64,000 nucleotides of DNA from assembly GCA_020353355.1 (NCBI GenBank), contig CP070694.1, positions 3,801,822 to 3,865,821 of the forward strand, in the 5' to 3' direction. The DNA comes from Desulfobacterales bacterium (GTDB taxonomy: Bacteria > Desulfobacterota > Desulfobacteria > Desulfobacterales > JAHEIW01). Shown here piece by piece: positions 1-64,000 of this stretch. Position numbers and translations under genes: made by a program. Within the stretch, counting starts at the first letter, position 1, and the number at the start of each line of letters is the position of its first letter. The notes below the pieces were generated by a model. The model had not been told where the DNA came from. It ran no database searches and saw only the letters and a list, made by a program, of their open reading frames with translations.

Positions 1-420
1 TGGTCAACCTGGAAATCCAAAGCGGAGATCAATGAAGCGCTAGAGATGCTTGAACGCGTCGGATTAAAGGATTTGGCTGACCGTCAAGCGGGGCTTTTGC
101 CACTGGGAAATCTGCGTCGGCTCGAAATCGCCAGAGCGCTGCTGGTGGGGCATAAACTTTTGTTGCTGGATGAATCTTTCTCCGGTTTACGCCACGAAGA
201 AATCGTCCAGCTGGAGGAACTTATCCGCAGTATCCGCGAAACCGGTATCACGGTGTTGTTGATCGAACACAATATGCGGGTGGCCATGGGCCTTTGTGAT
301 CGCCTCGTGGTGCTGGATCATGGCAGCAAAATTGCTGAAGGCCGTCCGCAAGAAATTCAGCAAAACGAAAAAGTCATAGAAGCTTACTTGGGTCGCAAGG
401 AGGCTTCCGATGCTGCTTGA
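1..420 (+). CDS. livG: Branched-chain amino acid ABC transporter ATP-binding protein (LivG type), 5' end outside the window
   Basis: The frame of ORF 46..420 stays open to base 1. It encodes the C-terminal half of an ABC ATPase: Walker B LLLLDES, H-loop LIEHNM and the LivG-type tail VIEAYLG. It overlaps the next ATPase gene by 11 nt. Confidence 0.85.
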   Translation, partial: WSTWKSKAEINEALEMLERVGLKDLADRQAGLLPLGNLRRLEIARALLVGHKLLLLDESFSGLRHEEIVQLEELIRSIRETGITVLLIEHNMRVAMGLCDRLVVLDHGSKIAEGRPQEIQQNEKVIEAYLGRKEASDAA

Positions 421-1120
421 TGCTCATGAGCTTCATATATCTTATGGAGATATCCGGGCCGTTAATGGCGTAAGTTTTGATCTTCAGGAGGGTGAACTGG
501 TTTCCATTATCGGTGCCAACGGTGCCGGAAAATCTTCCATTCTAAATGGAATTATGGGCATCGTCCCATTGCGAAAGGGCAGCATACATTTTGATACCGA
601 TGAAATCACGTCTTTGGCCACCCATCAGCGGGCAAAAGCCGGTATCCGCATGGTTCCGGAGAGAGCCAGAGTTTTTCCGCGCCTCACGGTATATGAAAAC
701 TTGATGGCCGGTGCCTATGGCCTGCGCAAACGCATCAAAATCGCAAAACAGATTGCCTGGCTGCATGATCTTTTCCCCATTTTAAAAGAACGAAATAATC
801 AACCGGCAAATACGCTTTCCGGAGGTGAGCAACAACAATTGTCCATCGCCCGTGCGCTGATCTCAGAGCCGAAACTGCTCTTGGTGGATGAAGTCTCAAT
901 GGGACTTATGCCCAAGCTGGTAGACCAGGTGTTCGAAGTGCTCAAACAGCTCAACCGGGATCATGGCCTTAGCATTTTAGTCGTGGAACAAAATGCCATG
1001 GCTTCCCTGAAAATTTCCCACCGAGCCTACGTGTTGGAGACGGGAACCTGCGTTCATGAAGGCAGAGCAAGCGAGTTGCTGGAGGATCCAAAGGTCAAAG
1101 AGGTTTATTTAGGTCACTAG
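410..1120 (+). CDS. livF: Branched-chain amino acid ABC transporter ATP-binding protein (LivF type)
   Basis: Walker A GANGAGKSS, signature LSGGEQQ, Walker B LLLVDE and VEQNA motif. Its length of 236 aa is typical of LivF. Confidence 0.9.
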   Translation: MLLDAHELHISYGDIRAVNGVSFDLQEGELVSIIGANGAGKSSILNGIMGIVPLRKGSIHFDTDEITSLATHQRAKAGIRMVPERARVFPRLTVYENLMAGAYGLRKRIKIAKQIAWLHDLFPILKERNNQPANTLSGGEQQQLSIARALISEPKLLLVDEVSMGLMPKLVDQVFEVLKQLNRDHGLSILVVEQNAMASLKISHRAYVLETGTCVHEGRASELLEDPKVKEVYLGH

Positions 1121-1123
1121 GGG

Positions 1124-1226
1124 TTTCTATTGTTTAGTTTTTGGTTTTTTGTTTTATGTACAGAAATTTTAAACTATATCTTAACCAAACACTAAACACT
1201 AAATACAAAACACATTTAACAAACAA
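1124..1226. repeat. Paired complementary degenerate heptamer arrays in the livF-SBP spacer
   Basis: Left array 1124-1158 has units tttctat/tgtttag/tttttgg/ttttttg/ttttatg, which are C-free. Right array 1185-1226 has units ccaaaca/ctaaaca/ctaaata/caaaaca/catttaa/caaacaa, which are G-free. Positions 1131-1146 and 1183-1198 are 15/16 complementary. Confidence 0.8.
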
Positions 1227-1240
1227 AAGGAGGTTAAAAA

Positions 1241-2392
1241 ATGAAAATCATTAGATTAGTCGGTTTTATTGTTCTTGCATGCTTATTGGCAACAGGAAGC
1301 GTCTTTGCAGCCGATACCATTAAAATCGGCCTGATGGCACCGCTGACCGGATTCGCCGCTGCCGATGGGGCCAGTGTGGATAATTCTGTAAAACTGGCGC
1401 TTGAGCGGGTCAACAACGAAGGCGGTGTGATAGGCAAAAAAGTTGAGCTCATTGTTTACGATGATCGCGCAGACGGCAAAGAGGCCGTGGCGGTGGCTCG
1501 CAAGCTCATTCAACAGGACCGGGTGATTGGCGTTGTCGCCGGATCTTACAGCACTCCCAGCCGGGCATCGGCCCCGATCTTCCAGGATGAAAAAATTCCC
1601 TTTGTGGCGGCCTATGCGGTTCATCCGGACATTACCAAAGCAGGCAATTATTGCTTCCGCAATGGATTTCTCGGAATGGTGGAAGGCAAATCCGCCGGTT
1701 ATGTTGCCGTTGAAATGGTGAAAGCAAAACGTATTGCCCTGATGACCACGGATAACGATTTTGGTCGCGAAATGGCGGCCGGTTTTAAGGATTATATCGA
1801 AAATCAGGGCAAAGGCGCAAAGATCGTTCTTGAGCAGACCTACCCCTTCCCAGAAAAAGATTACAAACCCTATCTCTCAAAAATCAAAGCGACAGAGGCT
1901 GATCTAATTGTGGTGAGCGGTTACTACTTTCACACGGCACCCATCCTCAAGCAGGCCAGAGAAATGGGAATTGACACCCAGGTTCTCGGTGAAGAAGGCG
2001 CCGACTCACCCAAAACGATAGAGATTGCCGGGAAGGCCTCAGAAGGCTTCATCATGGTAACCAACCTCAATCGGGATGATCCCAGGCCGGAGGTTCAACA
2101 TTTTCTGAAAGAATATGAAAGCCGCTATAAAATTCAGCCGGATATGGTCGGTGCATCAGCCTATGATGCGTTTATGATCATTTGCGAGGCCATTAAACGG
2201 GCCGGCAGCACGGACGGCGAGGCCATCCAGGCTGCCATTGCCGACACCAAAGATTTCAATGCCCTGACCGGTGTCATCAAAGGCTTTAACGACATCGGCG
2301 AGGTTGTCAAAGAAGTCCAGGTTCAGGTGGTAAAAGACGGCCGATTCCGCTATTATGGTGTTGTTACCGACATCAGTCTGATCACACCATAA
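1241..2392 (+). CDS. Periplasmic substrate-binding protein, LivK/LivJ (type I PBP, branched-chain amino acid) family
   Basis: AAGGAGG lies 7 nt upstream of the ATG. There is an N-terminal signal peptide (LLATGSVFAA). The protein is 383 aa with Leu/Ile/Val-binding-protein-like sequence and follows livGF. Confidence 0.85.
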   Translation: MKIIRLVGFIVLACLLATGSVFAADTIKIGLMAPLTGFAAADGASVDNSVKLALERVNNEGGVIGKKVELIVYDDRADGKEAVAVARKLIQQDRVIGVVAGSYSTPSRASAPIFQDEKIPFVAAYAVHPDITKAGNYCFRNGFLGMVEGKSAGYVAVEMVKAKRIALMTTDNDFGREMAAGFKDYIENQGKGAKIVLEQTYPFPEKDYKPYLSKIKATEADLIVVSGYYFHTAPILKQAREMGIDTQVLGEEGADSPKTIEIAGKASEGFIMVTNLNRDDPRPEVQHFLKEYESRYKIQPDMVGASAYDAFMIICEAIKRAGSTDGEAIQAAIADTKDFNALTGVIKGFNDIGEVVKEVQVQVVKDGRFRYYGVVTDISLITP

Positions 2393-2410
2393 CCGACTTG
2401 TTAGCAGCTA

Positions 2411-2449
2411 AGCCCCTCCGATTTTCCAGGGAGGGGCTTTTCTTTTTTT
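2411..2449 (+). terminator. Rho-independent terminator after the SBP gene
   Basis: Stem agcccctcc (2411-2419) pairs with ggaggggct (2430-2438), followed by ttttcttttttt. Confidence 0.8.
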
Positions 2450-2576
2450 GCTAAAGCAATGGGCCTTTCCTGCCGATGATATAAAGGTAGATACGTGTGC
2501 AGGTTGGGGTTAATTTCTTGTGGTTTTATGGATCACCCGATGTGTCGAATAAAATCAGCCGAAGGCCAAGTCCTTT

Positions 2577-4055
2577 ATGCTACTCATTCCACTGACGGAT
2601 AAAATCAGCTGGCGCAATCCACCCATCGTTACGATCTTCCTTATTCTGATCAACTGTTTGGTATACTTCATTTTTCAATTCAACGATAATCAAAAATATT
2701 TCGAGGCCGAGCAGTATTATTTTAATTCCGGGCTGGCCGAAATCGAAATCAAGCGCTATATCAGCTATCGCAGCCCTTCCAATAATGATCTATCGATATA
2801 TCACCCAAACGGCAAATTAGACGAAGACAACGCTTCCCGACAATATCAGGATATGATGAAGGATTATGCATATCTTGAAAAGCTCGTCCATGAGCAAATC
2901 ATTACGCCTCAGGATCCGGAATACTCACCATGGAGGCAATTACGAGATGAGTATGAGCATCGCCGCTCGGATATTGTTGCTTTAAATTACGGATTTATAC
3001 CTGCTAAATCCAAACCGGTTAGCTTTTTGACCCATATGTTTCTGCATGGTGGTTTGGGCCATTTGCTGGGAAATATGATTTTTCTCTGGCTGGTGGGCTG
3101 CATGCTGGAGATGGGCAGCGGCAGAACGTTTTACAGTGCGACATATATTCTTGCCGGTTTGGGCTCGGTGACGCTCTTCTGGCTCATTTATCCCCAGAGC
3201 CCGATTCCATTGGTGGGCGCCTCAGGAGCGATTTCGGGTCTCATGGGGGCCTTTACCGTTTTGTATTGCAAGAAAAAAGTAAAGATCTTCTACTCCCTGG
3301 GATTTTATTTTAATTATTTAAAGGCCCGCGCGATTATCCTTTTGCCGATCTGGTTTGCCAATGAATTCTACCAGCTATTTTTCGGTGATATTAGCAATGT
3401 GGCCTATGTGGCCCATATCGGCGGCTTAATTTCCGGAGCAATCCTGGGATTCATCAACCTGAAGGTTTTGCACTCCTTTAACCCTGATGTTCTCGAACCC
3501 GAACCTGAGGACGACGTATCGCCGATCATTGAAAAAGCATTGCGTCACATCCGACAACTGGACATGGAAAGCGGCGCCCAATTGCTGGAAATGGCCTTGG
3601 CGAAAGACCCCGATCACATCGATGCCATGACATACCTGTTCAATGTCCGTAAAGTCGAACCACAAGATCCGCGCTTTCATGGGATAGCCCAAAAACTATT
3701 GGATCGTCTAACGTCTGAAAACAACCATTATTCGTCAGCAGTAAAAATTTTTGACGATTACGCCAAATTGACCAAGCGACCACAGCTATCCGCAGATCTA
3801 TATTTAAAAATGATTGTGATTTTATCTCGATTAGGTCATCCCGAAAAAGCAGAGCGAATTTTGGCCATGTTTTTAAAACAAAAACCTGATTTACCGGGCA
3901 TTCCAACGGCCCTGCTTAAACTTGCAGCCGGATATCGACAAAAAGGCGTTAATGCCAGATATCAAAGATGCTTAAGAGTTCTCGGCAGCAAGTATCCCAA
4001 TTCCACCGAAGGACAAATCGCCAGACGAAGTCTCACCAAACCGAGCAGTGTTTAG
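2577..4055 (+). CDS. Rhomboid-family intramembrane serine protease with C-terminal TPR-like helical-repeat domain
   Basis: Rhomboid motifs are present: HMFLHGGLGHLLGN, the catalytic GASGAISGLMGA, and the His in AHIGGLISG. The C-terminal ~180 aa form a soluble helical-repeat region. Confidence 0.85.
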   Translation: MLLIPLTDKISWRNPPIVTIFLILINCLVYFIFQFNDNQKYFEAEQYYFNSGLAEIEIKRYISYRSPSNNDLSIYHPNGKLDEDNASRQYQDMMKDYAYLEKLVHEQIITPQDPEYSPWRQLRDEYEHRRSDIVALNYGFIPAKSKPVSFLTHMFLHGGLGHLLGNMIFLWLVGCMLEMGSGRTFYSATYILAGLGSVTLFWLIYPQSPIPLVGASGAISGLMGAFTVLYCKKKVKIFYSLGFYFNYLKARAIILLPIWFANEFYQLFFGDISNVAYVAHIGGLISGAILGFINLKVLHSFNPDVLEPEPEDDVSPIIEKALRHIRQLDMESGAQLLEMALAKDPDHIDAMTYLFNVRKVEPQDPRFHGIAQKLLDRLTSENNHYSSAVKIFDDYAKLTKRPQLSADLYLKMIVILSRLGHPEKAERILAMFLKQKPDLPGIPTALLKLAAGYRQKGVNARYQRCLRVLGSKYPNSTEGQIARRSLTKPSSV

Positions 4056-4232
4056 CTTTAAGCCGTACCCTATTTTGGATCCCCCCTAAAAGCATGCGTC
4101 TTTCTAAGTTAATAGGAAAATTTTCGCGACCTTTTTCCATGTGATCAGCACAATTTGTGTGAAATGTTCTGCCTCAAATGGGAAGAAATTTTTATCGTCT
4201 GATTTGATGATGCGTGATCGCCTATTGTCATG

Positions 4233-5663
4233 CTAGAAGTTCGCCAGATAATTTTCAACAACGGGGATAATGTCATGATGAGGGTATTTTTGTTTTAGTG
4301 CATCCAGCATTTTCTTAGACTTTTCGGCGTTCATTAGACGATCATGAAATATCTGGGCCACACGAAAATAGGCTTTCGGAACAATAGGATTTTGGGGATA
4401 GGATTTAACCAGGCGGTTGTAAGTATTCAACGCCTCTTTGATTTTTCCGGTTTCATTCAGCCAGCCGCCTAACTTGAACAGCGCATCTGCGCCTGGAAGA
4501 AAATCCGGCTTTGATTTCAAACATTCCACGTAAACCATTAACGCCTTATTTTTATTATTCGCGCCGACTAGCAAGTCCACGTGATGAGCTCCGTGCTCGA
4601 GCAACTCCTCGGTCCGCTTTCGCATTTTTAACAGATTGTAATACCGTTCCGATAGTTTTATACCTTTAATCCCCTGGGCCTGTGTCATTGACTTGATTTG
4701 TGCAATGGCTTCATCAAGTTTGCCATCCTGAATGAGCGGATTGACGACATTTAAAATCGCCACGTCGGGATCAGCTTTTTGGGGCTGATGAACCTCGGTG
4801 GAGGGATCCTGAAAATCCTCATAATCGACTTGATATCCAATTCTATCGTGGTACTGCAGGATCACATACCCCATTAGATGGTAAGAAACGATGGTATAAA
4901 AGCTTTCCGCAAAATGAGACAGCATGAGATGCATGCCGGACGGAAAGAATTTTATAATGTAATGGGCCAGAAAAGCCGGTGCCGTTCCCAACAGGAACAG
5001 GAAAAAATACATCAACAAATAGGCCCAGCCGATCCTGAAGGTCAAACCCACGAAGGCAACGGGATTGAGTGCATTCAAAAGACTACCGCTGGTGGCCAAG
5101 AGAATGATCATCGAGGGAATAAAAAAAAGCGCTATAATCAGAAAACCAAAGCCGAGAAATGGATGGGCTGCTGCGGTGATAAAACCAAATGCAAAGAAAA
5201 TAATCAAATACAGTAAAAACTGTTTGAAAACCAGATTGATGTCATCGGATATGGTGCTGGAGTTGAACGGTGGCGGTTTCAGATTACCTTTGGCGGTGGC
5301 TTTCAGGGATTCAAACGAATACTTCAACACCATAAACCAAAATATCCCGCGGATTAGGGCCATAATTAAACCGGGACCCGATAAAAATAACGAGACAACC
5401 GCTACAACGCATATAAGAATCAAGGGTGACGGGGAGAACGGATAGGTAAATATTCGTGGCAAGCGTTTCCAGAAAGGCTCGATGAGATTCGCCGCTCCAA
5501 CCCAGTCAACCGGAAGATTGCATTTCGGACAAAAATGAAGAACTTTCTGTGCGAAATTCCCGCCTTCACGCTCCGAAACACATTCGGGGCATAAATAGCC
5601 GCCGCATTGCGCGCAACTCCAGTGTGCCAGTCGTGTGGGGTGGGAATTACAAAATTTTTTCAT
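4233..5663 (-). CDS. Membrane protein with N-terminal Cys-rich zinc-ribbon/B-box-like domain, polytopic core and C-terminal TPR-like repeats
   Basis: N-terminus carries CxxC...CxxC...CxxC (CAQCGGYLCPEC..CPKC). Several hydrophobic helices follow, and the C-terminal region is helical-repeat. It is convergent with the rhomboid gene. Confidence 0.6.
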   Translation of the reverse strand: MKKFCNSHPTRLAHWSCAQCGGYLCPECVSEREGGNFAQKVLHFCPKCNLPVDWVGAANLIEPFWKRLPRIFTYPFSPSPLILICVVAVVSLFLSGPGLIMALIRGIFWFMVLKYSFESLKATAKGNLKPPPFNSSTISDDINLVFKQFLLYLIIFFAFGFITAAAHPFLGFGFLIIALFFIPSMIILLATSGSLLNALNPVAFVGLTFRIGWAYLLMYFFLFLLGTAPAFLAHYIIKFFPSGMHLMLSHFAESFYTIVSYHLMGYVILQYHDRIGYQVDYEDFQDPSTEVHQPQKADPDVAILNVVNPLIQDGKLDEAIAQIKSMTQAQGIKGIKLSERYYNLLKMRKRTEELLEHGAHHVDLLVGANNKNKALMVYVECLKSKPDFLPGADALFKLGGWLNETGKIKEALNTYNRLVKSYPQNPIVPKAYFRVAQIFHDRLMNAEKSKKMLDALKQKYPHHDIIPVVENYLANF

Positions 5664-5989
5664 TTTGAATCATCGCTTCAGTTGTCAAATGTCCACAAAC
5701 ATGCCGAAAATTGTCGGTTCCTTCACACGGGAGTTAGATCCAATTACAATACCCATCTTTTGTATCGGCAAAAAAATCAAAATCTTAAGGTTAAAAATCT
5801 GCGAATCTCTGTATTTTCGCGGGGAAGGGCTGAAGCGTAGGGGATGAACTTGTGGATAATTTGCGGGCTGAGTATGCCAGGGTGGTGGATGCAACCAAAG
5901 GGGCAGTCAAGGTTCAAAAGGCGCCAATATCCTGAACTGCTGATTTACGGAAAAACCGCAGGATGGCGTTTCGGATCAGATACCTACCA

Positions 5990-6220
5990 TCACTCAACAA
6001 TCTCAAGTATGTATCTTTTCCCGGCCTTTCCAGAAGCGGCACTTAATATGGTCCGAATTGCCTGGGCGGTTCTGCCCTGTTTGCCAATGACCTTTCCCAT
6101 ATCCGTCCTTGCCACTCTGATTTCTAAAACCGAAGTATAATCAGCAACAATTTCATTCACTTTTACCTCTTCCGGTTGATCAACGAGTGCTTTGACAATT
6201 TCAGTGACCAGATCCTTCAT
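5990..6220 (-). CDS. KH-domain RNA-binding protein (YlqC/UPF0109 family)
   Basis: 76 aa with the [18 protein letters not shown] GxxG KH motif. AGGAGGTGG lies upstream of the ATG. Confidence 0.85.
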
Positions 6221-6344
6221 ATCCCACCTCCTCTGTAATCTATAGGCTATTCAGGACCAAATTACAATGAACTTTCATCGATATGCAATAAAATAAGTTC
6301 ATCGCCATATTCGCAGACCGGATCCTATCGCAAAATAAGATCAC

Positions 6345-6375
6345 AAAAGAAAAAGGGCGACTTCGAAAAGCCGCC
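6345..6375 (-). terminator. Putative Rho-independent terminator downstream of the Opp/metallophosphoesterase operon
   Basis: The minus strand reads gggcggc-ttttcgaa-gtcgccc followed by tttttcttt. Confidence 0.5.
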
Positions 6376-6574
6376 CTGTATGGTGCAGAACATCAACACT
6401 ACCTTAATCAATCCAGCTCCAGAAGCACCGATGTCCTATTAAAAGAACAAAAATTAAATGTCAAGCCTTTTTCTTGAAATAATCGAAAGTTTACCAGACG
6501 CTAAATGCAGTTTATTCAATCTTGTCGTTTCTCAAAAATCATTCGGCAAAGACGGGGCGAGGCTGAAGCCGCTT

Positions 6575-7429
6575 CTAAGAGAAGGTGATGGTTTTAAAAG
6601 CCCGTCCAACTTCGATGATAGGATCATCATTGTTTCTCCATTGACTGGCATAGTTCAAACAGTTGCAGATAAACACAGTGTTTTCATACCTCCGTTGCAT
6701 CCGATAATGCACGTGACCGCAGATTGAATAGGCAACCGAATATTTTAAGGCAAGCCGGCCGTACTGTCTGCTGCCCAGAAAGGCATTCAGGTATTGCCAC
6801 ATCCGATTCGCTGGTCGGACGGTAAAATCCGCCAGCGGCAATACATGCGTGACCAAGACAATCTTTTTATCCTGATGATGTTGTACCTGTTGCTCAAGTT
6901 TACGATAGAAGTGCTGGTGCATCTCGATGGTCGATTTTCCCCAGTTGGTGTTTAGCTTGTCCTGCCAGACACGCCCATTAATTATCATCCGATCAAAGTC
7001 TCCAATTGTGTATTGCCGGCTGCCAAAGGAGTAATCGTACCAACCGATATCCCCGATAACAATCCAGCCGCTGGCCAACTCATGGGGACCGTTTGAAAGA
7101 TTACCCTGGAATTTCTGCAAAGCGTTATAGGTATCCCAGGAAGTTTTGGCAGGATGCTGTTCGTTCCAGATATCATGATTGCCCGGTACAAACAGGCAAG
7201 ACACACCCGTCGAATCCTCAAGGGAATGCAGCACCTGCAAAGTGAGCTCATAATCATTGGCAATATCGCCGGCAATGATCATCATATCAACGCGGTTTTC
7301 CTTGATGGCTACGGCAAGTCCCTCTAAAACCCCATCGGGGGTCCGGTGATCAATATCGACATGAATGTCTGATAGGATTCCGACTTTCATAATTTTCTGT
7401 TTTTCCCGTGCGCCCTGTGCCGTATTCAA
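6575..7429 (-). CDS. Calcineurin-like metallophosphoesterase
   Basis: Motifs DIHVD, GDIAND, GNHD and GHVH are present. The start is either TTG at 7429 or ATG at 7390 (MKVGILSDIH). Confidence 0.8.
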   Translation of the reverse strand: MNTAQGAREKQKIMKVGILSDIHVDIDHRTPDGVLEGLAVAIKENRVDMMIIAGDIANDYELTLQVLHSLEDSTGVSCLFVPGNHDIWNEQHPAKTSWDTYNALQKFQGNLSNGPHELASGWIVIGDIGWYDYSFGSRQYTIGDFDRMIINGRVWQDKLNTNWGKSTIEMHQHFYRKLEQQVQHHQDKKIVLVTHVLPLADFTVRPANRMWQYLNAFLGSRQYGRLALKYSVAYSICGHVHYRMQRRYENTVFICNCLNYASQWRNNDDPIIEVGRAFKTITFS

Positions 7430-7433
7430 TTGG

Positions 7434-7461
7434 TCTCCAACCTCAAACCTCCAACCTAAAG
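7434..7461. repeat. Degenerate heptamer array (4 units)
   Basis: Units tctccaa/cctcaaa/cctccaa/cctaaag, G-poor on the plus strand. It fills the 36-nt spacer between the permease stop and the phosphoesterase start. Confidence 0.7.
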
Positions 7462-7465
7462 CACA

Positions 7466-8272
7466 TTAAAGCTTCGGATTTAATTTTTCCGACAGCGCAT
7501 CTCCCAAAACATTGAAGCTCAAAACCGTCAAGGCCAGCACCGTCCCCGGATAGATGGCCATCCAAGGAGCCAGCACCAGATAATTACGAGCATCTTTGAG
7601 CATCAAACCCCAGCTGGGATCCGGCGGCTGGGTGCCCAAGCCCAAATACGATAGAGATGCTTCAATGACCACGGTGAGTGCAAACGTAATCGAACATTGT
7701 ACGATCACTTTGCCGAGCAGGTTGGGAATAATATGCTTATAGACGGTTTTAATCATCGGCGTTCCAAGTGCACGGGAGGCTTCGACATAGGATTCGGTTT
7801 TAATTGCCAGTGTTTCTGCCCGCACCAAGCGCGCGAACACCGGACTGAAAATCACGCCGATGGCCAGCATAACCTGCAGCAGACCGTACCCGAGAAAGGA
7901 AACCACCGTTATGGCCAACAGGATCGTCGGAAAAGACAGCAGGCTGTCCATCAGCAACATGAGAAAATTATCAATAAATCGCCCGGCCATGCCTGCCAGC
8001 AACCCCACAACCGACCCGATCAAAACGGCAATGGAAACCGCTACAATTCCCACCAGCAAAGCTGAACGAGAGCCGTAAATTACCCGGCTTAAAATATCGC
8101 GACCGAAATTATCGGTTCCCAAAAAATGCGCTTTGCTGGACGGCGAAAAGCGCTCGTCCAAATTTTGAAAAACCGGGTTGTACGGTGCAATAGAGGGAGC
8201 TGCCACGGCGGCAACTCCCAGGATTACAATGTAACCGATAGATATAACTAATAATGTGTTTCGCTTTTTCAT
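7466..8272 (-). CDS. ABC transporter permease, OppC/DppC type (peptide/nickel family)
   Basis: 268 aa with six predicted TM helices and a binding-protein-dependent transport signature region. It sits within the Opp-type operon. Confidence 0.85.
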   Translation of the reverse strand: MKKRNTLLVISIGYIVILGVAAVAAPSIAPYNPVFQNLDERFSPSSKAHFLGTDNFGRDILSRVIYGSRSALLVGIVAVSIAVLIGSVVGLLAGMAGRFIDNFLMLLMDSLLSFPTILLAITVVSFLGYGLLQVMLAIGVIFSPVFARLVRAETLAIKTESYVEASRALGTPMIKTVYKHIIPNLLGKVIVQCSITFALTVVIEASLSYLGLGTQPPDPSWGLMLKDARNYLVLAPWMAIYPGTVLALTVLSFNVLGDALSEKLNPKL

Positions 8273-8278
8273 CGGTAA

Positions 8279-9793
8279 CTATTTCAGTGTGGTCCATCTG
8301 AAATCAAAGGTATCCAGGATGGGAGTCATCCTAAAATCGGACACATTTTTGCGCACGGGAACATGCCGGAAGGATGTCCCCAGGTACATAAATGGACCTT
8401 CTTTGGCCATGAGCTCCAGGACTTCGTCATAAAGCATTTTTCTATTTTCAAATCCGGATACGGTTTTGGCTTTATCAATCAGTTCGGCAGCCCGCGGATT
8501 TATCCACTTCACATAGCGCCCCTCCGTTCCGTAGCCACCCAGAGTACCATCCGGATCGAGTTTTCCGGTGTGTCCGATAACGGTTAAATCGTACTTGGCA
8601 CCTCGATAAACATCACTGATCCAGGTAGACCAGTCAACCAGCTTAATTTTGACGTTGAGTCCCACCTGGCTGAGCATGGCCTGGTACATTTCACCGGCTT
8701 TGACATGCAATTCGTAGTTTTGCGGCAAAAACAGCTCAAGGGTTGTATCCTTGCCGACCCCAGCTTCAGCCAGCAGCTTCTTGGCTTTTTCGGGATCGAA
8801 CGGGTAGAGATGGGTGAAATCCTTGTAATAGGCATTGCCGTAATCCATAAAGGTGCCGATGATTCTCCCCTCACTGTAGGCGACATCCAAAACTTGTTGC
8901 TTGTCAATGGCATGGTTGATGGCCTGCCTGACACGCACATCCTTTAGGACCGGATGGCTGCAATTCATGGACATCACCAAGATCAAGGAAGTCAACGATT
9001 TGTTTATTTTCACATCCGGGCTGTCTTGCAGCAACGGAAGGTCGTCTTTGTCGACAAATTCGGCTGCATCGATCTGGCCGGCGAGAAGACCTTGTACCTG
9101 CACCGCCCGTTCCGGAATAATATGCAGAATAACCTGATCCAATTTGGGAAGGCCCTTCATCCAGTAGTTCTTGTTTTTTTCCAGCACGATCTGGCTGTCC
9201 CGTACCCAATTTTTCAGCCGGAACGGCCCCGTACCTACCGGCTGGTTGGCAAAATCGTGCCCGCCATCAATCAGACGCTTGGGCAATATGGCACCCCAGC
9301 CTGAAGCCAGCGACGCCAGCAGGGGTGAAAGCGGTTCCTTCAGCTTTAAAACAACCGTGGTATCATCAGGGGTTTCAATGGCGGTGATGGCGGCAAACTC
9401 TTTGGCTTTGGGCGAGGCGGTGGCCTTATCGGTTAGCCGTTCCAAGGTCGCTTTGACATCTTTTGAGGTCAGTTTATCGCCATTGTGAAAGACGACACCT
9501 TTTCGAAGATAAAACGTCCAGGTTAAGGCATCATCGGACACTTCCCATCTCTCGGCAAGTGCCGGCACAATCCGACCACTCATATCCGGCTCTGCCAGGG
9601 TGTCATAGATGCTCTTTAAGGTCTGAAACGTCAGCGTCCCGGAGGTTTTATGAGGATCCAACGTATCGGGGTTTCCGGATAACGCAAAATTTAAGGCTTT
9701 GGCTGCGGCAACTCCGGGGAATGCGATCAGCCCTCCAATGATAAGCACCATAAAAGCAAGACCAGTTGTTCGTATAATCAAATTATTCATCAC
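8279..9793 (-). CDS. ABC transporter substrate-binding protein, family 5 (peptide/nickel/opine type)
   Basis: 504 aa with a signal peptide (IAFPGVAAA) and SBP_bac_5-like sequence (LDPHKTSGT, VVFHNGDKLTSKDV). Confidence 0.85.
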   Translation of the reverse strand: MMNNLIIRTTGLAFMVLIIGGLIAFPGVAAAKALNFALSGNPDTLDPHKTSGTLTFQTLKSIYDTLAEPDMSGRIVPALAERWEVSDDALTWTFYLRKGVVFHNGDKLTSKDVKATLERLTDKATASPKAKEFAAITAIETPDDTTVVLKLKEPLSPLLASLASGWGAILPKRLIDGGHDFANQPVGTGPFRLKNWVRDSQIVLEKNKNYWMKGLPKLDQVILHIIPERAVQVQGLLAGQIDAAEFVDKDDLPLLQDSPDVKINKSLTSLILVMSMNCSHPVLKDVRVRQAINHAIDKQQVLDVAYSEGRIIGTFMDYGNAYYKDFTHLYPFDPEKAKKLLAEAGVGKDTTLELFLPQNYELHVKAGEMYQAMLSQVGLNVKIKLVDWSTWISDVYRGAKYDLTVIGHTGKLDPDGTLGGYGTEGRYVKWINPRAAELIDKAKTVSGFENRKMLYDEVLELMAKEGPFMYLGTSFRHVPVRKNVSDFRMTPILDTFDFRWTTLK

Positions 9794-9830
9794 CCTCTCC
9801 TTTCTCTTTTAGCTAAATGATTGAATACTT

Positions 9831-10793
9831 TTAGATTTTAAAGCATGCCACATAATGCTCTTTTCGAATTTCGTGTAAATCTGGTTGGGCGTGCCTGCAG
9901 CCCCGGTCTGCAATGGAACACTGGTCGGCATAGAGGCAGCAGTCTGATGGCCGGGATGGCAGTTTCTCTCTGACAGCTCCGATATTTCCGTTTGCTGTCG
10001 GCCCGTCGATTGCCTGTTTACCAGGAACCGATGAGAAAAGCTTCATCGTATACGGATGACATGGATTGGCCATCATCTCGTCTGCCGAAGCCAGTTCCAC
10101 TAATTTTCCATTGTACATCACGCCAATCTGATCGCTGACATAAGCCACCAGGTTAAGATCATGGGAAATAAATAAATAGGTCAGTGAGAGCTCTTGTTTA
10201 AGATCCAGCAGCAGATTGATGATTTGGGCCTGAATCGAAACATCCAGATTGGATACCGGCTCATCCAGGGCTAGAAAATCCGGCTCCATGGTCAGCGCCC
10301 TGGCAACCACAATGCGTTGTTTTTGTCCGCCGGAAAATTCATGCGGATAACGCCCTCGCAGGGCCGGGGCAATGCCTACCAGATCAAGCAGCTTTTCGAT
10401 CCGTGCGGTTCTTGCTTTGGCTGTCACACCGCGATTAATAAGCCCTTCGGCAAGGCTTTCTTCAATCCGCATTTTAGGATTCAGTGCACTGTTAGGATCT
10501 TGAAAAACAATCTGCATTCGTTTTCTGAAGGTACGTATTTCATTTACGGAAAGACCGCCAAGCAATGTCCCATCAAACCAAACTTCACCGGATGTTGGTG
10601 GATCCAGATAGAGTATGGCCCGAGCCAGTGTAGATTTGCCACATCCGGATTCGCCCACCAGACCAAACACGGTATTACGATGGATTCCTAAACTGACATT
10701 GTCAACAGCCCGCACCGCCAAGCGGTTGCGGTCGAAGAACCCATGTCCGAAATACAGTTTAACCAGATTTTTTATTTCGATGAATCGATCCAT
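9831..10793 (-). CDS. ABC transporter ATP-binding protein, OppF/DppF type
   Basis: Walker A GESGCGKST, signature FSGGQKQR, Walker B LALDEP. The C-terminal oligopeptide-ATPase extension contains Cys residues. Confidence 0.9.
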   Translation of the reverse strand: MDRFIEIKNLVKLYFGHGFFDRNRLAVRAVDNVSLGIHRNTVFGLVGESGCGKSTLARAILYLDPPTSGEVWFDGTLLGGLSVNEIRTFRKRMQIVFQDPNSALNPKMRIEESLAEGLINRGVTAKARTARIEKLLDLVGIAPALRGRYPHEFSGGQKQRIVVARALTMEPDFLALDEPVSNLDVSIQAQIINLLLDLKQELSLTYLFISHDLNLVAYVSDQIGVMYNGKLVELASADEMMANPCHPYTMKLFSSVPGKQAIDGPTANGNIGAVREKLPSRPSDCCLYADQCSIADRGCRHAQPDLHEIRKEHYVACFKI

Positions 10794-11770
10794 TTCTTTC
10801 CGACAAAGTGACAGGCGGCAAAATGACCGCTGTCGTAGTCTATGCTGGCCGGGATCTCACCATGGCAGATATCCTCGGCTAGAGGACACCGCGGGTGAAA
10901 ACTGCATCCCGCAGGGATATGCTCCGCATCGGGCACCGTGCCTGGAATCACTCGCAAGCGTGTTCCCCGCTTGGCGGCGTCCGGTATCGATAGCAAGAGC
11001 AATTTCGTATAGGGGTGCAGCGGGTTTTCGAATAATTGGTTTTTTGTCGCTGATTCGACGATCTTGCCGGCATAGATCACGGAAATTTTATCGGATATCT
11101 CATTGACGACGCCCAGATCGTGGGAAATGAACAAAATTCCCATAGTGAATTTCCGCTTAAGCCGGTGAATCAGGCGCAGTATCTGGAGTTGAAGCGTAAC
11201 ATCCAGCGCAGTCGTCGGCTCATCGGCGATCAGCAACGCCGGATGGCAGCAGATCGCCATGGCAATCATGGCCCGCTGCTTCATTCCGCCGGATAGTTCA
11301 TGGGGATAGCTGCCGAGAACCCGTTTGTTTTTTCCAAGGCCCACCAGGTGTAAAAACTCTAATGCCTGTTGAGTCGCTGCTTTCCGATCTGTTTGAAAAT
11401 GGGTCATCAGCGTCTCGGCAATTTGTTCGCCGATTTTATAGGCAGGGTTCAGATATTTGGCAGGCTCCTGAAAAATCATACCGATTTCTTTTCCGCGCAA
11501 AATGCGTTTTTCGGATTCAGTGAGCATCAGCAGATTTTTGCCCTGGAATAAAATCTCACCCTGGTTTATTTTCCCGGGAGGGATGGGCAACAGGCCCATG
11601 ATAGCCATCGAGGTAACCGTTTTGCCGGAACCGGATTCACCCACCAATGCATGGGTTTCACCAGAAGATAGTAAGAAATCTACTCCGCGCAGCGCACGGG
11701 CAAGACCCTGCTCCTGCTCAAAGCTAACATCCAGGTTTTTTATCTCTAACAACCGACTCAAGCCAGGCAC
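10772..11770 (-). CDS. ABC transporter ATP-binding protein, OppD/DppD type
   Basis: Walker A GESGSGKT, signature LSGGMKQR, Walker B LIADEP, and a C-terminal HPYT motif. It overlaps the next ATPase gene by 22 nt. Confidence 0.9.
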
Positions 11771-11793
11771 CTTCTAAAATTAAGCAACGCATT

Positions 11794-12717
11794 CTAGCTA
11801 ATTCTGATTCTCGGATTTAAGACACTGTACAAAATATCTACCGTAAAATTAATAAACGAAAAAATAAACGCCACAAAGACCACCCCGCCCTGGATCAAAG
11901 GAAAATCTCGCTGATACACACCAAATAGAAAAAGACGCCCCAAACCCGGCAACGAAAAAACCTGTTCGATGATAATTGCACCTCCCAGCATATACCCCAG
12001 CTGGATACCGGCTATGGTGATAACGGGCAACAATGCGTTTTTAAGAGCATGTTTGTAATTTACCATCCGCTCCGTCAGGCCTTTAGATCTGGCCGCAACA
12101 ACATATTCCTTGCTCAGCTCTTCTATCATGGCGGCCCGCGTTAGACGCAATAACACCGCTGCTCTGGCGATGCCCAGAGAGATGGCAGGCAGAACGAGAT
12201 GTTTGAGCGTACCGCCACCAAACAGCGGAAACAGTTTGATTTTTACCGACAACAACAACAGCAGAATAATGCCCAGCCAGAAACTGGGTATGGCCATTCC
12301 AATTTGAGAAAAAATCATCCCCAAATAATCCCAGGCAGACCAGCGTTTAACAGCTGACACGACGCCGAGCGGGATGGCAATAAAAATGGAGATAACCAGA
12401 CCCATTAAAGCAAGGGTCAACGTCAAGGGAAGACGCTCCAGGATCAGCTGGGTAACCGGCTGTCCTGAAATCATCGACGTGTCAAAATCAAAGCGCATCA
12501 CTTTCCAGATCCAGTCAACATATTGCGTCAAAATGGGTTTATCGGTCCCAAGTTTGGCCCGAATTGCCTTTATATCCGATTCCGAGGCGTCGATTCCGGC
12601 AATCACCAAGGCCGGATCACCAGGAATGACCCGAATAACCAGAAAAACGATGGTGGATATAATCAGCACTGTTAAAATTAAGCGGCCGAATCTTCTGAGG
12701 GCGAAAAGTAAAATAAT
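11794..12717 (-). CDS. ABC transporter permease, OppB/DppB type; conserved N-terminus extends upstream of the first canonical start and points to an ATT start
   Basis: The track ORF starts at GTG 12669. The in-frame upstream codons encode I-I-L-L-F-A-L-R-R-F-G-R-L-I-L-T, the conserved DppB N-terminal helix. The frame is closed by TAA at 12742-12744. It contains no ATG, GTG or TTG, only ATT at 12715-12717 and ATT at 12712-12714, lying 4 and 7 nt after GAGAAAGGA. Confidence 0.75.
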   Translation of the reverse strand: MILLFALRRFGRLILTVLIISTIVFLVIRVIPGDPALVIAGIDASESDIKAIRAKLGTDKPILTQYVDWIWKVMRFDFDTSMISGQPVTQLILERLPLTLTLALMGLVISIFIAIPLGVVSAVKRWSAWDYLGMIFSQIGMAIPSFWLGIILLLLLSVKIKLFPLFGGGTLKHLVLPAISLGIARAAVLLRLTRAAMIEELSKEYVVAARSKGLTERMVNYKHALKNALLPVITIAGIQLGYMLGGAIIIEQVFSLPGLGRLFLFGVYQRDFPLIQGGVVFVAFIFSFINFTVDILYSVLNPRIRIS

Positions 12718-12756
12718 GTCGTCCTTTCTCGTTATTGAGTTTTAACTCAATTTGGT

Positions 12757-13488
12757 CTATAGTTCCCAGACCTTTCCGGTGGTGGCGAGCTCAACTCGGC
12801 CCTTGTATTTTTTGCGGGCCTGCTGCACTAGCCGGCGGTGATCTCCAAAATGAGGCAAATGGTTTAGTACTAAACGTTTAACGCCGGCGGCAGCGGCAAT
12901 GGCGCCCGCTTGCCCGGCGGTCAAATGGCCGGGGATCCTTCCTAAAAACTCGTCATATAAGCTCGACTCGCACATCAGCAAATCCGCATCACGAGCAATT
13001 GCAACAAGATTATCGGTCCATTCGGTATCGGTGATGTATACCAGGATCGTGCTGTCTTTTTCAATTCGCATGGACAAACATGGATCGGGGTGAACATTTC
13101 GACTGAACGTGAAATTGAGATCACCTATTGCTAATTTGCTGGTTGGGTTAATCCCTTGGGCTTGGGTGAATGTCAGATAATTCAATCTGGAGAAATGATC
13201 ATCCTCCCTGTGGCCATAAATCTGAAGCGGTTTTTGTCGTTTGCCTAAATCCATTAATACCCGGGTGGCATACTGTAAACATCCGATATCTGCGATATGA
13301 TCCCAATGATAATGGGATACCACCACCGCATCAAGATGTTCCAGTTCGATATAATTTTGCAAAAGCGTCAAGACTCCGGATCCACAATCAAGCAAAATGT
13401 TAGCCTGCTTTGATTGCAGCAGATATCCTGTGGTGGCCTCGTTGGCGCTCGGATAAGCACCCCACCAACCGATAGTAATTACTTTAAT
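12757..13488 (-). CDS. MBL-fold metallo-hydrolase (YhfI-like); apparent ATT start codon
   Basis: HYHWDH (HxHxDH) motif is present. The track ORF starts at TTG 13395, but 31 upstream in-frame codons encode IKVITIGWWGAYPSANEATTGYLLQSKQANI, the conserved N-terminal strand region. The frame is closed by TGA at 13504-13506. AGGAGG (13497-13502) is followed 8 nt later by ATT (13486-13488), where M-K-V is expected. Confidence 0.8.
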   Translation of the reverse strand: MKVITIGWWGAYPSANEATTGYLLQSKQANILLDCGSGVLTLLQNYIELEHLDAVVVSHYHWDHIADIGCLQYATRVLMDLGKRQKPLQIYGHREDDHFSRLNYLTFTQAQGINPTSKLAIGDLNFTFSRNVHPDPCLSMRIEKDSTILVYITDTEWTDNLVAIARDADLLMCESSLYDEFLGRIPGHLTAGQAGAIAAAAGVKRLVLNHLPHFGDHRRLVQQARKKYKGRVELATTGKVWEL

Positions 13489-13507
13489 TGGCTGGTCCTC
13501 CTTTCAA

Positions 13508-14209
13508 TCAACGTGTTTGCAAATCGAGGTATTCACGAATCTGCGAGATATGTGGAATAATGGGGCAATCATCTATCTCCTCGACTCCCAGTTTGCCAAA
13601 CCGATTGATGATTAGGGCTTGCATGCCTGCAGCCCGGCTTCCGATAGCATCGTCGTAATAATTATCGCCGACATAAACGCATTCTTTGGCGCTGACGCCT
13701 GCGCTATTAAGGGCTATTTTAAAAATTTTCGGATCCGGTTTTTTACACTTCACTTCAGAGGAAATGATGATGGGGTCAAAATATTCGATCAGCTCGGTGC
13801 CGTCTAAAATATCCCGGGCGGTGTCATCCCAGTTGGAAATGATCCCCAGTCCGACAGAATCGCGCTTTAATGCCGCCAGAACCTCGTGAACACCGTCAAA
13901 CGGCAACCAGTAATTTTCAACTTCTTTTTGGATTCCATGCCAGTGGGCATCAAGTTGACAAACATCCAGACTGATTCCGAGGCGATAATTCAGAATTCCC
14001 AAAAACCAGGGCATATAAACCCGTCTGGCTTTTAAAAATACACCGGGGTATTCTCTCATGAACAATTTATCCGTTAAATGGAATTCTCTCTCAAGGTCTT
14101 CAATTGAGACGTCGTGGCCAAATGCCCTCAGTGCTTCTTGATACGTCATTTCCCGCTGCATGTAAACCAGCGTGTAGCCCATGTCAAACCAGATAAACGA
14201 TACCTTCAA
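13508..14209 (-). CDS. HAD-superfamily hydrolase
   Basis: Motif I variant FDMGYTL, motif II ISNWD, and motif III K...GDNYYDD. It is the first gene of the minus-strand operon. Confidence 0.75.
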   Translation of the reverse strand: MKVSFIWFDMGYTLVYMQREMTYQEALRAFGHDVSIEDLEREFHLTDKLFMREYPGVFLKARRVYMPWFLGILNYRLGISLDVCQLDAHWHGIQKEVENYWLPFDGVHEVLAALKRDSVGLGIISNWDDTARDILDGTELIEYFDPIIISSEVKCKKPDPKIFKIALNSAGVSAKECVYVGDNYYDDAIGSRAAGMQALIINRFGKLGVEEIDDCPIIPHISQIREYLDLQTR

Positions 14210-14515
14210 CCTTTACCTCCTCATTGAAAATAACGCAGTGCATCCAGGTCGAGACATTTCATCTATCATTCGATGGCTGGATTTCCGATTTTCGTCTGCC
14301 AGTGATCGGGAGTTAGAATATATAACTTAGAGTCTGCGGCAGTTCAAGGATTAAGTAACCCAAGACCAACCGGCAGCTGTCTCAATCGGCATGCCTTTTG
14401 GGGTTCGATGATGGGGAATGGAAAAAGCAGTAAGGGTTTAATCCGTTAAAAGAGGAAATTCTCCGTCTCGGGCAAGCCAAGGGGCAAACCTGTTATGATA
14501 GGAATTCTGTTTTGA

Positions 14516-14911
14516 TCAATTTTGTTGCACGACGCGGGAGAGTGTTTCGGAAAGCTCTTTCATGCTAAACGGCTTCTGGATGAACCCGTTGCAGCGTTCC
14601 AAAATTTCGTTGGTTTTCCCGTCTCTGCCAAATCCGCTGGAAAGCACTATTTTAACGTCCGGATTGATTTCTCTGATTGCAGCTACGGTTTCACCACCAT
14701 CCAGATCCGGCATTACAATATCGAGAATAACGATATCAATCGTCTCACTGTCCTTTTGGAAGATACCAATTGCTTCCGTACCGCTTTCCGCCTGTATTAC
14801 ACTATAGCCTAATCGGCTGAGCATTTGAACTCCAATATCCAGAACCATTTCTTCGTCATCGACCAAAAGAACAGTATTCTTATTCCGAGTTGCTTTCTCG
14901 GCGGATTCCAT
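14516..14911 (-). CDS. Single-domain response regulator (CheY-like receiver)
   Basis: LLVDDEE, the phospho-acceptor context ILDIVMPDLDG, and KPF. There is no output domain. Confidence 0.9.
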   Translation of the reverse strand: MESAEKATRNKNTVLLVDDEEMVLDIGVQMLSRLGYSVIQAESGTEAIGIFQKDSETIDIVILDIVMPDLDGGETVAAIREINPDVKIVLSSGFGRDGKTNEILERCNGFIQKPFSMKELSETLSRVVQQN

Positions 14912-15032
14912 TTATTTATTTACCTCTATTGAAATTAATTTAATATTATACAGCATATTGCCGCAAATTATCAAACTTTATTTTTTAGAGGTTTTTATGC
15001 AATAAATCGAAAAATTTTTCGTCTTGATAAGA

Positions 15033-15578
15033 ATGAGTACCGAAACACAGCAGAAAAAAATATCCGAATTTCTCCGCATCGAACGCAAACGGCTGATGCG
15101 GTATGCCCAGAGACTCATTGAAGACACCGCCGAAAGGGATAGCGAAGACATCGTGCACGATGTGGCCTTGAATCTCTTCAAGCGAGCCGATGTAACCATA
15201 CCGATCGAAAACATATCCGCATATGTTTATCAGTCATTGCGCAACCGCATCGTTGATTTGTTGAGAAAAAGAAAGATCAATATGATTTCAATGGAAAGCG
15301 CGGTGTCCGATCGTCGTAAATTGTCACTGGCAGACCTCATTCATGATTACACCTATAATCCGGCATTGCATATTGAAAACAAAGAAGTCCGAGATCGAAT
15401 TTTCAAAGCAATTGCAGCGCTGAATGACAAATATAAGGCCATCGTTGTCGAGACAGAGTTTGAGGGCCGTTCCTATGCCGAGATATCGGAGGAATGGGGC
15501 ATTCCGGTTGGAACCCTGCTGGCACGAAAATCTCGTGCATTAAAAAAAATACGTGAAGCCCTTGGGGAGCTTAAATGA
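15033..15578 (+). CDS. ECF-type RNA polymerase sigma-70 family factor
   Basis: About 180 aa with region 2 (DIVHDVALNLFKR) and a region 4 helix-turn-helix (SYAEISEEWGIPVGTLLARKSRALKKIR). The ATG is at 15033 and the track start TTG is at 15024. Confidence 0.8.
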   Translation: MSTETQQKKISEFLRIERKRLMRYAQRLIEDTAERDSEDIVHDVALNLFKRADVTIPIENISAYVYQSLRNRIVDLLRKRKINMISMESAVSDRRKLSLADLIHDYTYNPALHIENKEVRDRIFKAIAALNDKYKAIVVETEFEGRSYAEISEEWGIPVGTLLARKSRALKKIREALGELK

Positions 15579-15596
15579 ATTTCGGGAGGCAAGATA

Positions 15597-16040
15597 ATGC
15601 AACGTAACCATATCGATAACCAAAACCCATCTTCTGGTCAGGCGGGAAGCAAGCTGCTTCATATTGCCTGTCATGTGGTGGTTGGATTGGCATTTACCGT
15701 GGTTTTTGCTCTGGTGTTCGCATTGCTGGTAAAATTCATCTGGAACAGCATCATGCCGGTGATCTTTGATTTGAAAACCATCACGTTTTGGCAGGCCTTT
15801 GGCATCGTTATTTTGGCCAAACTTATCTTCGGAGGATTTGGTCAACATACCCACGATCGCTGGAAAAGAGATCCCAGCGATTACTGGCACAAAAAACGGT
15901 ATCCGGCTGAAGATGAAATTTCTCCGCCAAGAAGATTCAGTAAGGATTGGAAATATTACAGGCAGTATTGGCAAGATGAGGGAAAAGCAGCATTTGAGGC
16001 TTATGTGGACAAAATTGGGAATAAAAAAGACGGGCAATGA
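15597..16040 (+). CDS. Small membrane protein downstream of the ECF sigma gene (possible anti-sigma partner, unproven)
   Basis: Two predicted TM helices and a charged, Trp/Tyr-rich C-terminus. It lies 18 nt after the sigma gene. No ZAS motif is present. Confidence 0.45.
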   Translation: MQRNHIDNQNPSSGQAGSKLLHIACHVVVGLAFTVVFALVFALLVKFIWNSIMPVIFDLKTITFWQAFGIVILAKLIFGGFGQHTHDRWKRDPSDYWHKKRYPAEDEISPPRRFSKDWKYYRQYWQDEGKAAFEAYVDKIGNKKDGQ

Positions 16041-16095
16041 TTTGTTGGCCAGTCCATCAGATTGCCCGTTTAGCCGGTTTCAATTGTCAAAGCAG

Positions 16096-17433
16096 TTAGC
16101 CTGTCAATTCCTGAAAATACAGCGATACCATCGTGCCGGCACCATCCTTGCTTTCGATATCAATCTTACCACCATGGGCTTCCATGATGGTTTTGCACAG
16201 GCTTAAACCCAGACCATACCCTCCGGTTTGCTTGGAACGCGATTTATCCACCCGGTAAAACGGTTCAAAAATAAAAGGCAGTTCTTCTTCCGGTATCCCA
16301 ATCCCATCGTCTTTGATACGAAGTATCACATAAGGTGGCTGTTTCTTGTGGGTAATCTGAACAGCTTTACTTTCTGGTTGCGAATATTTAAAAGCGTTAC
16401 TTAGCACGTTGTTCAAAACCGTCTTAATTTGCTCCTGATCTACTTCGGTTTCGATCGATGTGGGAAGATCGTTTACCTGGACTCCGGGAGCTTGGTTTTC
16501 AAATGCGGGCAATATCTCATGGAGAAGATCTACCAGATTGATTCTTTGTCGATTCAGCTTGCCATGGACATGATGCCGGCGCGCAGTTTCTAGAATTTCT
16601 GAAATCATCTTCTCCATTTCTTCGAGATCGTTGTCAATACTTTCTTTGGACGTCCCTTCCGGTAAAAATTCCAAAGCCACCTTCATGCGGGTGAGTGGTG
16701 AGCGCAACTCATGACTGACATCCAGCAGAAGCCGCTCTTTGGCCTTCAGCATTTCACGGATTCTGTCCGTCATAGCGTTGAAGGCTTCGGCCAAATCCCT
16801 GAATTCATCTGATTTTTTTAACGGCACGCGATGGTGCAGATTACCCTTGCTGACCTCTTGTACGCCCTCGTTCAGCCATTTTACAGGCTTTAATACTCTG
16901 CGCATGGAAAGGTAGGCAGCGCCCAAAATTACTACCAGAGCGGCAAATAATATCAAAAACGCCCAATCCTGGTCGTCTTCACCTTCAAAAGGTTTGGCGA
17001 ACTCAAAAATAATGCGTCCCTGCCCGTGGTTGACTTCAATCAGCGACCGGCCATGATATCTTCCGAAGCGGATATCGGGATTTTCTTTCCAAACATAAAA
17101 TCGCCTTCCGCTGATCAGCGGAGGATTTTCTGCTGTTGACCATTTCTGCTGCGGGCTTTCATAATGGATCTCGAGATATGTTTTCTTGGCAATTTCCCGC
17201 GCACGGATAAGATTTGGCGGATCACCCAAATCGGCGAGAAGATAGTCTAAATAATGGACAATATTCCGGTGAATGGCTTTTCCGGCCATATAGCGATGAG
17301 CCCAAAAGAATCCACCGACAACCAGATTGACGGCAATACCGGTGACAATAATAATCACCAACAATTTCGTAAATACGGATGTGATGATTTTATTGAACCA
17401 CCTAAGCCGCATCATCATCTCCGATAAAAACAT
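16096..17433 (-). CDS. Sensor histidine kinase (periplasmic loop, HAMP, HisKA, HATPase_c), CpxA/EnvZ-like
   Basis: H-box SHELRSPLT, then the N, D (DDGIGIP) and G (GGYGLGLS) boxes. Two TM helices flank a ~130-aa loop. It overlaps the upstream regulator gene. Confidence 0.9.
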   Translation of the reverse strand: MFLSEMMMRLRWFNKIITSVFTKLLVIIIVTGIAVNLVVGGFFWAHRYMAGKAIHRNIVHYLDYLLADLGDPPNLIRAREIAKKTYLEIHYESPQQKWSTAENPPLISGRRFYVWKENPDIRFGRYHGRSLIEVNHGQGRIIFEFAKPFEGEDDQDWAFLILFAALVVILGAAYLSMRRVLKPVKWLNEGVQEVSKGNLHHRVPLKKSDEFRDLAEAFNAMTDRIREMLKAKERLLLDVSHELRSPLTRMKVALEFLPEGTSKESIDNDLEEMEKMISEILETARRHHVHGKLNRQRINLVDLLHEILPAFENQAPGVQVNDLPTSIETEVDQEQIKTVLNNVLSNAFKYSQPESKAVQITHKKQPPYVILRIKDDGIGIPEEELPFIFEPFYRVDKSRSKQTGGYGLGLSLCKTIMEAHGGKIDIESKDGAGTMVSLYFQELTG

Positions 17434-18094
17434 ATCCGGCCCCCCACACCGTCTTGATAAATGTGGGGGACTTGGGGTTGTCCTTTAGTTTTTGACGCAG
17501 CCGACTCATGGTGATATCCACAGAACGATTAAACGCATCGCAGTCCATCCCTCTCAATTCCTGTAGAATCTGATCTCGATCCAGGACCTTACCGGAGTTT
17601 CTAACCAACAGCGCGAGCGCCACAAACTCGTTGGTGGTTAAATCGACAATCTCGCCATCCAACTTGACGATGTGTCTGGGAAAATCAATCTCCAGCCGGC
17701 CGAATGTTTGTGGCCGACGATCATCGACTTTTTGGGAGCGGCGCAGCACAGAATGAATGCGCGCGACCAATTCCCTGGGTTCAAAAGGTTTAGCGAGATA
17801 ATCATCGGCCCCTAATTCTAAACCAACCACCTTGTCCGTCAGCTCTCCTCTGGCCGTCAGCATAATAATCGGGACTGCATGCGTCTGCCGGATAGCTTTG
17901 CAGACTTCAAAACCATCCATATCCGGCAGCATGATATCCAGGATAACCAGATCGGGAGGCTTTTTCTTCAACAATTTTAGTCCATCCCTCGGGTGAGTCG
18001 CCGAAATGGTCTCAAAACCAAAATCGCTCAGAAAATCGTGCAAAAGCTGATTGAGCTTTTGATCGTCGTCGATGATGAGGAGGGTTGGTTTCAT
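17402..18094 (-). CDS. OmpR/PhoB-family DNA-binding response regulator (CpxR-like)
   Basis: Receiver domain (LIIDDD, ILDIMLPDMDG) plus a winged-helix output domain (TVWGAGYVF). Confidence 0.9.
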   Translation of the reverse strand: MKPTLLIIDDDQKLNQLLHDFLSDFGFETISATHPRDGLKLLKKKPPDLVILDIMLPDMDGFEVCKAIRQTHAVPIIMLTARGELTDKVVGLELGADDYLAKPFEPRELVARIHSVLRRSQKVDDRRPQTFGRLEIDFPRHIVKLDGEIVDLTTNEFVALALLVRNSGKVLDRDQILQELRGMDCDAFNRSVDITMSRLRQKLKDNPKSPTFIKTVWGAGYVFIGDDDAA

Positions 18095-18326
18095 TTTAGA
18101 TCTGAAAGTTTAATTTAAAGTAATTAAATCGTTGGTAAATTAAAACACGCAGATGGGAAGTTAATCAAGATAATAAATTCGAAGCTCGCCTGATCTTATA
18201 AAATTGGCCGAAATTCGAATTTCATATACTACGGCTCTCACTATAGCGCAATTATGCTCTTAAGTTTGATTAAACCGGTTGAGTAAGGCTTCCGCAAAAT
18301 TTGCGGAAGCCTGGCCAATCTACTTT

Positions 18327-18761
18327 CTATTCATGATGATGCCATTTGTGAAAATCCTCAAGTTTACTCACCAGCTTGGCTTTCTGTTCCGGAGTCAGGC
18401 TGCGGTGAAATTCGGAAAACTTCACCACCATGAGATCGATCAGTTCATCCATCTGGGCTCTGTGCTCGGCGATAATTGTTTTCACACGCGCCTGATCGAT
18501 TTCTTCGCCGCGCAGCTGGGCAACGATCTCATCGTGGTACTTGGCCTTGTTGGCATGCATTTGCTGGCCTTTTTCCATCAGTTCTTCTTTTATCTGGTTG
18601 AGCTGCTCCTGCTGTGCCTCCGTCAAATCAAGCACCTCGCTAACATAATCCACCGCAAATTCTACGCCCCGGCCATGACCATGGGGCCGACACCCTGCGA
18701 AAAGTCCAACACCGAATACCAGGCCGACCATTAAGGTTGTGGTTAATACTTTTTTTACCAT
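18327..18761 (-). CDS. Periplasmic Spy/CpxP/ZraP-family protein (LTxxQ repeats)
   Basis: Signal peptide, two LTxxQ motifs (LTEAQQ, LTPEQK), all-helical, C-terminal HHHE. AAGGAGG RBS is present. Confidence 0.8.
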   Translation of the reverse strand: MVKKVLTTTLMVGLVFGVGLFAGCRPHGHGRGVEFAVDYVSEVLDLTEAQQEQLNQIKEELMEKGQQMHANKAKYHDEIVAQLRGEEIDQARVKTIIAEHRAQMDELIDLMVVKFSEFHRSLTPEQKAKLVSKLEDFHKWHHHE

Positions 18762-18863
18762 GATTCCTCCTTTGTTAAAATAGGGTTTTTGTCAATTCAC
18801 TCCCATACTCCAGCCTTTGGTGTCGATTCTAATCATTTTCATAACGAAATGCTTTTCGCCAAC

Positions 18864-18888
18864 GTAACAGTTTGTAACAAATTGTATC
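18864..18888 (-). promoter_or_regulatory. Three direct repeats GTAAC/GTAAC/GTATC with exact 10-bp spacing (CpxR-box-like) upstream of the Spy/CpxP-like gene
   Basis: GTAAC at 18864 and 18874, GTATC at 18884. They lie 103-127 bp upstream of the ATG at 18761. The E. coli CpxR consensus is GTAAA-N5-GTAAA. Confidence 0.5.
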
Positions 18889-19015
18889 AGTCTAATACGA
18901 GTTCGAAACCGCCATTTATGGTGCATAGTAAAATAGCTGCTTAAACCTTTTAGGCGGCTGCCCGTGAGCTTTTCCACGCCGGCCTGGCCGATTTTCCAAA
19001 CTGGAGACCATCAGC

Positions 19016-19085
19016 CCAGAATATGGAATCTAGAGATCAGAATCCAGTAGCCAGCGACCAGAATCCGACAACCGGAACCTTGACC
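19016..19085. repeat. Degenerate heptamer array, 10 units, consensus CCAGAAT
   Basis: Units ccagaat/atggaat/ctagaga/tcagaat/ccagtag/ccagcga/ccagaat/ccgacaa/ccggaac/cttgacc, all in one phase. Confidence 0.75.
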
Positions 19086-19197
19086 CCCTCACTGAATTTT
19101 GATAGTCCTATCTCAAAAAGCCGCACAATTAATTACATCCAGCATATTTCCTCTTAACAGTTGGGAGGACCAAAAAATGGTTTAAACAGCTAAAAAG

Positions 19198-19237
19198 CCT
19201 CGTTTCTCGAACCGGAAACGGGGTTTTACTTTTTTTG
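19198..19237 (+). terminator. Rho-independent terminator following a 2-codon mini-ORF
   Basis: Stem cctcgtttc (19198-19206) pairs with gaaacgggg (19215-19223), then ttttacttttttt. It is preceded by GGGAGG (19163-19168), an 8-nt spacer and ATG GTT TAA (19177-19185). Confidence 0.65.
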
Positions 19238-19346
19238 TAGTCCACGATGCACAATCGTGTATCTTTCTATCGGTTTTATGCTTTTATTGGACGGTTAATT
19301 TTTTGGTTAGCTGTAATTTTGAATTTTTCTGATCTGAGGAGAAGTC

Positions 19347-19904
19347 ATGAAAATACTTCGACATATCGGCTCGCTGGCCTTTGTGCTTGGACTCTTCTCT
19401 GCGGTATTTGCCGGAATACCCTGGTACATTATGGTTGCCGATGATCCGGTCGTACCGTGGTGGCTGAAGATTGCGGTTTTCTGTCTTCTGGGTGGTATCC
19501 TTGTGGTTCTGATAACCGTGGCTCTCGAGCAAAGACGAATCAAAGCATCAGAAGCAGATTCGCTCACAACAAAGTCCGATCGCGCGATTTCGCTGTTAAA
19601 TTCTGAAACCTTGCCGGCTCGAAAAATCACCGAGATCCTCGGTCTCGTCCAGGGCCATACGGTGTTTGCCATCTGGCTTGGCAAAGATCTATCTGCCATC
19701 ATCCGATTAATCGTTGGCGGCGAATTGACTGAATACACCGAGATGATGGGACGGGCCCGGGAAGTTGCGACGAATAGAATGATTGCCCAGGCTGTAGCGC
19801 TGCATGCGGATGCCATCATCAACGTTCGCTATATGACCACCAGCGTCGTGGGCAGTGCGGCTGAACTTTTAGCTTACGGAACAGCCGTAAAGCTTGGCGA
19901 ATAG
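19347..19904 (+). CDS. YbjQ/UPF0145-domain protein with N-terminal two-TM membrane anchor
   Basis: The C-terminal ~105 aa match the YbjQ fold family (GLVQGHTV...GGEL.EYT...R..A..RM...A...GADAIINVRY). The N-terminal 70 aa are hydrophobic. Confidence 0.7.
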   Translation: MKILRHIGSLAFVLGLFSAVFAGIPWYIMVADDPVVPWWLKIAVFCLLGGILVVLITVALEQRRIKASEADSLTTKSDRAISLLNSETLPARKITEILGLVQGHTVFAIWLGKDLSAIIRLIVGGELTEYTEMMGRAREVATNRMIAQAVALHADAIINVRYMTTSVVGSAAELLAYGTAVKLGE

Positions 19905-19936
19905 CTTGTATTCGATGTAAGTATTGGATAAATCTC

Positions 19937-21196
19937 ATGAAGAGCTTGAGGGAAAACCCGCTACGATTACAAAGCACCAAAAAGCTCAAGGCGGTCATGC
20001 AGCGATACTTCCTGCGGCTCGAGGAAGCTTCTGGTACAAAGCGCCGCAAGGTCGCCTGGTGCAGTAGTATCGGGCCCTGTGAATTGTTGATCGCCATGGG
20101 CTTCGAGGTCTACTACCCTGAAAACCACGCAGCACTTTTAGGTGCCACACGCAGGTCTACAGAAATGATACCCCTGGCGGTAGCTGCGGGATATTCAGCC
20201 GACATTTGCTCATATCTGACCAGCGATGTGGGCGCCTTCTTAAAGGGCGTCACCCCGCTTAGCGAAGCTTATGGAATGAAATCGGTTCCGAAGGCAGACG
20301 TGCTGTTCTTCAATAATAACCAATGCCGTGAGGTACAGGACTGGTTCATGTTTTACGCACGCCAGTGGCGGGTTCCCATCGTCGGCGTTAATAGCCCTCG
20401 CGTACTGGATGAAGTTAAGGACAGTCATATAAGGGATGTCGTCAGCCAATTAAAGGATGTCATCCCCACCCTGGAGGAGGTAAGTGGCAACAAGTTTGAC
20501 ATGGACAGGTTGAAGGAAGTTGTCCGGCTTTCCAAAGATTGCACGATCCGGTGGCGCAAGGTTTTGGAGTTTTCTGGCTGTACTCCCGTGCCGATGACTT
20601 TTTTCGATCATTGCATCCATATGGCCCCGGCGGTAATTCTTCGCGGAAAACCGGAAGCCCTCGATTATTATGATACGCTCCTGGCTGAACTGGAACAAGC
20701 GGTCGAAGACGGCCTGGCTGCGGTGCCGGGAGAGCGTCATCGCCTCTATTGGGATGGCATGCCGATTTGGGGAAGGCTGAGGATGCTCAGTGATCAAATG
20801 CGGGATTTAAAAACCGCCGTTGTTGCCTCCACCTATTGCAATTCATGGATCTTCGACCCACTTGATCCTGACAGGCCTTTTGAATCCATGGCGCGGGCTT
20901 CCCTGGAGTGCTTTAACGTTCGCAGCGAGGGCTTCAAAGAAAGTTACATTGAGCAATGGATAGAATTTTGCAATGTTCAGGGAATCATATTTCACGACGC
21001 GAAAACATGCCCTTACAATACCAACAGCCGTTTTGCCATGCCCTCTCGTTTAAATGCGGAGCTGGGCATTCCAACCCTCATTATTGATGGAGATCTGAAT
21101 GATTTGCGCTGCTTCAGCGAAGCGCAGACCAAAACAAATATTGAAGCTTTTGTGGAGCAATTGCAAGAAATGGTTAAGACACGCTTTCCAGGCTAA
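19937..21196 (+). CDS. 2-hydroxyacyl-CoA dehydratase family protein (HgdB/BcrC/BadD-like subunit)
   Basis: 419 aa with an HgdB-like N-terminal region (VAWCSSIGPCELLIAMGFEVYYPENH) and conserved Cys residues. No partner subunit or activator ATPase lies next to it. Confidence 0.7.
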   Translation: MKSLRENPLRLQSTKKLKAVMQRYFLRLEEASGTKRRKVAWCSSIGPCELLIAMGFEVYYPENHAALLGATRRSTEMIPLAVAAGYSADICSYLTSDVGAFLKGVTPLSEAYGMKSVPKADVLFFNNNQCREVQDWFMFYARQWRVPIVGVNSPRVLDEVKDSHIRDVVSQLKDVIPTLEEVSGNKFDMDRLKEVVRLSKDCTIRWRKVLEFSGCTPVPMTFFDHCIHMAPAVILRGKPEALDYYDTLLAELEQAVEDGLAAVPGERHRLYWDGMPIWGRLRMLSDQMRDLKTAVVASTYCNSWIFDPLDPDRPFESMARASLECFNVRSEGFKESYIEQWIEFCNVQGIIFHDAKTCPYNTNSRFAMPSRLNAELGIPTLIIDGDLNDLRCFSEAQTKTNIEAFVEQLQEMVKTRFPG

Positions 21197-21226
21197 CCAT
21201 AACATATATTCGGAAGGGAACTTATC

Positions 21227-21655
21227 ATGACCGAGGAAATATTACAGAGATACGGGCAGCGGGTAGGCTACTCCGGGATGGAATTGAAGTTATTTCGGGA
21301 GGGAGGCCATCGGGTCAGACAGGTTGAACGACTTTCAAAAGCGGCTCCAAATTATTCAATCGAAGCGGAGATCGTCAAGGCCAGACACTGTAATTCAGGA
21401 TACGTTCAGGGCCAAAAATTTGTTCTGGACGTTGACGGAAATTTCATCGCCAAACTCTGCCCCAAAAAAATGTGTGTTTATCTAATTTCGCAATTGATTG
21501 TACCGGTGGCTCTCATCAACGAGAGGCTCAGCGAAGGGATGGACCCCAAGGACTTTCACTTTATGAGATATGTTCGCTGCCCTGATGTGGGGGTTGAATG
21601 CCTGGGATACGGAGAGGTAATGCTTAAAGTTAAAGTTGTTCCGAGAATAACCTAA
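21227..21655 (+). CDS. Small Cys-containing protein, TIGR04076-like core with ~50-aa N-terminal extension
   Basis: Its pattern of a Cys followed by GQKF, CP..MC and CPD...C resembles the TIGR04076 small-protein family. It lies 30 nt downstream of the dehydratase-like gene. Confidence 0.4.
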   Translation: MTEEILQRYGQRVGYSGMELKLFREGGHRVRQVERLSKAAPNYSIEAEIVKARHCNSGYVQGQKFVLDVDGNFIAKLCPKKMCVYLISQLIVPVALINERLSEGMDPKDFHFMRYVRCPDVGVECLGYGEVMLKVKVVPRIT

Positions 21656-21774
21656 AACTGCCAAGATGTGCGTTGCAAATTGACAGCGGAATTCTGTTGC
21701 CCTTGCATCCCACCAAAAGAATGATAACTGTATTTCGAAATTAGATGAATAATAAAAAGGGGGCCTTCAACTGA

Positions 21775-23001
21775 ATGGGTGCGATTTATATGAAAATTAT
21801 ATGGAAGTTCTGGATAGGTTTTTTGGTGATTTTTTTGACAACCGTCGGACAGACAAACGCCGAGGAAAATAACATGATTAAACAGACGGTCCAAGATAAC
21901 TCCGCATTTGCTGTGGATCTCTACCGCCACTTGAAACAAACTGAAGGCAACCTGTTTTTCTCGCCGTTCAGTATTTCTGCGGCCCTGGCCATGACCTATG
22001 CCGGGGCCCGCGAAAACACCGCCAGTCAGATGGCGGCCGCGCTGCATTTCAATCAAGAGCCCAATCAGCTTCATCGCTCTATGGGAGAACTGATTTCCCA
22101 GCTCAATGCCGTTCAAAAGGAATCGGATGTTGAACTCAACGTCGCCAATGCGCTCTGGACCCAGCAAGGCTACCAATTTCTGGATGAATTTTTCAGAGTT
22201 GTCCGACAATCCTACCAGGCCGAATTAAACCAGATTGATTTTGCTAGCGCCGCTGATGCTGCCCGCCAGGCGATCAATAGCTGGGTAGAGCAGCAGACCA
22301 ATCAGAAAATCAAAGATTTGATCCCGCCCGGGGTACTGAATGCCCTCACCCGCCAGGTTTTGGTTAATGCCATTTATTTCAAAGGGTTTTGGGACAGCCA
22401 GTTTAAACCCGACGATACCCAGGCAATGGGGTTTTGGCTGTCGGCCGAGACCGATGTCCAGGTGCCGATGATGCATCAGCAGCATTCATTCGGGTACTGG
22501 GAAAATGAATGGCTGCAGGTGCTTGAAATGCCGTATAAAGACGAATCTCTGTCCCTGATCGTGTTGCTTCCCAAAGAGAGGCCCGGAATTTCGGACTTGG
22601 AGCAAAAGCTGACGCTGGAAAATATGATGCTCTGGCAAGATCAACTACAGAAACAAAAAGTCAATGTGTTTTTTCCCAAATTTAAAATCGAATCGCAATT
22701 TAATTTAGGACAAACCCTATCTTCGATGGGCATGCCGGATGCGTTTGATCCGAATCGAGCTGATTTTTCGGCCATGGTCGGCAAAAAGGAGCTCTTTATT
22801 TCGGCAGTGCTTCATAAGGCTTTTGTGGAAGTCAATGAGGAAGGCACCGAGGCCGCTGCGGCCACCGGTGTGGTGATCGGCGTGACCTCAATTGCACCGC
22901 CCCCGCCGATATTCAAAGCCGACCATCCGTTTGTTTTTTTTATTCGTGATAACGCATCCCGGAGTATTTTGTTTCTGGGACGGGTGCTCAACCCATCTTA
23001 G
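21775..23001 (+). CDS. Secreted serpin-family protease inhibitor
   Basis: Signal peptide (FLTTVGQTNA). Hinge and reactive-centre loop EEGTEAAAATGVVIGVTSIAPPP. C-terminal serpin signature FKADHPFVFFIRD. The alternative start is ATG at 21790. Confidence 0.9.
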   Translation: MGAIYMKIIWKFWIGFLVIFLTTVGQTNAEENNMIKQTVQDNSAFAVDLYRHLKQTEGNLFFSPFSISAALAMTYAGARENTASQMAAALHFNQEPNQLHRSMGELISQLNAVQKESDVELNVANALWTQQGYQFLDEFFRVVRQSYQAELNQIDFASAADAARQAINSWVEQQTNQKIKDLIPPGVLNALTRQVLVNAIYFKGFWDSQFKPDDTQAMGFWLSAETDVQVPMMHQQHSFGYWENEWLQVLEMPYKDESLSLIVLLPKERPGISDLEQKLTLENMMLWQDQLQKQKVNVFFPKFKIESQFNLGQTLSSMGMPDAFDPNRADFSAMVGKKELFISAVLHKAFVEVNEEGTEAAAATGVVIGVTSIAPPPPIFKADHPFVFFIRDNASRSILFLGRVLNPS

Positions 23002-23900
23002 TCCGTATAGTGCAAGGTGATTTTAGGGGAGGGCGGATGAACAATCTTCATCTTGTTTTTGGCCATCCTGTGACGCTTTAATATATCGTCGACAACCTGC
23101 TCAACGGTCTGGAACTTGGTTTCGCCGAAAACGTTTTGACAAGTCTGCATTTGGCGCTCAACCAGGCGCAGCACCTGCTCGCTGCCAGCCAATTCAGCAG
23201 CAGATAATCCCTGCACCAATCCCTCAATCACCAGCTCCACCACGTCATAATCATACCCCAGGTCTTTGAAGTCGCTTTGCCCGGGCTCCAATCCGGCAGT
23301 CGGCTCGCGGTTGATGATCCGTTGGTCTAATCCGAGATATGCGGCCATCTGCCGAACCAGCCGCTTGGATAAACTCCCCATGGGGCTGATGTGAACCGCA
23401 CCGTCGCCAAACAGGGTATAATAGCCGATCCCGAAATCTTCATCGTGATTGCCGGTTCCGGAGATGATCTTTTTCTCCGTGGCTGCTTTGGTGGAGAGCA
23501 CATTGGCTCGTACCCTGGAAATCAGGTTGCCCTTGTCAAATTTGGTGCTAAACGCTTCGGCGTTGGTAAGTTGATAAGCGTCCACTAGGCTTTCAATATT
23601 GTGCACCTCATAGCGAATACCCAGAATCTTGGCAACGGTCTCGGCATCCTTGATATCATCGGGATGGTTAATTTTAGAAGGCAGAATGTATCCCACAAGC
23701 TCAAGGCTGGTTGGATTCTCAGCATTATAAAACTTGAATCCTCTCTGCACCAGGGCGGCGGTGGTACTGGAATCCACACCACCGGACAGCCCGACGACGC
23801 AACCGGTGGCCGCAACACCCGAGACCGCCTCGACCACAAATTCGCCAATCTGATTGGCAACCGTTTCACAATCCATCTGAGCAAGTTTGATGCGTTTCAT
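22998..23900 (-). CDS. nadE: NH3-dependent NAD+ synthetase
   Basis: PP-loop GLSGGVDSS and NadE-like sequence throughout. The ATG is at 23900 and the track start TTG is at 23930. Its stop overlaps the serpin stop by 4 nt (convergent genes). Confidence 0.85.
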   Translation of the reverse strand: MKRIKLAQMDCETVANQIGEFVVEAVSGVAATGCVVGLSGGVDSSTTAALVQRGFKFYNAENPTSLELVGYILPSKINHPDDIKDAETVAKILGIRYEVHNIESLVDAYQLTNAEAFSTKFDKGNLISRVRANVLSTKAATEKKIISGTGNHDEDFGIGYYTLFGDGAVHISPMGSLSKRLVRQMAAYLGLDQRIINREPTAGLEPGQSDFKDLGYDYDVVELVIEGLVQGLSAAELAGSEQVLRLVERQMQTCQNVFGETKFQTVEQVVDDILKRHRMAKNKMKIVHPPSPKITLHYTD

Positions 23901-23941
23901 GGCAAGGTCCGACCCCCATTGAGTTAACAAATCAATTGGGT

Positions 23942-23966
23942 GTTATTTGTTATTCGTTATTCGTTG
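23942..23966. repeat. Tandem heptamer GTTATT(T/C), 3.5 units
   Basis: gttattt/gttattc/gttattc/gttg, immediately upstream of nadE on the minus-strand side. Confidence 0.7.
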
Positions 23967-24384
23967 AAAAAGAAATAAATATATACAATAAAAAAAACTT
24001 CTTACCTTGGCCCATGCTGTATTAATTTTACCAAAATTGTCAAGTTTTATCTTTGTTAATATTTTTATAGCTCTATAACCAATTAATTTATTTATACATC
24101 TTGTCTTTCCCCGGGCTGGATTAAAAAAACCCTAAATTTCTGGAAAAAAACGCCGATATTTTAATTGACGGGCTTCTCGGTTGTGCGTGCATCTTTTTTT
24201 GCCGGGCTCTCAAGCATAAAAGTGAGAAGGACGCCGGAGAAAAACAACGGCATTCTGGGAAGTCCCTCTATCTTCCCTTCAATCGATTCCCGGTTGAATT
24301 CGCAAAATTTTTGGATAGTCTTCGGAAGTCTTTTAGATAACCTGCATAATATTCGTAAAACTTTTCAAAAGGCATGGGGGGAAA

Positions 24385-25020
24385 ATGAAAAGTATTCCGA
24401 ATCACATTTGCATTTCTATGCTCTGCTGTTTTCTATGCACCTTCCTAACAGCTGCCTGTTCGCCAAAATTTATCATACAAGGTGAAATGATCCGGGGAAT
24501 GGTGGTGAATGACGACAGTGAAAAACCCATCGAGGGGGCCGCTGTAGCGATTCGGTGGTTGAGCGATACCGATCACCGCGACTCCGGCAATTCCACCACG
24601 TTTAAAGCGGCACAGGACGTTTCAAATGCCCGGGGTTTTTTCAAAATCCCGGTATTTCTCAATCGCAACTATGTGATGGGTGTGTACAAAAAGGGGTATG
24701 TATGTTGGAGCAGCAAAGAAGATTTTCTCAACGCTCCGGAGATAAAAGCTCCTCATGATGCGCAATTGCGTAAAAGTCCCGTGCTAGAAGATGGTCTTAG
24801 AATTAGACTAAAACCGTTTAAGGAGACCTATTCAAGAGAGCAACATGCCGGATTCGTGGTCCTTGTTGCCGGCGAATGTACCGATACCCACAGCGGTCCG
24901 TTTAATAAGGCCATCAAATCCGAATATGAATTATGGCGCAATAATCTTCGGAAAAATTTCCAAAAAGTATTTGATAAAAAACTGAGTATGAGAACAAATA
25001 CAGCGGTGCAATCCCGTTAG
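24385..25020 (+). CDS. Lipoprotein with carboxypeptidase-regulatory-like (beta-sandwich) domain
   Basis: Lipobox LTAAC, then GMVVNDDSEKPIEGAAVAI, which is typical of CarboxypepD_reg-like folds. Confidence 0.5.
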   Translation: MKSIPNHICISMLCCFLCTFLTAACSPKFIIQGEMIRGMVVNDDSEKPIEGAAVAIRWLSDTDHRDSGNSTTFKAAQDVSNARGFFKIPVFLNRNYVMGVYKKGYVCWSSKEDFLNAPEIKAPHDAQLRKSPVLEDGLRIRLKPFKETYSREQHAGFVVLVAGECTDTHSGPFNKAIKSEYELWRNNLRKNFQKVFDKKLSMRTNTAVQSR

Positions 25021-25043
25021 CACGCCATCATTTTGAATAAAAC

Positions 25044-25235
25044 CTATTCGTAGGCAAGCACCCGTATTAAACCAATGGTGGCACCGCTGTCATCAGTTGT
25101 ACAGGTGTCGCTAACAGAAATTACTTTTCGCACCTTGTTTGCTTCGATAAACTTGTTGACCATGCGATCCAGTTCTTCCAGTTCTTTTCTGGCGTGGAAT
25201 ATTTTCAGCGGACTGGCGAATGTTTTAGCTTTCAT
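25044..25235 (-). CDS. Small hypothetical protein (63 aa)
   Basis: ORF only. It has a weak resemblance to Cse60-type small proteins. It is convergent with the lipoprotein gene. Confidence 0.35.
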   Translation of the reverse strand: MKAKTFASPLKIFHARKELEELDRMVNKFIEANKVRKVISVSDTCTTDDSGATIGLIRVLAYE

Positions 25236-25326
25236 TGTAGCTCACTTCTTTCTGAGTTATCCGAAAACATTTAATTAAAACAGATTAAAAAATCTCATTG
25301 AGTTTGTAAAGCGAGTGATTTTTTTC

Positions 25327-25382
25327 TTTAATCCTTAACCTTTTGCTCCAAGCTCTATGCCCTATGCTTTAGGTCCCAGCGA
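25327..25382. repeat. Degenerate heptamer array (8 units)
   Basis: Units tttaatc/cttaacc/ttttgct/ccaagct/ctatgcc/ctatgct/ttaggtc/ccagcga, in one phase and G-poor. Confidence 0.55.
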
Positions 25383-25388
25383 CATTTT

Positions 25389-26465
25389 TCAAATATAATT
25401 GATCGGCGCTAACCCCTTACGTCTGCGGACGGCCTCTAATAACCCCACCGTTCCGGTCATCATATTGTCTCCGAAGGGCGCACCAAACGCAATCGGCAGA
25501 CTCGAGTTTTCAACCAATCTACGCTTTGGGCCGGTGGCAATGATTACATCAACGTCTCCAAAACCAATGGCTTTTCGCACAAAGGCCCCATGGCCCCCCT
25601 CTTCCAGGATTTGGCGGTGTTCCAATTTGCCTTCACCCAATTCACGCAAAAGTACTTCCAGCCGGCCCAGGGTGATGTCAACCGTATGATATTCAAAAAA
25701 GCCGGCGATTTCATCGCCACTCATGGCAGCGCCAACCGTATGGGAAGTGGCCACATCTAAAATGAATATCTTTTGCTTGCCTTTTGCCAGAGCGTCTTTT
25801 GATGCACCTAAGATTGCGGCCATACCACTGTCCATCACATACACTTCTTTGGCTGGCAGGGCCTGGGCAGACCTGGCAAGCGAGCCCAAGCGGTTCATTT
25901 CAGACGGAATTTCATCCTTTCTAAAAAGCAAGCTGTGCGCATACGGATTTTCTTCCAGGTGGGCCTTAAACATATTGTGACGAAAATCCAGGTGCGACAC
26001 GCCTTCCGGTGGCACCCCGTGATCCTGGGCGCAAACGGCCACGGCATCAAATTCAAACGCAACGCCAAATCCGTCTATAATCTGTTTCAGTCTGGCGGCA
26101 TCCAGGTCTGCCAGGGTTAATACAGAATATTGGTTACCCCGCCGCAGTGCTTCGGCTTCTTCATCGGCGATGATATTTATATTCCAGGATCTGACTTTTG
26201 TCAGATTGTGGTGAAGGGTTGCCGCCGCTGAAACAGAAATCATCACCTCAGCTGTCTTTGCTCGATCCTGTAAAACTTTTGTTATCGGCCCTCCCCCCAT
26301 TTCACAGCCGCTAACCAGCAAATTTCCTGAGCTCTCAGCTGCCTTTTCAGCCAAATACCGCACCGGCGACTTCACCACCGCCTTATAATGAAGATCGGTC
26401 TTGGTATCATAATACAGTATATCCATCGTCCCGGCACCAATGTCCACCATTAGAAATCGGCTCAT
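25389..26465 (-). CDS. DUF1786-family ASKHA (actin-like ATPase fold) protein
   Basis: The N-terminal phosphate-1 motif VDIGAGTMDILYYD and the overall length and sequence match the DUF1786 family. Confidence 0.6.
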   Translation of the reverse strand: MSRFLMVDIGAGTMDILYYDTKTDLHYKAVVKSPVRYLAEKAAESSGNLLVSGCEMGGGPITKVLQDRAKTAEVMISVSAAATLHHNLTKVRSWNINIIADEEAEALRRGNQYSVLTLADLDAARLKQIIDGFGVAFEFDAVAVCAQDHGVPPEGVSHLDFRHNMFKAHLEENPYAHSLLFRKDEIPSEMNRLGSLARSAQALPAKEVYVMDSGMAAILGASKDALAKGKQKIFILDVATSHTVGAAMSGDEIAGFFEYHTVDITLGRLEVLLRELGEGKLEHRQILEEGGHGAFVRKAIGFGDVDVIIATGPKRRLVENSSLPIAFGAPFGDNMMTGTVGLLEAVRRRKGLAPINYI

Positions 26466-26555
26466 TTGTTAAAGTCCTCTGATTTTTGTATTGGTTGTGC
26501 TTCTGCAAAATACTTGGCATCATTTACCGATGCTCGAAGCCGGACAAAGACCAGA

Positions 26556-27791
26556 TCAAGCATCCGCTTTCTTCACCCGCGTGATGAGCATCGCCGCCAG
26601 TCCGGCCATTATCGTGCAGATCAGAAAGGATTGATCGTAAATACCGCTCTTATCCCTCAGGATCCCTGAAATCCAGTGGGTCAAAATCGCGCCAGCTCCA
26701 TAAAACGGTGTCCAGGCGCCAATAACCGTCGCCATGGCCTCGCGCGGGAAATAATCTCCGGCTAAGGCGCCATATATTGGAAAAGTCGCCCCATAAAAAA
26801 TAGCCAGACACCCGACAAATACACACAGCATGATCCATGAATCCCCGGCCAGGAGTATCCCGGCCAGCGCCGCGGTGATCAATGAATTCGAAATAATGAT
26901 CGTTTTTTTGCGGCCTAAATAGTCTGAAAGCGGTAAAACCGTCAACACCCCCACGATCTGGCCGATGCCATGAACGGTTGCTAGTAAGCTGGCCTTTTCA
27001 AGGGGCAGGTCCAGCTGGTATTTGGCGTAATCCACCATGAAGGTGGTCATACCATAGAGACTGTATGCAATGGCAAAATATGACAAGCCAACTGCCCAGA
27101 AGCGGCTGTTTTTAAAAATGGCGGCCAAGGGAACCTTCACGGGGCCTGTCTTTGCATTGGCATTTCTATTGGCGGGCAGATCTTTTTTTAAACCCCACGG
27201 TTGCAGGCCAATGTTTTGCGGATCATTTCGCAGGAAAATTCCATTGACAATGGCCATCAGCAGCGCCATGCCGCCTAAAAAGAACCAGGCATAACGCCAG
27301 TTGAAATACTCAAAGATAGGAGGAAAAACAATTCCCGTGGTCGCAAAACCCAGCCCATAGCCGGTCGAAAGGATGCCCAGCGCAAGCCCCCGGCGGTGAA
27401 AGGCAAACCACCGCTGAACCAATGTGATCACCGGCCCCCACAGACCGGTTGCTCCGAGGCCTACGATCCCGAAAAACAGACATGATGCCCACAGGGAATG
27501 AACGGTTCCCATTAAAGACACCCCGCATCCGAGAAGCACCAGACAACAGGTGATGACCGGCCTGGCTCCTAATCGATCGGTCACATATCCGGTAATCGGG
27601 GCGATACAAATGTAGGTGAACAGCAGAGAATTGATGATCGATCCGCCGTCTGCGCGGCCAAACCCAATGGTGCGGATCATCTCCGGCAAAATCACACCAT
27701 AACCGAGGCGCACCGTATAGTTAATAAACAGGTTAACAAAACATATCCCCAGAATAATCCACGCCCAGTGTAATGGTTGTCTCGTATCCAC
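26556..27791 (-). CDS. MFS transporter (oxalate/formate antiporter-like subfamily)
   Basis: 12 TM helices and DRLGARP (MFS motif A). The likely start is GTG at 27791, 6 nt after AAAGGAGGA. The track ORF extends to 27914. Confidence 0.8.
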   Translation of the reverse strand: MDTRQPLHWAWIILGICFVNLFINYTVRLGYGVILPEMIRTIGFGRADGGSIINSLLFTYICIAPITGYVTDRLGARPVITCCLVLLGCGVSLMGTVHSLWASCLFFGIVGLGATGLWGPVITLVQRWFAFHRRGLALGILSTGYGLGFATTGIVFPPIFEYFNWRYAWFFLGGMALLMAIVNGIFLRNDPQNIGLQPWGLKKDLPANRNANAKTGPVKVPLAAIFKNSRFWAVGLSYFAIAYSLYGMTTFMVDYAKYQLDLPLEKASLLATVHGIGQIVGVLTVLPLSDYLGRKKTIIISNSLITAALAGILLAGDSWIMLCVFVGCLAIFYGATFPIYGALAGDYFPREAMATVIGAWTPFYGAGAILTHWISGILRDKSGIYDQSFLICTIMAGLAAMLITRVKKADA

Positions 27792-28045
27792 AAACGGTCC
27801 TCCTTTACCAAAGCCGGTGTACACCCTTTTATCTCTGAATTTCAAGAAATTTGCGACAGAATCAGCCAGATGATAATATGTTGGCAGTTTATCTTTTGAC
27901 TTGATGAGATACATATGCCATAGAAAATTTTTTGTATAGTATCATCTTATCAGTAAAATTGGTTGGAATTTAAACCTCATCTCATGGTATTCCGATGGTC
28001 AACCCCATTAACCTCAGGCAAAAATATAGAGAGGGAGACTGGACG

Positions 28046-29497
28046 ATGGATTTAAGAGGTCTTAGCGGAGGGCTTTATCAACCCCTTTCACCGGCAAATA
28101 TCGAAACCATCCACGAGGCGTCACTGACCATTCTGGAAAAAACCGGCATAGCATATGAGTCCGGTCTGGAAGCCACCATTGATTTGCTTGAAAACAATGG
28201 CGCGACTGTAGATAGAAGCCGATCAAGGGTTTTCCTTTCCAGAGACCTGGTCGAAACTCAGGCACAAAAGGCGCCTGAGCGGGTCGTTCTTTACAGTCGG
28301 GACGGAGACTATGACCTGGATCTCACTCAACACCGCGTTTATTTGGGTAGCGGCGGGGCGGCCATCAAAATTATAGATCTTGAAACCGGTGACGCCCGGC
28401 CTTCCACGTTAAACGATCTATATCAACTCGCGCGGTTGGTGGATAACCTGGACAACATCCATTTTTTTCTGCGCCCCTGCATCCCCACAGATATCCCTGA
28501 AGATGCCTATGATGCAAATGTTTTTTTCATGTGCTTAAAAGGCACGAGAAAACATGTCATGGCCGGTGTCAACAATGAAGAAGGCTTTCACACAGTATTG
28601 GATCTTGCTTCAATGCTGGCCGGCACGCACGATAAATTAACTGAAAAACCGTTTATCTCCATCATAGCTTCATTTGCCATCAGCCCCTTGAAACTTTGCA
28701 CGCAATCGACATTGATTATGCAAGCAGCCGTGCGCCAGCAAATTCCGGTAGCGCTTTCAAGTGCTCCGATGGCGGGTTCAACCTCGCCGCTGACAATGGC
28801 CGGCACTTTGGCCCAGCTGCATGCCGAACAGCTGGCCGGAATTGCTATTTGTCAATTAACCCACCCGGGAGCACCGATCCTGTATGGCGGTATACCCGGC
28901 ATGGCCAATTTACGAAACTTGGACTACTTAGGTGGCGCGGTAGAATTCGGCATGATGAATGCAGCCATCCACCAACTCGCTCACCATATCAACATTCCCA
29001 ACTATAACTCATCCGGTCTTTCGTACTCAAAACTCCCGGATGCCCAGGCCGGATGGGAAAAAGCATTAACAACAATTCTGGCGGCCATGGGGGGATCCAA
29101 TTATGTGCATCATGCGGCCGGTATGCTGGAGTCCATGTTGACGGTGGCCTATGAACAATATGTGATGGACGATGAAATTATTGGCATGTGCTGCAAGGTG
29201 CTGAAAGGAATCCAGGTGGATGATGAACATCTCGCCCTTGAGGCCATTGATGCGGTGGGCCCCGGAGGAACTTTTATTACTTCACCTCACACGGTGGCAC
29301 ACATGCACGATGAATTTTTTCAAGGCAACGGAATTTCGGATCAAAACAGTCGAGACATTTGGCAAGAAAAAGGTAAACAAGACGCCAGAACTCGCGCCCG
29401 CGAAATTGCAAAAACCATTCTTGCCCGGGAAGAAAAATCGCATATCGCAATTGACGTCGAACAGGCGATCCGGAAAAAATATGAGATATTGCTTTAA
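28046..29497 (+). CDS. MttB-superfamily methyltransferase, non-pyrrolysine type (quaternary amine:corrinoid methyltransferase candidate)
   Basis: Full-length MttB-family sequence (~480 aa) with no in-frame TAG. GAGGGAGA RBS lies before the ATG at 28046. Confidence 0.8.
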   Translation: MDLRGLSGGLYQPLSPANIETIHEASLTILEKTGIAYESGLEATIDLLENNGATVDRSRSRVFLSRDLVETQAQKAPERVVLYSRDGDYDLDLTQHRVYLGSGGAAIKIIDLETGDARPSTLNDLYQLARLVDNLDNIHFFLRPCIPTDIPEDAYDANVFFMCLKGTRKHVMAGVNNEEGFHTVLDLASMLAGTHDKLTEKPFISIIASFAISPLKLCTQSTLIMQAAVRQQIPVALSSAPMAGSTSPLTMAGTLAQLHAEQLAGIAICQLTHPGAPILYGGIPGMANLRNLDYLGGAVEFGMMNAAIHQLAHHINIPNYNSSGLSYSKLPDAQAGWEKALTTILAAMGGSNYVHHAAGMLESMLTVAYEQYVMDDEIIGMCCKVLKGIQVDDEHLALEAIDAVGPGGTFITSPHTVAHMHDEFFQGNGISDQNSRDIWQEKGKQDARTRAREIAKTILAREEKSHIAIDVEQAIRKKYEILL

Positions 29498-29605
29498 TTC
29501 TTTTTATGGATTGAGTTATGATGCCAAATTCATTGTTGGTGATAAAAACGAGATTGTTCTAAAACCAATCATTCCCCCGCTGGTTTTTAGAAAGGAGGCT
29601 TGATA

Positions 29606-31570
29606 ATGTCTGATACAGCAAAATGGTACGATGCACACCTGCCTGAATTTCAAAAAATTGCCTACATCAAATCAATGGATGAATATACCCATCTATATCA
29701 ACGATCCATTGAGGATCCGGATGGTTTTTGGTCGGAACAGGCCAAACGCTATCTGTCATGGGAAAGAGATTGGAATTTTGTTCTAAAATACGATTTCGAG
29801 GCAGCAAAAATAGCGTGGTTCGGGGGTGGCGTTCTGAATGCCACCTTCAATTGTCTGGATCGACATCAGGATACAATTAAAGACAAAGTGGCTTACTTCT
29901 GGGAAGGAGACGACCCGGTTGAATCAAAAGAAGTCACTTTCGGGGAGCTTTACAATCAGGTCAACCAATTTGCAGCCGTTTTAAAGTCACAGGATGTTCA
30001 AAAAGGTGATCGCGTTATTATCTACATGCCCATGATCGTGGAATTACCGGTCGCCATGCTCGCCTGCGCGCGGATCGGAGCCATTCACAGTGTTGTATTC
30101 GGCGGGTTCAGTGCCGAAGCGCTGACAAACCGCATTCAGGATTGCCAGGCAAAAATGGTGATTACAGTTGACGGCGGTTACCGCGCTGGAAAAGTGATCC
30201 CTCTGAAAAATACGGTTGATGAGGCGCTTAAAAATTGTCCGGATGTTGAAACCCTGATTGTCTTCAATCGAACCGGTCAGGCACTTGATCTCAATCCGCA
30301 ACGCGAGATCTGGTGGCACGAAGCCATCACCAATCCCGACCTGCCTTCCCAAATCCCCCCCGAGCCCATGGATGCCGAAGATCCGCTGTTCATTCTGTAT
30401 ACCAGTGGCAGTACCGGTAAGCCCAAGGGAGTAGTTCATACCCATGGCGGATATCTGCTTTACGCAGCCATGACCAATCGATTGGTATTTGACCTCAAAG
30501 ACCACGAGATCTTCTGGTGCACGGCCGACATCGGTTGGATCACCGGACACAGCTACACGGTTTACGGTCCGTTGATTAACGGATTCACCAGTATTTTGTT
30601 CGAAGGAGTGCCCTCATATCCGGATTATGGCCGCTTCTGGCAGGTTGTTGAAAAATATAAGGTAAATAAATTTTACACCGCCCCAACAGCCATTCGTGCC
30701 CTGGCCAAAGAGGGCTCGGAATACGTGGGAAAATACGATATTTCTTCTTTAACACTTCTCGGAACCGTTGGCGAGCCCATTAATCCGGAAGCCTGGCGCT
30801 GGTACTATCATTATGTGGGTCGCGACTGGTGTCCCATTGTGGATACATGGTGGCAGACCGAAACTGGCGGTCACATGCTCACGCCGTTGCCGGGGGTATC
30901 ACCGGTAAAGCCGGGCTCCTGCACCTTTCCATTCTTTGGGGTGGATCCGGTGATTCTCGATGATACCGGAGAAGAAGTGAAGTATCCGAATCAGGAAGGC
31001 TACCTTTGCATCCGCAAACCCTGGCCGGGCATTGCCCGCACTGTTTACGGCGACCATGATCGCTTTACCGAGACCTACTTCAGCAAAGTACCGGGGATGT
31101 ATTTTACCGGTGACGGCGCCAAAAAGGATGAAGACGGATATTTCTGGATCATCGGCCGGATCGATGACGTTCTCAACGTTGCGGGACACCGCCTGGGAAC
31201 CGCTGAAATCGAATCGGCCCTGGTGCTGCACGACGATGTCGCCGAAGCAGCCGTGGTGGGATATCCGCATCCCATCAAGGGACAGGGTATCTATGCCTTT
31301 GTCACATTAAACACCGGTGTAGCCAAAACCGATGAATTGAAGAAAGAGTTGGTACAGCTGGTTCGCTCTGAAATCGGACCCATTGCCACCATTGATATCC
31401 TTCAATGGGCGGATGGTTTGCCGAAGACGCGCAGCGGTAAAATTATGCGGCGAATTTTAAAAAAGATTGCCGCCGGCCAAACAGAGGATCTGGGAGATCT
31501 TTCAACCATTGCCGACCCCACAGTCATTGATGATCTGATTGCAGAAAGCCAGGATTTAAGAGCGGAGTAA
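29606..31570 (+). CDS. acs: Acetyl-CoA synthetase (AMP-forming)
   Basis: 654 aa with [19 protein letters not shown] and the C-terminal [11 protein letters not shown] motif containing the regulatory Lys. AAGGAGG lies 6 nt before the ATG. Confidence 0.9.
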
Positions 31571-31615
31571 ACGCAAAATGCAAGAAGAATTGGTTTAGCT
31601 AAAGGCGATTCCGAT

Positions 31616-32092
31616 ATGCGCTGCATCGACAAACACGGAAAGTCGTTTGAGGTAAAAAAGTACCGCCTCGAAGACTATGCCGCCCTTGAAGCCATGTATG
31701 TGACCTTTTATCCCAAAGGCAAATTTCAGGGGATGCCTCCATTACAGGATGAGGCCAGCCGCAAATGGATCAACGGACTGCTTGAAAATGGAGAAAACTT
31801 TTTGGCCTGGCAGGATGGCATCATCGTAGGACATGTGGTCGTGTTGCCCGATTTCGATAAAGGTGATGCGGAGTATTTGATCTTTGTCAGGCATCCGAAT
31901 CGTGGACGAGGAATCGGCAGTGAACTCAGCCGCGCCGTCCTTCAACACGCCAAAAATCTCGGTTTGGAGACGATTTGGCTGATTGTCGGCGCCACCAACT
32001 TTCGAGCAGTCGGACTGTATCGAAAGTTCGGCTTCAGGTTTTGCAACTCTGATCTTTCGGAATCCGAACGCAAAATGATATTAAACCTTTGA
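31616..32092 (+). CDS. GNAT-family N-acetyltransferase
   Basis: Acetyl-CoA-binding motif RGRGIGSEL and the GATNFRAVGLYRKFGF region. Confidence 0.8.
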   Translation: MRCIDKHGKSFEVKKYRLEDYAALEAMYVTFYPKGKFQGMPPLQDEASRKWINGLLENGENFLAWQDGIIVGHVVVLPDFDKGDAEYLIFVRHPNRGRGIGSELSRAVLQHAKNLGLETIWLIVGATNFRAVGLYRKFGFRFCNSDLSESERKMILNL

Positions 32093-32100
32093 GATGTCCG

Positions 32101-33138
32101 ATGGCTTTGAAACTCGGTATAGTCAGAGACGATCGGTTTTTGGAACATATGCCGGGGCACACCCACCCCGAGCATCCCAGCCGGCTGAGAGCCGTACACC
32201 GCATGCTGGATACCGAATTGCCGGAAGGGTACGACGTCATACAGCCCCAACCGGCAACCCTAGAGGTATTGGAGCTCATTCACACCTCAGCCTATATTAA
32301 AAAGGTCTTGAAAACAGCTGATCACAAATTTACCAGCCTTGCACCGGATACCCCCGCCAGCGCAAAAACGTACTTATCTGCCTGGCTGGCTGTCGGAGGC
32401 TGTCTGAAAGGTCTGGAAGCCCTGGTTTCCGGGCAATGCGATGTCTGCTTTGCCATGGTCAGGCCTCCGGGCCATCATGCCCTTGCGGATCGCGCAGGCG
32501 GTTTTTGCATTTTTAACAATTTAGGCATTACGGCACGGTATGCTATCAATCAATTTGGTTTCCAGCGAATTTTAATTATTGATTGGGATGTCCATCATGG
32601 CAACGGCATTCAAGATTTGTTTTACCGGGAAAAAAAAGTTCTCTATTTCTCCACCCATGATATGCTCCTTTATCCTTATACCGGCAACCTGGAAGAAACC
32701 GGAAAAGGGTGGGGGCAGGGTTACACGATTAATATTCCCTTACCGCGAGATCTGAACGATGCGGACATCCTGCATCTCTACCGTGGTGTCCTCACGCCGG
32801 TTGTTCAAAGATACGTGCCGGATTTGATACTCATCGTCGCGGGCTTTGACGCGCACCATGAGGATCCCATCGGCAGAATGCAGATCACCGAATCTGCTTT
32901 TGCAGATTTAACCCGTTTGCTGCTCCATTTGAGAACCATGGTGGATGATCCACCAATTCTTTTTGCATTGGAGGGAGGTTACAGTAACAGAGGCCTTGCC
33001 AATTCGGTTCGCAGCGTTCTTAACATCCTGACGTCAAAGGCGGCACCGCAAGGATTTCCAAGCAGCGAAACGATTTTAGGGGCTCGACTTGTAGCAAAAG
33101 CCTGTGAAATTCATAGGCCGTATAAGGTGTGGACATGA
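32101..33138 (+). CDS. Histone deacetylase-family (AcuC/HDAC-like, Zn-dependent) deacetylase
   Basis: RPPGHHA, DWDVHHGNG, GFDAHHEDP and EGGY motifs. It starts 9 nt after the GNAT stop. Confidence 0.85.
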   Translation: MALKLGIVRDDRFLEHMPGHTHPEHPSRLRAVHRMLDTELPEGYDVIQPQPATLEVLELIHTSAYIKKVLKTADHKFTSLAPDTPASAKTYLSAWLAVGGCLKGLEALVSGQCDVCFAMVRPPGHHALADRAGGFCIFNNLGITARYAINQFGFQRILIIDWDVHHGNGIQDLFYREKKVLYFSTHDMLLYPYTGNLEETGKGWGQGYTINIPLPRDLNDADILHLYRGVLTPVVQRYVPDLILIVAGFDAHHEDPIGRMQITESAFADLTRLLLHLRTMVDDPPILFALEGGYSNRGLANSVRSVLNILTSKAAPQGFPSSETILGARLVAKACEIHRPYKVWT

Positions 33139-34865
33139 TCAAAGCCAAAATACCAGCAGCCAATCCCAACGCTAATCTCAAGTCTTATAAGGATACCTAT
33201 AAAACGTTTCAATGGGAGAATGTGGCCAAAGAATTCACATGGCATCACAGCGGCAAGCTCAACATCATTCATGAAGCCATTGATCGATGGGCACAGAATC
33301 CAACGAAACGGGACCAACCCGCGATCATATTTGAAAAAGGCAATCAATTAACCAGTTACACCTATGGCGATCTGCAAGAAAAATCCAGTCAATGGGCAAA
33401 TTTTCTTTCAGAGTGCGGGTATAAAACCGGTGACCGTCTGTTTATCTTTACACCTTCCTGTATGGAAGCCTATCTGGCCATGCTGGGGGCCTGTCGTCTG
33501 GGGGTCATTTTTTGCCATCTTTTTTCTTCTACCGGCTTTGATGATCTGGCCTTGCGCCTTGCCAATGCGAAACCCCGCGGCCTTCTTACGCATCCGGACC
33601 TTTTGGAGAGACTTCCGCCGGAGGCCAAAGAATTTGTCCAGCATGTTTTCTTAACCAAAGGCCCGCCAACCAACCTGTTTCCCAGGGAAACTATCATTGA
33701 ACACATACCCGATCAGATGCCCAAAACGTTTGAACCCGTATGGCTTGCGCCGACATCACCGCTTTATATGAATTATACATCCGGTTCTACCGGCCCGCCC
33801 AAAGGCATTGTCCACGTTCACAAGGACATGATGGGTATTTTGATTTCGGCGCGATACGTTCTTGATCTGAACGAGGGTACGATTTTGTGGGCTGATGCCG
33901 GTCCGGCCTGGGTAACGGGGACCGTATATGGTGTATTCGCACCACTGCTATGCGGGGCGACATCGTTGATTCAAGGTGATGAGTTTTCCGCTTCAAATTG
34001 GTATTGGGCTCTGGAAAAACATCGCGTTTCCGTTTGCTACACCACGCCCAGAAACCTCCTGTGGCTTAAAGCTGCCGGAGATAACCTGCCCACCCGCTAT
34101 GATCTTTCCAAGTTACGTCACATTCTAACAGTCGGGGCACCGCTGGTTCCCGACCTTTTCTACTGGGTCAAACAGAACTTAAACCTGTCCCCCCATGACA
34201 CCTATTGGATGACGGAAACCGGAATAATCAGCATCGCAAATTATCCATCCATGGACATCAAACCGGGATCCATGGGCAAGCCACTCCCCGGCATAGAAGC
34301 AGCGGTGGTGGATGAAAATGGTGAGCCTTTACCGCCCATGTCGACGGGGGAGTTGGCGCTGAAGGCGGGATGGCCCGGTATGATGAGCGACTTGTGGCAG
34401 GACAACGAGCGCTATCAGGTCTATTTTCGTTTTAAAGGCTGGTTTTTAACCGGCGATATCGTTATCAAAGATGATGACGGGTATTATTATCATCAGGGCC
34501 GCAATGATGACCTCATTAAAGTGGGCGGTGACAGAGTCATCGGTCCATTCGAAATTGAACAGGTTCTTTGCAAACATCCGGCAATCGACGAAGCTGCTGT
34601 CATTTCCAAAGGGACTGAACCGGGTGAAGGTATTTCATATTTAAAAGCGTTTATAACGATCCATCCGAAATATACCCCATCGGTGCGACTCAATCATGAA
34701 ATCAAGTCGTTTGTTACCGCCAATATGGCACCCGATTTTGTTATTAAAGAAATCACTTTTCTGAATGAGCTTCCCAAAACCCGCAGTGGCAAACTTTTAC
34801 GACGGGTTTTGCGGGCACAGGAATTGGGATTGCCAGGAGGCAATGCCCTCAAGATGAAGGATTGA
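33129..34865 (+). CDS. AMP-forming acyl-CoA synthetase, short AcsA-like type
   Basis: About 575 aa with YTSGSTGPPKG, WMTETG and the C-terminal PKTRSGKLLRR. It overlaps the deacetylase gene by 10 nt. Confidence 0.8.
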   Translation: MDMIKAKIPAANPNANLKSYKDTYKTFQWENVAKEFTWHHSGKLNIIHEAIDRWAQNPTKRDQPAIIFEKGNQLTSYTYGDLQEKSSQWANFLSECGYKTGDRLFIFTPSCMEAYLAMLGACRLGVIFCHLFSSTGFDDLALRLANAKPRGLLTHPDLLERLPPEAKEFVQHVFLTKGPPTNLFPRETIIEHIPDQMPKTFEPVWLAPTSPLYMNYTSGSTGPPKGIVHVHKDMMGILISARYVLDLNEGTILWADAGPAWVTGTVYGVFAPLLCGATSLIQGDEFSASNWYWALEKHRVSVCYTTPRNLLWLKAAGDNLPTRYDLSKLRHILTVGAPLVPDLFYWVKQNLNLSPHDTYWMTETGIISIANYPSMDIKPGSMGKPLPGIEAAVVDENGEPLPPMSTGELALKAGWPGMMSDLWQDNERYQVYFRFKGWFLTGDIVIKDDDGYYYHQGRNDDLIKVGGDRVIGPFEIEQVLCKHPAIDEAAVISKGTEPGEGISYLKAFITIHPKYTPSVRLNHEIKSFVTANMAPDFVIKEITFLNELPKTRSGKLLRRVLRAQELGLPGGNALKMKD

Positions 34866-34934
34866 TTCTAATTCACACGATGATGATATCTGCGATCCTG
34901 TTTACATTTAAAAGGCCGAATCAATGAGGGAAAA

Positions 34935-35639
34935 ATGCTTGAAACGGATACGATTTTTGTCGAGGCTGACCAATTAACGGTTTCCGCACAAGAGATCGGG
35001 CGCTATGCGGGCGGCAGCCGCTATCGATTGGATCTTAAGATGAAAGCGCTGGCTTCAGACATGCTCGTGAAAGCCGCGACGCTGGTGAAGCCTGTGTTCA
35101 CATATGCGCTTCATCCGGTAAAATCCATCGAACGACAAAATGGATTTCGCCTGCAGAGTGGCAGTTACGTTGAAGTTCCTTTAGAAGAAAATGACCCTCA
35201 GACTGTTTCCTTGGCGGCCGTAATTTGTACGTTAGGTCCTGAACTCGAAAATACAACTCAGCGCTTAATGCAAAATGGCGATTTGCTCACAGCCATGTTC
35301 CTGGATGCTGCCGGTGTGGCCCAGCTGGAAATGCTGGCGCATAAGGCCCGAATGTATATAAAAAAAAGGGGGGCAAACCTCGGCCTTTTTACAGGATGCC
35401 CGTTTGGACCGGGTTACAACAACATGCCCCTTGATACTCAAACCAATCTGTTTAAGCATGTGGATGCCGAAAACATCGGCGTTCGGCTGAATGATAGCGG
35501 TGTGATGCTGCCCATGAAATCCATCAGTTTCTGGTTGAGGGTAACCCAGAACAAGAAAGCGGCCGAAGATCACGGGAATAAATGTGAGAAATGTGCTATG
35601 CAAAACTGCTTGTATAGAAAGGTTCCATATAAAAAGTAA
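34935..35639 (+). CDS. Stand-alone methionine-synthase activation-domain-like protein (Met_synt_B12-like) with C-terminal Cys motif
   Basis: The core GCPFGPGYNNMPLDTQTNLFKHVDAENIGVRLNDSGVMLPMKSISFW resembles the SAM-binding reactivation domain of MetH. The tail is CEKCAMQNC. Confidence 0.55.
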   Translation: MLETDTIFVEADQLTVSAQEIGRYAGGSRYRLDLKMKALASDMLVKAATLVKPVFTYALHPVKSIERQNGFRLQSGSYVEVPLEENDPQTVSLAAVICTLGPELENTTQRLMQNGDLLTAMFLDAAGVAQLEMLAHKARMYIKKRGANLGLFTGCPFGPGYNNMPLDTQTNLFKHVDAENIGVRLNDSGVMLPMKSISFWLRVTQNKKAAEDHGNKCEKCAMQNCLYRKVPYKK

Positions 35640-35659
35640 TATCGCCATGGAGCTAATAA

Positions 35660-36304
35660 TTAATGAATTTTTACCATCCCCATCCAGTTTGTGAAAGCGC
35701 GCTCTCCAGCAGGATGCAAGCCCCATTCATCACCGGCGTGCAGCAACCCCTCCACCATAGAATATCCATATCCCCGAGAACACGCCAACAACATGGCAAA
35801 AACGTTATTGCTTTGCCCTAATAAAACGATCTGGCAAGGGACGCGAAGAACGGGGGCTTGAAAGAGACAGGGATAGTGCATCTTGGGAGAACCAAAATCA
35901 AGCCCGCATAATTTCTCCATCATCGCAAAGAGTTCTCGCCCCACGATTGCCAGAAGCAAATGGGCGTCCGTTGTTTCGGTAAAAGCCGCCATATCCGTCT
36001 GACCGACATGATCTCCAATCAGGTGCCAGCAAGCGGCTTGAGTGCGATTCATCCGATTAATCAGGATGCCTCTTTCAAAAAGGCAGCTTCCCGGCAGCTC
36101 CGGGATCTGAAGGCCCCAGGGCTGAATGGCTGAAAGATCTGAATCCTGAACATCCCATTTTTTGATATGGCTCAGATCAACCAAATAAGGTGCGTCGCCT
36201 TCATCTTCATAAGCCAAAACAACTTCCCAGCCGTCGCGCCTCTCGGTCTGGATTGTCTTTTTGGCAAACGATACCGGGGAGTATCTTCGCAGTGTATTCA
36301 TCAT
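35660..36304 (-). CDS. soxG: Sarcosine oxidase gamma-subunit-family protein
   Basis: About 210 aa of GcvT-like fold sequence in the canonical position downstream of soxA. Confidence 0.6.
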   Translation of the reverse strand: MMNTLRRYSPVSFAKKTIQTERRDGWEVVLAYEDEGDAPYLVDLSHIKKWDVQDSDLSAIQPWGLQIPELPGSCLFERGILINRMNRTQAACWHLIGDHVGQTDMAAFTETTDAHLLLAIVGRELFAMMEKLCGLDFGSPKMHYPCLFQAPVLRVPCQIVLLGQSNNVFAMLLACSRGYGYSMVEGLLHAGDEWGLHPAGERAFTNWMGMVKIH

Positions 36305-36440
36305 CTGACCTTCACATACCCTTCATTCCTTTTAAATCCGAAATCTAAAATAGACTCGGCTGCATTCGGCCTGAGCCGTTCGGCCCTGAGCTCACAGCCA
36401 AAGGGCTCATGTCGAAGGCAAGCCCCGAGCGCCTCGATCC

Positions 36441-39356
36441 CTAAATCCGTATCCGCTTTCCTTGAAGATCATAAAACGGTGTGGGGTTTACACGAGCGTA
36501 GATACGTCGATCGCCGCATCCGTCTTCATAAATTTCCAGACGTGTGCCTTCTTTTGACAAAGGCGCATCGACCAAGGCCAAACCGATCGATTCATTCAAG
36601 GTAACGCTGAAGCGTGAAATACAGATATACCCGCGTATCTTCGTATCCACCACCAGAGACCCGTCTTTCGGGACTTGTCCGGGTTTCTCCAGCTTGAATC
36701 CCACCAGTTTGAGCCGATCTTGCTGGTTTTCAGTCTGTCTCAGGGCAACAGCCCCCACGGTTTTGGCGCCGGGTTTGTCTCGATCCCAAAGGAATCCAAG
36801 TCCGACATCATGCAAGGTCGTGCGCTGTTCAGACTCGGAGCCGATGATAATGTGCCCTTTTTCCATCCTGAGCACGTTCTGGGCTTCCAAGCCGAAATTG
36901 CGGATACCAAATTCTCTTCCGGCCGCTTCCAGCAAGTTCCAAACAGCTGGCATGTAGGAGGCGGGGACATGCAATTCATAGGAGAGTTCGCCCACAAAGC
37001 CCAATCTCATGGCGCGTACAGAAACGTTTGCATTGAGGGTAAACTCACGAGAGCCGGCTTACGCTAAGGCTTCGTTGGAAAGGTAGGTATCAGCGACCTT
37101 TTCGAGGACCCGGAGTGCATTGGGTCCTGCCAGATTGATCACCCCGAAGACATCGGTGAGGTTGACCATATAAAAGTTCCACCCATCATAGCGCGTATGG
37201 TAACGAAACCATTCCACCGTGCTTCCGGCACGGCCGGTGGACGTCGTAAAATAGTAATCGTTTTCAGCGCGTTTTACAATCACGCCATCGTCGATGATAC
37301 ACCCATCCTCATTGCACATCGCAGAGTATTTGATCTTACCCTCGCAAACCCTGGAAATATCGCTGACATACATTCGTTGCAACGCCTTTAACGCATCCGG
37401 TCCCCAAATGCGAAACTTGCCCAAGGTGGAGGCATCCAGCATGCCGACGTTGTTGCGGACATTTTCGATTTCTTCACGGCAACTCAAATCCTGTGAAAAA
37501 TAACGCGCCCGCTGCCAGACCCCGATGCGGCGCATCATACCACCGGCCTTTTCCTGCATGTCATGCACCGGCGTGCGTTTGCACATATCATGCTTGCTTG
37601 CGGCATAGGTCGCTATAAAAGCAGGTACCAACGGCGCGCGAACCGTCGTCGCTTTCGTCTTTACGTCACCATCGGAATTGGTTTGGGCGATAAACAACGG
37701 GAGGTTGTGTCCGGGTATCCCCCCTTGACCGGGACCGGTACCCGCAGCCGTAAAACGCTTAACCAACTCCGGTTCGTCAAAGCCCATCTGGATGGCCTGG
37801 CGAATATTTTTAACGGTTGTATCCTCATCAAAGCAGATAAACGTCTTGCGGCCCTTTAGCGGTGCCGTCACCAATTTGCTTCCTCTTTGCGGCCCCGGAA
37901 GCCGGCTGAGTTCCTCCCGGGCCTCATTCAATTTACTTACATCCTGTCTGCCGCAATCGGCAGCCGCCGAAATTCCAGCCAGGCGTCCGGAGGCTTCAAT
38001 TGAAAGGGAATTGGTTAATCCCAGCAGACGGCCTGCAGCGTGCACCTGCGGGGGTAATTTTATCGGCAAGAAAAATCCGGTGTGATCATCGAAGGACAAT
38101 GTTGCCTGTAGCAGAGAAAGTGGAGCCGTCACCGGAGTCATTCCTGCTGAAGCGACCAAAAGATCACATTCAATATCCCGCTGCTGGCTTCCGTCAATAG
38201 GACTTAACGTTGCTTTTTTGACGGTCTTTCCGTGGGCCTGGACGGCTATCCATCCGCGCAAAAGCGGTATATTCCTTTCAGCCAACCGAGCTACCAGGTA
38301 TGCATCCTGGCCGTCTTCCCGGATATCGGCAAGACAGGGGATTTCAAGGCCCAAATCGAAAAGATCGATGGCCGCTTCTATCCCTAAATCATGTCCGACA
38401 CTGAATACCGCGCGTTTGCCGGGCAGCACTCCGAACGAGTAGGCCAGGCGATGGGCACAACCGATTTGTATGACGCCGGGACGTTCATTGTTTTCAAACA
38501 GCAGGGGCCGCTCGATACAGCCGGTTGCCACGATAATACTCTGCGCTTGAATTTCGATATAGCGTTCATCGAAATGATCTGTTTCAGTTCCTTTCTGGAA
38601 AGCGGTAATAAGGTTGTGATGATAGGCACCGATCATGGCGGTATGGGTGAAAATACGAACATTGGGTGTTTGTTCAAGTTGCTGCACGAGGTCCCGGGCT
38701 CGTCGGTAAAGGGGCACGCCGCCGGCATATTCGACCGTGCGGTAGTCAAAAAAACCTCCCAGCCACGGGCGTGATTCCAGCAGGATGACCCGTAAACCTT
38801 GCCGGGCTGCGGCCAGGGCTGCCGACATGCCGGCGGCACCACCCCCGATGACGCATACATCGGTCTGCGGATAGATCTCATCGTACTTCCCGGGTATGTG
38901 AAAATCGGGCGCGATCTTTCCGAGACCTGCGGCCTTGCGTACCTGTTTTAGTGCAATTGGCCAAATCCACGCCGGCTTGTGCAGGCTGCGGTAGTAAAAT
39001 CCTGCCGGCATCGCCCAATCCAATTTATCGAGAAATCCTAAAAGATCGAATTCAGGTGTGCCTTTCACATTTTGCGCGTTGACGGTCATGCCGTCTCTCA
39101 ACCGTGTCGTTTCAGCACAGACATTGGGTATGCGATCGACTTCCATAAAGGTATTACAGGATTCGCCGTCCAGGCTGTATAGCCCTCGGGGTCGATGATA
39201 TTTCAAGCTTCGCGAAAAAATGCGGATGCCGTTGGCATAAAGGGCGGTGGCGATTGTGTCTCCGCTTACCCCCTGGCATGTTTTGTTCTTATAGGTAAAT
39301 GAAATGGGGTGAGCGGGATTGATCCGCAAGGTGGGCAATTTTTCCAGCCTGTTCAT
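36441..39356 (-). pseudogene. soxA: Sarcosine oxidase alpha subunit, interrupted by one in-frame TAA (37059-37061)
   Basis: ORF 37059..39356 carries the N-terminal Fer2_4-like region, GGGAAGMSAALAAA and the start of the GcvT domain. ORF 36441..37010 carries FVGELSYELHVP and the C-terminal barrel. The two are in the same frame (51 nt apart). The 16 codons between the TAA and the ATG read AGSREFTLNANVSVRA, which continues the SoxA alignment. Confidence 0.85.
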
Positions 39357-39613
39357 GACTGCGCCTCCGGGTGTTGCACTTCAAGATTATTGATGGTGTC
39401 TCGGTGGATCGTGAACCACAGGCCACACCCGTCCCGATGGCACCACCATTCTTTCTGGATTCCGGCCACGCATTGGTTCATGTGCACATAATCGCACCAG
39501 CTCTCCGGAGTAAGGCTGTCTTCATCAGGCCGAGGCCCTTTATCCTCGCCGCCATAGCGAAATTCATATGCGCTTCGTTTGCCGCAAATAGGACATCTTA
39601 TTATGAGTGACAT
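39353..39613 (-). CDS. soxD: Sarcosine oxidase delta subunit
   Basis: 86 aa with the CPICG...C..C zinc motif and SoxD-like sequence. It has a 4-nt ATGA overlap with soxA. Confidence 0.8.
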   Translation of the reverse strand: MSLIIRCPICGKRSAYEFRYGGEDKGPRPDEDSLTPESWCDYVHMNQCVAGIQKEWWCHRDGCGLWFTIHRDTINNLEVQHPEAQS

Positions 39614-39701
39614 CGTAATTTATACCTCTTCATTGATCCCGCTGGAATAAACGTGAGAGGTTGGTTTAAATGAACCTAATACACCATTTTTGAGACGGCT
39701 G

Positions 39702-40943
39702 CTAGTTATCCGGACTGTAATTGACCAGCGCTGCGGTTTCGCCCATGAGTCGGTGTTGCGCAAATCGTCGCAGTGCAAACGGCTTCAGTATATCGGAACA
39801 TTGCCCGCTAGCCATAAACTGGGCCATATACTTGCCGGTGGCGGCACAGGATTTAAAACCGAAATAGCCCCAGCCGCAGTCCATGTAATAGCCTTCAATA
39901 AGATCATTGCCGTCCAGGATGGGGGCCATATCCGGTGTCATATCCGCCAGCCCGGCCCAGTGTCGCATGAACTTTACGCCCCGCAAACATGGAAGAAGCT
40001 CTGCCAGCGCTTCGGCTTGATGTTTGATGTAATATGCCGTGGTGTGCGTCGTATAATTGGGCCAGGGGTCCATGTGAGCGCCGGTGGCGATTTCACCTTT
40101 CAGCGTTTGATTCGCATAGGCATGATACGCACCGGAAGAAACCACATGATCTAAAATAGGCTTCAGGGGCTGGGTAACCATAGCCTGGATCGTGAGCACG
40201 CTGATCGGCAGTTTAATGCCCAGCATGGCATAGGAAATCGCCGCGGAATACCCGCCGGCCGCCAGCAAAACTCGAGGTGTATAAATCTTTCCCCGGTTTG
40301 TATCGACAGAGACGATTTTGTGGTTTTCAACCCCAATTGAAGTTGTCTCCGTGTGCTGATGAATGTGAACGCCTAAACGTGAGGCACTTTTTGCCAATCC
40401 CCAGACCACCGCATCATGGCGCAGAATTCCACCCGGGGGATGATACATGGCGCCAATAATCGGAAAAGTAATATCCTCGGATATGTTCAAGGCCGGGACC
40501 AATTCCTTGCACTGTCTGGCATCAATCAGATGACTTTCCACTCCGTGAAACTGTGCCGTGGCAACGTTCATGCGGGCGGCATTCATGGCTGCCTCACTGT
40601 GCATCAGGTTCAGATTGCCGCAATTATTAAACATCAGGTTGAAATCGAGTTCTTCGGTCAATACCGGCCACAGCTCCAGGGCCTCTCTATACAGGGGAAT
40701 ATTTTCCGGGGTGCGCTGGTTGGCGCGCACGATGGCTGTATTTCTTCCCGCCCCACCAAAACCGATATATTCTTTTTCAACAACAGCCACGTTGGTCATG
40801 CCATGCTGGCGAGCCAGGAAATAGGCCGTCGCCAACCCGTGCAACCCCCCGCCAATAATAACGGCATCGTAATGCGATTGAAGCGCAACCCTCTGCCAAA
40901 AGCGCTTATTCTTTTTCAACATCAAAAATCCCATAACGGTCAT
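39702..40943 (-). CDS. soxB: Sarcosine oxidase beta subunit (FAD-dependent oxidoreductase)
   Basis: VIIGGGLHGLATAYFLA dinucleotide fold and the LRHDAVVWG segment (the FMN-linking His context of SoxB). 413 aa. Confidence 0.85.
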   Translation of the reverse strand: MTVMGFLMLKKNKRFWQRVALQSHYDAVIIGGGLHGLATAYFLARQHGMTNVAVVEKEYIGFGGAGRNTAIVRANQRTPENIPLYREALELWPVLTEELDFNLMFNNCGNLNLMHSEAAMNAARMNVATAQFHGVESHLIDARQCKELVPALNISEDITFPIIGAMYHPPGGILRHDAVVWGLAKSASRLGVHIHQHTETTSIGVENHKIVSVDTNRGKIYTPRVLLAAGGYSAAISYAMLGIKLPISVLTIQAMVTQPLKPILDHVVSSGAYHAYANQTLKGEIATGAHMDPWPNYTTHTTAYYIKHQAEALAELLPCLRGVKFMRHWAGLADMTPDMAPILDGNDLIEGYYMDCGWGYFGFKSCAATGKYMAQFMASGQCSDILKPFALRRFAQHRLMGETAALVNYSPDN

Positions 40944-41158
40944 CCCTTATCACAAACTTCATCAAATCAAAATCATTTTCAAAGTATAGCGGCAGATCGG
41001 AGTCGTCTTGCTGAAAGGCTTTGCGGCGCGCAAATCAGTCAAATCTTGATCAATTTAAAAGAATGTGGCAATAAAGCCTGGGACATTTAAGATTACCAAG
41101 CGAAGCCCTCTTGTTGGGGCTGTCATTAAAAGATGCGCGATTAACGGAGAAAAGTGCT

Positions 41159-42583
41159 ATGGTCGACCGCATGCAAGCATTCACAAAAGATGAACTCCGC
41201 CAGATTCATGATGCCTCAATGGAAATTCTGGAGGATACCGGGGTGAGATTCAACAGCGGCGATGCGCTTGAAATCTTCAAAAAACATGGATTCAAGCTTG
41301 ACGGTACACGGGTTTTCATCACCGAAAACGACGTCAGAAGCGCACTGGAAACCGCACCGGCACGTTTCACGGTCCGTGCCAGAAATGCGGATAACAATGT
41401 TGCCATTGGAGAAGAGGACTTTGTGTTTGTACCCACCAGCGGTGCCCCGAACGTAGCCACATATAAAGGTGTACGCCGGCCGGCAACGCTGGAAGATTAT
41501 CATACATGCTGTCAGTTGGTACAAACCTCCGATCAGTTGGATATGAGCGGGTGGTCAATGGTACAGCCCCTGGATATCCCCCCCCAAGTTGCCCATCTGG
41601 ATATGCTTTTGGCCGATATGGTGATGTGTGATAAAGCCTATATCGGGGCTGCCACCTCCAGACAGGCTGCCCGCGATTGTCTGGAAATGGCCGCGATTGC
41701 CTGGAAAGGAAAGGAAAATTTGAAGCGCCAGCCGGTTATGGCCACCATCGTCAATGCGATGTCACCCCTTAAATATACGGCCGAAGAAGCAGAAACCATT
41801 ATTGACATGGCGCATTTGGGGCAACCGCTGGTGATCACGGATTTAGTGATGGCCGGAGCGAGCGGTCCGGTATCGCTGCCCGGTCTGCTGGCCTTGGCCA
41901 ATGCCGAGATTATCGCTGGACTGGTTCTGGCACAACTGGCATGTCCCGGAACCCCTGTGGTCTACGGTTCCGTTTCGGCTCCGGCGGATATGAGAACCGT
42001 GGTCTCGGCAGTCGGAGCTCCGGAAGCAGTTGTGCTGGCATCGGCGGTCATTCAGTTGGCTAGATTTTACCACTTGCCCTGCCGCACCGGTGGGATGATA
42101 ACCAACGCACACTGTACCGATGCCCAGGCGGCGGCTGAGGGAACCCTCATGATGAGTACGGCCGTGCGCAACGGGGCCAACTTCATCGTTCACGCCTGCG
42201 GTCAGCTGGGCTCCTATATTTCGATGAGCTTTGAAAAATGGCTTGTCGATGAGGAGGTGTGCCGCACGATCCGCAGAATACTTACCGCCATGGATATTAC
42301 GGTCGAATCCATCGATGTCGAAACTATCAAAAGTGTCGGCAGTGACGGCAATTATCTGGTGCATCCGACGACCTTCAATCACTGCCGGAATTTTTACCGG
42401 CCGAACCTATTTACACGCGATGATTTTCAAAATTGGCATGACAGTGGGGCAAAAAGCGTTTCTGAAGTGGCAGCCGAAATGCTGCCCAAGCGCCTGGCTG
42501 AATACACTAAACCGCCGATTGATGAAGGCCTGGAGCAGGTATTAAGAGAATTCGTCAACCGGCGAAAAAAACAGCTTTTGTAA
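41159..42583 (+). CDS. MttB-superfamily methyltransferase, non-pyrrolysine type (second copy)
   Basis: Full-length MttB-family sequence with no in-frame TAG. GGAGA RBS lies 8 nt before the ATG at 41159. It is divergent from soxB. Confidence 0.8.
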   Translation: MVDRMQAFTKDELRQIHDASMEILEDTGVRFNSGDALEIFKKHGFKLDGTRVFITENDVRSALETAPARFTVRARNADNNVAIGEEDFVFVPTSGAPNVATYKGVRRPATLEDYHTCCQLVQTSDQLDMSGWSMVQPLDIPPQVAHLDMLLADMVMCDKAYIGAATSRQAARDCLEMAAIAWKGKENLKRQPVMATIVNAMSPLKYTAEEAETIIDMAHLGQPLVITDLVMAGASGPVSLPGLLALANAEIIAGLVLAQLACPGTPVVYGSVSAPADMRTVVSAVGAPEAVVLASAVIQLARFYHLPCRTGGMITNAHCTDAQAAAEGTLMMSTAVRNGANFIVHACGQLGSYISMSFEKWLVDEEVCRTIRRILTAMDITVESIDVETIKSVGSDGNYLVHPTTFNHCRNFYRPNLFTRDDFQNWHDSGAKSVSEVAAEMLPKRLAEYTKPPIDEGLEQVLREFVNRRKKQLL

Positions 42584-42607
42584 GGCGCAATTACCGATCG
42601 GCACGCG

Positions 42608-44347
42608 CTAATGGTTTAACACCTCTCTTAATTGAGTCGACAGGGTCGATAACGAGAATGGTTTCTGAATAAAGCCATCAGCCCCTGCATTCAAAATTTC
42701 TTGGACGGGACCATCAATCGAATAACCGCTAAATATGATCACCTTTATGTCCGGACGGGCTTCTTTAATGGCTGAAAATATTTTTTTTCCATCCATATCA
42801 GGCAATTTCATATCCAATAATACCAGGTCAAATTTCTCATCAGATTTTTGGGATATCTTGATTGCCTCTTCTCCGGTTTTAGCCACTAACGTTTGGTATC
42901 CCAATCGGCAGAAGATTCTTTGGCTGATATCCAGAACGATATCCTCATCTTCAACCAACAAAATTGTTTCTTTGCCATGTGCCACGGGCGATCCGGCGTC
43001 CTTTACTTGCAATGGGACCTCATCGACTGCAGGCAGATAAATGCTAACCAGGGTTACTTTGCCTAATTCTGAATCTACCTTTATCCAACCGCTGTGGTTT
43101 CTGATAATTCCATATACGGCAGCCATACCGAGCCCACGCCCTTGAAATTTGGTGGTATAAAAGGGTTCGAATAAGCGTTGGCGCGTTGTTTCATCCATAC
43201 CTCTGCCGTTGTCTTATATTTCAAGGGAAACATACCTGCCCGAGCTGAGTTCAGGGGTGTTCTGTGCGATGTTGTCATCGACAAAAACATTTTGGCTCGA
43301 AATTCGGATGTGCCCCTCCCCATCAATGGCCTCAGATGCGTTGGTCAGTATGGCCGCTAACACCATCTGCATCTGTAAGAGATCCGCATCGATAGGCCAC
43401 GTGTCGGTAAGCAAATCCATGTCAACACGAATAGACCGAGCAAACCTATGCTGGATCGTGGGCAGGGTATCTCGTACAAAATTGTTCATGCATATTCTTT
43501 GGGGATGATATTTGCCTCCCTGGGCGTAAGCTAACAGCTGGCTGGTGAGGTTAGACATTCTCTGAATAGATGGCTGGATATATTCGATATCATTAATTAC
43601 TTTCTCATTTTCCGAAAAATCCAATTTTAATAATTCAAGATATCCGACCACTGCCGACAGAGCATTATTGAATTCATGTGCTATTCCACCGGCCAATGTC
43701 GCAATAGCTTTTAATTTTTGTGCCTCCTGCAGCTGTCGTTCATAGCGCAATATCTCTCTGGTCTTTTGATCTACCTCAATTTGGAGCAATTGTCTTTGAT
43801 TTGTTATAAAATTTTGGTACTCAAGACTCTCAAGCGCATTTGCGGCGTTACGGAAAATGATCGACAGGATCTGAAGCGACGCATCCGGTACGCGTGGCAT
43901 TGGATCTGAAAATAAACCGATAAACATTCCTCTAATCTGTGAATCCGTCGCTATGACGTGCAAAAGGAACTTTCTTTTTTGATCCTGCGATAATATAGTG
44001 ACGCCTCTTCTCTCACGTATTGCCCAAGCCATAAACCGTTTTTCGATCATAAACTCGATCTCATCTTTCAAATACGAATGGAGATCTCCAGGTTTACAAA
44101 AGACCAGCACGAGATCAGAATCTTCTTGATTCACCAAACAAAACGCGCGGGCTTCAAATTGAATCAGGCTGTCGATCCGTTTTTCAGTTTCTTCAAATAT
44201 CTGTTCAGGCTGACAATTATCATTTATTTTTTTTTGAAAATCCCCCAGCTTCAGGGCACTCTCAAGTGAATTTTGAATGAATCGCCTGTTTTCCTCTAAC
44301 AACTGTACACGGTTTTCAATGGCTATATCGTTGGCGCTAGACTCCAT
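42608..44347 (-). pseudogene. Hybrid sensor histidine kinase (sensor, HisKA, HATPase_c, receiver) interrupted by one in-frame TAA (43214-43216)
   Basis: The upstream ORF ends at ...GRYVSLEI-TAA. The same frame then continues DNGRGMDETTRQRLFEPFYTTK...GRGLGMAAV plus a receiver domain (LLVEDED, LDMKLPDMDG, KPF). The stop lies inside the HATPase domain, just before its D/G1 box. Confidence 0.85.
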
Positions 44348-44348
44348 C

Positions 44349-45578
44349 TTAATTATTACTCTTAAAAAACATTTCTAGGGATGCGAGTTGATGTACGGCT
44401 AGATCGATTGCGGGCTTGAATAATTGTGGAGAAATTTTGAGATCATCCCATATCTCATAATCAAAATGTGGGATGATTTTCTCACCACTGCTACCGACGC
44501 CCAATCCGTTTGAAATGACATCCGCAATGTGAACGATGCCGGCTTCTAAAGGATCAGCGGCCCCCGATGGTTGATGATGATATCGTACATTGCTTTCCAA
44601 TGCATTTGAAAGCTGCCAATTTTTTAACAATATTTTCCCAATTTTCGTGTGCCGGCAGCCAAAGAGACCGCTTTCGACGCTGTAAAGTGACTGATGCGAT
44701 ACGAAAGCGGAAATTAATAGACTTTTTGCTTGATCCGGAAAATATTTATAGATGACCAATCTGCCGATATCATGCAATAGGCCGGATACAAACATCTGTT
44801 CAGTTTGGGGCATATTTTTCTGAGAAGCGATAATCCTGGAAATCAATCCGCATAAAAGACTGTGTCGTAAAAATGATTTCATATCGATGATGTTTTCGGG
44901 GATATCTTTAAATACTTGCATTGTGCTAAGCCCCAACGCTAAGCCTGTTATTTCTTTAGATCCAATTAGGGTAACCGCACGGGAAACGGTGTCAATTTTG
45001 GCAGGGAAACTGTAGAATGCGGAATTTACAATTTTTAGCAAAACAGCGGTTAAACTGGGGCTTTTGTTTACAACTTCGGCAACATCGTTGGCTGATGCGT
45101 AGGGATCTGCAGTTATCTCGTTGAGTTGATTGACAATCGAAGGTATTTCAGGAAGTTTTATTCTTAGTTTTTCAATTTTTTTGCGGATATCAAGTATTTT
45201 TTTATTCTCAAAATTTTCATTGATTTGAAATTGGATATTGTCTTTTTGAAGCGGTGTACAGGTTTGGCTTCTATGAGTTACGGATAACTCGAATATTTCC
45301 TTAATGGCTGGATGCTCGAGATCAACATTTTTAAAAATCTCTTTGGTAGACTCCTTAACCTTTTCAATAATTTCTGGGTCGACTTGAGGTGCTTCAATAT
45401 TTGTTTTGCCTTTTTGGCCGACAACATGAACCTCGGTTATTCCCCAAATTTTCAATATCCTAATTTGTTTCGGTGTAATTTTCTGGCCTTTCGAAAGCAG
45501 CAGCCGTGCATTAATATCCAGCACATCTTCCGACAAGACCATACCATTTTTTAAGTTATTTACGGTTAGGCAACCCAT
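44349..45578 (-). CDS. HDOD-domain signalling protein
   Basis: HDOD core (LPEIPSIVNQLNEITADPYASANDVAEVVNKSPSLTAVLLKIVNSAFY...HDIG). It lies directly upstream of the hybrid kinase gene. Confidence 0.8.
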   Translation of the reverse strand: MGCLTVNNLKNGMVLSEDVLDINARLLLSKGQKITPKQIRILKIWGITEVHVVGQKGKTNIEAPQVDPEIIEKVKESTKEIFKNVDLEHPAIKEIFELSVTHRSQTCTPLQKDNIQFQINENFENKKILDIRKKIEKLRIKLPEIPSIVNQLNEITADPYASANDVAEVVNKSPSLTAVLLKIVNSAFYSFPAKIDTVSRAVTLIGSKEITGLALGLSTMQVFKDIPENIIDMKSFLRHSLLCGLISRIIASQKNMPQTEQMFVSGLLHDIGRLVIYKYFPDQAKSLLISAFVSHQSLYSVESGLFGCRHTKIGKILLKNWQLSNALESNVRYHHQPSGAADPLEAGIVHIADVISNGLGVGSSGEKIIPHFDYEIWDDLKISPQLFKPAIDLAVHQLASLEMFFKSNN

Positions 45579-45730
45579 TCGTATCCCCGCTCATGAATTT
45601 ATGATGATCAAGAAATACAATGATATATTGATTATCGGCAGTTTTCTAAAAAAGATTAGAAGCCATCTCAAAATGTAAAGACAGTCTCCAGGGTTCTATT
45701 GATAAACCAATGGGCATTGAATTTAATTTC

Positions 45731-45759
45731 TTGACATGCCCGTAAACTTTCTTTAAGAA
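45731..45759 (+). promoter_or_regulatory. Putative sigma-70 promoter for the riboswitch-cbiK transcript
   Basis: TTGACA (45731-45736), a 17-nt spacer, then TAAGAA (45754-45759). The -10 element is weak. Confidence 0.3.
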
Positions 45760-45769
45760 AATAGTCGAG

Positions 45770-45960
45770 GTGCATACGCTTAATAGGGAATCCCGTTGAA
45801 TTCGGGAGCGGTCCCGCCGCTGTAACCCCGCCCTTTTCAACGAAAGGGGAACCCGTTTAGTCTTCGAATGCCACTGTGTCGTTTGAGCGAGATGGGAAGG
45901 CTGCTGAACGGGTGGGGGAGCCAGAAGACCTGCCTTGCCAATTCTGCTATAGCCTTGCGG
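45770..45960 (+). promoter_or_regulatory. Cobalamin (B12) riboswitch
   Basis: Conserved core aatAGGGAAtcccgtTGAAtTCgggaGCGGTCCCGCCgCTGTAAcc, GCCACTG...GGGAAGG, and the B12 box gAGCCAGAAGACCTGCC (45918-45934). An intrinsic terminator and then cbiK follow it. Confidence 0.85.
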
Positions 45961-46010
45961 GTGACAGGGGTTGTGGTAATTTAAAAAAAGGGTCAAGAAA
46001 ACTGGGTGCA

Positions 46011-46046
46011 GCCCTTCAAACTGGTGAAGTTTGAAGGGCTTTTTTT
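46011..46046 (+). terminator. Intrinsic terminator (riboswitch expression platform)
   Basis: A perfect 11-bp stem, gcccttcaaac (46011-46021) with gtttgaagggc (46029-46039), followed by 7 T. Confidence 0.85.
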
Positions 46047-46106
46047 ATTGGTGTTGGATCTAAATATTATCTCAATTCGAAAAGCTTTTTAAAAGGAGAA
46101 GCCATC

Positions 46107-46985
46107 ATGAAACGAAAAGAATTCTTAATTTCAACGATCCTTTTGCTGATTGTCTGTTTCGCCACCTTGGCCAGTGCGGCCGGCCATGAACACAAAAAAG
46201 CTAAAAAAGTCGGTATCTTACTGGTTGCCTTTGGTTCCACGATTCCGGAGGCACAAGTTTCGTTTGAGAATATTGATCGCAGCGTAAAGGCAGCGTATCC
46301 CGACTTCCCTGTCCGCTGGGCCTACACCTCGTCTATTATCCGCAAAAAACTCGCCAAAATGGGCAAACATTTGGACTCACCCGAAGTTGCGCTGGCCAAA
46401 ATGTTGGAAGAGGGGTTTACCCATGTGGCGGTTCAATCTCTGCACACCATCGGCGGTGAAGAGTTTCACGATCTCAGGCGATCGGTTCATGCGTTTGATT
46501 ATGCCGGCGGATTTCAGCGGATCCTCTTGGGATATCCACTGCTGGCGACCCAAAAGGATATGGAACGCGCCGTGGAGGCCATTTTGGAAAATATTCCGAA
46601 AGCACGAAAGAAAAATGAGGCCGTCGTGTTGATGGGGCATGGAACCCATCACCCCAGCAATGCCTTTTATGCGGCCTTAATGTTCCAGGTTCAGCGCAAA
46701 GATCCCAATGTCTTTATTGGCTGTGTGGACGGATATCCCGAAATTGATGAGATCAAGGAAATGTTGAATGAGAAGAATATCAAAAAAGCTTATTTAATGC
46801 CGTTTATGTCGGTTGCCGGAGACCACGCGCGAAATGATATGGCCGGAGCCGAGGATGACTCCTGGACATCGGTTTTAACTCAGGCCGGAATCGAGAGTGT
46901 TGCGATTCTGAAAGGAACCGCCGAATACGACAGCTTCGTCGAGATATGGGTGGATCATCTCGGCAGCGCACTTTCGCATTTTTAG
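46107..46985 (+). CDS. cbiK: CbiK-type sirohydrochlorin cobaltochelatase homologue with N-terminal signal peptide
   Basis: ILLVAFGST and MGHGTHH motifs typical of CbiK. It has a cleavable-looking leader (LIVCFATLASAAG). AAAGGAGAA RBS is present. Confidence 0.75.
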   Translation: MKRKEFLISTILLLIVCFATLASAAGHEHKKAKKVGILLVAFGSTIPEAQVSFENIDRSVKAAYPDFPVRWAYTSSIIRKKLAKMGKHLDSPEVALAKMLEEGFTHVAVQSLHTIGGEEFHDLRRSVHAFDYAGGFQRILLGYPLLATQKDMERAVEAILENIPKARKKNEAVVLMGHGTHHPSNAFYAALMFQVQRKDPNVFIGCVDGYPEIDEIKEMLNEKNIKKAYLMPFMSVAGDHARNDMAGAEDDSWTSVLTQAGIESVAILKGTAEYDSFVEIWVDHLGSALSHF

Positions 46986-47025
46986 ATTCTGTGAATGTCT
47001 TATGTCTTAAGGGATTAAGGACTAA

Positions 47026-47138
47026 CGAATTCGGAATTGGGAATGCGGAATGCGGAATTTCAATCACCTTCCCCTTTCCGATTTCTGCAGTTAAATTTTT
47101 CTTTTCCGAATTCCGACTTCCGAATTCCGCATTCAGGC
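47026..47138. repeat. Paired complementary heptamer arrays GGAATNN x5 and TTCCGNN x10
   Basis: Left array is cgaattc/ggaattg/ggaatgc/ggaatgc/ggaattt (47026-47060). Right array runs in one phase from 47069 to 47138: ttcccct/ttccgat/.../ttccgaa/ttccgac/ttccgaa/ttccgca/ttcaggc. Positions 47041-47051 are perfectly complementary to 47124-47134. Confidence 0.8.
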
Positions 47139-47196
47139 GCCTCTATTTTGTACTCAAACAACCGGCTTGCGTAAGCACCTGGGTTATAAAATACTA

Positions 47197-48771
47197 TTAC
47201 TGTACTCGAATTGTCTCTCCCTTCCTGGGCACCACCACCGCATAGCCTTCCTTTTTTAGATCTCCGGCAAACGATACGGTTTGCTCATCTTCCCCGTGGA
47301 CCAGAGCAATTTTTTTGATTTGCAAATTAGATTTTTTGAGAAAGCGCAAAAGCTCCCGTTTATCGGCATGGGCACTGAAGCCGCCAAGATTGATCACTCT
47401 GGCTTTCAGCGGATATTCTTTATTCAAAAATTTCAACACCGGCGCCTTGCCTTTGCGGCCGGATTGTTCATAGGCTTGGCCCAGCTCGAGAATTCTGCGG
47501 CCCAGGGTGTTCTGGGCCATAAATCCCACAATCAGAATGGTATTTTTGGGGTTGTGGACTTTAAAGCGCAGGTGATGCAGAATGCGCCCGGCTTCACACA
47601 TGCCCGATGATGCCAGCACAATATGCGACGCAGTTTCCCGGTTGAGCGCCATGGATTCTTCCACCGAACCGACAAAGTGAATTTGATCAAACATAAATGG
47701 ATTTCTGCCCTGCTCCAGAAAAGCATCATGGGTCTCTTCGTCATAAACTTCCGGATGCTCTCCAAATACTTTGGTCAATTTTGTGGCCAGGGGACTGTCC
47801 ACGTATACCGGCATGCGCGGTACATCACCCTCGAGATACAGCTCGTGCAGCACATATAACAATTCCTGGGTGCGTCCGTAGGCAAACGAGGGGATGACAA
47901 CCGACCCTCCCCGCTGAAAGGTTTCGGTCAGTATCTGTTTCAAATGGGGTTTCAAATCTTTGACCGCATCGTGCAGGCGGTTGCCGTAAGTGCTTTCCAT
48001 GATCAGCAAATCCAGCTTGCGATCTTGTTCATCGAAATTCAGGGTGGGATCATTCACAATGGGTTTGTCAAACCTTCCGAGATCACCACTGTAGCCCATC
48101 ACGCATGTTCGCCCGTTCTCCGTTGCCCGGATGATGGTGATGGCGGAACCGAGAATATGTCCTGCATCGTAAAAGGTGCAGCGCATATCCTTTCCGATAG
48201 ATAGCGGGTGTCGATAGGGGTATCCGTCAAAAAAGGTGAGGGCTTCTTCAGTATCTTCGATCGTATACAGCGGCTCGACTTTTTCGAGATGATGGCTGGC
48301 AATCAGTTCGTTGATCGCCTCCACATTCAACTCGTGACGGTTTCTTTTCAACAGTTTTCGAATTTCATCCTGTTGACTGCTTTTTTTCTTCTTACGGGAG
48401 TTCATTTGCAACAACGCAGCGCGAACGGATTTATAGTTCAGATATTCGGCGTCGGATTCCTGGATGTGGGCGGAATCCGGCAACAGAAATTCGCACACAG
48501 AAAACGTTGCGCGGGTGCAAAGGATTCGTCCGCTGAAATTTCGTTTGGTAAGAAACGGAATGCGTCCGGAATGGTCAATGTGGGCATGGGAAAGCACCAT
48601 ATTCGTTAGGATTGCCGGATCAAAGGGCATCACCGTATTTTTCTGGGCCGCTTCTTTACGGCTGCCCTGAAACATACCGCAATCCATCAAAATACGATCA
48701 TGATCAGTCGTCAACAAGTGCATCGAGCCGGTCACTTCTCTGACCGCACCATAAAATGTCACATGCATCAC
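47197..48771 (-). CDS. MBL-fold beta-CASP family RNA-metabolising nuclease
   Basis: HAHIDHSG (HxHxDH), the beta-CASP region and the C-terminal RNA-specificity-domain-like region. 524 aa. Confidence 0.8.
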   Translation of the reverse strand: MMHVTFYGAVREVTGSMHLLTTDHDRILMDCGMFQGSRKEAAQKNTVMPFDPAILTNMVLSHAHIDHSGRIPFLTKRNFSGRILCTRATFSVCEFLLPDSAHIQESDAEYLNYKSVRAALLQMNSRKKKKSSQQDEIRKLLKRNRHELNVEAINELIASHHLEKVEPLYTIEDTEEALTFFDGYPYRHPLSIGKDMRCTFYDAGHILGSAITIIRATENGRTCVMGYSGDLGRFDKPIVNDPTLNFDEQDRKLDLLIMESTYGNRLHDAVKDLKPHLKQILTETFQRGGSVVIPSFAYGRTQELLYVLHELYLEGDVPRMPVYVDSPLATKLTKVFGEHPEVYDEETHDAFLEQGRNPFMFDQIHFVGSVEESMALNRETASHIVLASSGMCEAGRILHHLRFKVHNPKNTILIVGFMAQNTLGRRILELGQAYEQSGRKGKAPVLKFLNKEYPLKARVINLGGFSAHADKRELLRFLKKSNLQIKKIALVHGEDEQTVSFAGDLKKEGYAVVVPRKGETIRVQ

Positions 48772-48784
48772 AATAATCCTTTTC

Positions 48785-48914
48785 AGGTTTCGGGTGTCAG
48801 GTACAATTAGGTTTCAGATACCATCTAGTGTGTTTCTGACACCTGACACCTGAAACCTACTTAATCCTGAAAACCCGCGACTCGTAACACGAACCCGTAA
48901 CGCGCAACTCGATT
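48785..48914. repeat. Heptamer arrays forming an 18-bp stem, then an extended in-phase array
   Basis: aggtttc/gggtgtc/aggtaca (48785-48805) pairs with gacacct/gacacct/gaaacct (48838-48858). Positions 48785-48802 pair with 48841-48858 (17 Watson-Crick pairs plus 1 G-U). The array continues in phase to about 48914 (actcgta/acacgaa/cccgtaa...). Confidence 0.8.
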
Positions 48915-48935
48915 TTTCAGCAATCCGAACTCTCT

Positions 48936-49289
48936 TCAATCCTCCTGCTGGTCGAGACGTTTTCCCACAAAATAAGCATGAAGCGTAGCCGCAATCCAAC
49001 AGGAAACAACTAAAATTATGCTAATAAGCTCCACATCCCAGCTAGAATAGGCGGCTTGATCCATTGATGCGATTATTTTTTTAAAATCCACGGCGTCTTT
49101 GGCCAGCATCGGCAACACCTGATCGATTATCAGGCAAACCCGCCTCGCAATTCGATAGATAAGAATACCAAAACCGACTGTAATTAAACCAATGAAGGAA
49201 ACGCCGCTAAAGATATGACCCAAAATCAATTGCCCCGAGCCGGGATAAACTAGCCCGGATAAAAGTGCTGCTTTGATCGCTTGCCTCAT
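48936..49289 (-). CDS. Small membrane protein (3 predicted TM helices), hypothetical
   Basis: Hydrophobic segments only. No family recognised. Confidence 0.45.
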   Translation of the reverse strand: MRQAIKAALLSGLVYPGSGQLILGHIFSGVSFIGLITVGFGILIYRIARRVCLIIDQVLPMLAKDAVDFKKIIASMDQAAYSSWDVELISIILVVSCWIAATLHAYFVGKRLDQQED

Positions 49290-49388
49290 GGTCGCCCCCT
49301 ATCCCGGGCTAAGCGGGATATAATCTGCATTATAGCACTGCGACAATAGATAAACCAATTCTAATTCATTCAGAGCAAGAGGATTGGA

Positions 49389-49667
49389 TTAGTGGTTGTT
49401 TTTTTGAAATAAAAACCCGACCATGGCAAACAGAAAGATACATAAGCCGAGTAAAAAATAAACTATTGTATAATAATCAAATTTTTGCAAACCCATTTCC
49501 ATTAAGCTATCTCGATTAAATATATAAGCCCAGTAAAATGTAAAAATGTAGTTGACCAGCAAAGCCAATCGCACTTTACCAAATAAAAGGGCCAGCGTGC
49601 TGCTCAGCAGAAGAATAAGAATCTGAAATAAAGGAACCGCAAGTTCAGCATTAAAGAAGATGTCCAT
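49389..49667 (-). CDS. Small membrane protein (3 predicted TM helices), hypothetical
   Basis: Hydrophobic segments only. No family recognised. Confidence 0.45.
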   Translation of the reverse strand: MDIFFNAELAVPLFQILILLLSSTLALLFGKVRLALLVNYIFTFYWAYIFNRDSLMEMGLQKFDYYTIVYFLLGLCIFLFAMVGFLFQKNNH

Positions 49668-49873
49668 GGTATCTTTCTCCTCTAAACATTTTTATCTACG
49701 ATTTTAGCCTCTTATGAAATTAGGCCGGTTCGGCATGGATTGCAAATATCCCGCAGCCGAATCTGCACTCAGCTGACGACTCGTTTTCTGCAAAGGGCTT
49801 TTTTATGTGATATTTAGGTAGTATAGATATCGTCCCCTGCGACCAGAACTTTAGAAATTTAGAGGATAAATTA

Positions 49874-49902
49874 TTGACAGAACCTGCTTAAATATTTAGG
49901 AT
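49874..49902 (+). promoter_or_regulatory. Putative sigma-70 promoter of a ~150-nt leader or sRNA upstream of lnt
   Basis: TTGACA (49874-49879), a 17-nt spacer, then TAGGAT (49897-49902). Confidence 0.4.
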
Positions 49903-50034
49903 AATGTAAAATTTTAAGCACGGGCAAACTTTCACTGGATAATCCGACACCAAAGGGGTTCACGCCGATTTCAGCCTGAAGAAGTGAGGTATAATCCCAA
50001 TGGAATAGGTTTTTAAGACGAAACAAAGAGAAAT

Positions 50035-50058
50035 ACCCCGCTTGCTCGGGGTTTTTTT
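50035..50058 (+). terminator. Short intrinsic terminator overlapping the lnt start region
   Basis: accccg (50035-50040), loop cttgct, cggggt (50047-52), followed by a 7-T run (50052-50058) whose first T is the last stem base. Confidence 0.55.
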
Positions 50059-51640
50059 ATGGACATTGCCAAAATTGAGCTTAGATAAAAAAAATATATT
50101 GCTGGCGGTGGTAAGCGGGTTGTTGCTGACAGGCGCATTCCCCAAGATCGGAATAGACTGGCTGGCATGGATTGCCCTTGTTCCTCTGTTATATGCCTTG
50201 CAAGGGTTATCACCCGGGGGCAGTTTCCGGATGGGTTTTATAACCGGCCTGGTTCATTTTCTCTCATTGTTATATTGGCTCGTGCCGGTGATGCGAACCT
50301 ATGGATACCTGCCCTGGTATCTGGCAATATCAATATTGTTCCTTTTTTCTGCCGTGCTGGCTCTATTTATCGCCGTATTTGCAATGGCCCTGAGCGATCT
50401 GGGGGAAAAACCGGTCGGTTACCTGGTATTCGTTGCACCAATATGGGTGGCGCTGGAATATATTCGTTCGTTTATTTTTTCGGGTTTTCCCTGGGGGTTA
50501 ATAGGATATTCCCAGTTTGATCGTTTGCAACTGATTCAGATTTCAGATATATTCGGCGTATACGGCGTTTCGTTTTTAATTGTATTCGCCAATGCATCCA
50601 TTTTTTTTACGATTCTATATTTCAGCAAAAGGGGGTGGCAGAATACCCCGATTGCAAAAAGCCTGGCCGTTAGGTCTCTAATCGCGTTTATTCTATGCCT
50701 TGCATTAACGCTGACCTATGGGTTTTGGCGCATAAACTCAATTGAACAACGGGTTGCAGCTTCTCCAAAAATTCGCCTTACCGTAGTTCAGGGGAATATC
50801 GCTCAGGGAGTAAAGTGGGATCCCGCATTTCAAATTGCAACCATTCATAAATATAACCGGCTGTCTGCATACGCAAAAACGGATAATCCGGATTTGGTCG
50901 TATGGCCGGAATCGGCCACACCATTTTATTTTTCATATGAGATCAAGCCGACCGAAATGGTGATGCAAGGCATTCGTAAGGTGAATACCGATTTTTTATT
51001 CGGCAGTCCGTCGTTTATTCGCCGTAACAATATTGTCGAATACTATGTCAGCGCTTTTCTGGTCAGCCCGCAAAACAAAACGATCAGCAAGTATGATAAA
51101 GCGCATCTGGTACCCTATGGGGAATACGTTCCGCTAAAAAAATGGCTTCCGTTTTTGGGGAAAATTGTAGCTCATGTGGGAGATTTTGTACCCGGAAGGG
51201 TGGGGGCAACCCTTCCATGGAAAAATAATAATTTGGGGGTCCAGATTTGCTACGAAATTATTTTTGCCGAGCTTTCGCGGGCCATGGTTAAAAACAATGC
51301 CACGCTGCTCATAAATATAACCAATGATGCCTGGTTCGGGAAAACCAGCGGACCTTACCAGCATTTTTCCATGACGGTGTTCAGGGCGGTGGAGAATCGG
51401 CGGGCCCTGGCCCGATCTGCAAATACGGGTATTAGCGGCTTTGTCGATCCCGTCGGTAGGATTTTAGCCTCAACACCTTTGTTGGAAGAAGCCGTGGTTA
51501 CCCGGTCGTTGCCGCTGATAAAGGAAAAAACAATTTATACTCGCTTCGGCGATCTGTTTGCTTTGGCTTGCCTAGCAGTAACCCTTTTTGTTATATTACT
51601 GAAGTTCGGCAAATATGCCTTTAGATTAAAAACGGGTTAG
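50042..51640 (+). CDS. lnt: Apolipoprotein N-acyltransferase
   Basis: Multi-TM N-terminal half plus a CN-hydrolase domain with the WPE, YDKAHLVPYGEY and ICYE catalytic E-K-C contexts. Only TTG starts are available (50042, 50066, 50075), so the exact start is uncertain. Confidence 0.85.
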   Translation: MLGVFLWTLPKLSLDKKNILLAVVSGLLLTGAFPKIGIDWLAWIALVPLLYALQGLSPGGSFRMGFITGLVHFLSLLYWLVPVMRTYGYLPWYLAISILFLFSAVLALFIAVFAMALSDLGEKPVGYLVFVAPIWVALEYIRSFIFSGFPWGLIGYSQFDRLQLIQISDIFGVYGVSFLIVFANASIFFTILYFSKRGWQNTPIAKSLAVRSLIAFILCLALTLTYGFWRINSIEQRVAASPKIRLTVVQGNIAQGVKWDPAFQIATIHKYNRLSAYAKTDNPDLVVWPESATPFYFSYEIKPTEMVMQGIRKVNTDFLFGSPSFIRRNNIVEYYVSAFLVSPQNKTISKYDKAHLVPYGEYVPLKKWLPFLGKIVAHVGDFVPGRVGATLPWKNNNLGVQICYEIIFAELSRAMVKNNATLLINITNDAWFGKTSGPYQHFSMTVFRAVENRRALARSANTGISGFVDPVGRILASTPLLEEAVVTRSLPLIKEKTIYTRFGDLFALACLAVTLFVILLKFGKYAFRLKTG

Positions 51641-51677
51641 CCGGATAACCAATTCAGGATAGAGGGAGGTACATAAA

Positions 51678-52776
51678 ATGTCACTTGAACTCAAACACAC
51701 ATTAGATGAGCTGCAAACTAAATTAGATCACTTAAGGGCCTATCTTTGACATAGACGGCAAAGAAAAAAGACTTGCAGAAATCGAGCAAATAATTGCCAA
51801 AGATGGATTTTGGGATAATCCCGAAAAAACGAAACCGATTTTAAAAGAACGCACATCGATTTCGAGCAGGATTGATGATTTTAATAAACTTGTAAATGCG
51901 GTCGAAGAAAGCGAGGTTTTGCTAGATCTTGCCATCGAAGAATCCGATGAAGAGACGCTGCAAGAAGTTTCTCACCAAGTAAGCGATATCGAAGAAAAAA
52001 TCGACACGCTTTCCCTTGACCTCATGCTGGACGGCGAGGATGATGATAAAAATGCCATCGTGTCGATCAATGCCGGCGCCGGCGGTACTGAGGCACAGGA
52101 TTGGGCTGAGATGCTGTTTAGAATGTACGCCCGCTGGGTTGAACGTAAAGGATACCGGTTTGAATTGATCGATTTTCAGCCCGGAGAAGAGGCCGGCATC
52201 AAAAGTGTCACCTTCACGGCAAACGGTGAAAATGCCTACGGTTATTTGAAATCCGAAATCGGTGTTCACCGACTGGTGCGAATTTCACCGTTTGATGCCA
52301 GCCGAAAACGCCATACCTCGTTTGCATCGGTGTTTGTCTATCCTGAACTGGAGGACAAAATTGTTATCGATATCGAAGAAAAAGATTTAAGAATAGATAC
52401 ATTTAGAGCCAGCGGAGCCGGCGGTCAACACGTGAACAAAACCAGCAGCGCGGTTCGAATCACCCACCTTCCGACCGGAATTGTCGTGCAGTGTCAGCAG
52501 GAAAAGTCCCAACACCGCAATCGAGACCTGGCCATGAAAGTGCTGAAAGCCAGATTGTATCAGCACGAAAAGAAAAAACAAGACGAAAAACTTCAGGATA
52601 TGCACGACAGCAAGGACGAAATCGCCTGGGGAAGTCAGATTCGCTCTTATGTGCTGCATCCTTACCAGATGGTAAAAGACCACCGCATCAATCTCGAGGT
52701 GGGTAATGTAAACAGTGTCCTCGACGGCGACATTGACCGGTTTATTGAAGGAGTATTGCTCTCTAAAGAAAAATAG
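51678..52776 (+). CDS. prfB: Peptide chain release factor 2, with programmed +1 ribosomal frameshift at CTT TGA C (51744-51750)
   Basis: Frame 0 runs from ATG 51678 to the in-frame TGA at 51747-51749, preceded by AGGGCC TAT CTT. The +1 frame from GAC 51748 continues to 52776 and contains the SPF and GGQ motifs. Confidence 0.95.
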
Positions 52777-52838
52777 CTGTAAGAGGAGCGCCCTTTCAAG
52801 GCTTAAGGGTCGGCCTTTCAGGCCTTGAGCAGCGTTCC

Positions 52839-52915
52839 TTCGGAACTTGAGGTTAGAGGCAACCATTAAAATTCGTTGTGCCTCTGACCTCCAATCTCGA
52901 ACCTCAAACGCCTTA
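52839..52915. repeat. Complementary heptamer arrays and hairpin in the prfB-thiE spacer
   Basis: Left units ttcggaa/cttgagg/ttagagg; right units cctctga/cctccaa/tctcgaa/cctcaaa/cgcctta. Positions 52849-52861 pair with 52879-52891 (12 Watson-Crick pairs plus 1 G-U). Confidence 0.75.
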
Positions 52916-52920
52916 ATTCT

Positions 52921-53562
52921 ATGTTGTCTGGTATTTTAAAAAAGGTCCTTCGATTTTACTTTATAACCGATGATAGTGCTCCTGATTTGAGCCACCTGGA
53001 CCAAGTAAATATCGCTATTAATGCCGGCGCCACTATCATTCAATATCGTAACAAAGCGTTTGCATTGAATTCTTTTGAGGAAGTCGTCGCTATCCGCAAA
53101 CTATGCGCAAAGAGCTATATTCCATTTATCGTCAACGATAATATTCTACTGGCAAAGGCAGTCATGGCGGACGGTGTTCACCTGGGGCAGGAGGATGAAG
53201 ATCCGACAATTGCCAGGAGTGTTTTAGGTCCGGAGGCCATCATCGGCATTTCGGTGCATAATCCGGAAGAGTTGAAAAAAACAGACCTGTCATCCTGCAA
53301 TTATATCGGAACCGGACCTGTTTTTCCCACCACTACAAAAGCTGATACCCAAAAAGTTCGCGGCCTCTCAAATCTTGAAGCCGTCGCAAAGAATTCCCCG
53401 CTGCCGGTGGTAGCAATCGGCGGTATAACCAGCACGAATGCAGCATCCTGTTTTGAGCATGGAGCCACCGGCATCGCCGTAATCAGCGCAATTACCAGGG
53501 CCGAAGATCCGGAGAAAAACGCCCGAAAGCTGAGCCAGGCATGTGGGTGTCGGTCTCTTTGA
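52921..53562 (+). CDS. thiE: Thiamine-phosphate synthase
   Basis: 213 aa of TMP-TENI family sequence (YFITD, IQYRNK, GVHLGQED, GPVFPTTTK, VAIGGI). Confidence 0.9.
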   Translation: MLSGILKKVLRFYFITDDSAPDLSHLDQVNIAINAGATIIQYRNKAFALNSFEEVVAIRKLCAKSYIPFIVNDNILLAKAVMADGVHLGQEDEDPTIARSVLGPEAIIGISVHNPEELKKTDLSSCNYIGTGPVFPTTTKADTQKVRGLSNLEAVAKNSPLPVVAIGGITSTNAASCFEHGATGIAVISAITRAEDPEKNARKLSQACGCRSL

Positions 53563-53689
53563 TCTCACACGAATATTTCATGAAAATTTTGATCTGCTTT
53601 TCTATTTATTTTAATTTCATCACCGATAACACATCGCTGAGTGTTGAGTGAATTAAGGCAGCCAATCCAATGAATGAGCGGAGGTAAAA

Positions 53690-54214
53690 ATGGCTCAGGA
53701 TACAAAGAAATCCAATGTGGTAGGAGCCGATACACGCAAAGTGGCTTATGCCGTGGTTTTGGTAGCCATCGGTGTCGTTCTGGCACCCTATACCTCATTT
53801 CCGATCGGCATTGCCAAAGTCAATCCGACCCAGCACTTTGTAAATGTGATCGGTGCAGTCCTGCTGGGTCCGTGGTGGGCCACAACAATTGCAGCAGTGA
53901 TCGGGATAATTCGCAATGCGATGGGAGTGGGGACGTTACTGGCGTTTCCCGGCGGGATGATTGGTGCGTTCCTGGCAGGTTATTTTTATCGCTGGACACG
54001 CAATGTCTATGCGGGAGCAGGTGGCGAGGTAATCGGCACGGGCTTTATCGCGCCCGTGGTGAGTGCCCTTTTCGTGGCTCCCGTGTTGATGGGCAAAGCC
54101 ATTCCCCTGTTTGCGTTGGTTCCGTCATTTCTGACCAGCACCATAGCGGGGGCAATCCTGGGCGTGCTGGCAGTGAAGATGCTGCATCGCGCGGGAGTGG
54201 TTGCGCTGAGGTAA
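53690..54214 (+). CDS. thiW: ECF transporter S component ThiW (thiazole-moiety precursor)
   Basis: About 174 aa with NPTQHFVNVIGAVLLGPWWA, GTLLAFPGGMIGAFLAGYFYR and GEVIGTG, all typical of ThiW. It follows thiE. Confidence 0.8.
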   Translation: MAQDTKKSNVVGADTRKVAYAVVLVAIGVVLAPYTSFPIGIAKVNPTQHFVNVIGAVLLGPWWATTIAAVIGIIRNAMGVGTLLAFPGGMIGAFLAGYFYRWTRNVYAGAGGEVIGTGFIAPVVSALFVAPVLMGKAIPLFALVPSFLTSTIAGAILGVLAVKMLHRAGVVALR

Positions 54215-54223
54215 TAAATTACC

Positions 54224-55876
54224 GTGACTTCTCCTTTTATAATAACAGATAAGCTCCAATACGCTTACCCCAAGAGCAAAGATCATCCGGCGTTAAAGCA
54301 TATCGATTTGGAGATAAAATCGGATGAATATCTGCTGATGTGCGGTGCCAGCGGATCCGGCAAATCCACCCTTTGTCGAACCTTCAACGGCCTGATTCCC
54401 CATTTTTATGAAGGCGACTTCCGGGGACTTGTTTTGGTAGCCGGCGAATCCACGATTGAACAGTCGGTCGCAGAGCTTTCGGTCAAGGTGGGTATGGTTT
54501 TTCAAAATGCCGAAGCCCAATTGTTTAACCGCACCGTGGAACTGGAGCTTGCTTTCGGTCTGGAAAGTTTAGGATTGCCCAGTGAGAATATCAAGAAACG
54601 AATTGCCGAGACCGCAGAAATGATGGGGATCGAGGACTTGTTGCCGCGCAATCCGCATGAATTGTCAACCGGGGAACAACAGCTGGTATCGATTGTTGCT
54701 GTTTTGGCCATAAATCCGCAAATCGTCATATTGGATGAACCGTATTCCAATCTGGACCATGTGAATGTTCGCAGAGTTCGAGCGGCGCTAAATATGATTC
54801 ATATGCAACGAAAGGGGGTAGTCGTCTGTGAACATCGTTTACCCCTTACCGTAAGCGAGGCTCAACGGATGGTGGCCTTGCAGGAAGGCAGGATTGTATT
54901 GAATGGCTCTCCGGGCGAAGTCTTGCTGCGAGATGTGGAGGAATTTGGCCTGGAATCCCCTTTATCCGCACGCATCGGACGCCAATTAGAATTGCCGAAT
55001 TTGCCGCTAGATGTACGGACGCTTAAAAAGGATACCCCATCCGTAGTTTATCCGACCGAGTTTAAACCCGATTTATTTCAACCCGTATCGACCGATCTCC
55101 CGCCGGTTCTGGAGGTGGAAAATGTTGCCCTTGCGTTGGGTGATACGGCCATTCTTCACGAAATCAGCTTCACTCTTCGCCAGGGGGAATGTCTGGCTGT
55201 CGTCGGCGCCAATGGCGCCGGTAAAACCACACTGCTAAAGCATTTAAACGGTTTAATACGCCCATCCCGGGGAAAAGTCCGCGTGATGGGTCTAGATATA
55301 AGCTCGTCCAAGGTTTCCGATTTGGCCCGTTATGTGGGTGTCGCATTTCAAAATCCGGACAACCAGTTTTTCAAACTTACTGTGTGGGATGAAATTAGCG
55401 TGGGCCCGAAAGTATTGGGGCGTTATGATGAATCGTGGTTACAGGAGCTCGTAACGTTGTTTGGGTTGAGACATCTGTTGAACCGGTCGCCGTACCGATT
55501 GAGCGGCGGAGAAAAAAAACGCGTCGCATTTGCCGCTGCATTAGCCTGCAGGCCTAAGATTTTGGCGTTAGATGAGCCCACAGCCGGACAAGACCTGAAC
55601 TTTCGTCGGTCGCTTGGGGAAGTGTTCGCGCATCTGAGAGAAGTGGGGCAGGCTATTTTTGTGGTTACCCATGATCTGGCTTTTGCCGAACAATATGCAC
55701 ACCGATGGCTGCTGATGTCCAAGGGACAGATCATCGCCGAAGGTCAGCCCTGGCAGGTTATGGCTAACCAGAATGCCATGCGCCAGGCAAATCTGGAGCC
55801 TACGGATGCATTTTTAATATACAGCGGTATCCCAGAAAGAGATGGGGTTTTGAAATCAATAACAGACTGCCAATAG
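54224..55876 (+). CDS. Fused duplicated ECF transporter ATPase (EcfA-EcfA')
   Basis: Two ABC cassettes are present: GASGSGKST/LSTGEQQ/ILDEP and GANGAGKTT/LSGGEKKR/LALDEP. Confidence 0.9.
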   Translation: MTSPFIITDKLQYAYPKSKDHPALKHIDLEIKSDEYLLMCGASGSGKSTLCRTFNGLIPHFYEGDFRGLVLVAGESTIEQSVAELSVKVGMVFQNAEAQLFNRTVELELAFGLESLGLPSENIKKRIAETAEMMGIEDLLPRNPHELSTGEQQLVSIVAVLAINPQIVILDEPYSNLDHVNVRRVRAALNMIHMQRKGVVVCEHRLPLTVSEAQRMVALQEGRIVLNGSPGEVLLRDVEEFGLESPLSARIGRQLELPNLPLDVRTLKKDTPSVVYPTEFKPDLFQPVSTDLPPVLEVENVALALGDTAILHEISFTLRQGECLAVVGANGAGKTTLLKHLNGLIRPSRGKVRVMGLDISSSKVSDLARYVGVAFQNPDNQFFKLTVWDEISVGPKVLGRYDESWLQELVTLFGLRHLLNRSPYRLSGGEKKRVAFAAALACRPKILALDEPTAGQDLNFRRSLGEVFAHLREVGQAIFVVTHDLAFAEQYAHRWLLMSKGQIIAEGQPWQVMANQNAMRQANLEPTDAFLIYSGIPERDGVLKSITDCQ

Positions 55877-55937
55877 CTTATCTGATTCGGGATTGCGGAA
55901 AAATCGAGGATCCGTTATCGAGTATCGAGCAACGCTA

Positions 55938-56597
55938 ATGCTTGACCCCCGCACAAAACTTTTATTGTCAATTTATTATGCAGTGTTGATCATTGCTTCC
56001 GGCCATTTTAGCTGGTTGGCAGTGGAATGGGGACTATTGGTGCTGTTTGTGGTAATCATCGAAGAAGGAAACGCCTATCTGCGCTGGCTGCGTATGTTGC
56101 TTCCAATGGCGCTGTTTTTCGGCGCGGTAATGTGGTGGTCCGTTGGTGGAGGTGCTGCTGCAGCGGCTTCTATAAAACTGCTGGCGCTAACTTCCGCTTT
56201 TTTTGCATTTTTTATCACCACAGCGCCGGAAGATCTGGGTAATTCACTGGTCAAGATCGGCATACCCTATGCCGTTGCATTTGTGATGAGCACTGCCTTG
56301 CAATTTATCCCGGTAATCAGCCGCAAAGCCAAAAATGTGCTTGATGCCCAGCGCGCCAGAGGTATTCCCCTGGAGCCCGGCTGGTCCTCCTTACGCCACT
56401 ACCCGGCATTTTTAGGCCCGTTATTGATTCAAGCGTTTCGGCTCGCTGAAGAGCTGGCGGAAGCCATGGAGGCCCGCGGATTCGGCCGACCCCATCGCAC
56501 CTTTCTGAAGGATTACAAATTGCAACCAATGGATTGGCTGGCCATGGGAGGTGGTCTTCTGATTCTGATCACGTGCTTATTTTTACAGCGGTGGTGA
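55938..56597 (+). CDS. ECF transporter transmembrane component (EcfT/CbiQ family)
   Basis: Polytopic, with the conserved ARG coupling helix (AQRARGIPLE). The ATG is at 55938 and the track start is at 55893. Confidence 0.85.
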   Translation: MLDPRTKLLLSIYYAVLIIASGHFSWLAVEWGLLVLFVVIIEEGNAYLRWLRMLLPMALFFGAVMWWSVGGGAAAAASIKLLALTSAFFAFFITTAPEDLGNSLVKIGIPYAVAFVMSTALQFIPVISRKAKNVLDAQRARGIPLEPGWSSLRHYPAFLGPLLIQAFRLAEELAEAMEARGFGRPHRTFLKDYKLQPMDWLAMGGGLLILITCLFLQRW

Positions 56598-56712
56598 TGA
56601 AATCTTTACCTGTAGCTTAATTCTTCAATATTATACTGTCAGTTTTCGTCCCAGAAACGCGCAATTTTGCGCAAGGTCAAGGAAATCAAGGATTATTTTA
56701 AATTGAAAACCC

Positions 56713-58134
56713 TTACCAGCCCCAGGTAAGATAATCATGAATCGAGTTGGCTGCGATTCTCCCGGCTCCCATCGCCAGAATAACAGTGGCCGAGCCGGTA
56801 ACAATGTCGCCGCCGGCCCACACGCCCTTTTTGGTGGTTTTATTGGTTTTCTCCTCCACCTGGATGTAGCCCCATTTATTTAATTCCAGCCCTTCGGTGG
56901 ATCGGGTCAGCAGAGGATTGGCGCCGGTTCCTACAGCCACGATAACCAGATCACACTCCAGCTCGAACTCGGAACCATCGATAGCCACCGGCCGGCGGCG
57001 CCCGGAGGCATCCGGTTCGCCCAGTTCCATTTTCAGACATTCCATCCCGACCACACGTCCCTTATCATCTCCGATAAATTTTGTTGGGGCCGCAAGAAAG
57101 AAAAACTCCACGCCTTCTTCTTCGGCATGGTGCACCTCCGCACTCCTTGCCGGTACCTCTACTCTGGAGCGCCGATAAACGATTCTGGATTTTTCCGCAC
57201 CCAGACGCAACGCCGTGCGGGCAGAATCCATGGCCACATTTCCGGCTCCCAGTGTGACCACATTTTTACCTCTGATAATCGGCGTATCATACTCGGGAAA
57301 ACGATAGGCCTTCATTAAGTTGGATCGGGTCAGGTATTCATTGGCCGAATAGATGCCGATCAGATTTTTACCGGGCACATTCAAAAAAGTAGGTAGTCCT
57401 GCACCAACACCCACGAAAACAGCATCATATCCTTCCTCAAAGAGTTCATCTACGGTAATGGTTCTGCCGACGACCTGATTGCACTCCACCTTGACACCCA
57501 AACGTTCAAGGAAGTTGACTTCCTGGGCCACGATCTCCTTGGGTAACCTGAATTCGGGAATACCATAGAGCAGAACCCCGCCCGGCTTATGAAAGGCTTC
57601 AAATACGGTGACGTCATGGCCTTTGGCAATAAGATCTCCGGCAACCGTCAGACCCGCAGGGCCGGAGCCAACGACCGCAACCTTTTTCCCGGTGGGGTCC
57701 GCTTTTGGCGGCAAAGCACCGGTGCCATTTTCTCGCTCCCAATCGGCCGCAAACCGCTCCAGATTGCCAATGGCCACCGGATCTCCCTTTTTGCCGACGA
57801 TACACAGACCCTCACATTGGATCTCCTGGGGACAAACCCGTCCGCAGACCGCCGGAAGGCTGTTCATCTCCCATAGCTTTCTGATGGACTGGGTAAACTC
57901 ACCTTCTTTAATCAGCTTGATAAAGCCCGGGATGTCGATCCCCACCGGACAGCCCGGGACACATGACGGCTTTTTGCATTGCAGGCAACGTTCAGCCTCT
58001 TTCATGGCTGTTTCAGGAGAGTAGCCAAACGGCACCTCATCAAAGTTTTTGGCTCTCACCTTTGGTTCTTGCTCCGGCATCGGTTGCCGGGGAATCTTCT
58101 CTCTTTTTGGTGTTTTGGTCGCTTCCTCCGCCAT
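56713..58134 (-). CDS. nfnB: NADH-dependent reduced ferredoxin:NADP+ oxidoreductase large subunit (GltD/SudA-like)
   Basis: N-terminal Cys clusters (CLQCKKPSCVPGCPV; CGRVCPQEIQCEGLC) and two dinucleotide folds (VAVVGSGPAGL, VVTLGAGNVAMD). It is paired with an NfnA-like gene. Confidence 0.75.
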   Translation of the reverse strand: MAEEATKTPKREKIPRQPMPEQEPKVRAKNFDEVPFGYSPETAMKEAERCLQCKKPSCVPGCPVGIDIPGFIKLIKEGEFTQSIRKLWEMNSLPAVCGRVCPQEIQCEGLCIVGKKGDPVAIGNLERFAADWERENGTGALPPKADPTGKKVAVVGSGPAGLTVAGDLIAKGHDVTVFEAFHKPGGVLLYGIPEFRLPKEIVAQEVNFLERLGVKVECNQVVGRTITVDELFEEGYDAVFVGVGAGLPTFLNVPGKNLIGIYSANEYLTRSNLMKAYRFPEYDTPIIRGKNVVTLGAGNVAMDSARTALRLGAEKSRIVYRRSRVEVPARSAEVHHAEEEGVEFFFLAAPTKFIGDDKGRVVGMECLKMELGEPDASGRRRPVAIDGSEFELECDLVIVAVGTGANPLLTRSTEGLELNKWGYIQVEEKTNKTTKKGVWAGGDIVTGSATVILAMGAGRIAANSIHDYLTWGW

Positions 58135-58269
58135 TGTTATCCTCCGCTCATAAGATCTTATGGAAATTGCTCAACAACCGGTACATCATTGTTTATTCGG
58201 ATTTCGAATTTTTGGCCGACACAACAGCTTCCAGAGTAGACACAACCGATGATATTGTCTGTTCAAGCA

Positions 58270-59100
58270 CTATGAATCCATAATGCAGAATTCTTCATAA
58301 CACTGTTTCTCATCCTCACAGTATGCCTGGAGCCGAAGCATCAGTTCATCATAATCCACCTGATGGCCATCAAATTCAGGTCCGTCCACACATGCGAATT
58401 TTGTTTGACCGCCAACCGTCACCCGGCAGCCACCGCACATGCCGGTGCCGTCCACCATTATCGGATTCAAGCTCACCAGAGTGCGGACATTGTATTCTTT
58501 GGTCATCTTGGACACAAACTTCATCATCGGCACCGGACCAATGGCAACGACCTGATCGATTTTTTCTCGCTCCAGAACTTCCTTTAAGACATCGGTAACA
58601 AACCCGTGGTGCCCGTATGAGCCGTCATCCGTGCAGACGAGCAGTTCATGGGAGGCAGCTTTCATCCGATCCTCTAAAATGAGCAAATCCTTGCTGCGGG
58701 CACCAATGATGCAAATTACGTGATTTCCGACCTCTTTCAGGGCACGCGTAATGGGGTGCAAGACGGCAATGCCGGTACCGCCGCCCACACATACCACCTT
58801 GCCAAGTTTCTGAATGTGAGTCGGCTTTCCCAGCGGCCCGATCACATCCTGATAGCCATCGCCCACCTGCAGGGTTTTAAATAAGGCTGTCGATTTGCCA
58901 ACCACCTGGTAAATAATGGTTATTGTGCCCTTTTCCGGGTCCGTTTCCGCCATTGTCAACGGAATCCGCTCACCGGTTTCATTGGCCTTTAAAATGACGA
59001 ACTGGCCCGGTTTGGCCTTGCGAGCAATCTTTAACGCCTCGATCTCGTTTAGAATTACCGTGCCATCAGACATCTCTTCACGGTGAACAATTTTAAACAT
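58270..59100 (-). CDS. nfnA: NADH-dependent reduced ferredoxin:NADP+ oxidoreductase small subunit (SudB/PyrK-like FAD/NAD-binding protein with 2Fe-2S)
   Basis: Ferredoxin-reductase-type fold with C-terminal CGGCRVTVGGQTKFACVDGPEF. The ATG at 59100 lies 5 nt after GGAGGG. The track start GTG is at 59139. Confidence 0.75.
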   Translation of the reverse strand: MFKIVHREEMSDGTVILNEIEALKIARKAKPGQFVILKANETGERIPLTMAETDPEKGTITIIYQVVGKSTALFKTLQVGDGYQDVIGPLGKPTHIQKLGKVVCVGGGTGIAVLHPITRALKEVGNHVICIIGARSKDLLILEDRMKAASHELLVCTDDGSYGHHGFVTDVLKEVLEREKIDQVVAIGPVPMMKFVSKMTKEYNVRTLVSLNPIMVDGTGMCGGCRVTVGGQTKFACVDGPEFDGHQVDYDELMLRLQAYCEDEKQCYEEFCIMDS

Positions 59101-59264
59101 TTTATCCCTCCAACCATTAACTCCAACTATTTTTACCACCGGCCTGGTCCCTCAGCTAACCGATGAATTATTCAGCCAAAGATGAAATAATCTCAAAAGA
59201 ATTGTTTTAAATCAAGGTAAAAATGTTGATATTCATAACTTGAACTGCTAAGGCGATGCTTGAA

Positions 59265-59376
59265 TCTGGCGGCTGGTCACTGGTAACTCGATACTCGATG
59301 CTCGATAATCCAAAATCGAAGGGCTGGTCGTTGGAAACTTGAAACGGGAGACCCGAAACTGGAAACTGATAACGGT
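59265..59376. repeat. 16 consecutive degenerate heptamers in a single phase
   Basis: Units tctggcg/gctggtc/actggta/actcgat/actcgat/gctcgat/aatccaa/aatcgaa/gggctgg/tcgttgg/aaacttg/aaacggg/agacccg/aaactgg/aaactga/taacggt. It sits in the divergent nfnA/tatD spacer. Confidence 0.8.
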
Positions 59377-59419
59377 CTATTTCAAAAGTCCGACAAATCA
59401 GTTTGAATTTTGAAAAAAC

Positions 59420-60202
59420 ATGAAGCTTTTTGACAGCCACTGCCATCTGGATGACAAACTATATTACAGAGACCTTGGAAGGGTATTGAAACGTGCCAAC
59501 AATGCCGGTGTTGTATGCATGCTGACCGTAGGGGTAAATCATAAAGGCTCGTCCCGAGCAGTCTCCCTGGCCGAATCGCAAACCGGAATTTTTGCATCAG
59601 TCGGTGTTCATCCCCACTATGCCAGATATTGTGGTAAAGCCACCATCGATTTTCTCATTAAGCTTGGCGCAAACCCTAGAGTTAAGGCATGGGGAGAAAT
59701 CGGACTGGATTTCAATCGCATGTACTCACCGCGGGAGGATCAAGAAAAATGGTTTATCAGGCAACTGCAAGCAGCCGCCAAGCTTCAGCTGCCGGTAATT
59801 TTCCATGAACGCGACAGCAACGGCCGTTTTTTGGAAATCCTGAAAAACCACGAGAACACGATAAGCAAGGGGGTCGTCCACTGTTTTAGCGGCAATCCGC
59901 AAGAATTAGAGCGCTATCTTAATTTTGGCTTATATATCGGCATCACCGGGATTCTGACCATGACGCAGCGTGGTGCAAGCCTGCGCAAAATGGTTCCGGA
60001 CATACCGGCAGATCGTCTGGTGGTTGAAACCGATGCTCCCTACCTGACGCCCGCGCCGGAAAAAAACCACACCCGCCGCAACGAACCCGACTTTGTCAAA
60101 TCCGTCCTATTGAAGCTTGCCAAGGTTCGTCGGCAAGATCCCGAGGAACTGGCTGATATCATATGGGACAATACGTGCAGATTATACAACCTTGAACCCT
60201 AA
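59420..60202 (+). CDS. tatD: TatD-family metal-dependent hydrolase/DNase
   Basis: DSHCHLD, GEIGLD, HERD, VHCFSG and ETDAPYL motifs. Confidence 0.9.
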   Translation: MKLFDSHCHLDDKLYYRDLGRVLKRANNAGVVCMLTVGVNHKGSSRAVSLAESQTGIFASVGVHPHYARYCGKATIDFLIKLGANPRVKAWGEIGLDFNRMYSPREDQEKWFIRQLQAAAKLQLPVIFHERDSNGRFLEILKNHENTISKGVVHCFSGNPQELERYLNFGLYIGITGILTMTQRGASLRKMVPDIPADRLVVETDAPYLTPAPEKNHTRRNEPDFVKSVLLKLAKVRRQDPEELADIIWDNTCRLYNLEP

Positions 60203-60219
60203 TCTTGGTCGCCATTAAT

Positions 60220-60362
60220 GGTTTCAGGTGACAAGTTTCAGAGGACAGAGGTCAGACGACAGAAGACAGATAAAAAACTGCGAGATGAAGCGACCTATCT
60301 GTCATCTGTTTTCTGTTCTCTGTCATCTGTTTTCTGACACCTGAACACCGACACCTGAAACC
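60220..60362. repeat. 143-nt imperfect hairpin built from complementary heptamer arrays between convergent genes
   Basis: Left units: ggtttca/ggtgaca/agtttca/gaggaca/gaggtca/gacgaca/gaagaca/gataaaa. Right units: tctgtca/tctgttt/tctgttc/tctgtca/tctgttt/tctgaca/cctgaac/accgaca/cctgaaa. The outer 11 nt (60220-60230 with 60352-60362) are perfectly complementary. The inner segment 60259-60272 pairs with 60296-60309 at 13/14. Confidence 0.85.
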
Positions 60363-61553
60363 TTATTTAGACATGAGGTGGGTGACGGCCTGCTCGAGCC
60401 CATCAATGGTCAGTTCAAACATCGGAAATATCTGGCGTATCTCACCGATGGTACGGGTATAATCCCACATGGAGGCAGATACTGGATTCAGCCAAACGCA
60501 GTGAGGAAAAGTTTCGGCCAGGAATTGGAGACACTCAATGCTCGGCACTCCGCTGCGTTCTTCCAGATGGATAGAGCCATCCGCTGCCCACAGCTCATAC
60601 GGCGCCATGCTGGCATCTCCCACAACAACCAGACGGGTTTCAGGATCGAAACGGGCAAACTCTTCAATCCGCAGCGGTTTTTTAAACCGCGCTGGATCTC
60701 CCCACAGATTGGAATAAATGGTGTTATGAAAAAAGTAGGTTTTTAGGTCTTTAAATTGAGCCCGGGCATAATCAAAAAGGGTTTGCACAACAGCAATATA
60801 AGGGTCCATGGACCAGCCGCCATTATCAATAGCAAGGATAACTTTCAGCCGGTCTTTCAAGGCCCGCTCGAAGACGATTTCGATCTCGCCACCATTTCGC
60901 ATGGTCTCATAAATGGTGGCATCGATATTAACTTGATCTTTGGGGCCCGCGGGCACTAAATTGCGCAACCGTTTCAAGGCTTCACCGACCAGCGCATGGG
61001 TAAGGGGTCCGCTCAAAGAATAGTCTTTATAGCGCCGGTCCATCGCCACTTTCACAGCCGACCTGCCGCGGGATACACCCCCGACTCGCATGCCGCCCGG
61101 ATGATGGCCTGAATGGCCTACCGGCGAAAAACCGCCAGTACCAATCCACTTGCTGCCTCCGTGATGCGCCTCGGTTTGCTCTTTCAAACGCTCTTTAAAA
61201 TATTCGATCAGCTCTTGCGGTGTAAGCTTCGCTAAAGCCGACGCATCCACCCCCAGTAATTCCGATAGCCCCTCGGGATTTTGCAGCCAGGACTCCAGCA
61301 GTACTTTGGCCAGCTCATCAATTTCAAATCCTTCATGATCCGGCAACTCGGCTCCTTGAAAATGATGGGCAAAGACTTGATCAAAAAGATCAAAATAGCG
61401 TTCGCTTTTCACTAAAATCGCCCGGGAAGCCGTATAAAAATCTTCTAAAGAATTGACCAATCCCTTGCTGAGTGCTTTCTGGAGAGTCAGAAACGATGTG
61501 GGGCTGACCGGAATCCCGTTGTCTTTTAATTTATAAAAAAAATCGACAAACAT
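60363..61553 (-). CDS. VWA-domain protein (CoxE-like partner of MoxR-type ATPases)
   Basis: 396 aa with the conserved N-terminus FVDFFYKLKDNGIPVS and a C-terminal VWA-like region. It lies immediately downstream of an AAA+ MoxR-like gene. Confidence 0.7.
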   Translation of the reverse strand: MFVDFFYKLKDNGIPVSPTSFLTLQKALSKGLVNSLEDFYTASRAILVKSERYFDLFDQVFAHHFQGAELPDHEGFEIDELAKVLLESWLQNPEGLSELLGVDASALAKLTPQELIEYFKERLKEQTEAHHGGSKWIGTGGFSPVGHSGHHPGGMRVGGVSRGRSAVKVAMDRRYKDYSLSGPLTHALVGEALKRLRNLVPAGPKDQVNIDATIYETMRNGGEIEIVFERALKDRLKVILAIDNGGWSMDPYIAVVQTLFDYARAQFKDLKTYFFHNTIYSNLWGDPARFKKPLRIEEFARFDPETRLVVVGDASMAPYELWAADGSIHLEERSGVPSIECLQFLAETFPHCVWLNPVSASMWDYTRTIGEIRQIFPMFELTIDGLEQAVTHLMSK

Positions 61554-61604
61554 AGGTTCACTTCGTTCACCGGTTTTGGATCGCTGCGCTAGAGGAGCGC
61601 TACG

Positions 61605-61703
61605 CTTTAGGATTGAGGCAAAAATTCAGGATTAGAGGCCATGTGCGGTCAAAAAATAATATTTTTTCGCCTCAAACCTCAGACCTCTAACCTTCAACTT
61701 TAT
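61605..61703. repeat. Complementary heptamer arrays in the MoxR-VWA spacer
   Basis: Left units are ctttagg/attgagg...ttagagg. Right units are gcctcaa/acctcag/acctcta/accttca/actttat. It shares the cctcaaac word with 7441-7448 and 52902-52909. Confidence 0.7.
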
Positions 61704-61728
61704 CTTTTAAGGCTTTGTCTTATGCGAT

Positions 61729-62580
61729 TTAGTTTAGCCTTCCCCCATTAACGGCAGCCTGCGCCCTGTGATAATCCTGGCTCTTTTTGAACAATACGCC
61801 CAGGTATGGCAGATTCCCCTCGGCTAACTGTTTTGGTTTAAAATCCGGATCCGATCTCAAGGCTCTGATCCAGTTTATCAGCTCTCGTGTGGCCGGCTTC
61901 TTTTCGATCGCATCCAGCCTCCGCATTTTGTAAAACGCGGTGATGGCATTTTCCATCAGCTCGCTGTCGAGATCCGGAAAGTGGACCCCAATTATTCGGC
62001 GCATCATATCCGCTTCCGGAAAAGCAATATGATGAAAATTACACCGCCCTAAAAATGGGTCGGACAAATCCTTTTTAGCATTTGAGGTGATGACGATAAC
62101 CGGCCGATAATTTGTTTTCATGGTTTTGTCGATTTCAATGATATCGAATTCCATCTGGTCCAGCACATCCAGCATGTCGTCCTGAAAATCGGAATCGGCT
62201 TTGTCTATTTCATCGATTAGCAATACCGTTCGAACATCCGAGGTAAATGCTTGGCCGATCTTACCCATTTTGATATAATCCTCGATATTGCTGACATCTC
62301 GCCTGGAATCACCGAAACGGCTGTCATTGAGACGTGTGAGGGTATCGTACTGATACAATGCATCCACAAGTTTCATGCTCGATTTCACGTTGAGTACAAT
62401 TAACGGCATTTTCAGGCTCTCTGCAATAGCGTGAGCCAGCATGGTCTTGCCGGTGCCGGGTTCCCCTTTCAGCAATAACGGCATCTCAAGGGCTATCGAT
62501 ATGTTCACAATTTTAGCCAATTCATCATCCAGTACGTAACGCGTCGCACCCCTAAACTTTTGTTCACTATTGGTATCCAC
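61729..62580 (-). CDS. AAA+ ATPase, MoxR/CoxD-like
   Basis: Walker A GEPGTGKT, Walker B LLIDEIDK, 283 aa. It is paired with the VWA gene. Confidence 0.8.
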   Translation of the reverse strand: MDTNSEQKFRGATRYVLDDELAKIVNISIALEMPLLLKGEPGTGKTMLAHAIAESLKMPLIVLNVKSSMKLVDALYQYDTLTRLNDSRFGDSRRDVSNIEDYIKMGKIGQAFTSDVRTVLLIDEIDKADSDFQDDMLDVLDQMEFDIIEIDKTMKTNYRPVIVITSNAKKDLSDPFLGRCNFHHIAFPEADMMRRIIGVHFPDLDSELMENAITAFYKMRRLDAIEKKPATRELINWIRALRSDPDFKPKQLAEGNLPYLGVLFKKSQDYHRAQAAVNGGRLN

Positions 62581-62729
62581 TATCTATCACCTCATTTTAG
62601 TATTTAAAGATCGCTCTTCTGGCCTTTTGAAAACTCCCTAAATTTTTTAAATTAACACGCGCCAATGAGTTTGGCAAGTTATAGATGCAAACACGGTACG
62701 CACAACTTGCTATGCGAAACTCGAAATGA

Positions 62730-62758
62730 TTGACACAACAATGCCCGGGTGTTATATT
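62730..62758 (+). promoter_or_regulatory. Sigma-70 promoter with extended -10 for the Cys-rich gene and tatA
   Basis: TTGACA (62730-62735), a 17-nt spacer ending in TGt, then TATATT (62753-62758). Confidence 0.55.
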
Positions 62759-62851
62759 CGAAGCCTACAAAAAAACACCAAACATTATTTGCCGAAAAAG
62801 CATATATTGCCGGTTTTTTTAAATAAATTAAGGTGCCAGTAGGATATTCTT

Positions 62852-63265
62852 GTGGCAGAAATCATATCCATAGACGAAAAGCTCGATCTTTCGAGAGAAA
62901 AAAAAGAAGCACTCATTCGAAAACGAAAGATCTTGGCTGTTCAAAAAGTATTTCAATGCACCCATTGCGCCTTTAAGTGTGAAAAGTGCGGCACCCAGAT
63001 TGAGCATGCACCTGAGCAAACCAATCAACTGAGCCGCGATCTGAGAGTGCCGTATAACTTTTGTGAGGCCTGCAAAGAAGAATATATTGATTACATTGAG
63101 CGATTAAAAGGCGGTGGGGATCCGGATTGTTACTGGCATAACGAGGCCTGGATTGATGCGTGGAGGCGATGGATTGATTATCAAAGCAGTGTGGACTGCT
63201 ATTTAAAATCAAAAGAATTCAACGAACTTCTGCAAGAATTCAAACAAACCAGGCCTGAGAAATAG
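62852..63265 (+). CDS. Cys-rich (zinc-ribbon-like) hypothetical protein
   Basis: [12 protein letters not shown] and CEACKEEY motifs, GTG start. It lies 8 nt upstream of tatA. Confidence 0.5.
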
Positions 63266-63273
63266 GAGGAACT

Positions 63274-63465
63274 ATGTTTGGACTTGGACCCTGGGAACTC
63301 GGAATTATCCTGGTGATCGTGCTGATTATTTTTGGTGCAGGAAAACTTCCGGAAATAGGTGCGGGAATTGGCAAAGGCATCAAGAATTTCAAAAAAGGCA
63401 TGACCGAAGCCGAAGCCGAAAAAAAAGAAGAACCCGAAAAGATTGAAGAAGGTAAAGATTCCTAA
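63274..63465 (+). CDS. tatA: Twin-arginine translocase subunit TatA/E
   Basis: 63 aa with an N-terminal TM helix followed by the [10 protein letters not shown] hinge and an amphipathic helix. GGAGGA RBS is present. Confidence 0.9.
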
Positions 63466-63659
63466 TTCTATGAATTCAACCGCCGATGGTCACAGCAATA
63501 TCTTGATTTCGCGGGGCAGTTTGAATTTAGGTTCAGACTGCCCTTTGCACCCCGGACAGACGTTCCCTTTTTAGCAAAACGGCTGCATGGCAGCATCTGC
63601 CCGCTGAAACCTCATTGCCCGGCACTAAAACTACCCCACGGAAAATCTATTCACTTCCG

Positions 63660-64000
63660 CTAAAACGGTATATCATCATCATCTTGGGCCGGAACTTGCG
63701 TGCCGGAAAAATCAGGCGGCGGAACATCATCGGATCGCGCGGATTCGGCTTGATCTCTGGAGCCCAGCATCAGCATCTGACCGGCGACGATTTCGGTGGT
63801 GTATCGTTTAATACCTTCCCGATCTTCCCAATCACGGGTTTGAATGCGACCCTCAATATAAACCTGTCTGCCCTTGGATAAATACTCCCCGCATATTTCT
63901 CCCAATCTGCCGAATGCAACGATTCGATGCCATTCCGTGCGCGTCTCTCTTTCACCTTCTTTGTTAGTCCAGGTTTCCGAGGTGGCCATACTGAAATTCG
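63660..64000 (-). CDS. ssb: Single-stranded DNA-binding protein, N-terminus outside the window
   Basis: OB-fold C-terminal part ([39 protein letters not shown]), a disordered tail, and the terminal DDDIPF. The frame is open to the window edge. Confidence 0.9.

Follow-up and report, generated by a model that had tools for sequence, protein, structure and literature searches.

Degenerate heptanucleotide arrays and paired-array hairpins in the intergenic DNA of a clade of uncultured Desulfobacterales

What are the runs of loosely related heptamers that lie between the genes of this stretch of DNA, and do they extend to other genomes? The window (the whole 64-kb stretch analysed here) comes from a 5.3-Mb Desulfobacterales MAG, in agreement with the Desulfobacterota-like host guessed from the letters alone: its vWA-domain protein (60363–61553) is 100% identical to one annotated as 'MAG: Desulfobacterales bacterium' (locus tag JSV83_18200). 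The original prediction placed such arrays in at least eleven intergenic regions, and all eleven carry a significant period-7 signal, with lag-7 match fractions of 0.43–0.89 against 0.24–0.40 in shuffles (p≤0.0005 each). Across the intergenic DNA of the window, lags 7, 14 and 21 exceed dinucleotide shuffles by z=6.4, 4.3 and 6.0, respectively, with every remaining lag at z≤2.2, while coding DNA shows period 3 only; the intergenic signal is thus far above that of shuffled sequence. A strict sliding scan of the whole window (at least 16 of 21 matches) returned ten regions at lag 7, all ten of them intergenic, in keeping with the original prediction, in which no arrays had been noticed inside coding regions, and zero at lags 4–6 and 8–12. 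Period 7 also accounts for 16 of the 34 Tandem Repeats Finder rows, at the predicted loci. We conclude that the arrays are real.

The preference for non-coding DNA holds in a larger sample of 86 sequences, consisting of the window and 85 further loci, where non-coding DNA (198 kb) holds 83 arrays and ORF sequence (1,077 kb) holds 11, an enrichment of ~41-fold. Arrays had been noted between co-directional, convergent and divergent genes alike, and they occupy 9.0%, 7.3% and 8.2% of these spacers, respectively. The 94 arrays have 62 distinct consensus units. The predicted recurrence of some words at distant loci is borne out by CACCTGAAACC (5 matches, 1.0 expected) and CCTCNRACCTC (12 matches, 4.6 expected), as is the strong strand asymmetry of the arrays, the tract at 1182–1216, for example, being free of G.

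Five of the eleven loci contain single or non-complementary arrays. At 7434–7461 four CCTCMAA units fill a gap of 36 nt with a minus-strand gene on either side and are read on the sense strand as GGAGG/TGAGG repeats immediately upstream of a start codon. A degenerate array of about ten CCAGAAT-type units without a partner, at 19016–19085, lies under the threshold of the strict scan and is nevertheless significant in its own test (lag-7 0.52 vs 0.26, p<0.0005). Similarly degenerate is the C-rich array (CTATGCY and similar) in the convergent spacer at 25327–25382 (lag-7 0.53 vs 0.27), matched by a relaxed scan at 25343–25374. Both the strict scan and the per-locus test detected 3.5 units of GTTATTY in a divergent spacer by the start of an NAD synthase gene (23942–23966), as well as two non-complementary arrays upstream of tatD, CTGGTMA/ACTCGAT followed by GGAAACT, which also lie between divergent genes (59265–59376).

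In the other loci, approximately half of the total, two complementary arrays form a long imperfect hairpin; six or seven such pairs had been proposed, and we found six. In these hairpins the G-rich arm is on the 5' side, whichever strand is read. In the spacer that separates the genes of an ABC ATPase and a periplasmic binding protein, a T/G-rich 5' arm of about five TTTDGTT units (1124–1161) faces a G-free 3' arm of about six AAACACT-type units (1182–1226; fold z of the hairpin −2.8), which ends ~3 nt upstream of the AAGGAGG ribosome-binding site of the gene at 1241–2392. The spacer of the convergent cbiK-like and beta-CASP genes holds a G-rich 5' arm of five GGAATKC units (47026–47061) and a complementary C-rich 3' arm of five TTCCGAA units (47101–47138; fold z −3.0). 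The GGTKTCR ... CTGAMAC hairpin at 48785–48858 (fold z −5.3) runs on as degenerate repeats up to 48914, and that formed by TTGAGGTTAGAGGC ... GCCTCTGACCTC at 52839–52915 (fold z −4.4) is followed by additional CCTCNRA units up to the start of thiE. The strongest fold (z −7.1) is a composite hairpin at 60220–60362, adjoining the stop codon of a vWA-domain protein gene, with outer arms GGTTTCAGGTG.../...CACCTGAAACC and inner arms CAGAnnA/TnnTCTG; it shares a common word family with 48785–48858. A KTNGAGG arm and a CCTCNRA arm make up the last hairpin, in the spacer of the AAA-ATPase/vWA operon (61605–61703; fold z −2.7).

Comparison of strains with 99% identical vWA proteins reveals how the arrays change. 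Indels of +7, −14, −21, +7 and −7 nt lie within arrays: the composite hairpin next to the vWA gene has variants of −14 and −21 nt, the AAA-vWA spacer is 7 nt longer in one strain, and both arrays upstream of tatD vary by 7 nt in either direction. The remaining indels in the compared spacers, three of 1 nt each, are outside arrays, and an array-free spacer of 271 nt (62581–62851) has zero indels among the compared strains. As the array indels are exactly 7, 14 or 21 nt and the array-free spacer is free of them, whole units are gained and lost among near-identical strains by slipped-strand mispairing. In the hairpins the strain indels affect one arm, with no compensating change in the opposite arm. 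Wholesale replacement of a spacer between otherwise identical contigs was observed as well.

On a longer time scale the arrays are restricted to one clade of uncultured Desulfobacterales and almost only to its non-coding DNA. They are not confined to the window: besides its 11 loci, related metagenome contigs totalling 601 kb contain 259 arrays. The density of lag-7 arrays per 10 kb declines from 2.4 through 1.9 and 0.65 to 0.22 as the identity of the vWA protein drops from ≥90% to 70–76%. Close relatives have ~2 arrays per 10 kb, a density like that of the window, including the genome of the Olavius Delta-1 symbiont, for which meta-omics data exist; in Desulfosarcina, Desulfatitalea and Desulfonema array density equals the background. 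The AAA-vWA spacer measures −1 to 30 nt in the majority of distant relatives; in the majority of close ones it contains arrays and measures 96–396 nt. Arrays have thus inflated spacers from the 0–30 nt of more distant relatives to 100–400 nt. Across species one and the same spacer contains different unit sequences, and hairpins recur in it with different sequences. The base of the vWA-tatD hairpin, adjoining the stop codon, is kept in five species.

At least one hairpin family has dispersed to many unrelated contexts. We found (GGTKTCA)n...(TGAMACC)n in no fewer than 84 metagenomic contexts other than the window: of 120 matches to CTGACACCTGAAACC in metagenomes, 84 lie in heptamer arrays, 17 have both arms and none is in the gene contexts of the window. 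One of the sampled loci (L122) contains the entire 60220–60362 element between unrelated flanks, and elements are nested inside loops in L118, L187 and L202. Such dispersal of a hairpin family makes the arrays more than products of local slippage. None of 17 elements shows a consistent target-site duplication, and we therefore rejected MITEs as their identity in spite of the inverted arms. As a conserved extragenic hairpin repeat at many loci, dispersed without target-site duplications, the family resembles the REP, BIME and REPIN elements of Proteobacteria, which often occupy 3' ends or the gaps between the genes of an operon and there make the upstream mRNA more stable. REP arms, however, are fixed palindromic units of ~20–40 nt mobilised by RAYT transposases, whereas the Desulfobacterales arms consist of heptamer arrays that slip and vary in length, and there is no RAYT among the window genes.

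There are hints that the hairpins may act at the RNA level. Of the array hairpin spacers, 22 are dominated by pairs of G (5') with C (3') and 3 by C-G pairs, compared to 126 and 100 of the array-free spacers. In co-directional spacers with arrays, folding favours the sense strand in 27 cases and the opposite strand in 8 (p=0.015), against 149 and 138 in controls (p=0.43). Both sets of counts include orthologous spacers and come from partly non-independent samples. Covariation gave 2 compensatory pairs out of 20 in one orthologous hairpin with an ambiguous alignment. Intrinsic (Rho-independent) termination was rejected as a role: no array hairpin in the window has a T-tail or was called as a terminator, while canonical terminators were called elsewhere in the window (e.g. 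46010–46040).

Heptamer arrays of cyanobacteria have been known since about 1990, and we are aware of no accepted function or origin for them. None of our 62 consensus units equals the consensus units of STRR1–3 (short tandemly repeated repetitive sequences) CCCCAGT, TTGGTCA and CAACAGT, the nearest, CTGGTCA (L001), being one base from TTGGTCA. The analogy with STRRs drawn in the original prediction is the correct one. STRRs of Nostoc, Anabaena and Calothrix are also short tandem intergenic arrays of 7 bp with several unit types per genome, some of them paired into hairpins between genes, as in the hupS-hupL spacer, and of unknown function (PMC2670836). The host here is a Desulfobacterales MAG and not a heterocystous cyanobacterium, and the fixed G-arm-first polarity and the dispersal of composite hairpins are features shown for the Desulfobacterales arrays. 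A broader class is that of the long simple sequence repeats (LSSRs) of Mrazek et al. 2007, which, as relayed in PMC4679880, are tandem repeats of 5–11-nt units, longer than chance, with heptamers as the commonest class, a sporadic phylogenetic distribution and a proposed origin by slippage; the repeat-rich genomes that PMC4679880 lists include, as far as we are aware, no Desulfobacterota. By that summary our arrays are LSSR-like in being tandem, longer than chance and subject to slippage, seen here as whole-unit strain indels, but differ from the near-perfect LSSRs in their degenerate units and many inverted pairs. Marine Beggiatoaceae, some Cyanobacteria and Bacteroidetes have TAACTGA direct repeats (MacGregor 2015, PMC4679880), which are likewise intergenic heptamer tandems of uncultured sediment bacteria, and some of our arrays (7434–7461, 1182–1226) also lie directly upstream of starts. 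That system has one dominant unit, mostly forward at start codons, with an indirect repeat in 1 of 170 sets (PMC4679880), whereas the Desulfobacterales arrays have dozens of units in every type of spacer and frequent complementary pairs. With their 7-nt head-to-tail repeats, mostly intergenic position and whole-unit copy change, we assign them to the heptanucleotide STRR/LSSR class as a new representative from the Desulfobacterota, one whose dispersed hairpins are REP-like; the literature searched yielded no earlier description of heptanucleotide arrays in Desulfobacter*.

We consider it rather probable that these are hypervariable, microsatellite-type heptanucleotide arrays of this class whose hairpins are transcript stem-loops. 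Located between cistrons or at 3' ends, such stem-loops may influence the stability or processing of the mRNA, or pausing, and would not be canonical intrinsic terminators. The G-arm-first order might be maintained because a Rho-loading tract would be exposed if the C-rich, G-poor arm were the first to emerge. New arms would arise by slippage and by copying between the arms of quasi-palindromes, with some further route of dispersal. Divergent spacers, which have no 3' end, hold arrays about as often as the others do, so no single positional function fits them all. It is possible, though on balance doubtful, that they are 'slippery REPINs', i.e. self-expanding dispersed elements with microsatellite arms that grow by slippage and arm-to-arm copying and spread between loci and genomes, their polarity being set by constraints during transcription, for instance the need to keep Rho from loading. 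If that were true, and if cyanobacterial STRRs and Beggiatoaceae heptamers had the same polarity and dispersal, one mechanism could account for 'seven' across distant phyla.

Alternatively, mutation alone could have produced the arrays, without any function. Lineage-specific replication or repair might favour 7-nt slippage, with template switching at quasi-palindromes copying the arms, and the products might persist as harmless. Units that differ among loci and among species at one spacer, uncompensated one-arm indels, equal array frequency in every spacer class and the wholesale replacement of spacers would all follow, and the polymerase-slippage idea of Mrazek et al., as relayed in PMC4679880, is consistent with it. 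What makes us think this unlikely is that the base of the vWA-tatD hairpin is kept across species at 82–84% protein identity, that hairpins of different sequence recur in the same spacer, that the sense strand has a folding advantage, that the polarity of the arms is fixed, and that one word family holds its sequence in at least 84 contexts.

The arrays could alternatively offer periodic sites, with a GG/CC step every 7 nt, to a nucleic-acid-binding protein regulating translation or transcription, as MacGregor 2015 (PMC4679880) proposed for heptamers adjoining start codons, with S1, Csp or CsrA-type proteins as binders. Many G-rich units begin with GG or GA (GGTTTCA, GGAATKC, GAGGTYW, GGGCATA), the array at 7434–7461 amounts to tandem SD-like motifs directly before a start codon, and the sense strand of single arrays is the G-rich one 15 times and the C-rich one 5 times. 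Such a role is nevertheless very improbable: a single sequence-specific binder is hard to square with 62 distinct units, the position of many arrays is convergent or downstream of genes, and no candidate protein was found. We think it very improbable that the arrays are MITEs or REP/REPINs moved by a dedicated transposase (e.g. RAYT), with terminal inverted repeats that happen to be heptamer arrays. The many unrelated contexts of one family, the whole composite element between unrelated flanks, nesting within loops and insertion into otherwise tight operon spacers would fit such movement. Against it stand the missing target-site duplications, the 61 scanned window genes, among which there was no transposase, integrase or Y1 transposase, the locus-specific units of most arrays, and arms that, unlike those of REPs, are not themselves palindromic.

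The Desulfobacterales arrays share the anatomy of the cyanobacterial ones (7-nt unit, intergenic position, paired hairpin arms, fast turnover) in an unrelated lineage, the second known to us, and hence offer an independent comparison. Strain-level polymorphism of units, a dispersed family whose arms are conserved and a spacer that goes from 0 to 400 nt across ~80 species are material with which to test why the unit is seven, whether mutation or selection is at work and by what means the arrays spread. Operon prediction by intergenic distance is also affected, the distances being inflated by arrays. Finally, short-read contigs break at or beside arrays.

The heptamer arrays expected at eleven loci between 1124 and 61703 are real, with Tandem Repeats Finder, autocorrelation, a sliding scan and per-locus tests in agreement. 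Tandem Repeats Finder returned 34 rows for the window, 16 of them with period 7 and at the coordinates of the original prediction. When base identity was scored per lag, with a crude gene map made of the longest non-overlapping ORFs, intergenic DNA (7.8 kb) exceeded 100 dinucleotide-preserving shuffles with z-scores of 6.4 (lag 7), 4.3 (lag 14) and 6.0 (lag 21), and no other lag was above 2.2; the lag-7 excess was intergenic only, and coding DNA showed a period-3 signal alone. A sliding scan with a threshold of ≥16/21 matches found ten lag-7 regions in the window, all ten of them intergenic as anticipated, and zero regions at lags 4–6 and 8–12. At each of the 11 loci, the lag-7 match fraction was 0.43–0.89 compared to 0.24–0.40 in same-base shuffles (p≤0.0005 each). 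An artefact of chance or composition is ruled out, as the signal is particular to lag 7 and stands out against dinucleotide shuffles.

The same distribution is seen on a larger scale: in the window and 85 related loci (86 sequences), the non-coding DNA (198 kb) holds 83 arrays and the ORFs (1,077 kb) hold 11. No positional preference for 3' ends was found among these spacers, and the co-directional, convergent and divergent classes bear arrays at about equal frequency, which agrees with the original prediction. The flanking genes in the window are ordinary housekeeping and metabolic genes.

An array followed by its approximate complement had been proposed at six or seven loci. Six such hairpins were found, all folding better than dinucleotide shuffles (z of -2.8, -3.0, -5.3, -4.4, -7.1 and -2.7), and the five remaining loci are single arrays or non-complementary array pairs. 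All six hairpins have the G-rich arm ahead of the C-rich one, whichever strand is read. This polarity extends to array-bearing, hairpin-rich spacers in general, of which 22 have an excess of G(5')-C(3') over C-G pairs and 3 show the reverse, against 126 to 100 in array-free spacers. Of 35 co-directional array spacers, 27 also have a sense-strand fold that is more stable than the antisense one (Wilcoxon p=0.015; mean -2.9 kcal/mol), compared to 149 to 138 (p=0.43) in control co-directional spacers, a result which is suggestive only because orthologous spacers enter the test several times. G-U pairs formed in RNA would give such an advantage, for example with GGGCATA opposite TATGCTC. Across seven species the repetitive arms of the GGGCATA/TATGCYC hairpin align ambiguously, and on that alignment 2 of 20 pairs were compensatory. 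A T-tail is absent from every array hairpin. Canonical intrinsic terminators are ruled out, since a terminator scan called no array hairpin while calling ordinary terminators elsewhere. At the gathering threshold Rfam placed no family at any array, its only matches being a cobalamin riboswitch and PYLIS_3 at other positions.

Sampling of the syntenic region in relatives at 92%, 84% and 83% protein identity and in 80 GTDB species representatives revealed that the arrays are not confined to the window. Their density declines with the identity of the vWA protein (gene 60363–61553, 100% identical to JSV83_18200 of a Desulfobacterales bacterium MAG), from 2.4 lag-7 arrays per 10 kb at ≥90% identity through 1.9 at 79–90% and 0.65 at 76–79% to 0.22 at 70–76%, the last being the background level from other lags. 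One of the genomes with arrays is that of 'Olavius sp. associated proteobacterium Delta 1' (L011). Zero lag-7 arrays were present in the Desulfosarcina widdelii, Desulfonema and Desulfosudis loci, and two of three Desulfatitalea loci had one weak match each.

Turnover of the arrays between species is best seen in the operon formed by the AAA-ATPase and vWA genes, the spacer of which was compared in about 80 species. In most distant relatives it measures -1 to 30 nt; in most close relatives it spans 96–396 nt, the bulk of it heptamer arrays that usually make up a hairpin. Subgroups differ in their unit family, with GGGCATA/TATGCYC in seven relatives (L003, L009, L010, L012, L013, L017 and L020), AGCTCAW/TGAGCT in L005 and L007, and KTNGAGG/CCTCNRA in the window and L045, indicating that this spacer has been colonised and recolonised. 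Two metagenome contigs, L001 and L003, are 100% identical over >1.1 kb upstream and over the ~100 nt compared downstream, and the whole spacer together with about the last ten AAA codons has been replaced wholesale between them (L001 9850–10000, L003 2190–2290), one carrying the GGGCATA hairpin and the other TGCCTAAAA-type repeats of ~9 nt. This difference reflects either a cassette replaced by recombination or a chimeric assembly.

On the other side of the vWA gene, the hairpin at 60220–60362 begins directly after the vWA stop codon, and its base, GGTTTCAGGTGTCAG...CTGACACCTGAAACC, is essentially unchanged in the window, L007 and L015, with close variants in L005 and L019. The species sharing this base are at 82–84% protein identity, and the interior of the hairpin has been replaced in each. 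In several more distant relatives the vWA-tatD spacer is merely 8–31 nt long.

A second type of repeat adjoins the heptamer hairpins, with units of ~16–23 nt composed of YTNGAGGAGCGC and a short GC hairpin (TRF period 16). It occurs at 61574–61612 and 52783–52850 in the window and in the AAA-vWA spacers of L004 and L045. Directly before the vWA start codon (61554–61570), many species carry a conserved motif, AAGCGAAGCTT / GAACGAAGTGAAC, which lacks a clear Shine-Dalgarno sequence and contains GCGAAGC, a very stable mini-hairpin sequence.

Comparison of the window with six contigs encoding a 99% identical vWA protein showed changes by whole units between strains. The AAA-vWA hairpin (61605–61703) is 7 nt longer in one strain, the left arm of the hairpin at 60220–60362 is 14 nt shorter in one strain and 21 nt shorter in another, and of the two arrays upstream of tatD (59265–59376) one has gained and the other has lost 7 nt. 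The three remaining indels are of 1 nt each and lie outside arrays. An array-free control spacer (62581–62851, 271 nt) showed substitutions but no indel in the six strains. We conclude that units are gained and lost by a slipped-strand mechanism, for which these indels are direct evidence; those in hairpin arms are uncompensated in the opposite arm. Contigs of this species from short-read MAGs (L087, L089, L090 and L091) end at or just beyond heptamer hairpins, L089 doing so 44 nt past the vWA gene, which indicates that the arrays fragment assemblies.

The tatD gene (59420–60202) is convergent with vWA in the window, as it is in almost every relative that has the two side by side. The 92% relative (L001–L003; L001 11334–12110) has tatD inverted, with CTGGTCA arrays on both sides of it and then a complementary array of the GACCAG type. 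The arrays may have mediated a single-gene inversion here.

The recurrence of words at distant loci, also part of the original prediction, was borne out by CACCTGAAACC, which has 5 matches in the window against 1.0 expected, at 48786–48857 and 60220–60362. A metagenome scan for CTGACACCTGAAACC matched at least 120 contigs, with the match inside a heptamer array in at least 84. The matching contigs listed (601 kb) contain at least 259 lag-7 arrays compared to 2–51 at other lags, and none of the listed matches has the vWA/tatD or beta-CASP context of the window. Both arms occur within 400 nt in at least 17 contigs; the loops between them measure from 5 to about 360 nt and sometimes hold other heptamer arrays. 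One metagenome contig, L122, aligns to the entire hairpin 60220–60362, including outer arms, inner CAGAnnA arrays and loop, and its flanks are unrelated to those in the window. For the gene adjacent to the hairpin in another contig (L139), the closest relatives with a name are the Olavius Delta-1 symbiont (72%) and a 7.2-Mb Desulfobacterales MAG (70%), so the matching contigs belong to the array-bearing clade.

The arrays thus constitute a clade-specific heptanucleotide population which expands and contracts by slippage and fills non-coding DNA, is often paired into polar hairpins, and has one or more families spreading from locus to locus. Spread of the hairpins as a transposase-driven MITE is less likely, as none of 17 elements has a consistent target-site duplication, and no transposase, integrase or RAYT is present among the 61 window genes scanned. 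Much as REP elements do, the hairpins probably work as stem-loops in RNA, both between cistrons and at 3' ends, and the G-first polarity would keep C-rich, G-poor RNA from exposure to Rho. A single function for all arrays is disfavoured by the divergent spacers being equally array-bearing and by the lack of compensation between arms. A neutral mutational origin is a serious rival explanation, and arrays acting as periodic protein-binding sites are a less likely one.

The phenomenon has clear precedents, and its function is inferred. Cyanobacterial STRRs are 7-bp, intergenic and hairpin-capable repeats, found for instance between hupS and hupL, for which roles in transcript stability, translational coupling and termination have been proposed and none established (PMC2670836). 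Mrazek et al. 2007, as cited in PMC4679880, found that long simple-sequence repeats are most often heptanucleotides, and put forward a contact length of 7 nt for the polymerase. A role in translational regulation was proposed for the TAACTGA arrays of Beggiatoaceae, cyanobacteria and Bacteroidetes (MacGregor 2015, PMC4679880), and a Nostoc preprint described regulatory effects after deletion of heptamer repeats upstream of recO. The STRR-type interpretation is supported by the 7-nt unit, intergenic position and slippage that define this class, but the arrays fall outside the cyanobacterial STRR sequence families. Our literature search found no report of heptamer arrays in Desulfobacter-named taxa. 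Arm polarity, dispersal and strain-level dynamics are the features that deserve pursuit.

Several other genes of the window merit comment. The cobalamin riboswitch (RF00174, 86 bits; 45751–45951, +) lies upstream of a CbiK-like cobalt chelatase gene (46107–46985), and the minus-strand ORF overlapping it (45646–45996) is probably not a gene. Two MttB-family methyltransferase genes are present (27995–29497 and 41111–42583, both +); the first contains the PYLIS_3 match (29018–29117) and has no in-frame TAG, and is therefore apparently a non-pyrrolysine member. A sarcosine-oxidase-alpha/GCV_T-like gene and a hybrid histidine kinase gene are each split by an in-frame TAA (36441–37010 / 37059–39356 and 42608–43198 / 43214–44347, both -). 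Selenocysteine or pyrrolysine codons are ruled out here, both stops being TAA and neither TGA nor TAG; pseudogenes, true splits or sequence errors are possible. Lastly, an RF-2-type release factor ORF (51641–52776, +) aligns to the PCRF profile from position 58 onwards and follows an apparent spacer of 278 nt, consistent with the usual programmed +1 frameshift of prfB.

Follow-up and report, generated by a model that had tools for sequence, protein, structure and literature searches.

Aerobic glycine betaine catabolism in Pseudomonas aeruginosa runs through gbcAB, dgcAB with etf, and soxBDAG. In Desulfitobacterium hafniense, dimethylglycine was reportedly the end product in the 2014 work of Ticak et al. 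Sox-like complexes are also found in archaea that are strict anaerobes, where they use acceptors other than O2 and have an alpha subunit without a GcvT folate domain. We take PDB 1Y56, the L-proline dehydrogenase of Pyrococcus horikoshii, to be such a Sox-like dye-linked dehydrogenase complex of anaerobic archaea. The glycine betaine:tetrahydrofolate (THF) methyl transfer system of D. hafniense consists of MtgB, MtgC and MtgA (PDB 2QNE and 9YCE; PMC13080624). Anaerobes have been proposed to demethylate glycine betaine stepwise with MttB-type enzymes, by way of dimethylglycine to sarcosine; for 'Ca. Formimonas warabiya' DCMF and Sporomusa ovata An4, several MttB paralogues have corrinoid and MtgA genes in common within one cluster (PMC9768040). 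Some mtgB cluster types from cold-seep contigs have been drawn with soxB and DMGDH inside them (PMC8547467).

Here we analyze a 64-kb stretch of DNA (the window) in which two non-pyrrolysine members of the MttB superfamily, MttB-1 and MttB-2, flank a sox operon (Table 1). We hold with moderate confidence that the window represents a rearranged copy of a lineage-wide N-methyl-removal pathway of a Desulfobacterales-type anaerobe, the partners of which would lie elsewhere in the genome; among methylated amines, a betaine-type osmolyte is probably the substrate. The best relatives of MttB-2, SoxA and the DUF1786 protein come from Desulfobacterales/Desulfosarcina MAGs, and the window carries HGD-D, an NfnAB-like pair and cbiK as markers of an anaerobe.

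Table 1. Features of the window and the matches on which their assignments are based.
Feature	Position	Strand	Match or remark
DUF1786 protein, actin-like ATPase fold	25389..26465	-	PF08735, E 1.2e-64
MFS transporter, divergent from MttB-1	26556..27914	-	weak best matches: monocarboxylate and oxalate:formate-type MFS transporters
MttB-1, non-pyrrolysine MttB-superfamily methyltransferase	28046..29497	+	PF06253, E 1.8e-106; 483 aa
Rfam PYLIS_3 (mttB pyrrolysine insertion element) match inside MttB-1	29018..29117	+	52.4 bits vs gathering score 38
acs (656 aa), GNAT (158 aa), class-I deacetylase-like (349 aa), second acetate-CoA-ligase-like (578 aa)	29600..34865	+	
MetH-activation-like protein, 234 aa	34935..35639	+	Pfam Met_synt_B12, 23.9 bits (cut-off 25); PDB 1j6r, E 3.7e-5
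soxG-position gene, 214 aa	35660..36304	-	weak GCV_T hit, E 8.8e-4
soxA, 971 codons	36441..39356	-	in-frame TAA at 37059-37061 (codon 766)
soxD, 86 aa	39353..39613	-	PF04267, E 4.9e-25
soxB, 413 aa	39702..40943	-	PDB 2gag_B, E 2.9e-88; NCBIfam soxB, 401 bits
MttB-2, non-pyrrolysine MttB-superfamily methyltransferase	41159..42583	+	PF06253, E 8.5e-133
GAF-HisKA-HATPase-receiver hybrid kinase	42608..44347	-	in-frame TAA at 43214-43216
Cobalamin riboswitch	45751-45951	+	
cbiK	46107-46985	+	

Results

Both MttB genes translate into full-length PF06253 proteins with no internal stop codon, in agreement with an earlier note on this DNA that had found no in-frame TAG in either, and the same 483-residue model of MttB-1 is called in an independent contig (L100). 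The position aligned to the pyrrolysine of M. barkeri MttB is Leu325 in MttB-1 (CTT, 29018-29020). The PYLIS_3 match contains several non-canonical pairs, and we rejected it as a recoding site because the UAG of the model is aligned with this CTT, which points to coding-sequence homology to true mttB. When aligned to MtgB, the pocket residues Y97, R312, H348 and F356 correspond to G104, Y320, H356 and M364 in MttB-1, where only H348 is kept and the carboxylate-binding arginine and both aromatic residues are absent, and to S94, R309, H345 and Y353 in MttB-2, where Y97 is lost and the other three are kept (F356 as Tyr). Because the full glycine-betaine site of MtgB is present in neither copy, glycine betaine, one of the substrates suggested in the earlier note, is not established as such. 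The five active-site positions checked in MttB-1 (G104, Y320, L325, H356 and M364) are invariant in 82/82 orthologues regardless of gene context.

No B12-binding, Pterin_bind or RACo-type domain was detected by a domain scan of the ~60 ORFs covering the window; tblastn gave no match to a corrinoid protein, and neither did a profile of 25 cognate corrinoid proteins taken from related loci (best E 0.34). The earlier reading that the window lacks a corrinoid protein, a pterin methyltransferase and RamA is thus upheld, but the missing corrinoid gene is not unusual, as had been thought: an adjacent one occurs in 0/30 loci of MttB-1's own clade (those with at least 700 bp of downstream sequence) and in 0/6 contexts of MttB-2 orthologues. 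Etf and DAO genes were likewise not found in the window. The cobalamin riboswitch and cbiK show that corrinoid supply is encoded in the neighborhood.

In relatives, MttB-1 orthologues with 68-75% identity lie directly 3' of soxG in two MAG loci and ten metagenome contigs, mostly with a corrinoid protein gene next and often with a pterin-binding methyltransferase too. The gene string of this sister clade is soxBDAG-(DAO-etfBA)-pterin methyltransferase-mttB-corrinoid protein-ABC transporter, and its SoxA proteins (62-75% identity) belong to orthologous soxBDAG sets. For example, locus L012 comprises soxB-D-A-G, a Pterin_bind gene, an MttB-1 orthologue (70%), a B12-binding_2+B12-binding protein and an Opp-type ABC transporter; sox is found beside an MttB-1 orthologue in L011, L041, L046, L060, L066, L071, L072, L080, L091 and L093. 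A DAO flavoenzyme and etfB-etfA follow soxG in L007 (soxBDAG-DAO-etfBA), L046 and L079, in the last two between soxG and mttB. In line with the earlier note, Sox probably acts as a dehydrogenase in these anaerobes. Twenty-four of the 25 corrinoid genes in the examined loci directly accompany MttB-1 orthologues, all within one clade; the remaining one lies upstream of soxB in L013, a locus in which we detected no orthologue of MttB-1. Some relatives of the window carry a second MttB paralogue directly 5' of the MttB-1 orthologue. Since relatives hold MttB, the oxidase and the corrinoid protein in a single operon, the MttB-Sox pairing is real at the level of the lineage, and at that level the claim that MttB and SoxBDAG work together is supported. 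The identity of the five active-site positions across both MttB-1 clades implies the same corrinoid-dependent chemistry, and given this match to corrinoid-linked orthologues the corrinoid partner of MttB-1 is most likely encoded at another site.

The region had been described as an island, but no tRNA, flanking repeat or integrase marks it as a mobile one, and it is a composite instead of a single unit. Its three parts are a DUF1786-MFS/MttB-1 module, the acs-GNAT-deacetylase-acs genes, which are unrelated, and a block of sox with MttB-2. The first is conserved, with an MFS gene divergently upstream of the MttB-1 orthologue in 13/28 same-clade loci with at least 1.2 kb of upstream sequence, and with DUF1786 joined to this pair in 12-13 metagenome contigs. 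The second is an Acs/AcuA/AcuC-type acetylation-switch block outside the methylamine pathway; it fills one third of the interval between MttB-1 and MttB-2, and its junction with MttB-1 is present in L100 as well. In the syntenic relative L021 the order is DUF1786-MFS/MttB-1-MetH-activation-like-beta-CASP, and at the corresponding place both the acs block and the sox-MttB-2-HK-HDOD-cbiK block are absent. Only in L021 does the MetH-activation-like gene directly follow an MttB-1 orthologue; its product has weak similarity to TM0269, a stand-alone MetH activation-domain protein. The MFS, DUF1786 and MetH-activation proteins listed in the earlier note are present, the last on a weak match below the Pfam cut-off.

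This architecture raises the alternative of chance juxtaposition, in which MttB-1 with its MFS and DUF1786 neighbors, MttB-2 and soxBDAG would serve different substrates with no flow between them, the sox block having been inserted between MttB-1 and the beta-CASP gene, at a place where the content varies. Consistent with it are the lack of both blocks in L021, the different cargo carried in this span by other relatives, and the absence of sox near MttB-1 in all 39 other loci of the window's own clade (0/39). MttB-1 and MttB-2, moreover, share just 26% identity and have unlike pockets, and MttB-2 orthologues (69-84% identity) stand alone in a variety of gene contexts, with sox as a neighbor in this species only. 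The local juxtaposition could be accidental, given own-clade loci without sox and MttB-2 orthologues that never adjoin it elsewhere. We nevertheless consider the alternative unlikely as a whole: a functional link exists, as the sister clade is repeatedly operonic with orthologous soxBDAG and has identical residues at the five active-site positions, and the renewed closeness of MttB-1 and sox (6 kb) is hard to attribute to pure chance.

The sox genes do lie between the MttB copies as earlier claimed, but the acs block does too, and the operon is not complete, the soxA stop falling within the GCV_T folate-binding domain. The FMN-attachment histidine of SoxB is conserved (aligned to His173), and the Sox proteins of the window score below the NCBIfam TSOX cut-offs (529 bits for soxB). 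The soxG assignment comes solely from its position, a weak GCV_T-clan match and 45-58% identity to its counterpart behind soxA in related sox operons; no PDB or NCBIfam match was found for it. In the same-species contigs L014 and L015 (99.4% identical) soxA is intact and codon 766 is TTT (Phe), and the gene is intact in seven related MAG loci (L007-L012 among them). Owing to the premature stop, either the oxidative branch does not function in this strain or the assembly misrepresents it, and the stop itself may have arisen as an error of assembly or sequencing.

A reading in which the pathway has decayed in this strain, with soxA a pseudogene, the MttB genes orphaned by the loss of their corrinoid and methyltransferase partners and the region devoid of a current catabolic role, strikes us as improbable. 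It would account for the position of the TAA in a patch where near-identical strains differ by 7 nonsynonymous and no synonymous changes, for the second in-frame TAA in the neighboring hybrid kinase and for the absence of corrinoid and pterin genes from the 64 kb. However, the two MttB genes are intact and conserved, as are soxB, soxD and the remainder of soxA; soxA outside the patch differs by 3 nonsynonymous and 8 synonymous changes, and neither the intact gene of same-species contigs nor a possibly artefactual stop fits decay. The MttB-1 clade is, in addition, stably without an adjacent corrinoid gene while its active site is invariant, which argues for partners encoded in trans.

The AF2 model of the DUF1786 protein (pLDDT 87) returned only generic ASKHA matches in Foldseek, with no RamA- or RACo-specific resemblance; the protein is 68-86% identical among hundreds of metagenome proteins, with intact ATPase motifs, a single invariant Cys and no Fe-S domain. 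That the DUF1786/MFS-linked MttB-1 clade works without a dedicated corrinoid protein, with DUF1786 as activase or substrate kinase, would amount to a variant mechanism within the MttB superfamily and would suit the retained module, the strong conservation of DUF1786 and a clade in which no locus has a corrinoid gene, but it is very improbable, as the checked active-site residues match those of corrinoid-linked orthologues, DUF1786 lacks the iron-sulfur and fold features just named, and orphan MttB genes are common in the lineage.

Discussion

We therefore favor the rearranged N-methyl-removal pathway, the steps of which we infer from family chemistry. An MttB-family enzyme would first move an amine methyl group to the Co(I) of a small corrinoid protein, from which a pterin-binding methyltransferase would hand it to tetrahydrofolate. 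A SoxBDAG-type flavoenzyme would then oxidize a remaining N-methyl group, its C1 unit entering the folate pool through the GcvT-like domain of the alpha subunit, and the electrons would pass to a non-oxygen acceptor; relatives have genes for an additional DAO flavoenzyme and EtfAB beside sox. The corrinoid protein, the methylcorrinoid:THF methyltransferase and any activase are assumed to be encoded outside the 64 kb; the companions of MttB-1 in this genome are the MFS transporter and the DUF1786 ATPase-fold protein. MttB-2 is a separate paralogue, as a rule a solitary one, which in this species happens to adjoin sox. From the stepwise conversion of betaine to glycine envisaged in the earlier note, the MttB-Sox link is retained, glycine betaine as the substrate is not, and the Sox branch is cut by the soxA stop. 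We regard the region as a rearranged copy, possibly inactivated in part, of an anaerobic pathway that has been little described.

Comparison with Known Systems

MtgB of D. hafniense is likewise a non-Pyl MttB-superfamily TIM-barrel, with full-length identity of 38% to MttB-2 and 33% to MttB-1, and the mtgBCA set is mirrored in relatives where the genes after MttB-1 orthologues encode a B12-binding_2+B12-binding protein of 210 aa and a Pterin_bind methyltransferase. In contrast, the window has no corrinoid or methyltransferase gene, the MtgB pocket is incomplete in both MttB copies, and the D. hafniense system is not known to include a link to soxBDAG. With DCMF and S. ovata An4 the lineage shares the use of several MttB paralogues, as in the relatives with a second copy beside MttB-1; there, however, a selenoprotein sarcosine reductase cleaves sarcosine reductively, whereas the oxidative SoxBDAG type is linked here. 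MttB-1 resembles M. barkeri MttB (PDB 7XCL) in its trimeth_pyl score (407 bits vs 365 for MttB-2), in the Tyr at the position of MtgB Arg312 and in the PYLIS_3 match of the coding sequence after the Pyl position, but it falls short of the equivalog cut-off (525), and Leu (CTT) replaces Pyl in 82/82 orthologues.

The P. aeruginosa route shares with the window a heterotetrameric Sox with gene order B-D-A-G, FMN histidine and folate domain, and its dgcAB with etf is paralleled by the second flavoenzyme and EtfAB beside sox in relatives. It differs in that a corrinoid methyltransferase set takes the place of the oxygenase step GbcAB and in the sub-cut-off TSOX scores of the window; because the host is an anaerobe, O2 is an unlikely Sox acceptor. 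The P. horikoshii complex offers a SoxB/SoxA-type flavoprotein complex in an anaerobe, and 1y56_B matches the window SoxB at E 4.4e-44. Its alpha subunit, however, lacks the GcvT folate domain that is present in the window SoxA, and the window complex is much nearer to bacterial TSOX (SoxB E 2.9e-88).

Composition of the Region

The map of the region was built from an open reading frame listing and from Pfam/NCBIfam scans, and the gene calls and coordinates of the earlier note are right because the listing and the scans give the same map.

Mapped features of the window (positions are window coordinates)
Feature	Position	Strand	Remark
Bacterial serpin	21775-23001	+	E 8e-134
Lipoprotein-like conserved gene	24385-25020	+	211 aa
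DUF1786	25389-26465	-	
MFS transporter	26556-27914	-	
MttB-1	28046-29497	+	
Leu325 codon of MttB-1	29018-29020		CTT
PYLIS_3 match	29018-29117	+	52.4 bits
Acs block	29600-34865	+	
Acetyl-CoA synthetase	29600-31570	+	
GNAT	31616-32092	+	
Class-I deacetylase-like	32089-33138	+	
Second acetate-CoA-ligase-like	33129-34865	+	
MetH-activation-like protein	34935-35639	+	234 aa
soxG-position gene	35660-36304	-	
soxA	36441-39356	-	
Patch around the soxA stop	37025-37114	-	codons 748-778
In-frame TAA of soxA	37059-37061		codon 766
soxD	39353-39613	-	
soxB	39702-40943	-	
MttB-2	41159-42583	+	
Hybrid histidine kinase	42608-44347	-	
In-frame TAA of kinase	43214-43216	-	
HDOD protein	44349-45578	-	
Cobalamin riboswitch	45751-45951	+	86 bits
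cbiK, anaerobic cobalt chelatase	46107-46985	+	
Beta-CASP RNase	47197-48771	-	
prfB (RF2)	51744-52776	+	
+1 frameshift site of prfB	51744-51750		canonical, CTTTGAC
ABC/CbiQ-type transporter set	53.7-56.6 kb		

The earlier note had treated these genes as a single island, a reading that does not hold: the region is composite. The syntenic relative L021 has the order DUF1786-MFS, then MttB-1-MetH-activation-like-beta-CASP on the other side of the divergent junction, and carries neither the acs-GNAT-deacetylase-acs block nor the sox-MttB-2-kinase-HDOD-cbiK block of the window; in other relatives, the space from MttB-1 to the beta-CASP gene is filled by still other genes. Judged from the synteny with L021, the extra blocks would be insertions. 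The independent contig L100 reproduces the left part of the window through the junction of MttB-1 with acs, which rules out an assembly chimera as the source of the arrangement. A search for marks of a mobile island found no tRNA, no flanking repeats (repeat search over 24000-49000) and no mobility genes, and the GC content of 0.51-0.525 stays inside the window's own range, with no compositional break. A promoter and terminator scan over 25000-44500 returned counts at or below the shuffled expectation and therefore gives no operon evidence.

The acs block, an insertion relative to L021 that separates MttB-1 from the MetH-activation-like gene, encodes Acs together with an acetylation switch of the AcuA/AcuC type. 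The serpin gene lies further left, and in four relatives the lipoprotein-like gene is likewise found with the DUF1786-MFS-MttB-1 module. With the riboswitch upstream of cbiK and the ABC/CbiQ-type set, corrinoid supply genes are thus found near the methyltransferase genes. Its lineage and three markers (HGD-D, cbiK and an NfnAB-like pair) identify the host as an anaerobe.

Two Distinct MttB Paralogues without Pyrrolysine

MttB-1 spans profile positions 30-489 of the 500 of PF06253 (E 1.8e-106), a full-length TIM-barrel domain, and MttB-2 spans positions 28-498 (E 8.5e-133), the two being only 26% identical to each other. Both reading frames are free of internal stops and have a sense codon at the pyrrolysine position, in agreement with the earlier note: Leu325 of MttB-1 aligns with the pyrrolysine of Methanosarcina barkeri MttB (7xcl), and MttB-2 carries Met at the corresponding GG[M] site. 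The Rfam model PYLIS_3, the mttB pyrrolysine insertion element, matches inside MttB-1, with its UAG aligned to the CTT of Leu325 and with several non-canonical pairs over the next 97 nt that it covers. The aligned CTT codon and the poor pairs rule out a pyrrolysine signal; the match is coding-sequence homology and places MttB-1 nearer than MttB-2 to the true mttB.

Mutagenesis and a bound structure have defined four glycine-betaine-binding residues, Y97, R312, H348 and F356, in MtgB, the glycine betaine methyltransferase of Desulfitobacterium hafniense (PMC13080624). Neither window copy has the full set, the corresponding residues being S, R, H and Y in MttB-2 and G, Y, H and M in MttB-1, and the assignment of glycine betaine as substrate is accordingly unproven. 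MttB-1 lacks the carboxylate-binding Arg of MtgB and has Tyr in its place, as in true trimethylamine MttB, so that its pocket resembles that of the true trimethylamine enzyme with Leu for pyrrolysine. Across the MttB-2 family (n=121) the Arg at the R312 position is invariant, Tyr occupies the F356 position in 120 of the 121 proteins, the H348 position is H or Q, and only small residues (G, A or S) occur at the Y97 position; the F356Y substitution is tolerated in MtgB (PMC13080624). MttB-2 would probably bind a carboxylate-bearing quaternary amine, which falls short of a proven MtgB.

Orthologues of MttB-2 (69-84% identity) occur in six unrelated contexts with neither a sox nor a corrinoid gene, and these contexts have no common neighbour except for a gene of the flavoenzyme DAO in the Olavius Delta-3 symbiont. 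A soxB gene adjoins MttB-2 in this species only (L001, L014 and L015). MttB-2 is a paralogue distinct from MttB-1 and normally solitary. Nothing was found in a literature search on Olavius in connection with betaine, sarcosine and methyltransferase.

Linkage of MttB-1 to Corrinoid and sox Genes

Orthologues of MttB-1 (68-78% identity) were collected from 80 metagenome contigs, their neighbors mapped by tblastn and the loci grouped by a neighbor-joining tree. The tree separated a corrinoid/sox clade of 41 metagenome loci, joined by the metagenome-assembled genome (MAG) locus L012, from the remaining 39 metagenome loci, the window among them. Corrinoid protein genes were found in 25 loci, 24 of them adjoining the MttB-1 orthologue in the corrinoid/sox clade and the 25th being in L013, and a Pterin_bind methyltransferase is often present in that clade and was not found in the window's group. 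The soxBDAG genes are nearby in 10 loci of the clade, lying directly upstream on the same strand in 7 of the 27 loci with at least 1.2 kb of upstream sequence; within the window's group they are nearby in the window only. A divergent MFS gene, usually with DUF1786, lies upstream in 13 of 28 window-group loci (at least 1.2 kb upstream) and in none of the corrinoid/sox clade. The string in L012 runs soxB-D-A-G, Pterin_bind, mttB, corrinoid protein and an Opp-type ABC transporter, and in L046 and L079 DAO-etfB-etfA stands between soxG and mttB. By these strings, MttB-1 and Sox are linked at the level of the lineage. In outline, the earlier note is right about a Sox-type dehydrogenase that is supplied by a corrinoid methyltransferase in anaerobes; its assignment of glycine betaine is unproven.

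The absence of partner genes is itself real within the 64-kb window. Domain scans of about 60 open reading frames found no B12-binding, Pterin_bind or RACo-type domain, tblastn of the window with corrinoid and pterin protein queries from a related locus returned nothing, and a profile from 25 related-locus corrinoid proteins gave a best match of E 0.34. The cognate corrinoid protein and the accompanying methylcorrinoid:THF methyltransferase, which are not in the window, are present in the orthologue loci of the sister clade. The earlier note had regarded the missing corrinoid protein as an oddity; it is ordinary for the clade of MttB-1, where an adjacent corrinoid gene was seen in 0 of 30 loci with at least 700 bp downstream. 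Adjacent corrinoid and methyltransferase genes are typical of characterized MttB systems, adjacency not being strictly required. In this lineage it is normal for an MttB gene to have no corrinoid neighbor, a point for annotators to bear in mind. Because G104, Y320, L325, H356 and M364 of MttB-1 are invariant in 82 of 82 orthologues, the operonic cousins included, MttB-1 should share their corrinoid-dependent chemistry, with its partners encoded elsewhere.

Often a further MttB paralogue, with about 30% identity to each of the window copies, immediately precedes the MttB-1 orthologue; in L043, L054, L055, L059, L069, L080 and other loci the pair has one shared corrinoid gene. Such pairing suggests two sequential demethylations. 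The MttB-1 orthologue of L011 (5025-6489, MAG contig MVDB01000149.1) has an apparent frameshift, seen as two overlapping tblastn segments.

The Sox-Type Enzyme and Its Interrupted Alpha Subunit

The order soxB-soxD-soxA-soxG is found in the window, soxG being recognized by position and a weak GCV_T-clan match only. SoxB matches the TSOX beta subunit (E 2.9e-88) and has a His aligned with His173 of 2GAG (covalent FMN), and SoxA read through its stop matches TSOX alpha (E about 1e-98). Scores against the NCBIfam TSOX models are below cut-off for soxB (401 vs 529) and soxD (78 vs 116.5), as is that of soxA (538 vs 1164), which comes from the truncated fragment. SoxB also matches PDB 1Y56, a Sox-like dehydrogenase of anaerobic archaea; enzymes of that kind are a precedent for a dehydrogenase mode. 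In relatives, ETF genes adjoin sox, which points to such a mode for the present enzyme, and the DAO-etfBA genes beside sox in L046, L079 and L007 (soxBDAG-DAO-etfBA) hint that ETF may be the acceptor.

A DAO-family flavoenzyme of 435-445 aa recurs in three settings, namely L046/L079 (with etfB-etfA, between soxG and mttB), L007 (13740-17101, following soxG) and the Olavius Delta-3 symbiont. The DAO of the sox strings is 53% identical to that adjoining the MttB-2 orthologue of the symbiont (L003 8625-9932), and the enzyme is a candidate for a dimethylglycine-type step.

The operon was previously described as complete, which is correct for gene order and incorrect for soxA, where an in-frame TAA at codon 766 splits the folate-binding GCV_T domain midway, at profile position 161 of 255. 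The same-species contigs L014 and L015 (the latter from GCA_975850205.1), which come from other samples, are 99.3-99.4% identical over 7 kb and encode a 971-aa SoxA with TTT at codon 766. The gene is likewise intact in the 6 Desulfobacterales/Thermodesulfobacteriota MAG loci covering this codon (L007-L012), which read SNEAFP(F/Y)xGYREF vs SNEALA*AGSREF (asterisk, stop) in the window. Relative to the 99.4%-identical contigs, the 31-codon patch around the stop has 7 nonsynonymous and 0 synonymous differences, vs 3 nonsynonymous and 8 synonymous in the rest of soxA, and the change from TTT to TAA takes two base changes. A recoded codon is ruled out by the TTT of the near-identical strains and by a normal RF2 gene in the window; the TAA is an ordinary stop here. 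Candidate origins of the patch and stop are a local strain-specific lesion, recombination or an assembly fault, and the window copy of the gene string is a rearranged, possibly partly inactive example.

A second in-frame TAA lies 6.2 kb from that of soxA, in the G1 box (LEI*DNGRGM) of the GAF-HisKA-HATPase-receiver hybrid kinase, and no gene of the 64 kb other than soxA and the kinase is split. Exact-product look-ups found no match to MttB-1, to the 490-aa MttB-2 model or to the truncated forms of SoxA and the kinase.

DUF1786 and the MetH-Activation-Like Protein

The DUF1786 protein is strongly conserved, with many metagenome homologues (68-86% identity), and its AF2 model (pLDDT 87) shows a generic actin-like ATPase fold only, the best Foldseek matches being MreB, type III pantothenate kinase, PPX and ROK kinases at TM 0.3-0.5. 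RACo was not among the top 50 Foldseek matches. The family has a single invariant Cys and lacks the Fe-S (ferredoxin) domain that RamA/RACE activases carry fused to a RACo-type ASKHA domain, and a RamA-like role, though conceivable, is not supported. An HgdC-like two-Cys activator is ruled out, since only one Cys is invariant. No papers were found in a literature search for DUF1786. The 234-aa protein matches PF02965, the AdoMet-binding activation domain of MetH, weakly (23.9 bits, cut-off 25) at profile positions 195-246 only, and matches PDB 1j6r (TM0269) with E 3.7e-5 over residues 94-201.

Significance and Relation to Known Systems

In marine sediments, glycine betaine and similar methylated osmolytes are a major source of carbon and nitrogen. 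Cultured sulfate reducers and acetogens are known to take off one methyl group only, excreting dimethylglycine. The Desulfobacterales string, a corrinoid methyltransferase set with a Sox-type enzyme and sometimes DAO and ETF, would allow full anaerobic demethylation with every C1 unit passing to folate, and such a route would alter models of methylated-amine turnover and of competition with methanogens. A bolder proposal, which we regard as a long shot, is that the MttB-1 family acts on a substrate of an uncharacterized type, which could be dimethylglycine or another secondary or tertiary N-methyl amino acid, and delivers the product straight to the co-operonic SoxBDAG, with DUF1786 as a new accessory protein (for example an activase) replacing RamA in the window's clade. 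If a dimethylglycine-type MttB-1 were true, sulfate reducers would strip betaine fully to glycine without oxygen.

In strain DCMF and S. ovata, MttB-type enzymes are proposed to demethylate betaine step by step, through dimethylglycine to sarcosine, which is then cleaved reductively (PMC9768040). In a cold-seep study, soxB and DMGDH appear in the drawings of 'mtgB cluster types' and are left unanalyzed (PMC8547467), and our literature search found no paper on the Desulfobacterales soxBDAG-mttB-corrinoid string as a pathway. The lineage-wide soxBDAG-mttB-corrinoid gene string is a novel variation on known systems.
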